Source: Saccostrea cucullata (lineage: Eukaryota). Taken from it: a stretch of 64,000 nt of DNA. Shown here in pieces: positions 1-64,000 of the stretch (the first letter of the stretch is position 1; the number at the start of each line of letters is the position of its first letter). The position numbers and the translations under genes are program-made. The notes below the pieces were generated by a model. It did no database searches and was not told the origin of the DNA. It saw only the letters and a list, made by a program, of their open reading frames with translations. The stretch lies in the NCBI RefSeq assembly GCF_032062105.1, contig NW_026935833.1, positions 1 through 64,000 on the forward strand. The letters are read 5' to 3'.

Positions 1-192
1 GTTTAGCTATTACCCCGGTAATTAAGACTCTGCAAGAAAGTTAAATATGTTCAATAATGTATATTCACCAAACCATACCGAACTTAATACAATATCAAGT
101 AAATAAAGTCTCAAGAGAAAACTTCATCGGATTTATTTGGAAATCTTTTTTATAACTTTTGATACATTATTGATCGGGAAAAACATTTTCAG

Positions 193-1425
193 ATAAAAGT
201 TCATCAAAGGTTGACTCCTCCAAACAAAGACGTATTCATTTTCACCATAACAACAGTGGTATGGAAATGCAGGGACCTGCATCAACGAGTAAACTTGAAA
301 AGCGAGTGAGCAAATCAAAAGGAAAACAACCAAGTCTTGGTATTGAAAACTCAGAAACTAATTCTGTAAAATCAGTCAATTTGCAAAGGAAAAATATCCA
401 ACAGAAATCAAGATTTCTGGCGGCAAAAACAAAGAAAGTGGCTCGATGTTCTCATAAAAAGACTAAAAATAGCCAGGAAAAAGTAGAGAAAAACGTTAAA
501 TCAAAACTACAAATAAATGATCCAGATGCTGGGAAAAGGGGGACAGTGGGAAAATTAAGGAACCAAAGGAAGATGGCAGAGGCAAACAAACAAAGCTTAC
601 CCAAAGGTCAAAAATTAACGAAGAATATCAAAAATTCTAAAGAGTCGGAAGTTTACACATCTGCACCAAGGGCATTCTCTGACTTGTTTTTAATAAACCT
701 TGATATAAAATTTAATCTCAAATCAAGTCTTGGAAGTATTCATGGAATCAGTATATCAGATGGCAATATATGGGTGAATTACTTATCAATGAAACAGGTA
801 AAAATGCTCAGTTCTTCGGGTGAGATTCTCAGATGTTTCAGTCTAGACCATTGCCAGCCAGTGCTTAATTGTTCCTTGCCATCAGGCGAACTTCTCGTGA
901 CCCAAGGTTATGCTGGTGATTCTAAGCCAATAATTACGTCAATATCACCGGAAGGAACCGTCAAGATTTTTGCTGATCTTTCATCATATGCTAAGCACTT
1001 GTTCGGAATTCTCTGTAAAGATGAGAAAATATATGTCATTGGATGCAACACGCTAGAAGGTAACCACTTTGTTCTTCGACTTAATTTGATTGGAGAAGTA
1101 GAGCATGTGTACAATTCCAATCTGCCTTCTGAAAATATAAAAGGCTTAATTTCTCTCAATGGACAAGTAGTTGGCCTTCTCGACTGTGTTAAACAAAGTT
1201 TTCAACAGGAACATGTATGCAGCAAGTGCATCTGTAGACAATCATGGGAATGTTATTATAGGAACAGGCACAAAACTCACCTTCATCAACCCAAGTTTGG
1301 AAAAATCGCATGAAATAAGCACTGGCTTTTCTTCAAACATCATTGCCACAGCTGTAGACAACCAGGATCAACTGTGGATAGGTACTGTGGATGGAGAGTT
1401 GTTCGCTGCAAAATATCTTCTGTAG
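193..1425 (+). pseudogene. Basic-tail beta-propeller family member A' (exon 2), frameshifted
   Basis: Acceptor ttttcag|AT at 192/193 is in frame with ORF 261..1313. A 47-nt deletion relative to the paralog (22195..22241) at ~1179 shifts the frame, and the remaining blades lie in ORF 1171..1425 (..DNQDQLWIGTVDGELFAAKYLL). Exon 1 would lie left of the window. Confidence 0.8.
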
Positions 1426-1449
1426 TTTGATAATTATTGTATAAATAAT

Positions 1450-1616
1450 TAAAAGTAAAAATCCAAAAATATCATAAAACATTTACTGCAAGCGTTTTCG
1501 CCATGTTCTGCTCTTCAGGCAGTTTTACAAATGTCAGGTAGGTTGCCTGAAGGGCCGAACATAGCGAAAGTGCTTGCAGTAAATGTTTTGTGATATTTTT
1601 GGATATTTACTTTTAA
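1450..1616. mobile_element. Palindromic MITE / fold-back element
   Basis: Imperfect ~70-bp inverted arms (AAAACATTTACTGCAAGC..TTCAGGCA / TGCCTGAA..GCTTGCAGTAAATGTTTT). Absent at the paralogous site ~22493. Confidence 0.75.
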
Positions 1617-1821
1617 ATATACAAAAAAAACTGAACCGATTTTTCATTTTGTTTTTGAAATTAAATAATTAAATATATACTCAGCCTTCACTACATTGTA
1701 AATCATATTGTTTAGATTGAATACAAGGTGTATATAAAAAAAATTGGAGATGTCATGTTATTTTTCTATCACATTTGATACACATCTTGAGCTCAGTTAA
1801 AACACACACACACACACTTAA

Positions 1822-2607
1822 CGAGGCCGAGTCTAATTCGAGTGCGCATGACTTTACGCAGCTTTCTAATTTCCTCAACTCATTTGTGCGACAGTACACC
1901 TTTGCCATATATTCATATTTTAATACAAAATTAACATTATCTGTAATCCCTACTGGTCTGAAAATGTGATTTTAGGGCAATAATTTGGAAAAACGCTGAA
2001 ATGACTTGAACGACGTCACCATTTTCCGATTTTGTAAGCAATGTATGACGCTGAAAAATGACGCATGACTCGCTTGTATGTTCAGGACGCCCATGGATAT
2101 TATACTAAAAACTGATGACAGAACATTCAAAGAAACATCAAGCAATCTAAACATTGCTATTTTTTACCAAAAAAAAAAGAAGTCATATGCGCCGATAATT
2201 CATCTGCACTGATATGTATTTACCGTAATATGGCAATTTTAGAGGTATTGGGCTTTGAAAAAATAAACTTTCTAATTATCTCCTAGACCCACCTAGATGG
2301 TCAACTTTTTTGAAATTTCACAGTTTGGTAACTTTTTACACTAACTTTTGAATGTCATTTGAATATAAAAAATATCCCTGGGGCAGAAATACAGAAAATA
2401 TGGGGAAAAAAATGAGATCATTTGGCGCTTTTCGAACAAATTCCCATAGGGTCCAATAGTAAAATTTGACTTTTGAAATGACCCTCTTAGAAATTGGGAT
2501 GGTAAATATTTGATTTTTTAATCTTAAAACAATAAATATAACAGTAAAAACTAATTATCAAAAAATTATCAAAATCCCTATGGCAGAAATAATTAGACTC
2601 GGCCTCG
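1822..2607. mobile_element. Non-autonomous TTAA-targeting DNA transposon
   Basis: TIRs CGAGGCCGAGTCTAATT / AATTAGACTCGGCCTCG, flanked by TTAA and TAAA. The paralogous empty site acacTTAAaggc is at ~22631. Confidence 0.85.
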
Positions 2608-3887
2608 TAAAAGGCAATCGTTACGAATTCCACGGTACATATTCTGGTCACTTTGAACTTCAATAGGTATCAATAGCCTAGAAACTCTAAAAGATATATT
2701 ACCCCTTGTCCCCTTCCCATCTTGATATTAATGTACATGTTGTCAATGCAAAATAGGGTCAAATTGTCTAAACTTGAAGACCATTTCCATGCTGAGCTAC
2801 CAAGTCTGTGACTACCACTTGTTTGGTTTGCTGAGTTATACTACAGTACCAAGATGGCCGATTGCAATCTGTTTTGTCTGTCATCATGAGGCATATGTTA
2901 CATGTAACATTTGAACATTTTCAGCTTCATCTCTGTAACTGCTCAATTATTTTCAAATAATTTTGACGTAAAGCATCTAGATTATTGGCAAAGGACAGAC
3001 AAAGATTTTGAATTTCATGTTCTCTGCTTCTCTTCCTCTTATCCCAACCTACTGGTTTTTGCCAAATACAACAAAACCAATGCAAAATATATTTTGCTTA
3101 TTGAATAAAGCAGTCAACTATTAGCATGATTAATAATCAGAATCAATCAATAAGAGTCCAATTTATGCATATTTATTTTATTTTATTTAATAAAATTGAA
3201 TGCCAAATCTTTAATAATTAATTGTACAAAAAAATGATTCAGGAATACCTGGTATTTAGATCAAAGATATTAATAATTTTTGTGATCTCTCTTGCATACA
3301 AAAATACATACCATATCAAAGCAAATGTCAAGCTACTTCATGAAAATAATGGCACTTGATATTTGTACAATTGTAAACTTAGAAAAAAAATATACACTCT
3401 ATAAAAATAAGTTGGTGAATTTCATACACGTTCCATACACAACAAGACACAACTGCACCATTCATTTTAACAACAAAAACATTGCATCATTCACAACCAT
3501 CCAAATAATTCAGGAATGTAATACAAGTATATAAAAAAGGTAAAATGACAATATATATTCATAATCAATTAATAAAGTTAAATCATAATACATAAATAAA
3601 AAGTTAATTCTATTAAATGGAATGATTCATTAAAAATGATATGTTCACATGAATGTGGACAGAATTCACAACAACATGTCAATATTGCCTCATAAAATTG
3701 ATATGTTCATTGAGCATTGCATAATGAAATTAAAAACAAATATATAGATAAAGGTACATGTATAATTAAAAACTCAATAATAGTAATAATTGTAAAAGGA
3801 AGGAAACATTTGATTTCAGTGATTTTTTTTTCTGAATTTAATCCTTGAGGTCTTTGGTAAGTTGTCCCCCCCTAGGGCCACCCTTAA

Positions 3888-6800
3888 TCAGTAGTCTTTG
3901 GGTCTATTTCTATAGTTGACAATACACAGGGCTATGATAATTATGACTAGCAGTGAAGATAAGGCTGTCAGTGACCAAGTGGAGACCTGAAAATTCTCAC
4001 TGGTGTCCTGTAATGGTGCTGTGGTGACGATAGCTGCAAAACAAAAACACAATTAGTACCAGACTTGTATTCAATATTTGAAGTACAAGAATTTTGAACT
4101 AGAACTGTCCATTAGGGACAAATACCCCCGCTGTGTTTTTTCAGAGTAGGTGCCAATTCACAAATATTTTATGGATCTATTAAGAGGTGTTCACTATTGT
4201 CTTAAAACAAATCGAGTGAAAATATAATTGCGGTGAAAATATAATTGCATGCTCATTAATTTTTTTCAATTTATGAATCTAAGGTGCAACCAAATAAAAC
4301 ATCAATACTAATACACTGTAATAGTTTTTTTTTTAAATTTCATTAAAAAAAGAAACTGCAATTATTTGTCATGCTACTCTGAAAAATAATTGTTGAAAAA
4401 AGAAATATTATACAGAATCAAATTAATCTTTATAACTTTATATCAAATTCACTTTAAAAATAATAAAGTGCCCAACACAGCATGATACTCCAGTCAAATA
4501 TTGTTCATTCAATTAATATAAACAGTTTAGAGTGTGAGGAAATCATGGCAACCTTTAAAAAGATTTCCATATTTTTTTTTCCTTTTGATATTTGTTTAAA
4601 CATCTCCTGTGGTGTAAGCATTAATTATAACAAATAATCATCAAATGGTTGCATTATAGCTTGACAAATGCTCCTCCCCCACAAACAAACACATATGCAT
4701 ATATCTTTCATGTGGGACATGATGCTCTGAAATTTGTTACTTGATATTTTAATTTTTTTTTTAAATAAATCAATTTAACTAATTAGTATTAAAAACTTAA
4801 CCTATAACAAATTGATTTTAGAAATAGAAGGCTGGCCATCAAATGACATATGCTATTTAAACTGACCAGCAGTTCCTCTGTCTAATTCCCAAAGGACCTT
4901 AATCAGAGATAACAGCTAACAGAAATGATTGAGACAGCTAGCTTTCCTACATTGAACTCATTAATTAATCTTTGACTGGATGCATGTCCACTGATAAATG
5001 CCAAGGGATGCAATTTTCTGTTATCAAAATTCTCCTTGACCAGTGCTTGATAATTATACCCTTGGGAGAGGTAGATTATCTCTTATAAAATAACATTTGT
5101 TAAGGATTGCTGTAAAGTATATAATGAAAAAATATTATTTTCTTAATTTAACATTTTTTAAACAGGGATACAGAAACACTCTTATATTTTTGGGATTGTG
5201 TAATTCAATAGTAAATGACAGGTTTCTTTTTAAAATTTCACTTAAATTAAAGGTCATGGTGACCTTAAAATAGGTCATGACACACCTTCTACCCAAGATG
5301 CATAAACTGGCCAAGTTTGATGATTGTCAGTCTAATAGTTTTCTAGTTATGAACCAAACAAAACCATAAAAGAAAAAAGAAAAAACACCTGTAAAATGCA
5401 GAAAAATTACCCAATCATGATGAAAATACCAGGTGCACAACTTCATATGGTGAATAATAATTTTCAGACAAATCCATCCAACAGTTTCTGAGAAACGGTC
5501 CGGACAAAATCTTGTCTACAGACAGACAGACAGATGGACAGACAGACGGACATGCTGATTCCAATATACCCCCCTAAACTTCGTTTGCGGGGGTATAATA
5601 ATCTGTCAGAGTAGACCAACCTCATGCAAAATTATAAATCATTTACACACTTTTTCTGTATTGTAACAAAAAGTCAAGTCAGCCTAATTATCAAGATTTT
5701 TTCCTTTGTATACTAAACCTATACTAAACATTCTGATCGTTGATAAAAAAAAATTTGTATCTCATAGGCTCCTAGGTTTTATAGGTTTTCGTACAGAAAT
5801 TGATACAGAATAATAAAGAACTTCATCCCTAAGACTTACTTTGAGGGCGCGAGGCCAGCTGTGGGAAGTACGTGGACCAGAATCCGTAGTCCTTCTGTCT
5901 GAAGTTTGTGTAGTTGTAGGAAGAGTTACTGATGTAAAAATAGCTGTGGTTGTATATATTATGCTCTCGCCATGTCACATTTTTAAAATTAATCAGATTA
6001 AATCGCCTAGGGATAGGATCACTGCAAGAAAAAAATTATTTTTTATATAATCAGATGATTTAAAAACTTCCACTGTTCAAGTCTTGTAAGAGAAAGTCTA
6101 GTCCTCAGGCAAGACAATAAGATTTGGAATTCTCATTTCTAAACTGACAGTAAAGATACCACTATATGTACCCTAGGTTTACTAAACTTAAAAGAAAAAT
6201 AATATCTTTTTAATACTAGATTTTTTCCTAAGCCTTGATTGATGCAAATAAGCTTTGAAAGACTTGTTGCATATACATTTTTTTGCAATTACTGCATCAA
6301 TTTCTCCCAAGAATGACTTTGATTTTGAGGTACATCATTCATAAGTGTGGTAAGCAAACATTTATCACATCTCCTCATTGCTTCAATTCAGTTGTTTTTA
6401 AAGATATTGTTTACTGACCCATAAGAGGAGAAGTTTGTCCACAGACTCATCATGTATTCACTCATATTCCTGTCTGCATAGTCATACTGCTGCCTAGGGT
6501 ACAAGCCCAGTATGTTTGTGTATGTCTGGTTTATGAAGGGGAAACCAAAGATATACTGAAGTTCTTGTCCATGTGCAACACCTACAAAAATGAAACAGAC
6601 ATTTCAATGAATGCAACCAATGAATTCAAAATAATCATAATCAAAATGTATATTTGTATATAGGGGAGATCCGTCCAATTCTGGACACAGGGTAATTCCG
6701 GACAAATAATACAGTCTTTCTCTTTTGTCTTATTTTTCGGTGATTATAAATAAATGAAGTACATTCGGAAAAGCAGGTTGTCATTGTTGTCTTTTTCTAA

Positions 6801-9800
6801 AACATAATGATTCTAGAGTATTCTGAATGCTATAATTACGTCAAAAGTTAGACTTTGGACTTTTACGTTCCTGAAATCACTAGGCCTAGGCGGCAAAATT
6901 TAAACAAATTAAGGGCAATTTGACATAGAATTAAAACAACATCTAAGATAAATATTTATTTCCATTTATTTTTTTAAAATTTCTTATGTAGAGAGCATAT
7001 GTTTAAAAAGAAAAAAATGTGATGAATAATACAAAAAAATGTTAATTTTTTCATTAGATTTTATCAAACAATGTGTTCCGATTTCCCCCACTGATTTTTT
7101 TCTAGGTGGGGGAATTCCGGACGCTTGGTTTTATGGGTAGACAGACATCTCGGCCCAACGACACCTCGGCCCGTGACGGTTGACACCTTGGCCTGGACGG
7201 GTGGGCCCAAAATTATTGACACATCGGCCCATATAAAAGACCCACGAAAAAATGAGTCCAGTGCCTGAATTATTGTTTTTATTTAATTAATTACTCTTTC
7301 AGACGATTGAATGATTTTCTTTATAAAAATCAAATTGGGAAGGGGGAGGCTCTATAATATTTTTATGCAAGTCCCTAACCCGCATCTCTCTCTCTCCTGT
7401 AAAAATGTGCAATATACATGCTAAGTAATGTAAAACTTAAGCATGCTTTGTTTAACGAAGTGGCAAGTTGTTGGAATGCATTTTCTCACAAAAAAAAATT
7501 GTTCAAAGCACATATAGCTCTCCTGTCCGGATTTACCCCGCCTCTGTCTGGAATTACCCCATGTTGTCCGGACTTGCACTATTTCACCATCTGAATTCAT
7601 TTTGTTATACATAAAAGATATTTCACTGTGTTTCATGAGAATTTTCATTGCATTTTGTTGCCAAAAAGTGTTTCCATACTTTACCACTTGAAATCATAGT
7701 GTGTTGAGTGTTTATTTTCGTTTGCTGGGTGATACATATTAAAACAGGACAAAAGTGTCCAGAATTGGACAGATCTCCCCTATATACCAATCTGAAAAGT
7801 GTCAAGTTTGTGGGTGTTAACCAGAATGCTTTAACCAGAATGCTAAATTATTATGAGCACCTGCCTTTACACAGGTTACAGCAAGGAACCTGTAATATAC
7901 AAGGAAGAGTACAATTCAGACTCTCTGCTTATGGAGGGGCCTGGCATAAGAGTTTGTAGACCTATATTTAATGTATATTGCAGTAAAATTTTTGCTATTG
8001 AGACTTTACCAAAGAAAAACACCTTGCAGAAAAAAATTTACAGAATACATGCCTCTATAATATGGAAGATAGTCATTCCAAGAAAAATAGTTGAAGACAT
8101 AGAAAAATGTCTTGTTCTTTGCTGTTTGAAATCTCAAAGCCTCATTCATTCCTGTACCAAACATGTAGTCAGACATCATCTAAGACAAAAATAAAAAAAT
8201 GTTAAATCTCTAAAAGACAGGATTAGACAAATTAAAAACTCTTATACTACATGTAGTATTCTATTTCAACAGACTCTCCCTCTCTCTAAAGCTTATACAT
8301 TTGATGTTTGAACTTTTGCAAGCACCTTTTCTTACAAGTTACAAAACAATTATAAAATTCATTGATTCTATCAAGAATAAAAAGTTTATATCTGTATTAA
8401 TTAGAAGTACCTGTACTCCTCGCACAGTAAAGGCTTGAATGTTACGTGTTATAAAAATCAAACCAGCCCTTTTAAATAAATACATCATCGGTATCTTATT
8501 TAATCAGCCATATTAGTAAGCGAGGATAGGATTCCTCAAGATTTATAAACTTAATTTATATACTTACGTCGATGGTTTTGTGGAGGATCATGGTCTGATT
8601 CTTGGGCTGTGGCCAGTAAGTATACTGGTAAATCAGGGCGTCTCTCGTAACACTATCTCTTACTCCTCTATCACTTAGAAACTCATTAATTATATTGTCA
8701 AACTGAATCTTCTGTATGCCTTCATCTAGGGTTGGCAAATTAGCTGTACAGATTTACCAAAAAAATTAAATTTATTTTTTACATAGTAAACCATACATTG
8801 AATAATAACAATGTAATATGGAAAAAAAACCAGAAGTCTCTGTCGAGACTGTAGCTCTACTGGTTTGTACTTATCAAAAACCATTGCACTATTTTATGTA
8901 TCTTTGTGTAGTCTACCTGTGTGCCAAGTTATATTGAAATCAGACTAAAACTGTAGAAGGAGTAGCGTTCTAAAGGAATTTCACAGAAAATTCTATTTTT
9001 AGTAACCATGGCAACACCGTTCATCGAAATCAAAAACCGATGCACTATTCTATGTATCTTAGTGTAGTCTGCTTGTGTGCCAAGTTATATTGAAATCAGA
9101 CTAAAACTGTAGAAGGAGTAGCGTTTTAAAGGAATTTCACAGAAAATTCTATTTTTAGTAACCATGGCAACACCGTTTCGAAATCAAAAACCGATGCACT
9201 ATTCTGTGTATCTTAGTGTAGTCTACTTGTGTGCCAAGTTATATTGAAATCAGACCAAAACTGTAGAAGGAAATTAAAATTTCACAGAAAATTCTATTTT
9301 TAGTAACCATGGCAACACCGTTCATCGAAATTAAAAACCAATGCACTATTCTATGTATCTTAGTGTAGTCTACTTGTGTGCCAAGTAATATTGAAATCAG
9401 ATTAAAATTGTAGGAGGAGTAGCGTTTTGAAAAATTGTTTACAGACAGACGGACAGACAGACAGACGGACGGACGCCGGACGCATTACTATCGCATAAGC
9501 TCTTCTGGTCTCTGACCAGTAGAGCTAAAAATTAAGCCATTCATGAGTATATTTCAGCACACTTTAGATAAAATAATCTCAACATTTTCAAAAAATCTCA
9601 TCTTGTTTATTTTTTTTTTTATAAAATGCTTACAGACTCTGGTTTATTTTTCACTAATAATAAAATACTCACGAATGAAGAAGGACCCATCGTCTTTGTT
9701 GAGGCCTCCCATCACTACAATAGGTTTGAAGTTGTAGAGTTCTCTCATTTGTTTGGGATGGTCTGGTAGAAATGCAGCGACTGTCCCCACCAATGATCCA

Positions 9801-12079
9801 TCCACTAATGGACCCCAGGGGTTCCCCACAGAGCCAGGCTGAAAGAGTGGAGGAAACAGAAACTTTACTTAACAAAATTTTAGATATTTTTTTTCTTAGT
9901 ATTTGAAAAATTTGCAATTTGTACATTAAAATTAAAACATTATGTGCATCAAGAGTTAGTTAAGGAAAACTGTAGAACAAATATTTGAATAAAATTATTT
10001 TGAATGTTTTACTGAATGTAGTATCTTTTTGAATAAAGAAAAAAATGCGACAAACATAGTTATAATGAATTGACGCTTACAGAAAAGAAATTTTCATTCC
10101 CAAAGGCTTTAAAATATATTGTGATCTTCATGGATATAACAAATTATGCTCATAGCGAAGGAAAATCATCCATCCCTGACACTTTCTTTTCAGGAGTGTT
10201 TTACTTTAATGTATGATTTTTATTAAACCTACCCTTAGTCTGACTTTGGACGAGGCATTTACAATCTCTCCAAACGACCTGTGTTCCCTGAGACACTGAG
10301 TCAACCTGAACATGTCCCCTGTAGGGCAGCCCAGCTCACGGGCCAGCTCCTGGGCATAATACTGGGCATCATTATTAGTCTTTATAATAGCCCACTCACT
10401 CCTGTCTGAACCACTCTGCATGATGGCCCGATGGAAGAGGTCTGAATTTAGAGTAAATATAATAATTTCATTAATAAAAAGAATACACTGTACTGAAATA
10501 GAAATACTGTAGCTCATCAACAGTAAAACCTTGTGCTTTGCAATATTTGGATTACCCTCTTACACTACTGTTGTTAGAATCTGCTCTATGTACTTACTGA
10601 CACTCCTTGGGGAGAGAATCTGTAAGCCAACACTTGAGGCTCCTGTATTTTGTCCGAAAATGGTGATGATCCCGGGATTTCCTCGGAAACTTCTGATATT
10701 TTCTTTTACAAACTCCAGTGCCCTGACCTGGTCCCACATTCCGTAATTCCCTGGAGAGTTGGCATCATTGGTACACAAAAACCCTACAGAATGAGTCAAT
10801 ATTGTGAATGTAACAAAGAGAAACATACTGGGAATATACAAGGGACAAGTTACACTTTTCTTAACTAACTAAAATTTACATAATGAGTCAAAATCATGTG
10901 TTTCTTTTAAGAAAATTAAGATTCCTGTGAAACATGAATGTAGCCAACTCAGCTGCACTGTAGAGCAAAGAAAAAACTCCAACATGTAAGTGCCGGAAAA
11001 ACAAATGTTGTATCTATCGCTTTGATTTTTATCGTCAATGTCAACCATGTCAATGTCAACTGTCCTGCATTTTTAGCATGAAACTTGTAAACAACATTGA
11101 ATTGAAGCAAGCAGAAGTGCGGAATAAGTTATGATAATCTTTTTTTTAACTTTATTTTGTATCGAAATTCTCAGTTATCCAACATTTATTACTGTGGAAT
11201 TAACTGTGGTTTTGTATCTACAGAATAAAACGTCTTACCAAGAGGTTTTAGTCAATAATTATAAGTAATCTAATCACCTATTGGGTCTCTTACTTAGAAA
11301 TGCCTTCTTGTAGTTAAAAGAAACTATTCCCTTTTGGGCATCTTACAAATTACATGTAGTACTTGGAAGTTGTCAGCAATTAGAGGTGAATAAACCAAGT
11401 TTGGTTCTCTTGTCTAGTGCTATTATTGTTTTGTAAATTGCTGTTGCAGTTCACTTCCTGACATGAAGTTAAATGCAACGATACTCAGGCAAATGCTTCT
11501 AGTCTTGCTTGAATATATTTAATGGTTACCATACCCTGCCATGGGCTCTTGCCATATAAAACTAATTTTAGTTGAAAGCTTTCTCAGTAAGTCTTGATTT
11601 CTCTTACCTAGTGGCCCCAGTCTGTAGTTAAATGTGACCACCACCACATCCCTCTCTGCCAGGAAGACCCCGGGGTACTCCTGTGAGGCCCCCATGGTGT
11701 ACCCCCCACCATGGATAAAGACCATTACTGGATAAAGTGTGGGACTATTGCTAGGGATTTCTTCTGTATTCTATAGATACAAAACATATATTATTAAAAT
11801 AATTGAGTATATAGTGAACATCATCAGCATTTGGAAAGGTTGAAGAATCATAATGAACATAATTTTGTGTAAAATATAAACATTCTGAAAATGAAAGAAC
11901 TTGGATAAAATCATGTAGCTTACACTTGGTGCAAAAATGTTCATGTAGAGACAGTCTTCGCTGATGTTGGCACTGCCCATGTTTGGAACAGTTTCCCTGA
12001 CATACCACAGATGTTGTGGACAGGCTGGTTTGTAGGATTTAGCCTGCAATACTCCCTCCCAATATGGTCGCTCTGGCTT
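3888..12079 (-). CDS. Catalytically inactive carboxylesterase type B / neuroligin-like membrane protein, copy 1: exons 2-11 intact, exon 1 absent locally
   Basis: Exons 11924-12079, 11608-11770, 10598-10783, 10233-10441, 9673-9838, 8568-8743, 8053-8179, 6419-6581, 5840-6021 and 3888-4033 have the same lengths and phases as copy 2, with no stop or frameshift seen. Motifs EDCLY, HGGGY, NYRLG, GQNTG, GVAHGQE, a TM helix and tail NYRNRPKDY*. Confidence 0.8.
4097..5599 (+). mobile_element. Helentron/Helitron-derived non-autonomous element (HINE/CvA-like) in esterase-like intron 10
   Basis: Starts AACTAGA. Ends with a (GACA/GACG)n microsatellite and hairpin ATACCCCC..GGGGGTATAAT. Absent in the paralogous intron at ~24120. 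Confidence 0.75.
6663..7780. mobile_element. Non-autonomous DNA transposon with TIRs, TA target
   Basis: TIRs GGGGAGATCCGTCCAATTCTGGACAC / GTGTCCAGAATTGGACAGATCTCCCC, flanked by TATATA on both sides, with subterminal AATTCCGGAC repeats. Confidence 0.9.
8826..9530 (+). mobile_element. HINE-like element with about 4 internal ~150-bp tandem repeats
   Basis: Units start AAAAACC(A/G)xTGCACT at ~8876, 9032, 9186 and 9333, followed by (GACA/GACG)n and terminal hairpin AGCTCTTCTGGTC..GACCAGTAGAGCT. Absent in the paralog. Confidence 0.8.
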
Positions 12080-12665
12080 CTACAAAGTTCGACAAAGGCT
12101 TTATATAATTTTAAAGAGCCACATGTCTATAAATATGAAATATCCTTGCAATATAACTGATACCGAGGCTAGAGTTTGCCATCATATTGAATTGCATTAG
12201 TTACCCTTAAAGCAATAAAGAGCACAATGACCTAGATAAGATTTAAGTAAATTGGTTTGCTACAATTCATGCAGCATATCCCAATTTTTAAAATCCTACT
12301 GACTGAAAATTCAATTAAAAGATCTTGCAAAGTTCAATTTGTTTTCTATGTATTCACAATTGATGAGTCCTTGATCGATCAGTGTTATACATGTATGCCG
12401 TATTACGCGGCTAGTTTAATTGTATCTCTGTTTTTTAACATTTTGTCATGCAAAAATATTAATCCTTTATTAAATTAGCATTCAACAGAATTTAGAAGGT
12501 TGCCAAAAGTAAACATATAAATACACATATAAAATTAATACAATGATACAAAAAAGAAATTTTTTAACAGATACAAAAATATTTAATTTGTTTGCAATGA
12601 ATTTTTTTGAATTGTAAATTTCTTTATCTCTACAAATTTAACAGTGATAGAAAACTTTTTTTCAG

Positions 12666-14104
12666 ATGTTAATTCGACAGAAGTCCAAAACGCCAAAAAG
12701 AGACGGGTCCAGACAGGCAAAAGTGATCAGAAAACTGAAAGAAAGGTGACCTTATCAGCTGGAGAACGTAAACGTCATCCTAAAGATGTAGGTCAAGGAA
12801 AGGATAAAGAGGCACAGCTTCAGGATGTCAGTGTGAAGGAGTCATTGAAAAGAAAACGCGGGAAGAAATCGGAAGACTCTGCCCGTTCTGATGTAGTATT
12901 TAAAACGAAGATTGCTAAGCGAGTGCTTCGGTCTTCAATTAACTACAACAAAGATAGAAATGAAAAGGTAAACAAGCAGGCTGATTCTAAACAGAGGTTA
13001 GGATTAAAGAAAAACGGGGACAAAAAGAGAGACGTTCAACGTAGAAATCTGTCTGAGAAATTTAAAACCCAAAGTACACAGAAAAAGACCACGAAATCAA
13101 TAGTAAGAGGTTCGGCCCATAATAGGAAACCAATTTCAAAGAAGGAAGAACAATCAAGACCAAATAGTCGCCTGAATGCTAAAGCTGAAAGCTTTAAAAA
13201 GTCAAAAGCAAAGACGAACAAAAAAATTTTGCCGAAAAATAATCGCATCAGAAAGCGCGCTCAGAAAGTACAAAATTCCGTACCAGATGTAACGTCTGCA
13301 AAACCCTTTTCAAACTTGTTTTTAAAGAAAATTACTGTAAAAAATCATCATACAATACACGAGAAGGAAGGGAATATACATGGGATCAGTGTATCTGAAG
13401 ACAATCTAGTATGGGTGAACCATTTGATAAATACAGTACATCTTCGACATACAACAGGGAAGATGATAAGAAGTTTTAAATTAGATTTCAGACCCGTATT
13501 CAATTGCTGCACACCCTCTGGTGACATTCTTGTAACACAGGGATATGGTGCCGGTGCTAAGCCTACAATAAGCTTAATATCAAGAGAGGGAGATGTAAAA
13601 GAGTTAGCCGATCTTTCCTCGTATGCTTCAAATCTTTGTGGAATTTTATGTCAAGATGAAAGAATATACGTTGTAGCCTTTATGGCACTAGATAAGAATT
13701 ATTTCGTTATCAAACTTAATATGAACGGAGAAGTTGAACACGTTTATCACACACAAAAAGCGTCAGAAAATATAAATCAGATTATTTCTATAAATGGTCA
13801 AATAGCTGCACTTCGTACAAACTCTGACGGTTTTATGCCTTTGGAAGTTGATCACATTTCACCAAGAAAGATGAACAAAATTAACATAACCTTATACTCT
13901 GCGAGTGCCTCAGTGGACAAGTTTGGGAACGTTATCATGGGATCAAACGCCTCCCTCTTCATCATAAATCCAGGTCTGGAGTACATGCACGAAATACCAA
14001 CTGGTACATCTGAGGAAATAATCTCAACAGCTACTGATCAACAAAATCAACTGTGGTTCGGTACCAGATCTGGAAAACTCTACTCTACAAAATACCTTAA
14101 ATAA
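12666..14104 (+). CDS. Basic-tail beta-propeller family member B: intact large exon 2, no exon 1 found
   Basis: Acceptor ttttcag|AT at 12665/12666 with the same phase-1 pattern as the paralogs. About 215 aa K/R/S-rich region, then FSNLFLKKI..GNIHGISVS..TQGYG..DQQNQLWFGTRSGKLYSTKYLK. The first in-frame Met lies inside the propeller, so an upstream exon is needed. Confidence 0.75.
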
Positions 14105-14819
14105 CTGACTGCATTTAGTTCATGTTTTAACGGATGCGCAGAACTGGAAGGAAGTTGAATTAAAGAGTTTGACGTACAACAAGGAAAACTGAAATATGGA
14201 AAAGAAAAATCTTCATCTACTATTGCTGTATCATAGTGATTAGTTAATATGAAGTGTAAAATACATTTCAAGTCTTCGACTACTTTACATGTGTAAAGTT
14301 AAATTGACTCTTGCTGGATACTCAGTAATGCAAATCGTACCACAATCTAAGGATTTCCAAAAACCTTATAGAAAGTATATATACTACTAATTCACGGAAA
14401 TGAGATTGACTTATCAAAACTTTCGTTTTTCGAAAATCTCAGCGACTTTTACTGATTGATTGATTTTTTCTGTACATTTCCTTAATTGAATTTTTGTGTA
14501 GCAGTGAGCTTAGTTGATTTATAACAAAAACCTCATTACTGTATAATTTATCTATTTCGCCAAAAAAAAAATAGTCAAAGTACGGAAGTAGATGTAGATA
14601 ATAAATTATTGCATCTTTCTGTTTTCTATAAATATACATATTTTTCTTGTACATCCTTATAAACACAGGTTTCTTTTCTTCTATAGGACACCATAACCTT
14701 GGACAATTTAGTTCATACATTTTCAAATACTGAGTTCATATTTTTTCTAAATTTGTGAAATTTTTTAGATAACGAGCGGTAATGGAGCTCAAAAGTCCAT
14801 TTAAACAAAAGCAAAGCAA

Positions 14820-15850
14820 ACACGGGTCTCTAAAACATCAGAGGTGGGATCAGGTGTCATGGAAAAATAAGCATTCCCTACCAACAGGTCAACCCGCCAT
14901 GTGCTCCTTGTCATGTTCGGGAATAACAGAAAAACGCAGAAAATTCATTGTTTATATAATGCCCCAACAAATTAGTTTGAAAGACGTCAGTTAGCATTTG
15001 ACATAATGATAGATTGTAATTGCTGACAAGGTCCTTGGACGGGATGGTTGATATCCTTGTTACATCAACTTGTTGTTCAATGACTTGTCTTGTTTTAGAA
15101 AATGTTAATATAAACATAAGGGATTGCTTTCGCCTATCAAATCAACTAGGGGATATAAACCCCGTATGCATGCAGGTGATAAAGGTATATTGTTATATAC
15201 TAGTAAGTTGACGATTGGAGAGTTGAAGTTATCACGTTTATCATAAAGCTTTGTTACCATTCACGTCTTCTTCAAGTAAAATATCCAAATATGAAGCAGA
15301 TGAATCAGACTCTGTGTCATATCTTTTATTTCAAGCCCTCTGGGATATATCGAGTCGAAATATGAATAAAAGTAACTAGTCGTCAATATATCTAACTCAC
15401 AGGCACCTAGCGTTACTTATTGCTCTTTTAAAATTAAAGAAAATTAAACCCCTGTCTAATGATAAGATAGGGGGTATGTTTTTGTTTATTAAAAGAAAAA
15501 TAAGTAAGGTCAGGTGCCTGTGATCTAAATGTCGATTTGAAGTGTTTTCTTCTTATTTTTTTTGAATAAATTCTGCTTTGAGTTTATACAAAAATTGATC
15601 GGCAAATAGTGTGACTAATAACGAGCCATGAGAATTCCGACAGATTGTTGGGAGAACTGGTCTCTAAAACAAACTACATACATGTATATTTAAAGTGTTT
15701 TGTCAATCAGTAATTCAAAACATTTTTTCGATACCCACTTCAGGGTACTTGTGTCTACAATTAGGATGTTTTAACAAAATAATGTTGCAAATGACCTATG
15801 ACAATGTAAATAAATTTACGAGTTCCATTTCTATTGAAGAAGTAGCTGTC
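14820..15850 (-). mobile_element. Decayed Penelope-like retroelement reverse transcriptase remnant
   Basis: Minus strand gives degenerate RT motifs (QQSVGILM near 15625-15650, RYIDD near 15380-15395, LYDKRDNFN near 15220-15250) and a 3' tail GGCGGGTTGACC..CACCTGATCCCACCTCTG also seen at ~58800. Confidence 0.6.
15398..15522. mobile_element. Small MITE inserted beside the YIDD motif of the RT remnant
   Basis: TIRs CACAGGCACCT / AGGTGCCTGTG. Flanks ATCTAACT / ATCTAAAT form an 8-bp TSD with one mismatch (hAT-like). Confidence 0.7.
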
Positions 15851-16968
15851 AATGATTTTAAAAATAGCCTGGATTTTAACATGTTTAATTTATCTTGAGG
15901 AATACTGAGTAATTGTATAAAGTGTTGAAAGACATATATCATTATTTCACATTTACTAAAAGTTTCTCGGAATATTTAAGTTTCCACATCTGATTTACAC
16001 CACTTCCCCAATATATTGCTGTACAATACTTCTTTCCTGCTGTTAATATTTTAGTCTTTCCTGCTGTTAATATTTTAGTAAGGAGTGAAGAAAGAGAATT
16101 TAGATCTCTAAAAGTAAAATTAAACATGTTAAAGTTAACGGAAAATTCAGTGTGTAAATAATGGCCTAAGAATTCGTATAAAAAACGTCAGTCAGCATTT
16201 GACTCAATCATAATAATATAACAATAATTCAGACTAGTTTTCATCAGTATGCACACGCAAGGCATATTCCTTGTGTTTTATTTCATTTCGAGGAGACTTA
16301 TAATGTATCAAGAGTTGTCGTTCGTCGTTATTTCGAAACAACTTCAATGGTGAACCTTAATCTGTTAATCGTTGAACTTTAGACCTAGAGAGGGCGTACA
16401 GGCGAGTTTTTAGATTATATGACCGTGAAAATATTTACGGTAAGCAATATTTTGTGTGTAGCCTTTATCTAAATCTATAACATTTATAAAATGTCGATAT
16501 ATACACGCATTTATCGCTGTGAGTGAATGTATTATAATGTACTTCCGCCAGGTATGAATATATGAATATGTACATGTATGATACCTGATACATAAATATA
16601 AGCATATTGAAACTGAAATGATATGATACTGAATTCATGTACTTTCATTTAATTGTACTATGTCCTAAGGGACTACAGAAAACATATTATAAGAGATACA
16701 ATTGCGTACAAACTACAAAGATAGTGCAATATGACACTATGCATCGATCATGCATCTTGCTTCATTAATTTGTTTTATTTGAGCATATTTTCCAACATTT
16801 AAATTAAACACTTTTTGTGATAAACATAAGCGTCTTTAATGTTGTAAATTTTGGATTAACAGAAAAGTGAGAACTGAATGATATCAGAAGTAAGGTTATC
16901 ATGATTTTATGGCACATATGCTGGGGTTCAAGCTTTTACCTTATTTTTTGATTTCAGGTATACCAAAA

Positions 16969-19584
16969 ATGAGAAACCGTCCAACTAGCAAAGCCAGTGC
17001 CAAAGAGGGTGCAGTAGTGCACGATGAGACAGGACCCCGGAAGTCAATCAAAGCCCGGAAGAGGAAATATGAAGATAGACAAATTAATGAAGGTAAGTAA
17101 AAACCAAATTATATCTATTGTCATTAAATTTTCGATTCTATATACTTATATTTTCCCTTTTCGTTTATTTTCTTAACTACAGTCGAAAGAACAAAGTGAT
17201 AATTGCTTCTAACGTATTGTTGGTTAATTAACATGGGGATAATGATATATTTTTACCTAAAAATGGAAGGGAAAATTTCATATGTGTGACACAATAAATG
17301 ACAATTGTAGATATACATGTTTAGGAAATGAACATTCATCTTATTTTAAACGCTAATGTCATCATTGCGTATAAAGGTAAATGAAATTGCAATTGCAATT
17401 GATGTTGTCAGCAGTTACAAAGTTAAGTTTATAGATTTTTGTTCATGTATATATAGAGAGAAAAAACGTTCTAGTAAAACTCTTCATTCCAAAATTCGAA
17501 TTCCCCACCTCTTTCCTGGGTAATTTAATTTAGTTTCAAAGCTCATAGTTTGACGTTCCAGGGCAGCAAATTTAAGAAAGTTAGTTAATATCCAAAAATC
17601 CTTATGCAAACAATAATTCCATTATGATATTAGTTTAAAACGAAAAAAAGCTCTGCATAGTAGACAAGATGCCGACATTTTCATGAATGGGCAGATAGTT
17701 AGACAAGATGCCGACATTTTCATGAATGGGCAGATAGGAAGGCAAGATGCCGACATTATAATGAATGGGCAGATAGGTAGGCAAGATGCCATCATTATAA
17801 TGAATGGGCAGATAGGTAGGCAAGATGCCGACATTACAATGAATGGGCAGATAAGTAGTCAAGATGCAAACATTATAATGAATGGGCAAGATAGACAAGA
17901 TGAAGACATACCAATGAATGGGCAGATAGTTAGAAAAGATGAAGACATAATGCATGGGCAGTAAGGTAGACAAGATACCGACAAAATGACTCCTTACTGA
18001 GACGACACATTAAGCTTACAATTATCAGAGTTTTAAAAAAAAACATAGAAGACCTAGGTCTGTAGTTTCTGCTTGCCTGTTATTTTCTTATATTTTACAT
18101 CCCAAATTTTATTTAATTTTACATTTTCAACATTTTTAACGAGGAAAATATCTACATATAAAAGAATATAGTTTTAACACATGATAAATGTCATACTTTT
18201 AGTTAACACCCCTACAAAAGACAACAAACAAAGAAAATTACAGAATGATCATAGTACGAATAGAAAGGCATCAACATCGGTAAGAGGACCTAGAAACCAG
18301 TCTATGGCGAAAGGAAACCCTAGAAGAAAGCGGAATAAAATGCATGATGAAAAAATGAAAAGACCACTGAACAAATCTGAAGAAATTACCACACATAAAT
18401 CAGTATTGCAGACAAAGGAACCTAAGAGAGTAACTAGGTCTTCATCTAAAAGTGCTGGCAACAGTAAAAAAGGAGCAAACAAGAACTCTGATTCCAAACT
18501 GAGGCAGCAGATAAAAGGAACTCGAGAAAGGAAGGGGCGTCTTCCGAAACAGACCAGCAAAACAAGAGAAAATAAGCAGCCAAAGACCTCTATACCTCAA
18601 GGTAAAAGCCTCGTTGGTAAAAAATCTAATCAAAAGAAGGAAAAAGAACAACGCCAGAGTACACAAGCTGACAGAATGAAAAAGTTAAAAGCAAATAAAA
18701 ACAGAGACAATGTTAAGAAAAAGGAAAGCAGGTTGATAAACAAAACAAAGGATATTGAAACATCGACAACTCACACTTCTGATGAATATTTTTCTGACTT
18801 ATTTCTTAAGAAAATCTCAGTACAGCATCATCCTGTGTGTTGTATGGGAGAGATACACGAAATCAGTGTATCTCATGATAACCTACTTTGGGTGAACCAT
18901 TTGTACAACACTGTACATCTTCAAGACTCGGCGGGAGAGATTCTCAGATCTTTCAAATTGGATGCTAGACCTGTATTCAGTTGTTGTACGCCTGGAGGAG
19001 ACCTTCTTTTCACACAGGGTTACGGTGGTGGTTTTAGACCCCTCATATTTCTACTATCAAGAGAAGGGGATACCAAAGTTCTAGCCAATCTTTCTTCTTA
19101 TGCTACTTATCTCTTTGGAATTTTGTATAAAGATGAACGAATATATGTTGTCGCAGATTGTGAAGCAAGGATGGAGTACTTTATTATTAAACTGGATATG
19201 AACGGAAAAGTTGAATCTGAATACAATACAGAGAAGGCAGACCATAGTATAAATCAACTTGTTTTACTAAATGGTCAAATAGTTGCCTTTCGCATTCATG
19301 GCGTTGAAATAATTCCTTTAGAGAAGGACGTGATTTCCTCAGTTGCATTGAATACAGTGAATATTAATGCTGCATACTCAGGAAGTGCGTCTACTGACAA
19401 CCTTGGAAATGTAATCCTAGGTTCAAATGCACAGCTCTTCATCGTCAATCCAAGTCTGAAGCGAATGCATAAACTAGATACGGGCATTTCTGGACGCATC
19501 ATTTCAACAGCTGTAGACCAGCAAAGCCAGCTGTGGTTCGGTACTGCCGATGGAAAACTGTACTCCACCAAATATCTTAAATGA
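16969..19584 (+). CDS. Basic-tail beta-propeller family member C, complete (exons 16969-17092 and 18203-19584; 501 aa)
   Basis: Exon 1 MRNRPTSKASAK..KARKRKYED..NE-G|gtaagt (124 nt, phase 1) joins ttttag|TT AAC ACC in frame. K/R-rich region, then the propeller ending DQQSQLWFGTADGKLYSTKYLK*. Probable non-coding exon donor at ~16440. Confidence 0.85.
17657..17984. repeat. 39-bp minisatellite (~8 copies) in the intron of gene C
   Basis: Unit CAAGATGCCGACATTATAATGAATGGGCAGATAGGTAGG. It explains the repetitive ORFs 17622..17834, 17635..17973 and 17683..17964. Confidence 0.92.
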
Positions 19585-20789
19585 TGTGATCATTTCAGCG
19601 GAAACACCTCGGGGGTGTCAAAGAGATGTTATAATAATCTGATATTTCAATTAAAAACTCACTATTTTTTCATAATATGAGATTTAGCTGGAATAACACT
19701 CTGTTTAAAATATCAAATGCACAAGAATTAACCCATGTCTTATGAAGATCTTTTGTTTACGTTTTCATAAATAGCTAAATATATGGAAATCTCACCACAA
19801 ACTTTTAATAAAAGTCACAATCCCTTTCACCAATTTGAAGATCAAAACAAGGAAAAGAAGACAAGAATGCAAAAAAAAGAGGAATTTTACTTAAATTCAA
19901 GACTTGGAAGAACCAAACTGTTGCAAAATGAGAAGGTCAAATCTAAATGAAAGGACTATATATGCATCGTGTTCACAATATTGTTCAAAAGTTCAAAGTA
20001 AAACCAATCATACATTTCTGCTCGATCATTACATTGATACTAGTATATCAAGAAGGAAATATCACACACACATACATGTATGCAGGGCTCTGGTCGATCT
20101 TTTCTAACAGTTTTCAGCTATTTTTCATATCGAGATTTTAAAGACGATGTTGTGTACTCTGGTTTAACTAATAAATATACATCATATTTCTTACTTCTGT
20201 GCTGTTTGTTTGTCAATTGACGATACTGAAGATGTTTTTATTGCATCACTAATTCCTGTATAGTTTTGGGTCATTTGACTGTTATTTCATGTAGTGAGAG
20301 GGCGATTTAAGTTTTTAGAACTTGTGCCCAATCCTGACCCATTATAAATATGTACAATATGATTAAAATTAATTATACATGTGTTAATTGAAAAAAAAAC
20401 ATTATATTTCAATTTTTATATATTTGCGACAAATTGCAGTCATGTCTCACTAGTATTATTTGTTATAATCAATCCCTAATAATGAAATATGTTCAAACCA
20501 TTTGACTATAATTGAAATGTTAGCACTGGAAATTATTACCTATCAATACCGCATCCTCCTTTGAAGATGACACAAAAATCAACTGAACACAAAATTCGGA
20601 TTTGGATGATATTATTGTTTTTTCATTAACATAATATTAGCTTCATAAGCTCTGATATTTTTTTCATATTTTTGAAAAATTAAAATAATTCTTACAAAAA
20701 AATTCTACAATCCAATACCCTAGAATAGTACTATTTATTTCTATGTTTTACGGAGTATTATATATTTACGCATTACAGACAAACCAGAA

Positions 20790-22490
20790 ATGGAAACACG
20801 CCAAAGACGAGTCAGAACTTCCATTAAAGCAAGTGCTGAAGAGAATGAAGTTAGAAAGAGTTCGAAATGCCGGAAAAGGAAAAGTGGGGATGAACAAAAG
20901 GGTGAGTGATAATAAGAAATTGTGGGAGAAAATATCTTTGAGGATGTCAGTTGTTTGAGAGGAATATATATTTTTTTTAATCTTTTATTTTTAACCAGTT
21001 TAGCTATTACCCCGGTAATTAAGACTCTGCAAGAAAGTTAAATATTACCGTTCAATAATAGTATATTCACCAAACCATAGCGAACTAAATACAATATCAA
21101 GTAAATAAAGTCTCAAGAGAAATTTTCGATCAGATTTATTTGGAAATATTTTTGATAACTTTTGATATACCGGTATTATTGATCGGGGAAAACATTTTCA
21201 GATAAAAGTTCATCAAAGGGTGACTCCTCCAAACAGAGACGTATTCATTTTCACCATAACAACGGTGGTATGGAAATGCAAGGACCTGCATCAACGAGTA
21301 AACTTAAAAGCAAGTGAACAAATCAAAAGGAAAACAAGCAAGTCTTGGTATTGAAAACTCAGAAACTAATTCTGTAAAATCAGTCAATTTGCAAAGGAAA
21401 AATATCCAAAAAAAAATCAAGAGTTCTGGCGGCAAAGACAAGGAAAGTGGCTCGAAGTTCTCACAAAAAGGCTGAAAATAGCCAGGAAAAAGTAGGTAAA
21501 AACTTTAAATCAAAACTACAGATGAATGATCCAGATGCTGGGAAAAGGGGGACAGTGGGAAAATTGAGGAACCAAAGGAAGATGGTAGAGGCAAACAAGC
21601 AAAGCTTACCCAAAGGTCAAAAATTAACAAAGAATATCAAAAATTCTAAAGAGTCGGAAGTTTACACATCTGCACCAAAGGCCTTCTCTGACTTGTTTTT
21701 AACAAAAGTTGACATAAAATTTAATCTCAAATCAAGTCTTGGAAGCATTCATGGAATTAGTATATCAGGTGACAATATATGGGTGAATTACTTATCAATG
21801 AAGCAGGTAAAAATGCTCAGTTCTTCGGGTGAGATTCTCAGATGTTTCAGTCTAGACCATTGCTAGCCAGTGCTTAATTGTTGCTTGCCATCAGGCGAAC
21901 TTCTCGTGACGCAGGGTTTTGCTGGTGGTTCTAAGCCTATAATTACGTCAATATCACCTGAAGGAATCATCAAGATTTTTGCTAATCTTTCATCGTATGC
22001 TAAGCACTTGTTCGGAATTCTCTGTAAAGATGAGAAAATATATGTCATTGGATGCAACAGTTCTACCACTAATGGTAACCACTTTGTTCTTCGACTTAAT
22101 TTGATTGGAGAAGTAGAGCATGTGTACAATTCCAATCTGCCCTCTGAAAATATAAAGGGCTTAATTTCTCTCAATGGACAAATAGTTGGCCTTCGAGTCA
22201 AAAACTCTCAAATGGTAGCACTAGAGAAGGATGGAATTTCCTCGACTGTGTTAAACAAAGTTTTCAACAGGAACATGTATGCAGGAAGTGCATCGGTAGA
22301 CAATCGTGGAAATGTTATTATAGGAACAGGCACAAAACTCACCTTCATCAACCCAAGTTTGGAAAAATCGCATGAAATAAGCACTGGTTTTTCTTCAAAC
22401 ATCATTGCCACAGCTGTAGACAACCAGGATCAACTGTGGATAGGTACTGTGAATGGAGAGTTGATCGCGGCTAAATATCTTCGAGTTTGA
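20790..22490 (+). pseudogene. Basic-tail beta-propeller family member A (exons 20790-20901 and 21202-22490), disabled
   Basis: Exon 1 METRQRRVRTSIK..CRKRKSGDEQK-G|gtgagt. Exon 2 has a -1 frameshift at ~21306 giving TGA at 21315, a +1 in the A-run at ~21410 and CAG>TAG at 21864 relative to A'. Confidence 0.85.
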
Positions 22491-23912
22491 TAATACACAC
22501 TCAGCCTTCACTACATTGTAAATTATATTGTTTAGATTAAATACAAGGTGTATATCAAAAAACGGAGATGTCTTGTTATTTTTCCTTCACATTTGATACA
22601 CATCTTTAGCTCAGTTTGAAATGAAAAAGAACACTTAAAGGCAGTTGTTCCGAATTTCACGGTACATATTCTGGTTACTTTGAATATCAATAGGTACCAT
22701 CTATTGAAGGAATAGCCTAGAAACTCTAAAAGATATATTATCCCTGTCCCCTTCCCATCTTGAATTTAAATATTAATGTACATTTATGTTGTCAATGCAA
22801 AATAGGGTATAACTGTCTCTACTTGAAGACCATCTAATTTCTTAACTTCCAAGTTTGTGCCGAGTTGTACTCAGGTGACCTATTGCAATCTGTTTTGTCT
22901 GTCATCGTGAGGCATCTGTAAACATTTGATCATTTTTAGCTTCTTCTCTGTAATTGCCCAACTATTTTCAAATAATTTTGGTATAAAGCATCTACGGGCA
23001 AAGGAAGGACAGATATTTTGAATTCCATTGCTCTGCCCCTCCCCTTACCCCAGCCTACAGGTTTTGCCAAATACATGTACAATAACATTGATGCAAAATA
23101 TTTTTTGCTTCTTGAATAAGTGGTCAACTATTAGCATGATTAATAATCAGAATCAATCAATAATAATCGAATTTATGCATATTTATTTCATTTTACTTTA
23201 TTAAATTGAGTGCCAAAACTATAATAATTCATTGTACAAAAAATGATTCATGAATACCTGGTATTTAGATCAAAGATATTGATAATTTTTGTCATCTCTC
23301 TTGCATACAAAAATACATACCATATCAAAGCAAATGTCAAGCTACTTAATGAAAATAATGGCACTTGATATTTGTACAATTGTAAACGTAGAAAAAAATA
23401 TATATACACTCTATAAAAATAAGTGGGTGAAGTTCATACACATTCCATACATAACAATACACAACTGCACCATTCATTAAAAATGACATTTTAACAAAAA
23501 AAAATATGCATCATTCACAACCAGCCAAATAATTCAGGAATGTAATACATGTATATAAGAAAGGATAAATGACAATATACATTTATTATCAATATTATCA
23601 ATTAATAACATTAAAATCACAATACATAAATAAAAAGTTAATACCACTAAATGGAATGATCCATTAAAAATGATATGTGGACAGAACTCACAATAATGTC
23701 AAAACATGTATTGCCTCATAAAATTGATATGTTCATTGAGCATTGCATAATGAAATAAAAAAGTACAGGTACATGTATATATAAAATCAATAATATTAAC
23801 AATTGTAAAAGGAATGAAATATTAGATTTTAGTGATCATTTACTAAATTTAATCCTTGAGGTTTTAAGCATGTCTTTGGTAAATTGGCCCTCTAGGGCCC
23901 GTCCCTCCTTAA

Positions 23913-26384
23913 TCAGTAGTCTTTGGGCCTATTTCTATAGTTGACGATACACAGGGCTATGATAATGATGACTAGCAGTGAAGATAAGGCTGTTAGAGAC
24001 CAGGTGGAGACCTGAAAATTCTCACTGGTGTCCTGTAATGGGGCTGTGGTGACAATAGCTGCAATACACAAATAGTATTTTAGACTAGTATTCTGCACTT
24101 GAGGTACAAATAAGAATTCTGAATGGGTAGATCAACTTCACGCATAAAATATGAAAATCATTTACCCAAATCCCTTTTTCTGTGTAGTTACATGATCAAG
24201 TTGGTCTAATTATCAAGATTTTTTTCTCTGTATACTAAGCCTTTACATGTTCTGGACACATTGATAAAAATTCTGTATCGCATAAGATATAGGTTTTCAT
24301 ACAGAAATTGATACAGAATAATAAAGAAATTCATTCGTAAGACTTACTTTGAGGGCGCGAGGCCAGCTGTGGAAAGTATGTAGACCAGAATCCGTAGTCC
24401 TTCTGTCTGAAATTTGTGTAGTTGTAGGAAGAGTTGCTGATGTAAAAATAGCTGTGGTTGTATATATTATGCTCTCGCCAGGTCACATTCTTAAAGTTAA
24501 TCAGATTAAATCGCCTGGGGGTAGGATCACTGCAAGAAAAAAGATGATTTCTTTAAAACCATATGATTTTAAAACATTCACTAATCTACATTCTTTTGGC
24601 ATGGCTGCATCAACTTATCCAAATAATGACCTTAATCTTGAGGTACATTATATAAGTTGGTAAGCAAACATTGATCACATTTGAAATCTAATTGCTTCAT
24701 CTCTGTTTTTTTGTTGACTATGATTTACTGACCCATAAGAGGAGAAGTTTGTCCACAGGGTCATCATGTATTCACTCATATTCCTGTCAGCGTAGTCGTA
24801 CTGCTGCCGAGGGTATAGGCCCAGTATGTTTGTGTATGTCTGGTTTATAAAGGGGAAACCAAAGATGTACTGAAGTTCTTGTCCATGTGCAACACCTACG
24901 TAAATGAAACAGAAATGTCAATAAATGCAGCTAATAAATTCAAAATAATCATACTCAAAATTTATATGTGTATATACTGTATACAGGGAAATTTTTGCCC
25001 CCCGTTTAATTTTCGCCCCTTTTGCCCTAACCTCATTTGGGCAAATTTAAAACGGGGCGAATTCATATAATACAGTATAATTACTTAAATAAGACTTTGA
25101 CAGGGCGAATTTAAAACGGGGCAAAATTGTCTGCAAGTGTGAAAGGGCGAAAATAAAACGGGGCGAAAATAACCCTGTATACAGTATATACAAATCTGAC
25201 AAGTGTCAAGTTTGTGGGTGTTAACCAGAATGCTTTAACCAGAATCCTAAATTATTATGAGCACCTGCCTTTGCACAGATTACAGCAAAGTACCTCTACT
25301 ATACAAAGACAAGAGGCCCATGGGCCTTATAGGTCACATGAGCATCATGCAACAACTTTCGAACGATTGAATTTGGTTCATGTTTTAAAATAGACATCAT
25401 GGCATTCACAATTTTGAAAGAGGCACCATTGCTAATTATAACTATACAACTGCATGTTTAGTTTGGTTACTTTTAACATTGTTTAAAATACCAATAGACA
25501 GAGTAGCAGAACAATAATGTACATTTCAACTAATCAGTAATGATTAGCAATAATCAGTAGTGCCACTACCACACATGAACCCCTGACCCTTGGTCCACAC
25601 ATTTCACAATTTTGGAAAAGGCACTCTTGCTTACCAAAAATGTTTGACTAATACCAAGGACCAGATTTCATACAATTAATTCATTTTCAGTATATAAGTA
25701 GACCCCCCTCTATGGTACCCCTGACCCAGGGGCCTTGAAATTCATAATTCAGGAAGAATGGTCCTTGCTTATCATAAATATATATTAGGTAAATCTGCTA
25801 AATACCCAGGAGCAGAGGAGAAATTTTCAAAGATTTAATTTATTTTCACTATATAATCAATAGAGCCCCACCCTTACACCAGAACCCCTGACCATGGGGC
25901 CATAAAATTCACAATTTTGGAAGAGGCATTCTTCCCCATCATAACTATGTACTTACTTAGTTTATTTAATACCCAGGAGCAGAGAAGAAGATTTATAAAG
26001 AAATTAGCATTTTCACTATATAATCAATAGAGCCCCACCGTAGCACTAGAACCCCTCACCCTGGGGCAATAATTTCACAATTTTGGTAGAGGACTCAATG
26101 GACATTACATTCATGCTAACAGTTTGACTGCTTGATGTCCAGGAGTAAAGAAGAAGATGTTTAAAGATTGCATTAATTTTAGTGGTTTTGGCCCCACCCC
26201 TCAGGCCCCAGGGGGGCAGGGAGCATGAAATTCATAATTTTTGTTCCCCTTCACTCATAGATGCTTTATGCCATATTTGGTTGAAATTGGTTGAGTGGTT
26301 GCGGAGAAGAAGCTAAAAATGTTCAAAAGCTTATGACCGATTGACGACAAACGACGTATGATGGACGACGACATACGAAAACAG

Positions 26385-26424
<40 letters not shown>

Positions 26425-29400
26425 GTTAAATTGAAATTCTATGCTTATGGAGGGGCCTTGCATAAGAATTTTAAGATCTATATTTAATGTATTTTGCAGT
26501 AACATTTTTGCTATTGAGACTTTACCACAAGAAAACACCTTGCAGATTTTTTTTTACAGTATACATGCCTCTATAATATGGAAGGTAATCATTCCAAGAG
26601 AAGTAATTGAAGACATAAAAAAATGTCTTGTTCTTCGCTGTTTGAAATCTCATAGCCTCATTCATTCCTGTACCAAACATGTAGTCAGACATCATCTAAG
26701 ACAAAAATAAGAAAATGTTAAATCTCTAAAAGACAGGATTAGACAAATTAAAAACTCCTCATACTACATGTAGTATTCTATTTCAACAGACTCTCCCTCT
26801 CTCTAAAGCTTATATATTTGATGTTTGAACTTTTGCAAGCACCTTTTCTTACAAGTTACAACACAAGTATAAAATTCATTGATTCTATTAAGAATAAAAA
26901 GTTTATATCTGTATTAATTATAAGTACATGTACTCCTCACACAGTAAAGGCTTGTACGTTACGTGTTATAAAAATCAAACCAACTCTTTTAAATAAATAC
27001 ATCAGCGGTAGCTTATTTAATCAGCCATATTAGTAAGCAAGGATAGGATTGCTTAAGATTTATATACTTTATTTATATACTCACGTCGACAGTCTTGTGA
27101 AGGATCATGGTCTGATTCTTGGGCTGTGGCCAGTACGTATACTGGTATATCATGGCATCCCTCGTTACGCTATCTCTGACCCCTCTATCACTTAGAAACT
27201 CGTTAATTATATTGTCAAACTGAATCTTTTGTATGCCTTCATCTAGAGTTGGCAAATTAGCTGTAAAGAATAAAAGTTTAATTTGAATGAACCATATACC
27301 TGTTGAGAGGGCTTATTTAGGCAATGCCTGGTGTCTAATAAAATAAAGGAGATGGGTGAACATGACGAGAGATAAGCCCATAGCGCAACAAACATGAAGG
27401 TGAAAAATAAAATCTCAATTTTATCAAAATTTTCCTTAATATTTCATCTAACATTAAAGTATACTTTATGTAAAATCCCTACAACTTCCACAAATCTCAT
27501 GAAGATTGAAGTTATTTGCCTATAAAATATTATACACACATGAGAGAGGAAAAAACGGGTCATTTTTTCACACTATAACACTATTTTTTGATATGAGTGG
27601 GTCTTTTCTCCATTTTTTTGAAAGTTAATGCAAACATGCATATTTTGGTTTCCAAAATTATGGAGCAAAGACCCACTATACCTTTGAAATATAATTTTAT
27701 GACATAACTTTCGTATCTTTTCAAGAAATACTTGAAGTCCCTTAAGTCAATGGTCATATCACAAACATGATTTAAATGCCACCCTTCATCAGGACTTGTG
27801 TAGCGTAGTGGTTAGCATGCTAGTCTCCACAAAAAATGCAACTCAGGATTTTTATTACCAGGGTTCGAACCCAATGGATACCATATTATTTTTCTTTTAT
27901 AAAAGAATAAATTTTAACAAAAAATTTTTCTCAAAACTTTTTCTTTATCATGACTTTATTAAAATCAACGATGAGAACTTTACTCTAAATATTTAATTCA
28001 CAATTTGAAAATGAATTTTATATATCTGAAGCTAGTGGGCTTTCTGCACACTAAATTCACCTATCTCCTTTCTTAAAATCATTTTTAATTATCACATTTA
28101 ATCATAATACTCAGTAGTCAGTACTGTATTTTTTTTTTTAAATATTACATCTTCTAAGACAGTTAATGCCATTAATTTAGTAATGAGAGCATATATTTCA
28201 GCACATTGAAGGTAAAACAATTTCAAAACTCCTAATTCCTCTCATATTGTTCATCTAAGAAAAACGCATACAGACTCTAGTTAATTTTTCCCTTATAAAA
28301 TACTCACGAATGAAGAAGGACCCATCGTCTTTGTTGAGGCCTCCCATCACTACAATAGGTTTGAAGTTGTACAGTTCTCTCATTTGTTTGGGATGGTCTG
28401 GTAGGAATGCAGCGACTGTCCCCACCAATGATCCATCCACTACTGGACCCCAGGGGTTCCCAACAGAGCCAGGCTGAAAGAGTGGAGGACACAGAAACTT
28501 TACTTTAAAAATTTTTAGATATTTTTTTCTATTTTGAAAAATTTGCATTGTAAATAAATTAAAACATTATGTGCATCAAAAGTTAGTTAAGGAAAACTGT
28601 AGAACAAATATTTGAATAAAATTATTTTGAATGTTTTACTGAATGTAGTATGTCTTTGAATAAAGAAAAAAATGTGACAAACATAGTTAAAATGAATTGA
28701 CGCTTACAGAAAAGAAATTTTCATTCCCAAAGGCTTTAAAATATATTGTGATCTTAATGGATTTAACAAATTATGCTTATAGCAAGCAAAATCATCCAGC
28801 CCAGGAACTTTCTTCTCGGAGTGCTTTACTTTAATGAATAATTTTTATTAAACCTACCCTTAGCCTGACTTTGGATGAAGCATTTACAATCTCTCCAAAC
28901 GACCTGTGTTCCCTGAGACACTGAGTCAACCTGAACATGTCCCCAGTCGGGCAGCCCAGTTCACGGGCCAGCTCCTGGGCATAATACTGGGCATCATTGT
29001 TAGTCTTAATAATAGCCCACTCACTTCTGTCTGAACCACTCTGCATGATGGCGCGATGGAAGAGGTCTGAATTTAGAGTAAATATAACAATTTCTTTAAT
29101 AATCAGAATACACTGTACTGAAATTTAAAATACTGTGGCTCATAGACAGTAAAACCTTGTCCTTTGCAATATTTGGATTACCCTCTTACACTACTTTTAT
29201 TAGTATCTGCTCTATGTACTTACTGACACTCCTTGGGGAGAGAATCTGTAAGCCAACACTTGAAGCCCCAGTATTTTGTCCGAAAATAGTGATGATCCCA
29301 GGATTTCCTCGGAAACTTCTAATATTTTCTTTTACAAACTCCAGTGCCCTGACCTGGTCCCACATTCCGTAATTCCCTGGAGAGTTGGCATCATTGGTAC

Positions 29401-31239
29401 ACAAAAACCCTACAGAATGAGTCAATATTGTGAATGTAATGCAGAACGAAGAGACATATATTGGAAATATACAAGGAATAAGTAACAATTTTCTTACTCA
29501 ACTTACAAAATTTACATAATGAGTCAAAATCAAGTGTTTCTTTTAAGAAAATTAAGATTCCTGTGAAATATGAATATAGCCAACTCAAATGCATTGCAAG
29601 GAAAAATCTTCAACATGTAAGTGTACCTATCACTTTAATTTTTATCATCAATGTCAACAATGTCAACTGTCCTGCATTTTAAGCATGAAACTTGTAAACA
29701 ACATTGAATTGGAGCTAGCAGAAATGCGGAATAAGTTATGATCATCTCTTTTGAAGACTATCAAAATTCTCAGTTTTCCGACACTTATTAATGTGGAATT
29801 GACTGTGGTTTTTTATCTACAGAATAAAACCTCTGACCTAGAGGTTTTAGTCTGTAATTATAAGTAACCTATCACCTGTTGGGTTTCTTGCTTAAAAATT
29901 CCTTCTTGTAGCTAAAAGAAACTATATCCTCTTTTGGGCATCTTACAAATTACATGTAGTACTTGTCAGCAATTAAAGGTAAATAAACCCAGTTTGGTCC
30001 TCTTGTCTAGTGCTATTATTGTTTTGTAAATTGCTGATGCAGTTCACTTCCTGACTTTGAAGTTAAATGCAACAGTACTCAGGCAAATGCTTCTAGTCTT
30101 GTAAAGTTGGAATATATTTAACGGTTACCATACCCTGTCACTGGCCTCTTACCAAATACTTCTGAATTTAGGTTCAATTTTCCACACTAAATCTTGATCC
30201 TCTTACCTAGTGGCCCCAGTCTGTAGTTAAATGTGACCACCACCACATCCCTCTCTGCCAAGAAGACCCCGGGGTACTCCTGTGAGGCTCCCATGGTGTA
30301 ACCCCCACCATGGATAAAGACCATTACTGGATAAAGTGTGGGACTATTACTAGGGATTTCTTCTGTATTCTGTTGATACAAAACATATATTTTATTAAAA
30401 TAATTGAGTATACTGAATATCATTAGCATTTGAAAAGGTTGAACAATCATAATGAACATGATTCTGTATAACATATAAACATTCCAGACAAGAAAGAACT
30501 AAAATAAAATCATGTAGCTTACACTTGGTGCAAAAATGTTCATGTAGAGGCAGTCTTCGCTGATGTTGGCACTGCCCATGTTTGGAACTGTTTCCCTGAC
30601 GTACCACAGGTGCTGTGGACAGGCTGGTTTATAGGATTTAGCCTGCAATACTCCCTCCCAATATGGTCGCTCTGGCTTCTACAAACAAAGTTCGAAGAAG
30701 GCTTTATATAATTTTTAAAAAGCCACATGTCTATAAATGTTAAATATCATAGAAATACAACTGATACTGAGGATGGAGTTTGCCATCATATTGAGTTGCA
30801 TTAGTTACCCTTAGAGCAATAAAAAGCACAATGATCTAGATAAGATTTAAGTAAATTGGTTTGCTACATTTCATGCAGCATATCCCAATTTTTACAACCC
30901 TACTGACTGAAAATTCAGTCAAAAGATCTTGCAAAATACAAGAGCATCCATAACAGCTGTATATGTTTCGATGAATTTAAAGTAAACATGGTAATGTAAA
31001 AAAAAAATTACCCTAAATCTGTAGAGCTTTGGGTCACTGTTGTATTCTATGGGTCGTTTTGCGTAGGGAATGCCGAGGAATATATTGATATGTTTTCTGT
31101 TTTTCTGAGCATACTGCGAGGGAATAGCGAAACCTTCAACCGGTCCATGTTGAGTCTTGACGCGTACGCTATATGTATAACTAAATTCTGCAATGTCTAT
31201 AAAACTTAAAATTAAACAGAAAATAAAGAGAATCCCCAT
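23913..31239 (-). CDS. Catalytically inactive carboxylesterase type B / neuroligin-like type I membrane protein, copy 2, complete (11 exons, 633 aa)
   Basis: Exons 31012-31239, 30523-30678, 30207-30369, 29224-29409, 28858-29066, 28308-28473, 27085-27260, 26569-26695, 24733-24895, 24348-24529 and 23913-24058 total 1902 nt with consistent phases. Signal peptide [35 protein letters not shown] in place of [19 protein letters not shown], a TM helix and a 9-aa tail. Confidence 0.92.
24977..25184. mobile_element. Tc1/mariner-type MITE, TA target
   Basis: TIRs CTGTATACAGGG / CCCTGTATACAG, internal inverted TTTCGCCCC/GGGGCGAAA repeats, TATATA flanks. Confidence 0.88.
25309..26424 (+). mobile_element. 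HINE/CvA-like element with internal tandem repeats
   Basis: Starts ACAAGAGGCCCATGGGCC..AGGTCACATGAG. Internal ~170-bp repeats (CCCCTGACC..TTCACAATTTTGG), a (GAC)n tract and terminal hairpin AGGTCACCTGAGTGACTCAGGTGACCT. Absent at ~7905. Confidence 0.85.
27345..28071. mobile_element. Non-autonomous DNA transposon (AGG..CCT ends) with an internal tRNA-like segment
   Basis: TIRs AAAGGAGATGGGTGAA / TTCACCTATCTCCTTT. Internal A-box-like TAGCGTAGTGG (~27801) and B-box-like GGTTCGAACCC (~27862). Absent in the paralog. Confidence 0.6.
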
Positions 31240-33254
31240 ATCAAATAAAAAATAAATGCCAAATCTTTGAAATGTCGAAAGCTTGATTCATAGCGGAAGT
31301 AGAACAAATGTAAACAGTATTAGATAACTCGATCTACTAAATTTCGTGTGATCGGGTAAAACTAGTAATAAGTTTCTTCTTCAAAATTCAAGCTTCTTGA
31401 ATTTATCAATAAAATAAAGTTTATAGCTGGCAGCGGGGACATATGTAATTAATATAGTATATAAGGTCCCTGCTGGTTGTTATGACAGTAAACTTGAAAA
31501 GAGTACACACTTAAATCCTACTTCAAATTACTTTGACCAAACTAAAAAAAAATAATACATATGTTCCGAGACATTAATAAATAACATATGTCTCTGATGT
31601 GTTGCTATATATTAACAGAATTTATTTTTTTTTTTGTTTTGCAAAGTTATGAATGTTCTTTTTTTTAATAAATAATAGAAAAGATTGTATATTAATTTTA
31701 TTGTAAACTTTTTGTATATACAATGTAGCAGGACTTTTTTTAAAGAATTGTTCTTTGCCGGTTTTGGGTATTTGATAGTAGCCTGGTAAAAGCTGAATTT
31801 TCAGGCCCATCTTAGTTTCAGTTCTTAATTTTAAAGTATACTGGGTATATTGAGGGGGGGGGGGCTGAACTTTTGTGTAAATATAGGTAATATATATCCT
31901 GAAACCTCATTTATAATTTTGATATCAAATTATTATGATTTATCCAGAAATTATTCTCACACTATCCAGGTTAGCAATTAACACAATGACGTACATGTAA
32001 ACGAGATTATTTTTCACTGAAAAGTTTAATGTGATTGGTCAAGAAATAAGTATTTCATGAAAGATGCGTAATATCTCCAAACCCCCAAAAGACATCACTT
32101 CAGTCAGTCCATAAAATGTTGAATGAAGATTGTCAGCAGTCCCAATTGCACAACTACATTTAGGAGCCCTGACTGTTAAGGATGCACCATACCTAGCAAT
32201 CATCAATATATACATCCTCAACATCAAAACAGTGACAATCAAGAAGTTTCTTTTTGATGTTATTTAATAAGAATCTGTGAACAATCAATTCTTTTTTACC
32301 TCGATGCATACATATATTTCAAATTTATGATATAAATCTCCCAAAAATCAAATAAAATTTTCATGCCATGCATATATATACACCTTTATGATTACAGTAT
32401 AATGAACGGATGGTATGTGTAATTGCAATCATACATGTATATAAATTCTCCAAATGCTCGGTATATACAAAATAAGCCATATACACTTAAAGCCTACAAA
32501 ACCTAAATGGAATTAAATGCATTGTACGTGTAAAACATAAATACCTCAGTGTACCTACAACAACAATACTATCCAGCTTTGGTAGCAGACATACATACAC
32601 AATGCTAAAAAAAATACTTTAATGTATCAAAAAAATTCAGCAGTTGACCTTCTATTTGCATCCTGATACATGACATATTTTTAAATTTTGTATTGGAACA
32701 GTTAGCAACTCATAAAAGTATGAAATGTGAACTAAAGAAAAGATAAAATAAATTTAATCAAAAAGAATTTTATGCTAAAACATGTAAATTCTCTGCAGCA
32801 TTATAGGCAAACAGGATTTCTATTCCAATGGCACAAATAAATAATACTTGTATTTTATATGAAATAACTTTTTTCTGATTGAGCAAGAGCACAAAATGAA
32901 AAAAAAAACATATACATTGTAATATACAAGAATGAACAAAATCCCAACATTTGCATCATAAAATCATAAACACAATGTTAACCTATGTTATTTGTAGCAA
33001 ATTTTATATCATATTATAATTATCCTCAATGGTTGGATTTTTGGGAAAAAAAAATTAATTGTTAATTAATAACATAACCATGAAATGAATGCAGATATTC
33101 TCTTATAATTCCAAAAAAAAAAATCATTTCGATGCATTAACATATAAATACACAAGAAATGTACATGTTCATGCATATAAAAATGCACAAAAATCTTTAG
33201 TTTACAATAAAGGGACACCATCCTTGATCAGATCTAGTTGTGGTCCACCTGGTG

Positions 33255-36200
33255 TCAGCTGGTTGGGGAGGAGAATAAATTGACGTTAGGTAAACTGCTG
33301 GACGTGTTTTCTGTGAGTGATATCGGTGCTGTACCTGTGCTGTCAGTTATGATGTCTTTAGTTTTATATTTTCCAAGTTTGTATTTACAACACACCACCT
33401 CCACAAAGAATTCTGTCCAGTTGTGTATCATTCCTGTGACAAAATGAGCAATGAGATTGAGAATCCATAGGCATTCAGTTACTTATCATGAATTTGACAA
33501 CATATGACCAACTTAGTCCCACCTAAATATGGAATTCTCAACCTAAGTAACAACAAGTTTAAAAACAAACATATGCTAATGTTTGAAATTCATGCTTATC
33601 ACACTTTCCCAAATCTGATCCCCCCAAAAATTAATTGTAATAAATTAAAATTTCTTTGAGGCACCATTTTTGCTATACTGCTTCATAAAATCATTCATGG
33701 TGCATACACCTCAGGGTTGCCCCTAAGAATTTAAATAGCAGGGGACATGTAAAGAGTAGGAGGGTGACTGGGGTTCCTCTCCTAACAGGGGAGTGAGGAG
33801 GAATACCAAAGTAACGGGGGAATTACACCATTATAGGCAGAGAAATTCCCTGGCCCCCAGGTCTTGGGGACAACCCTGCACCTACATGTATAACTCACCT
33901 GAGACAGCAAAAATTCCTCCCACAATGCCACACAGCCGAATTAGGAACTGAGTAAAAGGTCTATGTGTTTCTTTGACACGAATTTTCAGTGCATTAAGGT
34001 CATATTTCACAAATATTCCTGGCACGCCATGACTCCCTTTATTGTGATTAATTGTTCTGTTCTAAAAACAAAAAGTCAATAATCTGTATCAAATTAGCCA
34101 TTGCAAAAACATTAATTCTTTTATTTTGGACTCCCTGAAAAATTTGCATGCACAGAAGGGATATTTACCATTATATTAGTGTTTGATTGTTACAATGGTA
34201 TTTGTTTCATAAAAATATAACATGAAGAAGTTAGCATGTCAACCTCAACTCAACAGAACAGACTTTTTTTAATTGTGGTATATATTTTGAAGAAACCGTC
34301 AGACAAGTCATGTCATTCTATAACTCTGAGTTATCTCCCTTACCCGCTGCGTGACGGAGAACTGGAATGTGTCAATGTTTCCCGCTGCGTAGGTCCTGAC
34401 CTCAGTTGGTACGATCTTTATGTAGTAGTTAAAAACATGGAAATCTACAATATACCAAAACACATTTATTTGTCCTTTATTTTGTTTTTTTTTGTCAAAA
34501 AATTTTAAACCACAGTTTTACAAAATAGTGGATGTATTGCCAAACTGTGGTAAGGCGGACCGTTTTCTTTGTCGTTTATTCTAAGGTATGAGTAATACAA
34601 TAATTCAACTTACTGTCTGATGTTACTTGTTCCTCTCCATCCAGGGGATTTATGATGCCTTTTACAGAATCACCAAAGGAAAAGTGGTCAATCCGATGAG
34701 AAAAGTTATAGTCTGTAATAAATAAACTTCTGTAATTACTAAACTTGTGATATTCACAAGCAATTAATAGATTCTAAATTAATAAAAAGACTGAAAAATG
34801 CCAAGAAATTAAAAATTCAATTGAAAAACTGAGTTTATAGTCCTATTGTAGGTACAAGGTATTAGTGTTCTTAATTTATACCTTTTTCATGAACCATCAT
34901 TGAAATATGAGCATGACCTCTTGGAAAAACTGGAACTGACCTAAATAATAGACAAATAAATTATGTAAGTACATGTACCAGAAATTATCTTACTATTGCA
35001 GTCAAATTTGTTTGAATAATCTTTTAGATGAAAGTATGTAATCAAAGTACCGGTACTAAAAATACATGTAAAAAATGTAAAATGACCTACTTTCCTGCTG
35101 TGATGTGAAAATTTCCAGCCACTTTATTGACCTCCAGTGACCCGTAGACTCGGCAGGCGTCAGGGTCGCCCTCAGCTGGAGTCTCTCTGAAAATTACGAA
35201 GAAAATAAAACCTATGTACCAGACAGACCTGTACCTACAGTACATTAAAGAAAGGAAATTCTTGAAAAAGGTGTACTCTGAGTTGAAAATATATTGTTTA
35301 ATGATAACTGTTGTGGTTGAGTCAGGCCAACCATAACACAACGATAAGAGAGGGAAACTGACCAGTATTCTACACATTGACTAAAGTGTGTATCAAATTT
35401 TTGCAAAAATCACAAAATTTGATCTCAATAAAAATTATTAACACAGGTTAACAGCAGTCTATTGCATCTTTCTGAATGACTATTAACCTAACCATCATTC
35501 TTTTCTCTACAGCTAACAGTAATTATCCCACATATAACAAAGAACCTTTTGGGCATCCCTGTTTTATATGTCGCGATCAATCCCCTTGACATCCACATGA
35601 CATCCTGGAGAGCATGATACTCCGATCTCAGAAACTCGCTGATCTCCTGGACAGTCTCATGGTAATGTCTCTGGTTTGGACTGAGTTCAAAATAAGCATC
35701 CTCGTATTTCAGCTCTCCAAAGCCATGTGTGTCCTGGCCCGTTACATCCAGGACATCTGCTCCTATTGCTGTAAATAGACAAAAACCTTTAGTAATCATG
35801 AAGTTGAAGAAGCTTTAGAAACATGGTGTGGGAAACATTTACTTTACCATTATATTTCATTGTAACTGACCATTACATTTTATTGTAACTTACCATTACA
35901 ATCAATTAATATTGTGACCTACAATTACATTTCATTGTAACTTACCACTACATCTCATTGCAACTGTCATGTCAATGTTGAGCTTCAGTTTTCTGAAAGC
36001 ATACAGGGGGAAAAATCAATCCAAATGAATTTTATTTATTTTTTCAGTAAATGTCAGTAAATCTACACTAAAGTCAGCTTGTACTTATCTATTTCTTTTT
36101 ATCACTTTGCTATGTTAAATCACATTTCAATGATTTTTTAAAACTAAACAGTCTTCACTTTGACATTTTAAAATCTACTACACAAATAATTACTTGATTA

Positions 36201-36735
36201 CAAGCATTTTAATATAATTTTAACACTCCTCTTATCTAAAACATCGGACCTTACCCATCAAGACCCGTGTCAACCTCATATTCAAATTTGAGATCTGTTG
36301 TTGAGTAGTATATTATCTCTGACACAACCAAAATAAATATAACCACAAATACAGCAACTGATACTGAAATGGAAAAAAAACATAAATGAATTACTTTGCA
36401 AGACCAACAAAGAAAATTTAGATAGTCGAATATTAGAAATCAATAATTTAGATTCAATAAGGATTAAATGTCAGTTTTCAACTTTTGGAGTAAAATATTG
36501 AATGGTTTACATAAGCATCAAAGCCAACATAACACCTTTTTTAAAAAAAAAATCAGGCACTAAACTAACTGAAAATGGGATGAATACTATAAGTTAGACT
36601 GGGACATTAATGACACTAACTTCCCCCTCCTGAAGCAGTCTTCTCCTGGCAGTCATCCAGAACCTTAGGGAAGGCATCGAGTTCTGTCACCACTTTAATG
36701 GCCTGCTTCTTACTTGCAACATTCAGTCGCCTCAT
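33255..36735 (-). CDS. ERGIC2: ER-Golgi intermediate compartment protein 2 (10 coding exons, 396 aa)
   Basis: Exons 36621-36735, 36255-36363, 35946-35992, 35546-35768, 35091-35186, 34882-34940, 34614-34712, 34344-34444, 33899-34061 and 33255-33433 total 1191 nt. Motifs MRRL..ELDAFPKV..SGG, IGADVLD, DACRVYGSLEVNKVAGNFHITAGK, YNFSHRIDHFSFG, NPLDG, HGVPGIFVKYDL, RLCGIVGGIF. Confidence 0.95.
33712..33878. mobile_element. MITE with 5-bp TSD in ERGIC2 intron 9
   Basis: TIRs CAGGGTTGCCCC / GGGACAACCCTG. TSD CACCT at 33707-33711 and 33879-33883. Confidence 0.8.
35843..35966. repeat. ~23-bp degenerate tandem repeat spanning the ERGIC2 exon 3 donor
   Basis: Unit CTTACCATTACATTTCATTGTAA, about 5 copies. 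The last copy is the real exon end and donor (CTTACCACTACATCTCATTGCAA). Confidence 0.7.
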
Positions 36736-37025
36736 CTTAATATGATCTTTGCTCCAAGACTATTATAGTTTGCAAGACTATTATAGTTTGAAACATGTCA
36801 TCGTGTTCTGAAATGATAATTTCTTAATTATGATTTTTTTTAATGCTTAATAGCTGTAGCAGTGATTGGAAAGTTAAATGAGTCATTACATTTTAATATA
36901 CCTGTATTTGACATCTCTTTTATATGGAAATATGTATTCAGTTGGAAGTGAAATTCTTTTAGGAGATTCATTACTTGAAATTAAGATTATATCTAACTCA
37001 ATACCAATAACATTTTTGTCATATA

Positions 37026-37140
37026 ACATGTGTAACAGGGAAGGATATCATGTATTTGAGACCCTTGCATCACTAATCAGGTGTTCTACCAACTGAGCTA
37101 CCCTAACGGATATCCACGGCCCAAACCATTACACATGTAA
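37026..37140 (-). mobile_element. Short tRNA-derived element with terminal inverted repeats
   Basis: ACATGTGTAA / TTACACATGT ends. The minus strand contains the A-box-like TAGCTCAGTTGGTAGA. Confidence 0.5.
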
Positions 37141-37144
37141 GAGA

Positions 37145-37175
<31 letters not shown>

Positions 37176-37829
37176 TTGTCCTACGGACCCGGTTTAACGA
37201 TAGAATTCGTTCCGTGTATTCGTAATGTAGCAGAAAGAAACACGGGCGATAACTCGCATAGTACATTTACTAGGAACAATCTAGAGAGTTCCGAATGTAG
37301 TAATTTGAATCGAGAGAAAAACGTTGAGAAAATTAATTGGATTTTCGTATTTATATGGATTATTTTATGGGATAAAAGGCATAAGCAATCTCAAAAAGGT
37401 TTGTTTTGATTATTTTGGTAGTTATTCCCAGTGCAAATCATTTTATATTCTTCAAAATCGTTTCGGAGCAGATCCGCTCCGATTTGCTACATTGCAAGTA
37501 TATGGGACGTATTCTAACTGTGGTGAGGGCCTGTACCGAGACACAGATAGATTATTCTAACTAGTAAGAGACCAGCAAAGGAACTTATTGGCCCATAATT
37601 TTCATCCATGACATTCTGAATCAAAATTATTGCTTTAAAAAAATGTATTTCTGTATGTTTGCATTTCATGTGTGTTTTCCCAGTCTGTCTACAGGAGCTC
37701 ATATTGTATTTATATTATAAACTGATTAAGGGGTACAGAGGTAGTCAAACTTAAAGATGACATGACGAGCTCATATGTCTTTCTATATTCAAAATGAAGG
37801 CTTCTCACTTAAAGATTACGTAATCTTAC

Positions 37830-38415
37830 TGTGGAAGTAAGCAATTACAGTGAAACCAAGCTATGGCCTACGGTAGCGGGAAAGAAACTTGAATTTCCTC
37901 GGAATGTAGGATGCATGTCATATAATTTTTTAAAGCTCGTGTTGTATTTTATGAAGAATATTAATTTACAAATATTTGTATCCATTTTCTTGAACAGACA
38001 TGCTTCTCTTATTGTTTTTGAATGACTACTTTATGGATTTATTACACCAACATACTTGCTGCAGCATCTGAGTTCCCGAACAGGAAGTTGTCATTTATGA
38101 GCGGAAGTACACGTTTTATATTGTAGTGTGTTCATTTCTCTTACCATAGTCGACGATTGTCCTTCAAAAATAAATAATACGAGGAGATAAAAAAATACAG
38201 AATAGGTTTAGACATAATAACAGTATTATATCAATTTCTTTATTTTCCAAATTTAAGAATGATAGGCCTAGTTGCTTATTTTCCAGTTTGTACGTGTTTT
38301 ACCCCACCCCGTATTTGTTTACAACTTTGGGCATGGCCCGTCAAATCTGACAAGGATGGAATGAGGCGTGGGCCATAACTAGTTGACTTGATGTATGTCT
38401 GATTATCCTGTAGTC
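37830..38415. promoter_or_regulatory. Probable bidirectional promoter region shared by ERGIC2 and TMEM117
   Basis: Minus-strand donor (gtaagat) at 37829 for an ERGIC2 5' UTR exon and plus-strand donor (AAG|gtttgt) at 38434 for TMEM117 exon 1. ETS-type CAGGAAGT (38081) and GCGGAAGT (38101) lie between them. TSSs are not directly visible. Confidence 0.55.
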
Positions 38416-41400
38416 ATGTCGGGGAAGGGAAAGGTTTGTTTTAACTGATTAAAATTGTATGACAAACATTGATTTTGGAGAATTTATGAAAATGAGAATT
38501 TTTAACATTTATCATGTTTATTTTAAAGATATAAATCCCTTAGTAACATAATATGAATTCAGAAAATATCATGATTGAAATGACATTTAGATCCGTTCAT
38601 ATTATTAGATAGATAGGTCATTGATGCAAGTAATCACTTCACTGGTAACAATGAGAAATAAATATTTCTAAAGTAAACATGCTAAATCTAAAATGTGCTA
38701 CTTAGTATCTTGTTATGATAATTCTTGGTAATAATAATTAAGTACAATGTAGTTTCATCTACTGGTAACTTTTGCAATTTCTTATACTAATTTAACAAAT
38801 CTAACTAAGAATGATCAGCAGTAAAAGACGATATATGTCAGTTTTATAGCAGGATTTAAATGTCGATGCATGTTGAAATATTCACGTTCCCAATTCATGC
38901 AGTTATACAGTGTTATTGGTTTCTCTAAGAGTTAACGTTACAAACAGATACAATAAATGACAAACAGTTTTAAATTTTAAGGATTCAAATAAGTTTTGGA
39001 TTCAATTTCAACATTTCAGTTATAAAATGTCCATTTATATGTACAGTATATTGTTTATCAAGAAGGAGGGAATATTTCATATGGCATTTATTTCTTATAC
39101 TCTTATATTAAGGTTGCACAGAAATTTCTGAAGTGTTAGGTAAGAGAATTACAAGCAACCTTTTTTGTAGCATGCTGTAGTCACAGGCAGTGTTATTTTA
39201 CTCATCTATTATGAAATTATTTATACACACATGTATTGCATGGTGAATTTTGCAGGTGTTCATTAAAAATCCTTGTATGTTTGATTCACTGTAAATTCTA
39301 CATTTAATAGATCAACGTCTTACTTATCTTATGCTGAGTATCCTGTATGATTCTTTCTGTTCCAATTATGAAAAAAGGATCAGCAGACTTTCAGAAATAT
39401 TTTGTACTAGTGATTTATTTGAAAGTTATTATAAGCCATCCACTTTGGCACAAGACAATTATCTGTATGCTATTACTTTTCTGAATGCATTTCTTAAGTC
39501 TAAAACTATTATACAGTATGCTTTTCCCACATATACTTTAATATATTTCTATTGTTTACTTTAATACATGTGTTACACTAGAGTGTTTATCAATTAAAAC
39601 TCTCAAATTCACGTCTGAAAAGTAGATATTGTTGCTATTAGCTGTTATCTGTGGATCTTCACTAGATTTATAGATGTTCATGAAATAAGATGACTCAATG
39701 CACATTTTAGAAAGATTTCTTAGGCTATGGGTTAGAGTATGGTACATAAATGAAACTGATTTAAAATAAGATGCAGTTTATTCCCTGAATGTTCACTCTT
39801 CTACCCAGACATGCCTCAAATTACTAGCAGAACTGTACACATTAGACAATATGTTAGATATTATATTCTTGTCTACCAACTGAAAATGTACAATAAAAGA
39901 TTAACATTCTTGCATGAAAACTTCAATTTGTTGCATGAGATTTAAATTCAACTAGAATAGCATTGTTCATGTTGTTTTCTTCTGTATTTTTCCTGCATTT
40001 TGTAAAAAGATCAGGTACTTATACCATTTATACTGTAGTGGTAATGGCGTCAGACCTGCCAAGTGACCCGCATTCGGTGGGTCACACCCGCAAAATTGAC
40101 CTCTCACCCCCCATTTATAATGACCCGCGGCGTGTCATTGTTTTCACCCGCAAAATCGATCATCCCAATTTTTTGACCCAATATTGATTTAGCATGTTTG
40201 TCTCAACAAGAAAGATCTGAAAATTCATCCTAAAATTTCCGATTTGTGTTCTATAAATCAGGATATGAACATCTTGTTTATTCAATGCACACAGATTGTA
40301 TCTTTGTTTGCCGAGGTGTTAAAAAAAACTGTTAACTAGGGCTAATTGTAACGGGAACCGTTACAGATGTTCCCCAAACGCTCCCCAACTCCCTTTTGGT
40401 GCCATACTCCCTTTAAGCTTCATTAAAAATGACAAACTCTATGCATTTTACACTTTAACAACGTTTCCCTGAAGTATACCGAGTATATTCAAATTTTAGC
40501 ATTTGCACGCGTACACATGTAAATGCATGTTCGTAATGACCAAATTCTCTTGTCTACACTATCTATATACATTAATATAATAAAATAATAAAGAATTTAA
40601 TCCAAAAGTATTAAAAAAATACGCTTCATCAAGTGTATTTTTGATTTTACCCATCTCACGTGCATGCATGTGCATGATGACCTTACCTTTTTGTAGGAAT
40701 CCACTATGTCTATCTATGTTCTAAATCCCATCCTGTTTGGTTGAAAATCAAAGGAGTTATACCCATTTAAAGTTTAAGCCAATCAGATTGCAGCGCACGT
40801 GCATGCGCGTGTTTTCATGATACCTGCTATATATTTTATTGTAGTATATCCTAATGCATGACTATGTTTAAAATTTCAAAGCATTTCGTCAAAAAACAAA
40901 AGAGATATTGAAATCTTTGTTTCAGCCAATCAGAGGGAAGCGCACGTGCATGCACGTGAGTTCGTGCTAATTTGACCATGTCATATTATCTAGACTATTA
41001 ATATATCCTTATAGAATGAGTTTCAAAGCATTTCAATAAAAAATGTAAAAGTTATGGCTATAATAAGTATATCAGTCATTTCATTCATTTCACGCGCACG
41101 CACGTGCATGCGTATGCGCGCAAAATGACCTTCGTTGTGCACACCTACACTTGACACCTATTAACCCTAAAAAGGTTTTAACTTAGTTGGGTGAACAGTT
41201 TCTGAGAACACTCGCGGACAAAAAAGTACCGGAGAACAAAGAAGAAAAAAAGAATAATAACTAGAAAAGATACTCGTTGCGCGCAACGAGAGGTCTTCCG
41301 TCCGATTCTGAAAGAAAAACGTAAAATCGAAATGAAAAAAGTGTTAAAAAAAATTCGGACATACGGGGGATGGAACCCGGGTCGCAAGCGTGAAAATCCA

Positions 41401-44400
41401 ATGCGCTAACCATTACGCCATTGGGGACCACCGCTTCAAATTTTTAAATGCGAATATCTCGAGGTTGGTATTTTCGATTCTAAATCAAATCACATATTTA
41501 TCATTCTCAAATAAGTCTCTATTAATGTTATTAATATCAATGAAAAATATCAAAAAACAAAAAAGTTCAAAAAATTGCCCTTTTTCAATCACTTCCTGTG
41601 ACGACCGGAAGTGGCGACGACACACGAAATGTTCTTATCACACATCTACGAACCAACCTCTATCATATCTGAAAGTTTGAGAATCCTACCTTTTATAGTT
41701 TCTGAGAACATTCACGGAATAGATTTTTAGTGGAAAAAATGAAAATTTGCAATAATTCCTGACCGGAAGTGAATTTTACCAAATTCTTTTAATATTTCAA
41801 AATGGCATGGCAGAACACATAACTCCTGAAAATTTGGCTGAAATTCATTGAGTAGTTTTCGAGAAAACGCGATTTGAAAAGGTAAAAAAAATAAAAATGA
41901 AAAATAATAATAATAATAATAAGAAACAGTAGAATCACTATAAGGTCTTCCGTTGGAGACGGAAGACCTTAATAATAATAATAAGAAACCGAGTAAAAAC
42001 AATATGTTCCCAAACTCCGTTTGGGGAACATAATTAGCCACAGGAAATCACTTCACGCTTGATCGCAGACTTACACAGCTGTACAGGTAATATGCCTGGA
42101 GCATTTAGGGGATTAATTACGTAACCATTTGAATGGGTATATGCATGGTGAACCACATAGATTTAGAGGTTAATTAAATATCATTTTATTAAAAACAGAT
42201 ATTAATTAAATACAATGATATGATAAACATTGGGATCGTTTTTTAAAAACGAAAGTAAAAAAACGAAACTACAAAGCATAACTGATACATGTAACAGCTG
42301 ATTTTATCAGCTCTCGTATATTGAAATTATTGTTAAGTGTAGTGGTTAAAAGAAAATGATATTAATTTAAGATAAAGCAAAAGAGTCTAAAGTGAAGTAT
42401 ATTGAATTTCTCTCCCCCCTCCCAAAATGTAGTATTAATTGTACGTTGTGTTTCTTTGTTAAATGGCTATGACAAGGGAATACCCACTTGTCAGTCACAT
42501 CATGACTCTAATGATTTTAAGTTTTTGTTTGGGGTGTTAGGTATCCTTCATAATTTATTTTGTAGTATTTGATTCATTTAATTTTTTTTGTGTGTGTTTT
42601 AAAATTAATAATAGGAAATTAGATGGCACATATTTCTTATATACCACCACCCCATGCAATTTTTCAATATTAATCTTTCAATGTAATATGTCTAATTACA
42701 ATTTTCTGATTGTGTAATATGTTGAAAATTAATGTAGAATCTAACAATGTTTCCCAGAAACTTTTTAAATTTTTAAAACTTTGCAAAAATTCTATTGAAC
42801 TAAAAGTATCTGAATCTAACTATCAATCTGAAAGTGTTCTTATACAAGCAATTGTAAGTAACCTGTCCTAAGTAAAAATCAAGTCTGCAATAAAATATAA
42901 CATATACATGCATGTGTTTGACTGTTTGCATTGATGCCTAAAAATTGGGAGCATTTTGTTACTCAAACCTCAACAAAAATGTCGCCGCGCGCTATGACCC
43001 AAAAATGTCGCCGCGCGCTATGACCCAACATTTCAATTCTGAATGTTGGGTCATGACCCCCCACAGCATCAATTTTGGTTGGCAGGTCTGATGGCGTATT
43101 AGTATCTCTAATCCCCTAGCTCTCCTTCCAACTGTGTTATTTCATTACTTTGCTCATTCATTGAATTGATTTGAAACCTTGATGAACATGATGAAAAGGA
43201 GGATAATATTTCTAGCAGATCAATCTACTGAATTCATCTGAAATATAAAAAAAATTAACAGACATTTCTATAAACATGCTCAATAATGATCATAAAGTCA
43301 GGTGGTTAATTCCTTCAAGAAAATTCTTAAGAGAAATCAAACAGATGATATGTGTTTATTTTGTTCAGAATCAAAACCCACCAAAAGCCAAATCCAAAAG
43401 GATTCAAGTCTTGGCAATGGAGGAGGACATGGACAAAGGGAGTGTTAATAGCCAAGATCATCTCATAGAGAAGCAGGGAAACAGTACTGGTAAGTACAGG
43501 CTTATGGGGTTGGGGTGGGTGGTGGGCAGGGGTGGTAGTGTAAAACATCTCGTAGAGAGACAGAAAAAAAATGCAGGTAGGTGGGGGGGATCTCATAGAC
43601 AGGCAGGAAAACACTTCTTGTAAGCACAGGGGTGAGGGTGTAACAATATTGCAGAATGAATTGAAAGAGGGGCAAGCAAAAAAGATATACAGCTATGCAC
43701 ACAAGGGGGAGGGTCAACAGTGAAGGCCATCTCAAATACTGCTAATAAGATCTTACAGGAAGTTTGGGAGGGGTAACAAAGTGGAGCTTATCTTAATGTA
43801 TACAGAAATGGAAACAGCTGGTATGTTTTTTTATCAATAGATTTTGCAGAACTTAAAGGTTACAATACTTTTTATAGGAAGAGCAATACTGGGAGGAAAT
43901 GTATCAGTTAGCCATTGATCCTTCATGGATAAAAACTGACAAATTTTACTAAATGCCTTAAATATATTGTAAGCAGTCATAAATACAGTCCTTTATACAT
44001 GTATGCTTTAAACAGGATTTGAGTCGTGTTCTTAAATATGCATAAATTAAAAGATGCTATTAGAAAAAAAAATATTTTAAGTTAATTACCATATTAGATA
44101 TACTGAAACATATATTTCAGTCAAAAATTTGGTGCATATTTCATTGTAGATGGATATCCTTTTAAACTTCACAAAAATATTATGGTAATCGCTAAGATAG
44201 AAGATTATTTTTTAAAGAACTAATTTTAGTACATTCACTATCAGCAGGATCTAATTTTTTTTAAACCACCACTGAACTTGGTGCTTATATTTTAATTATC
44301 CATGATTGTTTGCCTCCAGCTATATATTTACATACTATGTTTTAGTGAAAGATTCCAGTTGAAGTTTGGGTTTTGGTGATAATACAAACTGGTGTTGTTT

Positions 44401-47400
44401 TTTTTTAAGTGTATTCCCTTAAAAGTATATTCACAAATGTTTAGATTGAGTGGATTTTTAAAATACAATGAAAGTGTATGCTTTCAGAAAGCACTTCTGT
44501 AATCTTATAATATCTGCTTCTTTTCATCTATATATATATATATATAACAAGGTAATGTGACAATGGTTTTAATTTATCTTTACAGGAAATAAGGAAGCAA
44601 GTGACCAAGAACCAGTTAACAACAAGCCAGATGTAGACATGTCAAGTAAAGAAACCTCAGAGAACAAAACAGAGAGAAGCAGTCCTGATAAACCAAAACA
44701 GGAACCCTCAAAAGACGAAATCGTCCCAGCAAATTCAGAAGATTCACAAACAGACTCAAATCAGAATGACACAGAACAACAGGGTAAAAGTCAAAATGGA
44801 AGACTGGCTGGTATGAAAACAAAAGTATTGGCAGCCTTCACCTCAAATAAATCAAAGGACAGGCTAGAGGAAGGAAGTGATGTCACAGGAAAGGAATCGG
44901 AAGTGAGGTTCAAATTAGACAATAAGAAGCTCTCTCTACAAGAGAAAGACTTCCAGAAGAGGGTCCATGACGTGGAGGAGGGGATCTTCTCGGTGACCAA
45001 AGAGGACCTGGAGAGGACGAAGAAGAGGAGCGAAGATAAGGATGAGGTGGACTCAGCCTCCGTTTGGTCCTACTTCATGCCTAAGAAGAATTTCCAGTAC
45101 CACTTTCAGCATCCTTACTTCAGGCTCTTCATAGCCTACTTTGTGACTTTCTGTAATTTTCTGATTTATGCTGAGGATCCAGTGGCCCATTCTATGAAGG
45201 AATGCACCATTCCATTGGTGGGGAACGACTTTGCTTTTGTGGGTACTAGGTACGCTCCCAATGCTTGGAGTCTTCTCAAGGTTTTCCTGTGGCTGTCTGC
45301 GATTTTGATTGGAATTGTGATCGGGAAATTGGTAGTGCATGGATTATTTTTCAGTGGGTATCTTTTTCTTTAATTTTTTTTTTTCAACATTAATCTTTAT
45401 TTAATTGATAAATTTTAAAATGACTCGTACATTTTGCTAATACCTTGGATACTGGAAATAATGTAAATATTGAGTATGTACATGTATTAATACATGCTAG
45501 CTCTTAATACTCAATATATTTACTTTAACTGACAGTGCCCTTGGCTAATATGGAACAGAATCAATTCAATTAATCAGATTTTATTGAGTCATCTGAGTCT
45601 TTCTGATGACTTTTTGCCAACTTTTTTTTGTTTGTGTTATATATATCTGTAAACATTTTTTTTTTACCCCAAATGGTATTTTAACCAGCTTAAAGGAACA
45701 TTAATTGGGGATGGGTAAAAATTAGACAATTTCATAGTTCTAGACTTTCTCTGAACCTGTAAATTACCACCAAAAAAAATTAAAAGAAAAAAAATTAGCT
45801 ATTTTTTTACTCCCAGCAGGATATTTTAAAGAGATCTTGTTTAAGATACTCAGATGAATGTCAAGGTCAATTAGCCCTTTGTACAAATGTTTTTACAAAT
45901 ATTGTATAGTGGGTAATATAAATTTTAATTTCAATGACAATTTTTAAAATTATTTTGAAATGTTGGAAGTAAACTACCATCAAATGCATATACATCTGTA
46001 ACTAACAAAATTCTACTATATGGACCTATATTCATCCAGTGCATGTTTACATTTTGTCATGCTGTTGTTTGAACATTCAAGTTTTGTGTGCAGAAAGATT
46101 GACTCCCATATTTCAGATCTGGTTAATTTTGGTCTGACCAAACCTCAGCAAAATGATTCAAAGTATAGGAATGCCAACCTAGCTTATTATTCTAAATCAA
46201 GGAGTTAATGCTTGAACATGTTAAATATGTTTCAGATGTTTTAAATCATAAACCTTCAGCCACCCCCTCCTCTTATATTGATGTTCTGCCCCAGGCATGA
46301 CCTTAATATTATATATTATTTGATTCGAAGACAATTTGTTAAAGACTTTTAAAAAAAAACTTATTTAATTGTTATGCAGGTACATGAGTTCAGACCTTAG
46401 AAAATGCATGGTAAAAGCATCCCAATCCAGAAATAAAACAAAGCAAATTCAAAGAATTGTGGTTTCCCACTTTCAGTGTCTTTAGTAGATAGGATGCCAA
46501 TTATTGTGTCAAATTTGAATTCCCTATCATATGTCATTCTAAAGAAATCACCAAAGTAAAACAAAAAAATGAAAAATTGTGTAAAATAATGAAATATGAA
46601 AGTCAAGGTCAAGCAATCAAAAATCATAGCGTGCTCAGAAACATCATGACACAGCTAGGTAATGCACATGTCAATTATGAAAGGCTTATCAAAAGTTATA
46701 AGGAAAGAAAAAAACATTTTTGAATTAGGTCAAACTTTAAGGTCACAGGGTCAAAATTAATAGTACATGTATATTTAGAAAGGCCTTGTCACAGGTAATA
46801 TACAAGTGTAATTTGAAAGTCCTATCTTTTCTCTTTCAAATGTTATGATCTACTTAAATTAATGTTAAAATTTTTGAAAAGTAGGTCAGACTTCAAGGTT
46901 AAGGGTCACGGGGTCAAAAACCAAAGTGTATTTTGAAAGGTCTTGTCACAATTAATTTACATGTGAAATATGAAAGCACTAGTCTATCTCTTCTCATTCA
47001 AAAGTTATGACCAAGGTTAAAGGTTTTGTGAGAGACTGACAGACAGACTGATGAATGAGATTTAATGCCCCCCCCCCTTTTCACCAGATCCAGGAAAAAA
47101 AAATTATTATTTTGTGCAATGTGCATGCATGTTTGAAAATGAAATCAATATTTTAGTAATTTAGATGGAAGGAATGATTTTAACATTTAGTGTAAAATGA
47201 AGTTATTTGAAAGATGATGTTGTATATTGGTTTATTTGTTGTATTTAATATATGAAACTGTTCTTAGATTGTTGTATTTGATATGAAATAGAACCTTATC
47301 TCCCTGAATGAACTTAATGTTTGTTTGACTTGACTCATAGTCAAAATGAAAATTATTTTGGCATTTGTCAAACATGTTAAAGAAATGTAAGCTAGCTTGT

Positions 47401-47426
47401 CATGACTAACATGACTTAGATTAACA

Positions 47427-47472
<46 letters not shown>

Positions 47473-47566
47473 ATTTTGTCTGTAGTCAGTCTGTCCGTCC
47501 ATCTGTAAACTTTTCACATTTTTGACTTCCTCTCAAGAACCACTGAGCCAATTTATCCAAACTTGC

Positions 47567-47613
<47 letters not shown>

Positions 47614-50600
47614 GGTCAAGTCCTCTTCCAAGGGGAGATAATTATGAATTAATGTAAAATTAATGGTATCTTTTAAAAATCTTCTTCTCCAGAACCATTG
47701 GGCCAGGAAAGATGAAACTCATGTGGCTGCATTTTCAGATAGTGTACATTCAAGTTAATTCAAATCATAACCCCAGGGGTAGACAGGGTCACAATGGCTG
47801 CTCAAAGTTTTACATAGGAATATATAAGGAAAATCTTTAAAAATCTTCTTGTCCAGAACCATTGGGCCAAAAAGATGAAACTCATGTGGAAGCATCCCCA
47901 GGTAGTGTATATTCAAGTTTGTTCAAATCATGACCCCGGTGGGTAGGCAGAGTCACAATGGCTGATCAAAGTATTACATGGGAATATATAGGAAAAATCT
48001 TTAAAAATCTTCTTGTCCAGGCCCATTGGGCCAGGAAAGATGAAACTCATGTGGAAGCATCCTCAGGTAGTGTAGATTCAAGTTTGTTCAAATCATGCAT
48101 GACCATGGGGGTTAAGGTGTGGCCACAATGAAGGATCAGAGGTTTTGTATATATAATGTACACAGAATATAGGAAAAAAATCTTCTCCAGAGCAGAAAAA
48201 TTGTGTTTAGTCAAATTGACTTGTAAGCATCTGCAAGTAGTGAAAATTTAAATTTATTCAAATAATGTCTGGGAGGGGGGAGGGGAGGGGGTTCATGAGG
48301 GGTCACAATGGGAGATCAAGATATATACTGGAAAAATCTTTAAAAACTTTCTTTTCAAGTATGGTGAAATTATACATGTATGCTTTATTGATATATTGAC
48401 ATTCTCAAGTAATAGAAAATTCAAACCCCCCTCCCCCAACAAGTAAGCTTTTTAATATTAAGCTGATTTGTGTTTTTTAACTAGCCCATGTGCTCAGGTG
48501 AGCAATGTGGCCCATGGGCCTCTTGTTCAAATGGTAGATTCAATAGAAATATATATCTTGATGCCAATTTTATTAGCAGCTGTCTATGTTGTAAGGTAAT
48601 TTAATGTTTTTTACTCTAAAGCAAAGGATCTGGACTTTTTGTTGAATTAATTAAGTTGGATATGATGACTAGACTGATTTATTTTCTTTATAGAAAAACA
48701 CTTTATTTGAATGTGTAAAGCATGTTGCATGTTATAATTGAATTAATTGTCAATAAAATTATTTTTACGTTAACATCACGTGGAGACCAATTTAATTCAA
48801 TTTTTTTTACTAGAAATTAAGTTTTAGATATTAGCTGTTTAAGAAAGGAAGGATGAAAACTCACTAATTCACTATGGCCATTTAAAATGAAAACACCTTG
48901 AACCTGATTTTATTGTACTTTTGTCATATTATTTTTGCTAATAACTTGCATGATAAATAAACCATCATGACCATTTAAAAAGAAGATTTTTTTAAAAAAT
49001 CATAAAGTTCCAAGTGATTATTATTGGGCTGAATGAAATGTTTAAATTACATTCAAGTTTTTATATAACAATAGTTTATTCAATGCCCAAAGGAAATGAT
49101 AATGTACATGAACAGATTTCATATCTGAAACTAACAATCTCCACTTTTACCCAGTACTATAATCTACCATGGCTATTGTAGACCGCCTCTGTCGCCTGAG
49201 GATGTTTGAGGACGACATGGGCTCCTTCATGGTCATGTTCCTGACGACACTGATCAGCGTCTTCATCTTCTCCTGGATCTACAACGCCTTCCTGATGATC
49301 GGAGGTAGCGACACGGAGGATTACAGAATCTCCGACCTTATGGGGGTCTCTAACTCCATCTTCATGAAGATGGCTGCCACTGGCACCTGGTGTGGTGACT
49401 TCTTTACCGCCTGGATGGTAATTACATCTCTGTAAAATCTGTATTATTATTATCATACTGGAAGTATAAACCACATATTTTTTCTAAATTCTACAATCAA
49501 TATCTAAAATCTTCAGATTTCAGACCCATTCACTCCAAGATAATAAAATTCTAATGTTGGTAACCAAGTGCTATGAGTATATAGTACCATTGTTCATCTT
49601 AAGCGTAAACTGTGCGTTAAGGATGGATGATCCGTTTCTTTCCTAGAAAACATATTATAACAGTCATCTACTGATCTAGTCAGATATATCTATTGAAGTT
49701 ACATGGAGAATAAGCATTACATTTCTGAATGGGTTAAATAAACTGGTATTAGAACTTTAACATTGCTAAGATTTAGTTTAAATTGGCAATATACCTACCG
49801 TAAATCTGGAAATTTTTACGTCGATTTTATTTTGCGAATTCGGGTCAAAATGCTGTTGATTAATTTTTACGTTTCAAAATTTTGCGAATGACCACTGCTT
49901 TGTTTACATTTTCTTATTGGTAATTTATATTTAAGAAAAATATTTTTGCGAATGCAATGAAGTCGCAAATTTGCTAAAAAAAATTTTACAGCAAAAATTT
50001 CCAGATTTACGGTATTTATAGGTGACAGACATGATGCTCCAGGAAAAATTGTACCCCAAATGGGCCGTAGGTGCACGCCGGTGGTGGAATACAGGTTACC
50101 GCCGCATCATCCTGTTCTGGACCATCACCACGCTGGCCTCCTTTATCGTGGTGCTGGTGATCGCCACAGACTACATACAGTGGGACAAACTGAACCGCGA
50201 CTTTCTCCACAGTAATGAGGTGTCCAGGGCCATGCTTGCTTCTTTCATTCTTGTGATGGATATTTTCATTGTTCTACAGGTAGAGTAGCATTTTAATTAT
50301 TGCATTTTTAAAAGTAAATAAAATACTGTAATTTATCTATTGTTAGCTCTTCTGAGCCAAAGGCTCAAAAAGCTAATGCTATGGCTCTTTGTGCGGTGTG
50401 CGTAAACTTTTTAGAGTATGGGCCATAACTCAAGAACCCCTTGGCCAATCATTACCAAATTTGTCACAGGGTATCCTTGGCCCAAGGGCTACCATTTATA
50501 CTAAAATAAGGGTTGGGACCCTTAAACAAGGGGAGATAATCAGGAAAACAAAACCAAAAGTACTGGTTGCTAAAAAATCTTCTTCTCCATAACCACCAGG

Positions 50601-53600
50601 CAGATTTTCACCAAACTTACATACAAGGATCAGGATATGTCAAAGATTAAAATTTGCATGGGGAATTACCCTGGGGCAAAGGGCGTGGTCTCAAGGTCAC
50701 TTCAAAGTTGACCTAAATTTACAAGTAATAAAAATGTGTATATTTTGCTTACTATAAGGACTAGGATCATCAAATCTTGTAAGTTGATGCATCTTACGAC
50801 TTCACATCATGTTAACTAAAAAGTAGGTCATGGTGACCTACTTTTCAAATTTTGCGGGGATTTGTTTTCAAATTGATTTGAAGGCATATTTTGGACACTT
50901 TAAAGCCTATATTCATCAAACTTTGTCAGTTGATGCATCTTGGGTCCTCGAACAATGTCAACTTAAAATTAGGACATCGTGACCTACTTTTTGAACTTTA
51001 TGACTTATCTTTTTAAAAACATTAAATCCCATTATTTCAGACACTGGGAGGTTTAGAATCATCAAATCTTGTACTTTGGTGCATCTTGGGACCTTAAAAC
51101 ATATTTATGAAAAAGTAGGTCACTGTGACCTACTTTTTGAATTTTGCCAACATTTGTTTTCAAATTGTTTAAAATGCATATTTTGATTACCTTCAGACCT
51201 ACGATCATCAAACTTGGTCAGTAGATGCATCTTGGGTCTTTGAAAAATGTTGACCAAAATGTAGGTCACGATGACCTACTTTCAACATTTTATGGCTATA
51301 TTTAAGTATCTTAGGTATTTATTGGCTTAGAATCATCAAACTTTGTGAGTCGATGCATATTTGGTTTTCGGAGAGTGATGACCAAAAAGTAGGTTATGGT
51401 GACCTACTTTTGACATTTTATGGCTTTATTTAAGTATCTCCGGTACTCATAGGCTTAGAATCATCAAACTTTGTGAGTTAATGCATCTTGGGTTTTGAGA
51501 GAGTGACAACAAAAAAGTAGGTCATGGTGACCTACTTTTGACATTTTGTGGCTATAATTAAGTATCTCGGGTACTTATTGACCTAAAATCATCAAACTTT
51601 GTCAGTTGATGTATCTTGGGTTTTTGGAGATTGTCGACCAAAAAGTAGGTCACAGTGACCTACTTTTGACATTTTATGGCTATATTTAAGTATCCACAGG
51701 CACTTATTGGCTAAGAATCATCAAACTTTATCAGTTGAGGCAACTTGGGTTTTCGGAGAATGTTGAATAAAAAGTAGGTCACGGTGACCTACTTTTGAAT
51801 ATCTCAGGTAAGTATTAGCTTAGAATCATCTAACTTTGTCAGTTTAGGCACCTTGGGTTTTTGGAGAACGTCGACCAAAAAATAGGTCACTGTGACCTAC
51901 TTTTGACATTTTATGGCTATATTTAATTATGTGACATCTGGTACTTATTGGCTCGGAATCATCAAACTTTGTCAGTTGAGGCATCTTAGGGTTTCATTGA
52001 ATGTCCAACAAGAAGTAGGTCACGGTGACCTACTTTTGAACATCTCAGGTACTTATTAGCTTAGAATCATCAAATTTTGTCAGTTTAGGCATCTTGGGTT
52101 TTTGGATAACGTCGACCAAAAAGTAGGTCACCGTGACCTACTTTTGACATTTGATGGCTATATTTAATTATCTCTGGTACTAATTGACTTAGAATCATCA
52201 AACTTTGTCAGTTGATGCATCTTGGGTTTTCAGAGAATGTTGACCAAAAAGTAGGTCATGGTGACCTACCTTTGAATATCTCAGGTACTTATTTAATCAG
52301 AATCATCAGTCTTTGTCAATTAATGTATCTTGAGTCCTCAGAAAATTTCAATCAAAAGGTAGGTCACTGTGACCTACTTAGGTATTTTATAATTATATTA
52401 TAACATCTTCAGTCTTAACTGGCTAAATATTATCAAACTTTGTAAGTTGATCCATTTTGGGTCTTATGATACTAATAGAGTTGGAGGCTTCTAATAGAAG
52501 TGATAGATTGTACAATTTATCAGAAGAGCGATTCAAGGCCCTTGGGCCTCTTGTATATTTTGAAAGCAAATTTTTAACTGTGAAATGCATGTGTATCAGA
52601 AGTGAGATTTTTCACCGTGAAAATATCTATGGTAGTGCAAATCTTGACTGGTCTGCACCTCTTCTTTTTGGATAATTTAAGAGACAGAAGATTTTTAAGT
52701 TATCTGCCTTACAACAGATCCTTATCAATAAGTTTGAAGTATACTCTTATCAATTATACATATATATCTAAGTACTAAAACTATTCACCTAAAAAATGAT
52801 AAATACATGTATTGGGTTGCTCAAAGTTCTCGATATTTTCACCCTATTTGATGCGTGCTACAGGAATGATGTAAGAAAGCCACTAAATTGATATATTTGA
52901 TTATGTGTGCTAGACAGTATTGACATACCAGCATACCAATATGTCTGTAGCCAAAGGGACAAAAATTGGCTTATGTCAATCTGCATGCAGTCATCTTGCT
53001 TAAACTAGCAAAATTTCATTTCCATATAATCTTATGTACATGTAAGAGATACATACGCCACAGAATATGACTCTGGAGTAATACTGTATACATATTGGAA
53101 AAATCTGATGTAATTTGAGCTTCCAATAAATGGTATGCATGGAAGTTGGTGTAATATAATTTTGGTTTAATGAGAAAATTCCCAGGCATTTGGGATAGTA
53201 GCTTGATTTATTAAACATATTGTGGTTACAAATTTACACAGGGAAAAGTTGGTTCCAGTTAATAACTTATTCTGAGTGCATTAATTTGTTTGTTTTAACA
53301 ACTATATGCATTAGTGCCTGTTTTGGCAGAGGATTTGCCAAAACAGTTTGAGTAAATTGGGATAAATTGAAATTTTATCTTTCATTCAAGAGAATTTTTT
53401 TTAATTTGGCAAAAATTAGAAAGAAATTTAAAGAATTATCGTGTTCTAAATAAAATGTTTTCTTTAAGCCAGGGTTTCATTTACACTAGTAGTACTAATA
53501 ACATTTGATGGAGAGTTTGATTTTAAAATGCTTTCACAGGTTCCAGGTGGTCTGGAATTCTAAAAAGATAAATTAATTATTACATAATTCTCTCTCTGTT

Positions 53601-55157
53601 TCAGGACTGGGATTTCCCCCATTTTGTGAGTGCAATAGATATAAAACTTCCTGGTATTAATACTGCTCACATCAAATTCGACATTCCTAAATGTCTGAAA
53701 AGGGAGGTGTGGCAGGTCCATATCACAGGTAATAAAGCGTGGTCATATCACAGGACCTTTTACTTTACCAGTTAAAAGATATCATAGCATGATATTTTTA
53801 TCCAACTTCATACACTAATATTTACATTTCCAATGTCTTTGTCCAAGATAAAATTACAAAGTGTAAAATACTTTATTTCTACATAAATTTATTGGTTCAT
53901 TGATAGGCATGGTTAAAAAAAAAATTATGTGCGGGGCGGGAAAAAATAGAGACAGAGGTTGGGGCTTGTAGCATGTGGATTGGTGGAATCAAGAGACTGT
54001 AAATGTAAGGAATAACTGTCAGATTTTTTTGTTTCGTGATGATGATCAATCATATTGGCTTGCTTGATAATTTTATGCATAAATGCCTTTGGCGTTTAAG
54101 CAAATTATCACGCAAGCCAATCGATTGGTCACATCATGAAACCAAAAAATTAGACAGTTATTCCTTAAATACAATTTAGAAAGGGGTATCCAATTGTGTC
54201 ATAATTTTCTGACCTTACCTTCTTTGTGACCTTGACCTTACTATTCTTCAAGAAGAAAGCAAGCTGTAGATTCTTTCTTGTTGCATTGAGATGCATCACA
54301 TTGCATTAATTATGAACCTTGGACAGGCAACCCATGACCTATAGACATATTTCTAGTTGTATAAAAATATCTGTGACCTGTATGTACAATTTATTGAGAA
54401 ATAAAAAAAATTACTGTAACAATTAATTAAAATATACATGTATTCTTTAATTGTTAAATTAAATTATTTTGAATTCTCCAAGAATAAAGATGAATGGACA
54501 TGCATTAACAATCTGTGTTTTCATGCAATTGTAGGAAAGTGGTTTAACTATGGAATCCTATTTCTAGTCATGATCTTGGATCTGAACATGTGGAAGAACC
54601 AGATCTTTTATTATCCGTTTGACTATGGTCAGTACGTGGATTCTGATGGTAAGATCCACAGTGTGACAGACGAGTACAGCTTAAAGACCTTCAATGAGAC
54701 CCAGCTGTCCTACAGTTATAGATCCGTAACCATTAACCCCAACACCAACGCCACCTACCTAGCTGGGGACACGGTGATGAATGCTCGCTATAATGGGTAT
54801 CATATCGCAATCAAACTCATTGCTTTTATTCCTGCAGTTGCGGCATTTGTGACCTTCGGGGTCCTGTTGTGGAAGTTTGGTAGACGCGTGCCTCATGACA
54901 AAGATGTGTACGCGGGGAGATTAAAGAAACGTCGCCATGGTGGCGGTAAAGTTAAATTTAGAAAGTTCCGAGGACTTGCTGCCATGATGAGAGCATTCAA
55001 ACTCAAACCAAAAGTGGACGATAATCGGCCAAGCTTGGTCTCCTACGAGCTGAAAAGTGAAAGTAATGCTGAAAATAATGCTGAAAGTAATACTGAAAAT
55101 AATGCTGAAAGTAATGCTGAAAATAATGCTGAAAATTCCCAAGATACAGTTTCTTGA
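38416..55157 (+). CDS. TMEM117: Transmembrane protein 117 orthologue with a long charged N-terminal extension (about 715 aa)
   Basis: Exons 38416-38433 (less certain; alternative start is ATG 43417), 43369-43489, 44586-45353, 49182-49417, 50022-50279, 53605-53728 and 54535-55157 splice in frame. Family motifs YHFQHPYFRLFIAYFVTFCNFLIYAEDPVAHS, GTWCGDFFTAWMVTDMMLQ, SNEVSRAMLASFILVMD, QDWDFPHF, TGKWFNYGI, ILDLNMWKNQIFY. Confidence 0.93.
40334..42034 (+). mobile_element. HINE-like element nested in the TIR transposon
   Basis: 5' AACTAG..ATGTTCCCCAAACG matches the 3' hairpin ATGTTCCCAAACTCCGTTTGGGGAACATAAT. Internal ~145-bp repeats contain CACGTGCATGC. Confidence 0.75.
41259..41973 (+). mobile_element. 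Second HINE-like element nested in the (AAT)n tract of the first
   Basis: 5' AACTAGA..AGGTCTTCCGT and 3' hairpin AAGGTCTTCCGTTGGAGACGGAAGACCTTAAT. It carries an antisense tRNA-like segment at 41366-41420. Confidence 0.75.
46600..47100 (+). mobile_element. Degenerate HINE-like remnant
   Basis: Repeated GGTCAAA..AAGGTCA..GGGTCAAAA units, a (GACA)n tract and a C-run end. Boundaries approximate. Confidence 0.5.
47427..48527 (-). mobile_element. HINE-like element carrying ~164-bp satellite units (resembles the oyster Cg170 satellite, from recall)
   Basis: Ends TTTTAGCTCACCTGAGCTGAAAGCTCAAGTGAGCT and CTCAGGTGAGC..GGCCCATGGGCCTCTTGTT. Units start AAAAATCTTCTT at ~47675, 47839 and 48003. Confidence 0.8.
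49798..50012. mobile_element. Tc1/mariner-type MITE (TA TSD) abutting a TMEM117 splice acceptor
   Basis: TA-CCGTAAATCTGGAAATTTTT ... AAAAATTTCCAGATTTACGG-TA, then tttatag|exon at 50022. Confidence 0.9.
50343..52554 (-). mobile_element. HINE-like element with an expanded internal tandem array
   Basis: Ends TTAGCTCTTCTGAGCCAAAGGCTCAAAAGCT and CAGAAGAGCG..GGCCCTTGGGCCTCTTGT, with 13 internal units of 108-146 bp. Confidence 0.85.
50821..52380. repeat. Tandem array, each unit carrying the palindrome AAAAGTAGGTCA-nnn-TGACCTACTTTT
   Basis: AGGTCA-n3-TGACCT is exact at 50825, 51117, 51263, 51519, 51647, 51776, 51884, 52017, 52125, 52253 and 52361, and has one mismatch at 50971 and 51391. Confidence 0.92.
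54006..54167. mobile_element. Palindromic MITE
   Basis: TAAGGAATAACTGTC / GACAGTTATTCCTTA termini, with the whole element an imperfect hairpin. Confidence 0.8.
55059..55137 (+). repeat. Coding 12-bp repeat (E-S/N-N-A)n at the TMEM117 C-terminus
   Basis: GAAA(G/A)TAATGCT x6 encodes ESNAENNAESNTENNAESNAENNAENS. Confidence 0.9.
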
Positions 55158-57945
55158 TTAGGGAATTTTTTCAAATTAATTTTTCCTTAGAGTTATTTCT
55201 CTTTTAACAGTAATGTTTGTGTAAACATTCCTGAAATGTTCAAACACTGTATCCTGTTAGGTTTTGCGAATTTGATGTTGAACAGTCTATTGTGGAATCA
55301 TTTTAATTCATTGGGATCAATGTTTTTGGGCAACCAAATTTTGACTGTTTCATGAAAGTTTGTGAGTAATTCAGATATTCAGATTAGTCAATGAACCCAT
55401 ACAATGACAAAGTTATGTTCATTAAGAATTGAATCCACGAGCAAGGATGACCCATGAAATCCATGAACATTGGTCCCCCATGAACAATGATGATTCCAAA
55501 GTTTTTTGCAAGATTATTTTTGTATTATTTGTTCAAATCCAGCTAATACTTGACCTCCCAAATACATTTACCAAGACAAGTATAGTACTTTTTTTTAGTC
55601 TTTTCTTTTTAGTACATTTCAAGTGCCGTTTTTATTGTGCATATCAGTTGTTACTTTTTATCATGTTATTGGCATTGAGCTTTATTTCTTTTCATTCTGT
55701 TTATATTTTCCAAGTTAAGACTCATTTAAGTGTTTTCTATCTCATCCTCCTCAAATTCTCATATTTTACTCATCTTGATCTTTCAATACGCATATCTATG
55801 TATAGAAATTTTTGACAATCTTTTCAGAATAGAATGATTATACCTCTCTGAATTAAGCTTTGTAAAAGAGTCTTTAAAAATTTGACAATAACAACAAATA
55901 GCTAAGTTAGTTAGAAATAAAAAATTCAGTAACCTCTGTATCTGAAAAAAAATGTAAAAAGCTTATACACATGTTGTGACCCTCAAACTCATGGGGTGTA
56001 GGGAAAAGAGATTTAATTTTTTTTTTGCATATCAATGTTTCAATTTCTTTATTACAAGTTATTTTTAACCATCTCTATATACATTTTCTTTTCAAATGCG
56101 TACAAGTTACATACATGTATATATCACTTGGAGTCAAAACTATACAACAGATGGAACAAACTTAACATAGAAAATGTAAAAACAAATCTTCATGAACAAT
56201 ACAGTTCTATATCATAAACTTGATATTACATGTAATCATCAAGAAACCACAGTGTTCAAATGTTAAAGTCATGTATCACAAGATTAAAGCTAACATTTAA
56301 GCTTGCATTCATCATACTATAAATATCACAATGAATGCTGACTTCTGTCAATTTTATTTTTATATGTACATTATTTTGAAGAACCCATAACCAAAATACG
56401 CAATCAATTTCTACCGTTCATTTTTATCATTTTTGTATTTTATTACTTTTGTTGTATACATTTTACATTTTACACTACTAGTCCTGATGTAGTTCTCTAT
56501 TGGAGTAATTTATGAATAGGATTAACAGTAAAAAGTGAATTTGATTTATTAAAAATTGTTTTGTTTTTAAATCAACTCTGAATGTGTGTGTCAAACATTA
56601 TAATTTCTCTACTGTTTTGAGCTGTCTGAATTTGAGTTAAAAACTTTCCAAAAATTACCGTATTTTCTTCAAAAATCAAAATAATTTAAAAAGGAGGAAT
56701 ATGTTGTATTTATGAAGGAAAAGAATTTAAATTGATCTGTAAAAAGATTATTTAAAACTAAAAAGCATGCAATGAAGATTTTTTATGTACATGACCATGA
56801 TATTATATATTTACATGTATGTATATTTGTACATTATTTTTGTAAGGTTGTTATTTAAAAGAAAATAATTTGTTACTTTATGATTATTATTCTGTAATAT
56901 GAACTATTCTTGTATAATGATATTATCCCCCCCCCCTCCCCCAGTAAAGTGTTAGGATATTTATCTGTTTGACTGCGGATCACAAAGTTCCGCAGCAGTC
57001 ATATACTAGTACATTCCTCTGTCTGGGACATTACCATTTATGAAGAAGCAATTAAATTAAATTAGTCTGTGGGAAATCATAGACAATATAAACAAACTTT
57101 TGCCTGCCATTCTTTTAAAACAGGAATAGTTTTCCCACAACCATATACAGATAACTCTTCAAATATCAGTGCCATTTATCCAATCTTGTTGAATGCCTTC
57201 ATGTCATATTGTTGAAAGTTGTTGTATTGTTATAACAGTGAATTTATTTGTTATTGTTTTCTGAATGTGTTATTGTTCAGACCATTTGACAACTAAATCA
57301 GTTCCTGTAGAATCTGATTTGGTTTATTTAACAATTTATATATTTACACTTGATGTATGTACCATCTAGGTTCATGTATTGCCAAGGTTAAAAATGTGTA
57401 TTTTTAACTGAGCTCAAAATGTAGGTAAAGGAAGAGCTATTTCTTAACCCTCAAAGACTTTTACATAATCATTGAAAATATTTTTATAAATGCATTTTTT
57501 TTATTATATGTAGTATGTTCCAAAAAAGGCTGAAAGGTATTAGCATAGTGTGGATGCATACAATTGATACAAATATTTTCCTTTAGCTTATAATTATATA
57601 ATTCAGCATTAACAAATATTTAAGAGTGCTATAACTTCATGGAACAGCCTTTACATTATTTAATATCTATTTTGTACAGTTATAAACTATTGTACATGTA
57701 TTTAAAAATCAATATTGCAATTAATTTTTGCTAAAATGAGTTAAGCTATCAGTTATTGATTTATAGATGATATATTTTCATGAATGTTACAAACAACCCT
57801 CTCTTGTAATTTCTTGAACAATTTTCTGTCTGTGCCTTCTAGTTTTCAAGGCTAATCAATTTTACAGTTAATGTAATGTCTAAGTGGCAATAAATATTAA
57901 AAATTATCCTTCCTTGGCATTTCTTTTTAATTGTACGTGTATACA

Positions 57946-58520
57946 ATACAATAGGCTCATGGGCCAAAGCACTCACCTGAGTAACTGTGGCTATGCATTC
58001 TGTTCTTCATCAACACATTTTTTATCCCACATATTTTCATTTAAAACTTGGATCACTGTTTACGACCCAATCTTACCCCAAGGGGTCAGGATTTGAACAA
58101 ACTTCAATCTATGCTTCCTTATAAATATAAGTAATATAAATTTGCTGTTGTTGAGGAAAAGACTCTTTAAAGATTTTCTCATGCATTTCCATATTAAACT
58201 GTGAATGTCCATTGTAGCTCCCAGGGGTTGGGTTGTCATGATTGAACAAATTTGAATCTTTACTATCAGCTGTAGTTTCTTCCTTCTATTTGTCTAACCA
58301 TGGCTTTACTGTTTCTGGGGAAAACACTATTTCTATGTACATTTAAAAGTACATAAGGATATATAATTATGACTAATAATGGCTTTGTTGTTCTTGAAAA
58401 GATTTATAAATTAAAGATTTTCCTTGTGTATTCCTCTGTAGAATTTTGAACCCATGGTGTGGTCCAAAGCTACTCCATGGAACATGATATTAACAAATGT
58501 TGAACCTATCGAATGGAAGA
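57946..58520 (+). mobile_element. Degenerate HINE-like remnant
   Basis: 5' end CAATAGGCTCATGGGCC..CTCACCTGAG plus decayed satellite-like units. 3' boundary approximate. Confidence 0.5.
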
Positions 58521-58784
58521 AAGCTCTCTTTTTAAGATTTTTTTTTTCTGACCCAGTACAAGGTTCTTATAAGTTTATGTTATACAGAGATTACGACAAC
58601 TTCATTTAAAAACAGCAACTCGTTAATTTTATGATCACATAATGACATTGTTACATGTAACAAAATTAACCAATCATTTGGTCACATATTGGCTGACTTG
58701 TTTCATACACATTGTAAGACCTTTGTATTTCTAATACATGTATATTTGACTACAGAATGTTAATTAAATCTTCATAGTCAATAA

Positions 58785-58870
58785 ACGGGGCCCACAGCGG
58801 ATGTGAACACTCACCAGGGGGTGTTCACTCCTCTGGGCATCTGATTCAACCTCTGAATATTTCGAGGGTA
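58785..58870 (+). mobile_element. Fragment related to the 3' tail of the Penelope-like remnant
   Basis: CACAGCGGATGTGA..CATCTGATTCAACCTCTG resembles the reverse complement of 14820-14905. Confidence 0.45.
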
Positions 58871-60614
58871 TTTTATGACATTTTTACAAGTTTGTATTGT
58901 TTGTAGATACCTAAGATCTATTAGTGTTCGTCATCTTCATCTTTGTCACATAAAGAAATCTAGTGATTTTACCAGTGATGCTTTTTCTTTGTACCACCGT
59001 GTTTTCCCGTCCCACTTACATAATTAACAGAATGCATTTCGAACACTTCTCGGTACCATGGTATATCAGGTTACAAATGACTGAGAATGTCAGTTTGCGT
59101 CCTTTAGCAGAATAAGGGCACCGTAGTATTCCCTGAGGAGAGTGTTCGAACAAGTACAGTGTGAATAGATTGCATTATGTCAATATTTACGCTCAAGAGT
59201 ATCTCTTTTCTAAAGGGTTAGATCTCGCATTAAACAGACAATTAATTATAAAAATGACGACCGTGATCAGTTTTTCGTTTCGATTCCAAGAAAACAATTG
59301 GTGTTAATTCCCTATGGGTACACTAAAGCTAAGCTGAACAAAATGTTTATTCGTATAAAAATTGCGACAAAATTAATCCAGAGTCATCAGAAATTATGAA
59401 AAAAATCATTTTAATTTGACTGGAAAGCCTTTAATTGGTGCGTTCTTGTAAAAAGTTAATTAATAAATGCGAAATATTGGATTTTACGTCGATTAAAAAA
59501 AATGAACATGATTTCTTACTACTGTTTACCTTTATACCATACGCGCAATAATGGGTTCTGATATTTCAACTTCCTAGAACAGCGATGAAACTTTTCACAT
59601 ACATTTATTTGAAGAGAATTAATCTATAATTTTTGCAAATATTCAGGTTAGGTATTTGTGAGAAGGAAACTCTCATATCCGGAAAATAGTTAAAATGCTG
59701 AACAGAATATAACTTGACCTATGAATTACTGAGTTTTAGGAAATATTCGGGGAAGGACTTTAATTCTGTTATTCAGTTTATTAATTGATAGTGTATGGTA
59801 TCTGTTTACATATTAAGCCAGTTATCATTGATAACAGGCGTTAGCGCTAATTAAAACTATCGACATAACTCTTCTACGTACTAAGCACGGTACCTCATTA
59901 AGGCAATAGATCTCGGATACCAGAGTAATGTCTAAATCTGTTGAGTGTCTTTCCAGTTTATTTAAATAAACTGAAAAGACAGAGAGGGTCGTAAAATTCA
60001 ACAAAAATCAATTTCCTGAAAGGTTAGCAAGCACAGGAGAATTTGTCTTGATTTGTTCAACTACACGTAACCTTTATGTACCAAGTATGAACAGTGATAT
60101 AAACTGTCATAAAAATACAATCAAATGCAGTTTCCCTTTAAAATATTACAAAGAATCATAATTATTTGTGTTAAAACTGCAGTTACTACACACAACATGA
60201 AATAATCAAAATTTTCTTTGACACCGCTTGAAACTTAGCACATTATGTTCGGATGTTAAATTTATGTTACAATTATATACACGTACGTACTTTTTTCCTA
60301 CTATAAGATTTGAATAATTGTATTATTCAATTTTTTTCATTGAGATTACGAATAATTATATCTTGTAACTTTTATCCTTTGAAGAACAAGTCTTACCACG
60401 CTCTGAAAATATCAGACGCCTAAAGTATAAAAGTGATGACAACCTTTTTTTTTTCTCTCAAAATCTTTCAGTTGGCTATATGTGCACATACAACTAATAG
60501 CAAAAAAAGCAGGAGAATCTTATAACTTATTACAGAAATAATATAAGGAGAATTTTTTTTTCATGTCGCCACTTCAGAAGTTACGACTTATTGTCATCAG
60601 TAGTTATTTACTCT

Positions 60615-61560
60615 TGCGCCGCGGAGTTAGTAGTTGATTCTTAGGTCGCGGGTTCCAATCCCACTGCGGGACGTAGAGAGCGGTCCTTGGGATGAGACCT
60701 ACAAACCAGAGGGGGGGTTCCGGGGGTTGGAACCCCCCTTTATTTTATGGAGAGTGAGAGGGGATAAAACGTTTTCTGAGGTTATATACATTTGTATTTG
60801 TACGTCCCACTTATTTATTGAATACAGAGATTCTCACACATTAAGTGTCCTCCAGTCACCTTCTCTATTATACTTTTTTATGAGAGAATGGTAGAAAATA
60901 TTCTACTTATATTTATATATCTAGATCTTGTATGTAGCATGCGAAGTTTAATATGATATTGGATTCCCGCGATCTTTGGCTGTGTTGGCTATACTTGTAC
61001 CGTTTTTATCATATCTAGATCCATTGAAGGAACTAACATGTAACTCTGTTTTAAAGCCTACCCGCATCCCACCCCAAAAAAGTTTTTCAAATTCTTAAAG
61101 AAAATTCTTTATACTCTTCGGAAATGATACAAATCCATTCAATTTTAAGGCTTCCGTAGTTTTTGAAACGTGTGGTTTTTTTTTTGTTTTTTTTGGGGGG
61201 GGGTTTCTTTTGCTTATTTTGTATTTGTTGTTTTGTTCGTACTGGGGGTACGCTTTTAAAAAAAAAAAGGCCATAAAACAAACATAGTATTTAGCACAAC
61301 CTTAGATATTTCCATACAAGTCTGTGAATCTTTGCTTGAGAGTATGTATTGGGGGGGGGGGGGGGTAAGAGGGGAACAACCCTGGAACCCCCCCCTTTCA
61401 AAAATTGCTGGATCCGCCCCTGCAAACGTAGGTCCCATGTCGCAGTAAATGCTCAAAACGATTACAGGCCAAACTCTGCATCCTTCCAACGGCAACTATG
61501 GCTTCTCGTTTAATATGAGCGAAAAATTATCAAAGGGACGTTAAACAACAAACAGATTAA
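60615..61560 (+). mobile_element. tRNA-derived SINE interrupted by a MITE
   Basis: B-box-like GGTTCCAATCCC at ~60651. The core GATGAGACCTACAAAC|..|GTAGGTCCCATGTCGCAG is split by the insertion. 3' end GGGACGTTAAACAACAAAC. Confidence 0.6.
60707..61422. mobile_element. Non-autonomous DNA transposon with 5-bp TSD inside the SINE
   Basis: CAG..CTG ends (right TIR CTGGATCCGCCCCTG), subterminal GGAACCCCC repeats, TSD CAAAC at 60702-60706 and 61423-61427. Confidence 0.7.
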
Positions 61561-62969
61561 GAAACACAAATGATGTTTAGTTTAATAGTTCAATATTTTT
61601 GGTGTTTTAAAATTTTGACTGGTTTATTTACAGACTTTGGTGTTGCTTGATCAGGGGTCAAAATTACTACCTCATCGTAGCTGGCTCCTCAATCTTTTAA
61701 TTTCTTTAAGGCATGGTGCTTTACTGCCTAGAAAGTCTTAAAGTCTGAACTTTGTTAAACCTTCGTACCAGGAATAATTGTCCCATTTGACGTCGGGTCC
61801 ACTGAGACTTTACGGACGAGCACATTTGGGTTCGTCCTTTAGATTAGCATCAGTTGCATCTGACGTGCTTGATCTCCAACTACATTAAAATCGGTGATTC
61901 GGGACCTCTCTCCCCTTGATCGTAATGAGTGGTGTTAATAGAAAAAGCCAAGCGACACCATCGTCGTCAAATTAAGATTTTGTTTGGATAGATTGATCTT
62001 GATTACATGGGCGTTCGATTTTTTTAGTACACCAACTTTCAACAGTTTCGCTCGTAAAGAACGTTTATGTACAAAACATCAACAAGAAAAGATAGAAAAG
62101 TGGAATGGTTCACTGTGATAAAATTAGAGTGCAAAGAACTTCCAACGTCGTTATAATTCCTACAAAAAGTATTAAACCTTGAATTCATCCAGTGGTTGCT
62201 CCTATTCATAATTTTTTTCGAAGAGCTACAGTTCTACAGCTAATCACATGTAGTAAAGTTTTCACGTAAAATTGTTGAAACTGAAGCATGTCACATGTCA
62301 TATACGAGTATGTATTATTATACTAAATAGTTTATAGTATCGTTTTATAAGTGCACATGTAATAAATTCTTGCAGACAGAAAGTATTGAAGGGGACTAAT
62401 CTCCATTTATTTTCGAACTGTTAATTTAGAATGAAATGTTCACGGAAAGGCCGAACCGACCCCACCACACTCTTCAGTGTTTGATAAACTATGTTTGCAT
62501 GTGAAAGATTTTTCAGGTCTTGTCAATTATTTTTCTGTCCTCGCCTTTTTTTTTTAATTCCAAGAGCCTGTTAATTAAAATTCAAACACAAGTTCGAGAC
62601 TTTAAACCCCTCCCCCTTTTCTTCTTTAAGAAGTTTCCCTATTAACCATCCAGATAAAACTTCTTGATAAATATTAGTTTTACTTATATACTAGCTAGAA
62701 ACTGAATGTCTTGGGAAGCAAGTAAAAAAGAAAGTTCAGTATAGTTTGGGTGATAGACCAAGCGATGTCCCGACCGGTTGTCTCCTCTTTATACTGAGTA
62801 ACTAGATTCGTACCTCGTGACCGGCGTAATGAAGTTTTTTCTTCGAACACTTCCAAACATCTTCACTTCCCAACTAGATCACCGGTACAAAAAAAAATTC
62901 CGTTATAATGGTCCAGTTTCTTCCACATACTAGGACAACGCCGGAGGCCAGACAGAAAATAGTGAAATA

Positions 62970-64000
62970 AATCTTTTATCATTAAATGTTTGTGGTGTAA
63001 ATGAAATAATATACAGAATTTAATGATCTTATTTCTTCCTATGATATAATTGGTTTGACTGAAACTAAAACAGACGACACTGATAATTTGCAAATACCTG
63101 GATTTTCTACTTTTTTAAAAAACAGATGTAAATTATCTAGAGTAAAATCAGGTGGCATTGCTTTATTAATTAGAGACTCCATTGTCAAGTATATCAAAAT
63201 AATCAACACAGATTGTAAATATGTATTATGGTTCAAATGTAATAGATCGTTATTTCATCTCGAGGAGGACATTTATTTTGGTATTGTATATATCCCTCCT
63301 GAAAATAGCAAGTATTCATCCCCAGATTGTTTTACGGAAATAGAACAAGAGCTCATGTCTATATCCAAAGATTGTAAATATGTTTGTTTGCTGGGGGATT
63401 TTAATTCAAGAGTGGGCAAATTGAAGGACTTTATCATAACAGATGATTTTTTAACAAATGTTAAACAATGTAATTCTGGCGTTGATAATAACGATATTGA
63501 AACGTTTTTTGATAATGTAAACATTCCTCTTGACAGGACTGTAAAAGATTTTTCAAATAATAACTTCGGTTATAAGATGATAGATTTTTGTATAAATAAT
63601 AATGTGTATATTGTCAATGGTCGCGTGGGTGGCGATAGAGATGTAGGAGCACTCACTTGTAAAAATACTAGTACAGTCGATTATGTTCTAGCAAGTATGG
63701 AAATGTTCAAACTGTTAAGAAACTTTGACATCCTAGAATTTTGTGAAATGTTTTCAAACGTACATAGCCCTGTTTCATTTAGCATTGTTATTGAGCAAAT
63801 TATATCTACCGTTAGTAACACACCTGTAAATAACCAATCACGTGTAATGCTCTGGTCGAATGATAAAGCAGACGATTTCCGTGAGAACATCGACAAGTCT
63901 ATTTTAAAAAGTATCGAACAAGAACTATTAAATTTAAGAACCTCAAATTATGTTACTAATGAAAGTGTCAACAATGTAATTTCAAGTTTTCGAACTTGTA
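62970..64000 (+). mobile_element. Non-LTR retrotransposon (CR1/L2-type LINE) ORF2 apurinic-like endonuclease domain, running off the window
   Basis: LSLNVCG (62970 frame), then a frameshift at ~63010 into YDIIGLTETK..KSGGIA..VYIPP..LGDFNSR..NGR..STVDYVL..FSNVHSP, open to 64000. Confidence 0.88.

Follow-up and report, generated by a model that had tools for sequence, protein, structure and literature searches.

A headless ten-exon body of an esterase-like gene bears the signature of strong constraint next to a complete copy in the oyster Saccostrea cucullata

We analysed a window of 64,000 nucleotides from Saccostrea cucullata (contig NW_026935833.1 of GCF_032062105.1, positions 1-64,000, forward strand). 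An esterase-like gene is present there as two ten-exon bodies, and a single exon 1 lies upstream of both. The body that lacks its own exon 1, copy 1, is intact and has evolved under strong purifying selection. On balance, we favour the view that the junction upstream of copy 1 is young. The selection signal would then date from a time when both bodies belonged to complete genes.

The features of the locus are listed in Table 1. The ten exons of copy 1 equal exons 2-11 of copy 2 in length and phase. All acceptors are AG and all donors are GT, except for a GC donor at exon 8 that is common to both copies. The reading frame has no internal stop codon. These data confirm the initial annotation, which had claimed ten exons with identical lengths, phases and splice sites. 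Searches with the spliced model were run one exon at a time, and the full-length queries were database proteins. Each body has its own stop codon and its own AATAAA, identified as a sequence match. Homology between the copies ends inside intron 1, within a few nucleotides of the ~12331 first proposed (located at ~12333-12337).

Exon 1 had been described as the only such exon. Consistent with this, it was single-copy across the assembly, and no second homologue was found by DNA or protein search. A scan between the copies for phase-0 signal-peptide-like exons returned 0 candidates while recovering the positive control. This agrees with the earlier failure to see a signal-peptide exon there, and a substitute leader exon between the copies was rejected. 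The description of exon 1 as a leader was right for the signal peptide and incomplete otherwise; the exon also encodes the start of the esterase fold, ~50 residues (positions 4-39 of the Pfam COesterase profile). The exon 1 donor and both exon 2 acceptors are phase 0. Hence, the two ten-exon bodies are phase-compatible with one exon 1.

Table 1. Positions of the features discussed, numbered within the window unless a contig is named.
Feature	Position	Strand	Description
Exon 1	31012..31239	-	Phase 0; signal peptide and first ~50 esterase-fold residues; single in assembly
Copy 2 body, exons 2-11	23913..30678	-	With exon 1, 100% identical to RefSeq XP_062582093.1 (isoform X1, 633 aa); stop codon at 23913
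Copy 1 body, exons 2'-11'	3888..12079	-	Intact, own exon 1 absent; stop codon at 3888
Exons of copy 1	12079-11924, 11770-11608, 10783-10598, 10441-10233, 9838-9673, 8743-8568, 8179-8053, 6581-6419, 6021-5840, 4033-3888	-	In order of transcription
Intron 1 remnant of copy 1	12080..12334	-	255 bp kept, against 333 bp in copy 2; acceptor included
AATAAA polyadenylation-signal match 3' of copy 1	3177..3182	-	Counterpart at 23187 after copy 2
Duplication junction	12330..12337	.	Esterase intron 1 fused to propeller-gene intron 1; 3-bp AAA microhomology; repeat-free
Right-hand unit of 18.6-kb tandem duplication	12334..30936	.	
Left-hand unit of 18.6-kb duplication	1-12334, plus start of contig C11042 (reversed) and contig C15453		
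Propeller gene P1	174..1419	+	Left-hand copy of P4; frameshifted by deletions, one of 47 bp
Propeller gene P2, large last exon	12662..14104	+	Cut by duplication junction; frame open
Propeller gene P2, first coding exon	C11042:8152-8036		
Propeller gene P3	18181..19584	+	Open frame
Propeller gene P4	20790..22490	+	Nonsense change CAG to TAG at 21864

Selection was assessed over 557 codons. The copies differ by 76 synonymous and six non-synonymous changes (dS 0.23, dN 0.0047; omega 0.02). All six amino-acid differences are conservative and none falls in exons 2-5. In exon 7 we recovered exactly the count first reported: 16 differences in 176 nt, comprising 14 synonymous changes plus M406L and V427I. 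The initial annotation had called for a branch-specific dN/dS. This confirmed strong constraint on copy 1, with a branch omega of 0.03 over a dS of 0.11 and 4 amino-acid changes compared to 142 expected under neutrality. Given these values, the intact frame and the lack of disabling changes, we rejected a long-dead pseudogene, as had been argued from exon 7. The branch omega implies that copy 1 has been dead for at most ~6-6.5% of its branch (dS < 0.007). CpG hypermutation was rejected as the source of the high dS, since it could involve only 12 of the 82 differences. Divergence along the 18.6-kb unit is patchy, at 2-6% in the middle and mostly 8-14% toward the ends.

Briefly, the encoded protein has a signal peptide, an esterase-fold ectodomain and one transmembrane helix, a layout shared with the type B carboxylesterase/cholinesterase family that includes the neuroligins. 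Exons 1-5 and 9 match the COesterase profile (PF00135) in order, and the best PDB matches are neuroligins and cholinesterases with similar scores. The nucleophile elbow is GQNTG (residues 226-230), with Thr replacing Ser; Thr is also found in Magallana and Mya, and an elbow lacking Ser is shared with cholinesterase-like adhesion proteins such as neuroligins. Of the other triad residues, Asp occupies the acid position and His is retained. The sequence therefore lacks the full Ser-Glu/Asp-His triad with a GxSxG elbow that marks an active cholinesterase or carboxylesterase. Unlike neuroligins, the oyster protein stops ~9 residues past the membrane helix with the sequence PKDY, and lacks both a long cytoplasmic domain and a PDZ-binding S/T-x-V end. 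It falls in a separate ortholog group of molluscs, within which identity is 55-72%, and not among neuroligins proper.

The duplicated 18.6-kb unit contains three propeller genes and esterase exons 2-11 and is repeated head to tail, with exon 1 outside. One side of the junction matches copy-2 intron 1 and the other matches contig C11042. A single junction cuts intron 1 of both the esterase-like gene and P2, a propeller gene on the opposite strand. P2 is also constrained (branch omega 0.21 in the propeller part). P1 carries 20 non-synonymous and 9 synonymous changes, and its contrast with P4 is not significant (P = 0.11). The order P2-P3-P4-esterase is single in S. echinata, which shows no trace of the junction arrangement (11.9 kb between the P2 and P3 orthologues was unseen). 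Among the DNA data sets screened, the best shared 16% of words. The unit ends map to this single-copy order and the head-to-tail junction is novel, as expected of a tandem segmental duplication. Organism A, another species, has one copy and appears junction-free. The junction sequence pattern occurred 0 times in the metagenome collection searched. The propeller region is found in seemingly three versions: that of the window, which has no transposon at 16590, and those of C11042 and C15453, which both have the transposon and are ~97.5% alike. The duplication is not a simple haplotig.

Transcripts were assessed using RNA contigs from organism B. This is a related sample, not the sequenced animal, and is a mosaic of at least three haplotypes. 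Junction transcripts from exon 1 to exon 2' had been predicted. In line with this, both RefSeq and the contigs join exon 1 to copy-1-type exons, although neither proves a skip over copy 2. RefSeq isoforms X2 and X4 (XP_062582094.1 and XP_062582096.1) equal exon 1 plus the copy-1 body protein exactly. In one contig (X2 record 15), 119 nt of exon 1 are joined to exons 2'-3', with 0 differences from copy 1 across 267 nt and 10 diagnostic sites. A second (X8 record 20) likewise joins exon 1 to exon 2', and exon 1 is the sole loose end at the exon 2' acceptor. The first diagnostic site lies 48 nt into exon 2, past the graph-contig word length, and the RNA is from another animal; hence, the contigs do not demonstrate a skip. 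Similarly, with exons 2-5 identical in amino acids, the RefSeq protein leaves the jump point of the model unfixed. Reads from copy-1-like alleles would be forced into the X2/X4 model, as a single exon 1 is available for mapping. The RNA contigs included none with exons 2-3 of the copy-2 type; such a contig may have been lost in bubble removal. We dropped an estimate of the copy 1 to copy 2 transcript ratio from contig depth as unreliable, and a search for short transcript-derived proteins via P0173:1-185 gave no match.

The esterase contigs of organism B differ by 1.4-2.4% from copy 1 and by 3.4% from copy 2. Its propeller contig differs at 4 of 178 positions from P2 and at 27 of 178 from P2'. 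Hence, the transcripts are closest to copy 1 and P2, the bodies on either side of the junction, as though both came from a single ordinary haplotype. Within organism B, copy-1 letters segregate, with all four combinations present (10638/10641 compared to 10695). Two exon-4 haplotypes within one run each differ from copy 1 at 7/128 positions, and V325L, a copy-1 change, is missing from all six contigs covering the site. One run contains three haplotypes at the exon 5/6 joint. Some haplotypes in the run with at least three probably bear copy-2 letters in exons 4 and 6.

Local genealogies were compared with relatives. Between 10039 and 12146, copy 1 has 150 mismatches to copy 2 and 153 to organism A. 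Between 10185 and 10374, a stretch picked post hoc, organism A equals copy 2 at 11 of 11 copy differences (P about 0.001). This is not expected of copies born identical after the split from organism A. Hence, the local genealogies point to divergent haplotypes that would have pre-existed. A contig from a more distant oyster (P0002, 85% alike) ends short of intron 1. No allelic pairs of the sequenced animal were found among the 30 best GPCR loci, and neighbouring regions gave transposon hits only. We found nothing useful in the literature on the S. cucullata assembly or on Saccostrea hybridisation.

Taken together, the data suggest that the tandem arrangement is real and that its junction may be much younger than the divergence of its halves. 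While they diverged, both halves would have been complete genes that included a first exon, gathering synonymous changes under normal purifying selection. Two routes are conceivable. In the first, which carries about two thirds of the weight of a young junction, the halves would be deeply diverged haplotypes of a single-copy locus that became joined. This could have involved unequal exchange, or a circularised piece integrating into the other haplotype via the well-matched middle. In the second, a recent deletion would have taken exon 1' and the P2 head from an older, complete duplication. With one exon 1 assembled, the second route requires either that the deletion be homozygous or that a contig be missing. 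Either way, copy 1 would be a freshly beheaded gene, too recent for decay. One young junction accounts for both constrained headless bodies, esterase copy 1 and P2. Exon 1 may splice to copy 1 at some level, and such use would not be needed to explain the copy 1 sequence. Very recent loss of exon 1, which the initial annotation had listed as an alternative, was thus judged slightly more likely than its own proposal of a shared exon.

That proposal is possible and we hold it tentatively in second place. It states that the junction is old, that a single promoter and exon 1 serve both bodies, and that selection keeps both ten-exon cassettes. Exon 1 would splice to exon 2 across the 333-bp intron, or skip ~19 kb, past the copy 2 polyadenylation signals, to exon 2'. 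The copy-1 branch omega, the retention in copy 1 of every splice site and a polyadenylation signal, the X2/X4 proteins and the two contigs linking exon 1 to copy-1-type exons all fit. Tandem 3' multi-exon cassettes in Drosophila pipe and CG42235 provide a precedent (PMC6191721). The presence of at least three haplotypes in one run also fits, and those at the exon 5/6 joint would be explicable by two expressed loci in one animal. Furthermore, by our branch estimate, an unused copy 1 would require a junction younger than about 6.5% of the branch. If P1 decay began with the duplication, an equally long-dead copy 1 should hold ~24 amino-acid changes, not 4. This is a weak argument, since P1 and P4 do not differ significantly and P4 is broken too. 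However, a low dN/dS would signal use of the headless copy only with a junction that dates back to the divergence itself. The contigs and the RefSeq model leave the skip unfixed for the reasons above, and the missing copy-2-type contig is unexpected with copy 2 nearest exon 1. A second rescue is also needed for P2, whose plus-strand head would skip the nearest body to reach it. We regard it as unlikely that both duplicated bodies are kept by long-range skipping from single first exons, on opposite strands of the same 19-30 kb. With six conservative residues as the sole differences between the two products, there is little diversity for selection. An exact-match scan of 75 bp past the donor found no docking-type pairing, the best match being a low-complexity 12-nt T-run. 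Hence, the shared-exon interpretation is partly supported. The constraint is real, the duplication is not a simple haplotig and exon 1 is joined to copy-1-type exons, but the step from constraint to use presupposes an old junction, organism B is a haplotype mosaic and not the sequenced animal, P2 is likewise constrained and the local genealogies suggest older haplotypes.

An assembly artefact, in which a heterozygous animal's two versions of a single-copy locus were wrongly placed in series, is improbable. Assemblers make no join on a 3-bp overlap without spanning reads. The junction has only such an overlap, is internal to the contig and has unique sequence on either side, and the seemingly three versions of the propeller region are one above the single-copy diploid limit. 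These points outweigh the fragmentation of the assembly (1.17 Gb in 23,869 contigs), the left copy reaching the contig end and the segregation of copy-like letters within the species, although haplotigs are a known trouble in oyster assemblies (10.1101/2022.08.29.505626). We give least credence to a separate first exon for copy 1, whether unassembled, newly recruited or supplied in trans. Assembly gaps do adjoin the left unit, but downstream of copy 1, not upstream. The searches for an exon-1 homologue and the scan between the copies were negative, a leader-only exon would leave ~50 fold residues missing, and only exon 1 ends loosely at the exon 2' acceptor.

Should exon 1 be shared under selection, the locus would be a very young, whole-body version of the fly tandem 3' cassette genes, and would let one test directly how a partial duplicate avoids becoming a pseudogene. 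Were both bodies kept by skipping, this would be a complete ten-exon alternative body and the birth of a 3' cassette gene inside one oyster species. If the junction is young, the locus is a warning case. Given deeply diverged haplotypes, no shared exon is needed to produce a low tandem-copy dN/dS, a RefSeq isoform and an RNA contig that bears the junction. A young junction would also suggest very old Saccostrea haplotypes at the locus, with a divergence about that of neighbouring species. In any case little new protein function is at stake, the two proteins being nearly identical.

Head-to-tail units, microhomology of a few bases, genes cut at both ends and patchy divergence are also features of partial tandem duplications of recent origin and of polymorphic structural variants. 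The oyster locus differs in that its halves are unusually far apart (dS about 0.22, like neighbouring species). In Drosophila, CG42235, pipe (Pip) and PGRP-LC have common 5' exon(s) and tandem multi-exon 3' cassettes with their own 3' ends, spanning 12-17 kb, which arose through tandem duplication of the 3' part (PMC6191721). The oyster locus resembles these genes in its ten-exon 3' cassettes, common 5' exon, compatible phase, and own stop codon and putative polyadenylation signal. Hence, by analogy with CG42235 and pipe, the architecture is already known even if exon 1 is shared. The oyster cassette differs in being a whole body (10 exons, 88% of the protein), in its nearly invariant products and in the antisense genes between cassettes. 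Its layout is known from one assembly, its alternative use is putative and the exact-match scan gave no docking/selector pairing. PEP1 of Arabis alpina is a partial tandem duplication with an intron 1 breakpoint and overlapping transcripts with common exons (PMC3527215). It is the mirror image of the oyster locus: in PEP1 exon 1 is duplicated, the body is common and both transcripts are demonstrated (PMC3527215).

The window (the first 64 kb of contig C17970, free of N) belongs to an assembly of 1.17 Gb. Positions 20998-30941 are matched by positions 1-12337 on the same strand (80-92% identity), and each stretch carries an esterase-like gene body. Copy 2 is complete; copy 1 lacks exon 1. Exons 2-11 have identical lengths, phases and splice signals in the two copies, and copy 1 is stop-free. 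This arrangement had been described in the initial annotation, whose count of exon 7 differences proved exact on recount. Both copies have a GC donor after exon 8 (26568 and 8052), where the outgroup oyster S. echinata has GT. Codon counts were made on concatenated exons, database searches were run exon by exon, and full-length searches used database proteins. Across 557 codons, the copies differ by 76 synonymous and 6 non-synonymous changes (dS 0.23, dN 0.0047). The residues distinguishing them are V325L, M406L, V427I, M443L, T516S and T528I. Exon 1, which encodes the signal peptide and the beginning of the esterase fold, occurs once in the assembly by both DNA and protein search. Its evolution is quicker than that of the body (omega 0.24 vs 0.04, against S. 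echinata). Its residue 68 varies between Ser and Asn within organism B, a related sample with RNA contigs.

Features of the esterase-like locus and its surroundings
Feature	Position	Strand	Description
P1	174-1419	plus	propeller gene, left-hand copy of P4
Copy 1	12079-3888	minus	exons 2-11 only
P2	12334-14104	plus	propeller gene; RefSeq substitutes a six-residue start at 12391
P2 propeller domain	13463-13640	plus	divergence locally very deep or fast
Low-divergence middle	16300-22700		gene conversion or crossover zone
P4	20790-22490	plus	propeller gene
Copy 2	31239-23913	minus	eleven exons
Exon 1 of copy 2	31012-31239	minus	signal peptide exon
Upstream neighbour	32900-35500		shares synteny with the gene of an ERGIC/COPII-vesicle protein in both S. 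echinata and Magallana gigas
Tandem array	50737-52465		long, degenerate; units ~146-150 bp

Compared individually, the exons were 100% identical to RefSeq XP_062582093.1 of Saccostrea cucullata. The product, 633 aa long, is a membrane protein with the type B carboxylesterase fold; Thr occupies the nucleophile position, and the tail is ~nine residues long. Orthologues are present across molluscs. The protein resembles cholinesterase-like adhesion proteins. By sequence, it was rejected as an active cholinesterase on account of the Thr, and as a neuroligin on account of the tail. Elsewhere in the genome (C17428, C3364, C8432, C11513), single-exon carboxylesterase genes form large tandem clusters.

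The sequence that follows 12334 is duplicated at the beginning of C11042 (reversed, 85-92%), and this duplicate carries on into C15453 (95-96%). Hence, the layout is P2'-P3'-P1-body 1 / P2-P3-P4-body 2, then exon 1, where P2' and P3' are the left-hand counterparts of propeller genes P2 and P3; the unit, 18.6 kb long, is repeated head to tail. At the junction, esterase intron 1 is joined to P2 intron 1; the two share three A's there, and a repeat is absent. The first coding exon of P2 (C11042:8152-8036) lies outside the unit, and the left-hand copy keeps its 39 residues. Hence, the genes at both ends of the unit are headless. In S. echinata, the series P2-P3-P4-esterase is present once (all but one 11.9-kb stretch seen). 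Divergence falls to 2-6% in the middle of the unit from mostly 8-14% at either end. A TIR transposon at the counterpart of 16590 (C11042:1-2363; C15453:1-954) is confined to the left-hand unit, where it seems to have interrupted the assembly. Nested in one version is a 1.1-kb element related to the sequence at window 47427-48287.

For branch estimates, S. echinata served as outgroup, at dS 0.42 from either copy. On the copy-1 branch, dS is 0.110 and dN 0.0035; on the copy-2 branch, dS is 0.119 and dN 0.0011. Copy 1 shows 4 amino-acid changes where 142 are expected under neutrality. Hence, it can have been unselected for at most ~6.5% of its branch. Constraint is also seen in headless P2, whose dS to P2' is 0.215 and whose branch omega in the propeller part is 0.21. 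It follows that both headless bodies are in use or that the junction is young, options that dN/dS alone cannot separate. The analysis shows the structure, the junction and the constraint. In its propeller domain, P2 differs from the left-hand copy at 27/178 positions, more than from S. echinata (24/177). P1 has frameshifts and 20 non-synonymous against 9 synonymous changes, and P4 carries a nonsense change. Each gene is broken by lesions of its own, in contrast to an intact orthologue (515 aa) in S. echinata.

In favour of a shared exon 1, RefSeq isoforms X2 and X4 (XP_062582094.1, XP_062582096.1) consist of exon 1 and the copy-1 protein, with 6/6 distinguishing residues. For transcripts, sequencing-run contigs were aligned once to window 9550-14300 (4,751 letters), and we describe the contigs listed. 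Two organism B runs look like RNA, with spliced joints and correct intron ends. One contig (X2 record 15) joins 119 nt of exon 1 to exons 2'-3', with 0 differences from copy 1 over 267 nt and copy-1-type letters at all ten diagnostic sites. Another (X8 record 20) joins the whole of exon 1 to exon 2' with no mismatch. Among the contigs listed, exon 1 is the sole loose end at the exon 2' acceptor. The word share in organism B, 0.14-0.16, is twice the 0.07 expected from copy 2 alone. Exon 1 is spliced to a copy-1-type body in this related sample.

Organism B is not the sequenced animal: it shows letters of its own at 10275, 10743 and 11666, and no fewer than three haplotypes. In this sample copy-1 letters vary, and every one of the four possible combinations of 10638/10641 with 10695 is present; V325L and the copy-1 letter at 10335 were not found among the contigs listed. 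Among those contigs, the esterase ones lie on average 1.4-2.4% from copy 1 and 3.4% from copy 2, and its propeller contig differs from P2 at 4/178 positions vs 27/178 for P2'. Organism B therefore resembles the two bodies flanking the junction, as one ordinary single-copy haplotype would. Under sharing, both heads would need to skip the nearest body. Organism A, another species, has one copy, on a contig that appears to exit the window at ~12329. Copy 1 has 153 mismatches to organism A and 150 to copy 2. Across 10185-10374, organism A equals copy 2 at 11/11 copy differences (P about 0.001, the stretch being chosen from the sites listed). These comparisons suggest that the two bodies were probably born non-identical, so that dS would overstate junction age. 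The exon 1 joint and the first diagnostic site are 48 nt apart, which exceeds what graph contigs can phase, and exons 2-5 have zero amino-acid differences between copies. Given this, the RefSeq X2/X4 model may arise without skipping, when reads of a copy-1-like allele find only one exon 1.

On balance, we think it somewhat probable that the junction is young and that the halves diverged as complete genes. Two old haplotypes may have been joined by unequal exchange or circle integration, possibly via the well-matched middle (16.3-22.7 kb). Otherwise, an older full duplication would have been trimmed by a recent deletion. Leaky splicing of exon 1 to exon 2' could also occur with a young junction. 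Less probable, yet a serious possibility, is that the junction is old, exon 1 being shared and selection acting on each cassette. P1 decay would fit it: if decay followed from redundancy, ~24 changes are expected in an equally long-dead copy 1. The argument is weak, because P4 is also broken by its nonsense change and P1 does not differ significantly from P4 (P = 0.11). The presence of three haplotypes within a single run is consistent with two expressed loci and likewise with a pooled sample; copy-2-type contigs may have been lost as bubbles. A plain haplotig is unlikely, and an assembly artefact very improbable, since the junction sits inside a contig and lacks overlap, and there seem to be three versions of the propeller region. 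That copy 1 uses some other first exon is scarcely credible, as a substitute leader exon was sought between copies 1 and 2 and none was found. The observations of the initial annotation hold, and its proposal that the two bodies share exon 1 is supported in part: exon 1 is joined to copy-1-type exons in contigs of organism B and in RefSeq X2/X4, but the same evidence is explicable without exon skipping.

The layout is like that of the tandem 3' variable cassette genes CG42235 and pipe (PMC6191721). The cassettes behind the common exon of CG42235 number five to seven, each with six to eight exons; pipe has ten cassettes spanning > 12 kb (PMC6191721). Membership of this class requires alternative use in one genotype and a persisting layout, and the locus, which matches in layout, is not placed in it. 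A mirror image of this layout is found in Arabis alpina PEP1 (PMC3527215). As it stands, the esterase-like locus is a partial tandem duplication, of a known kind with unusually divergent halves.
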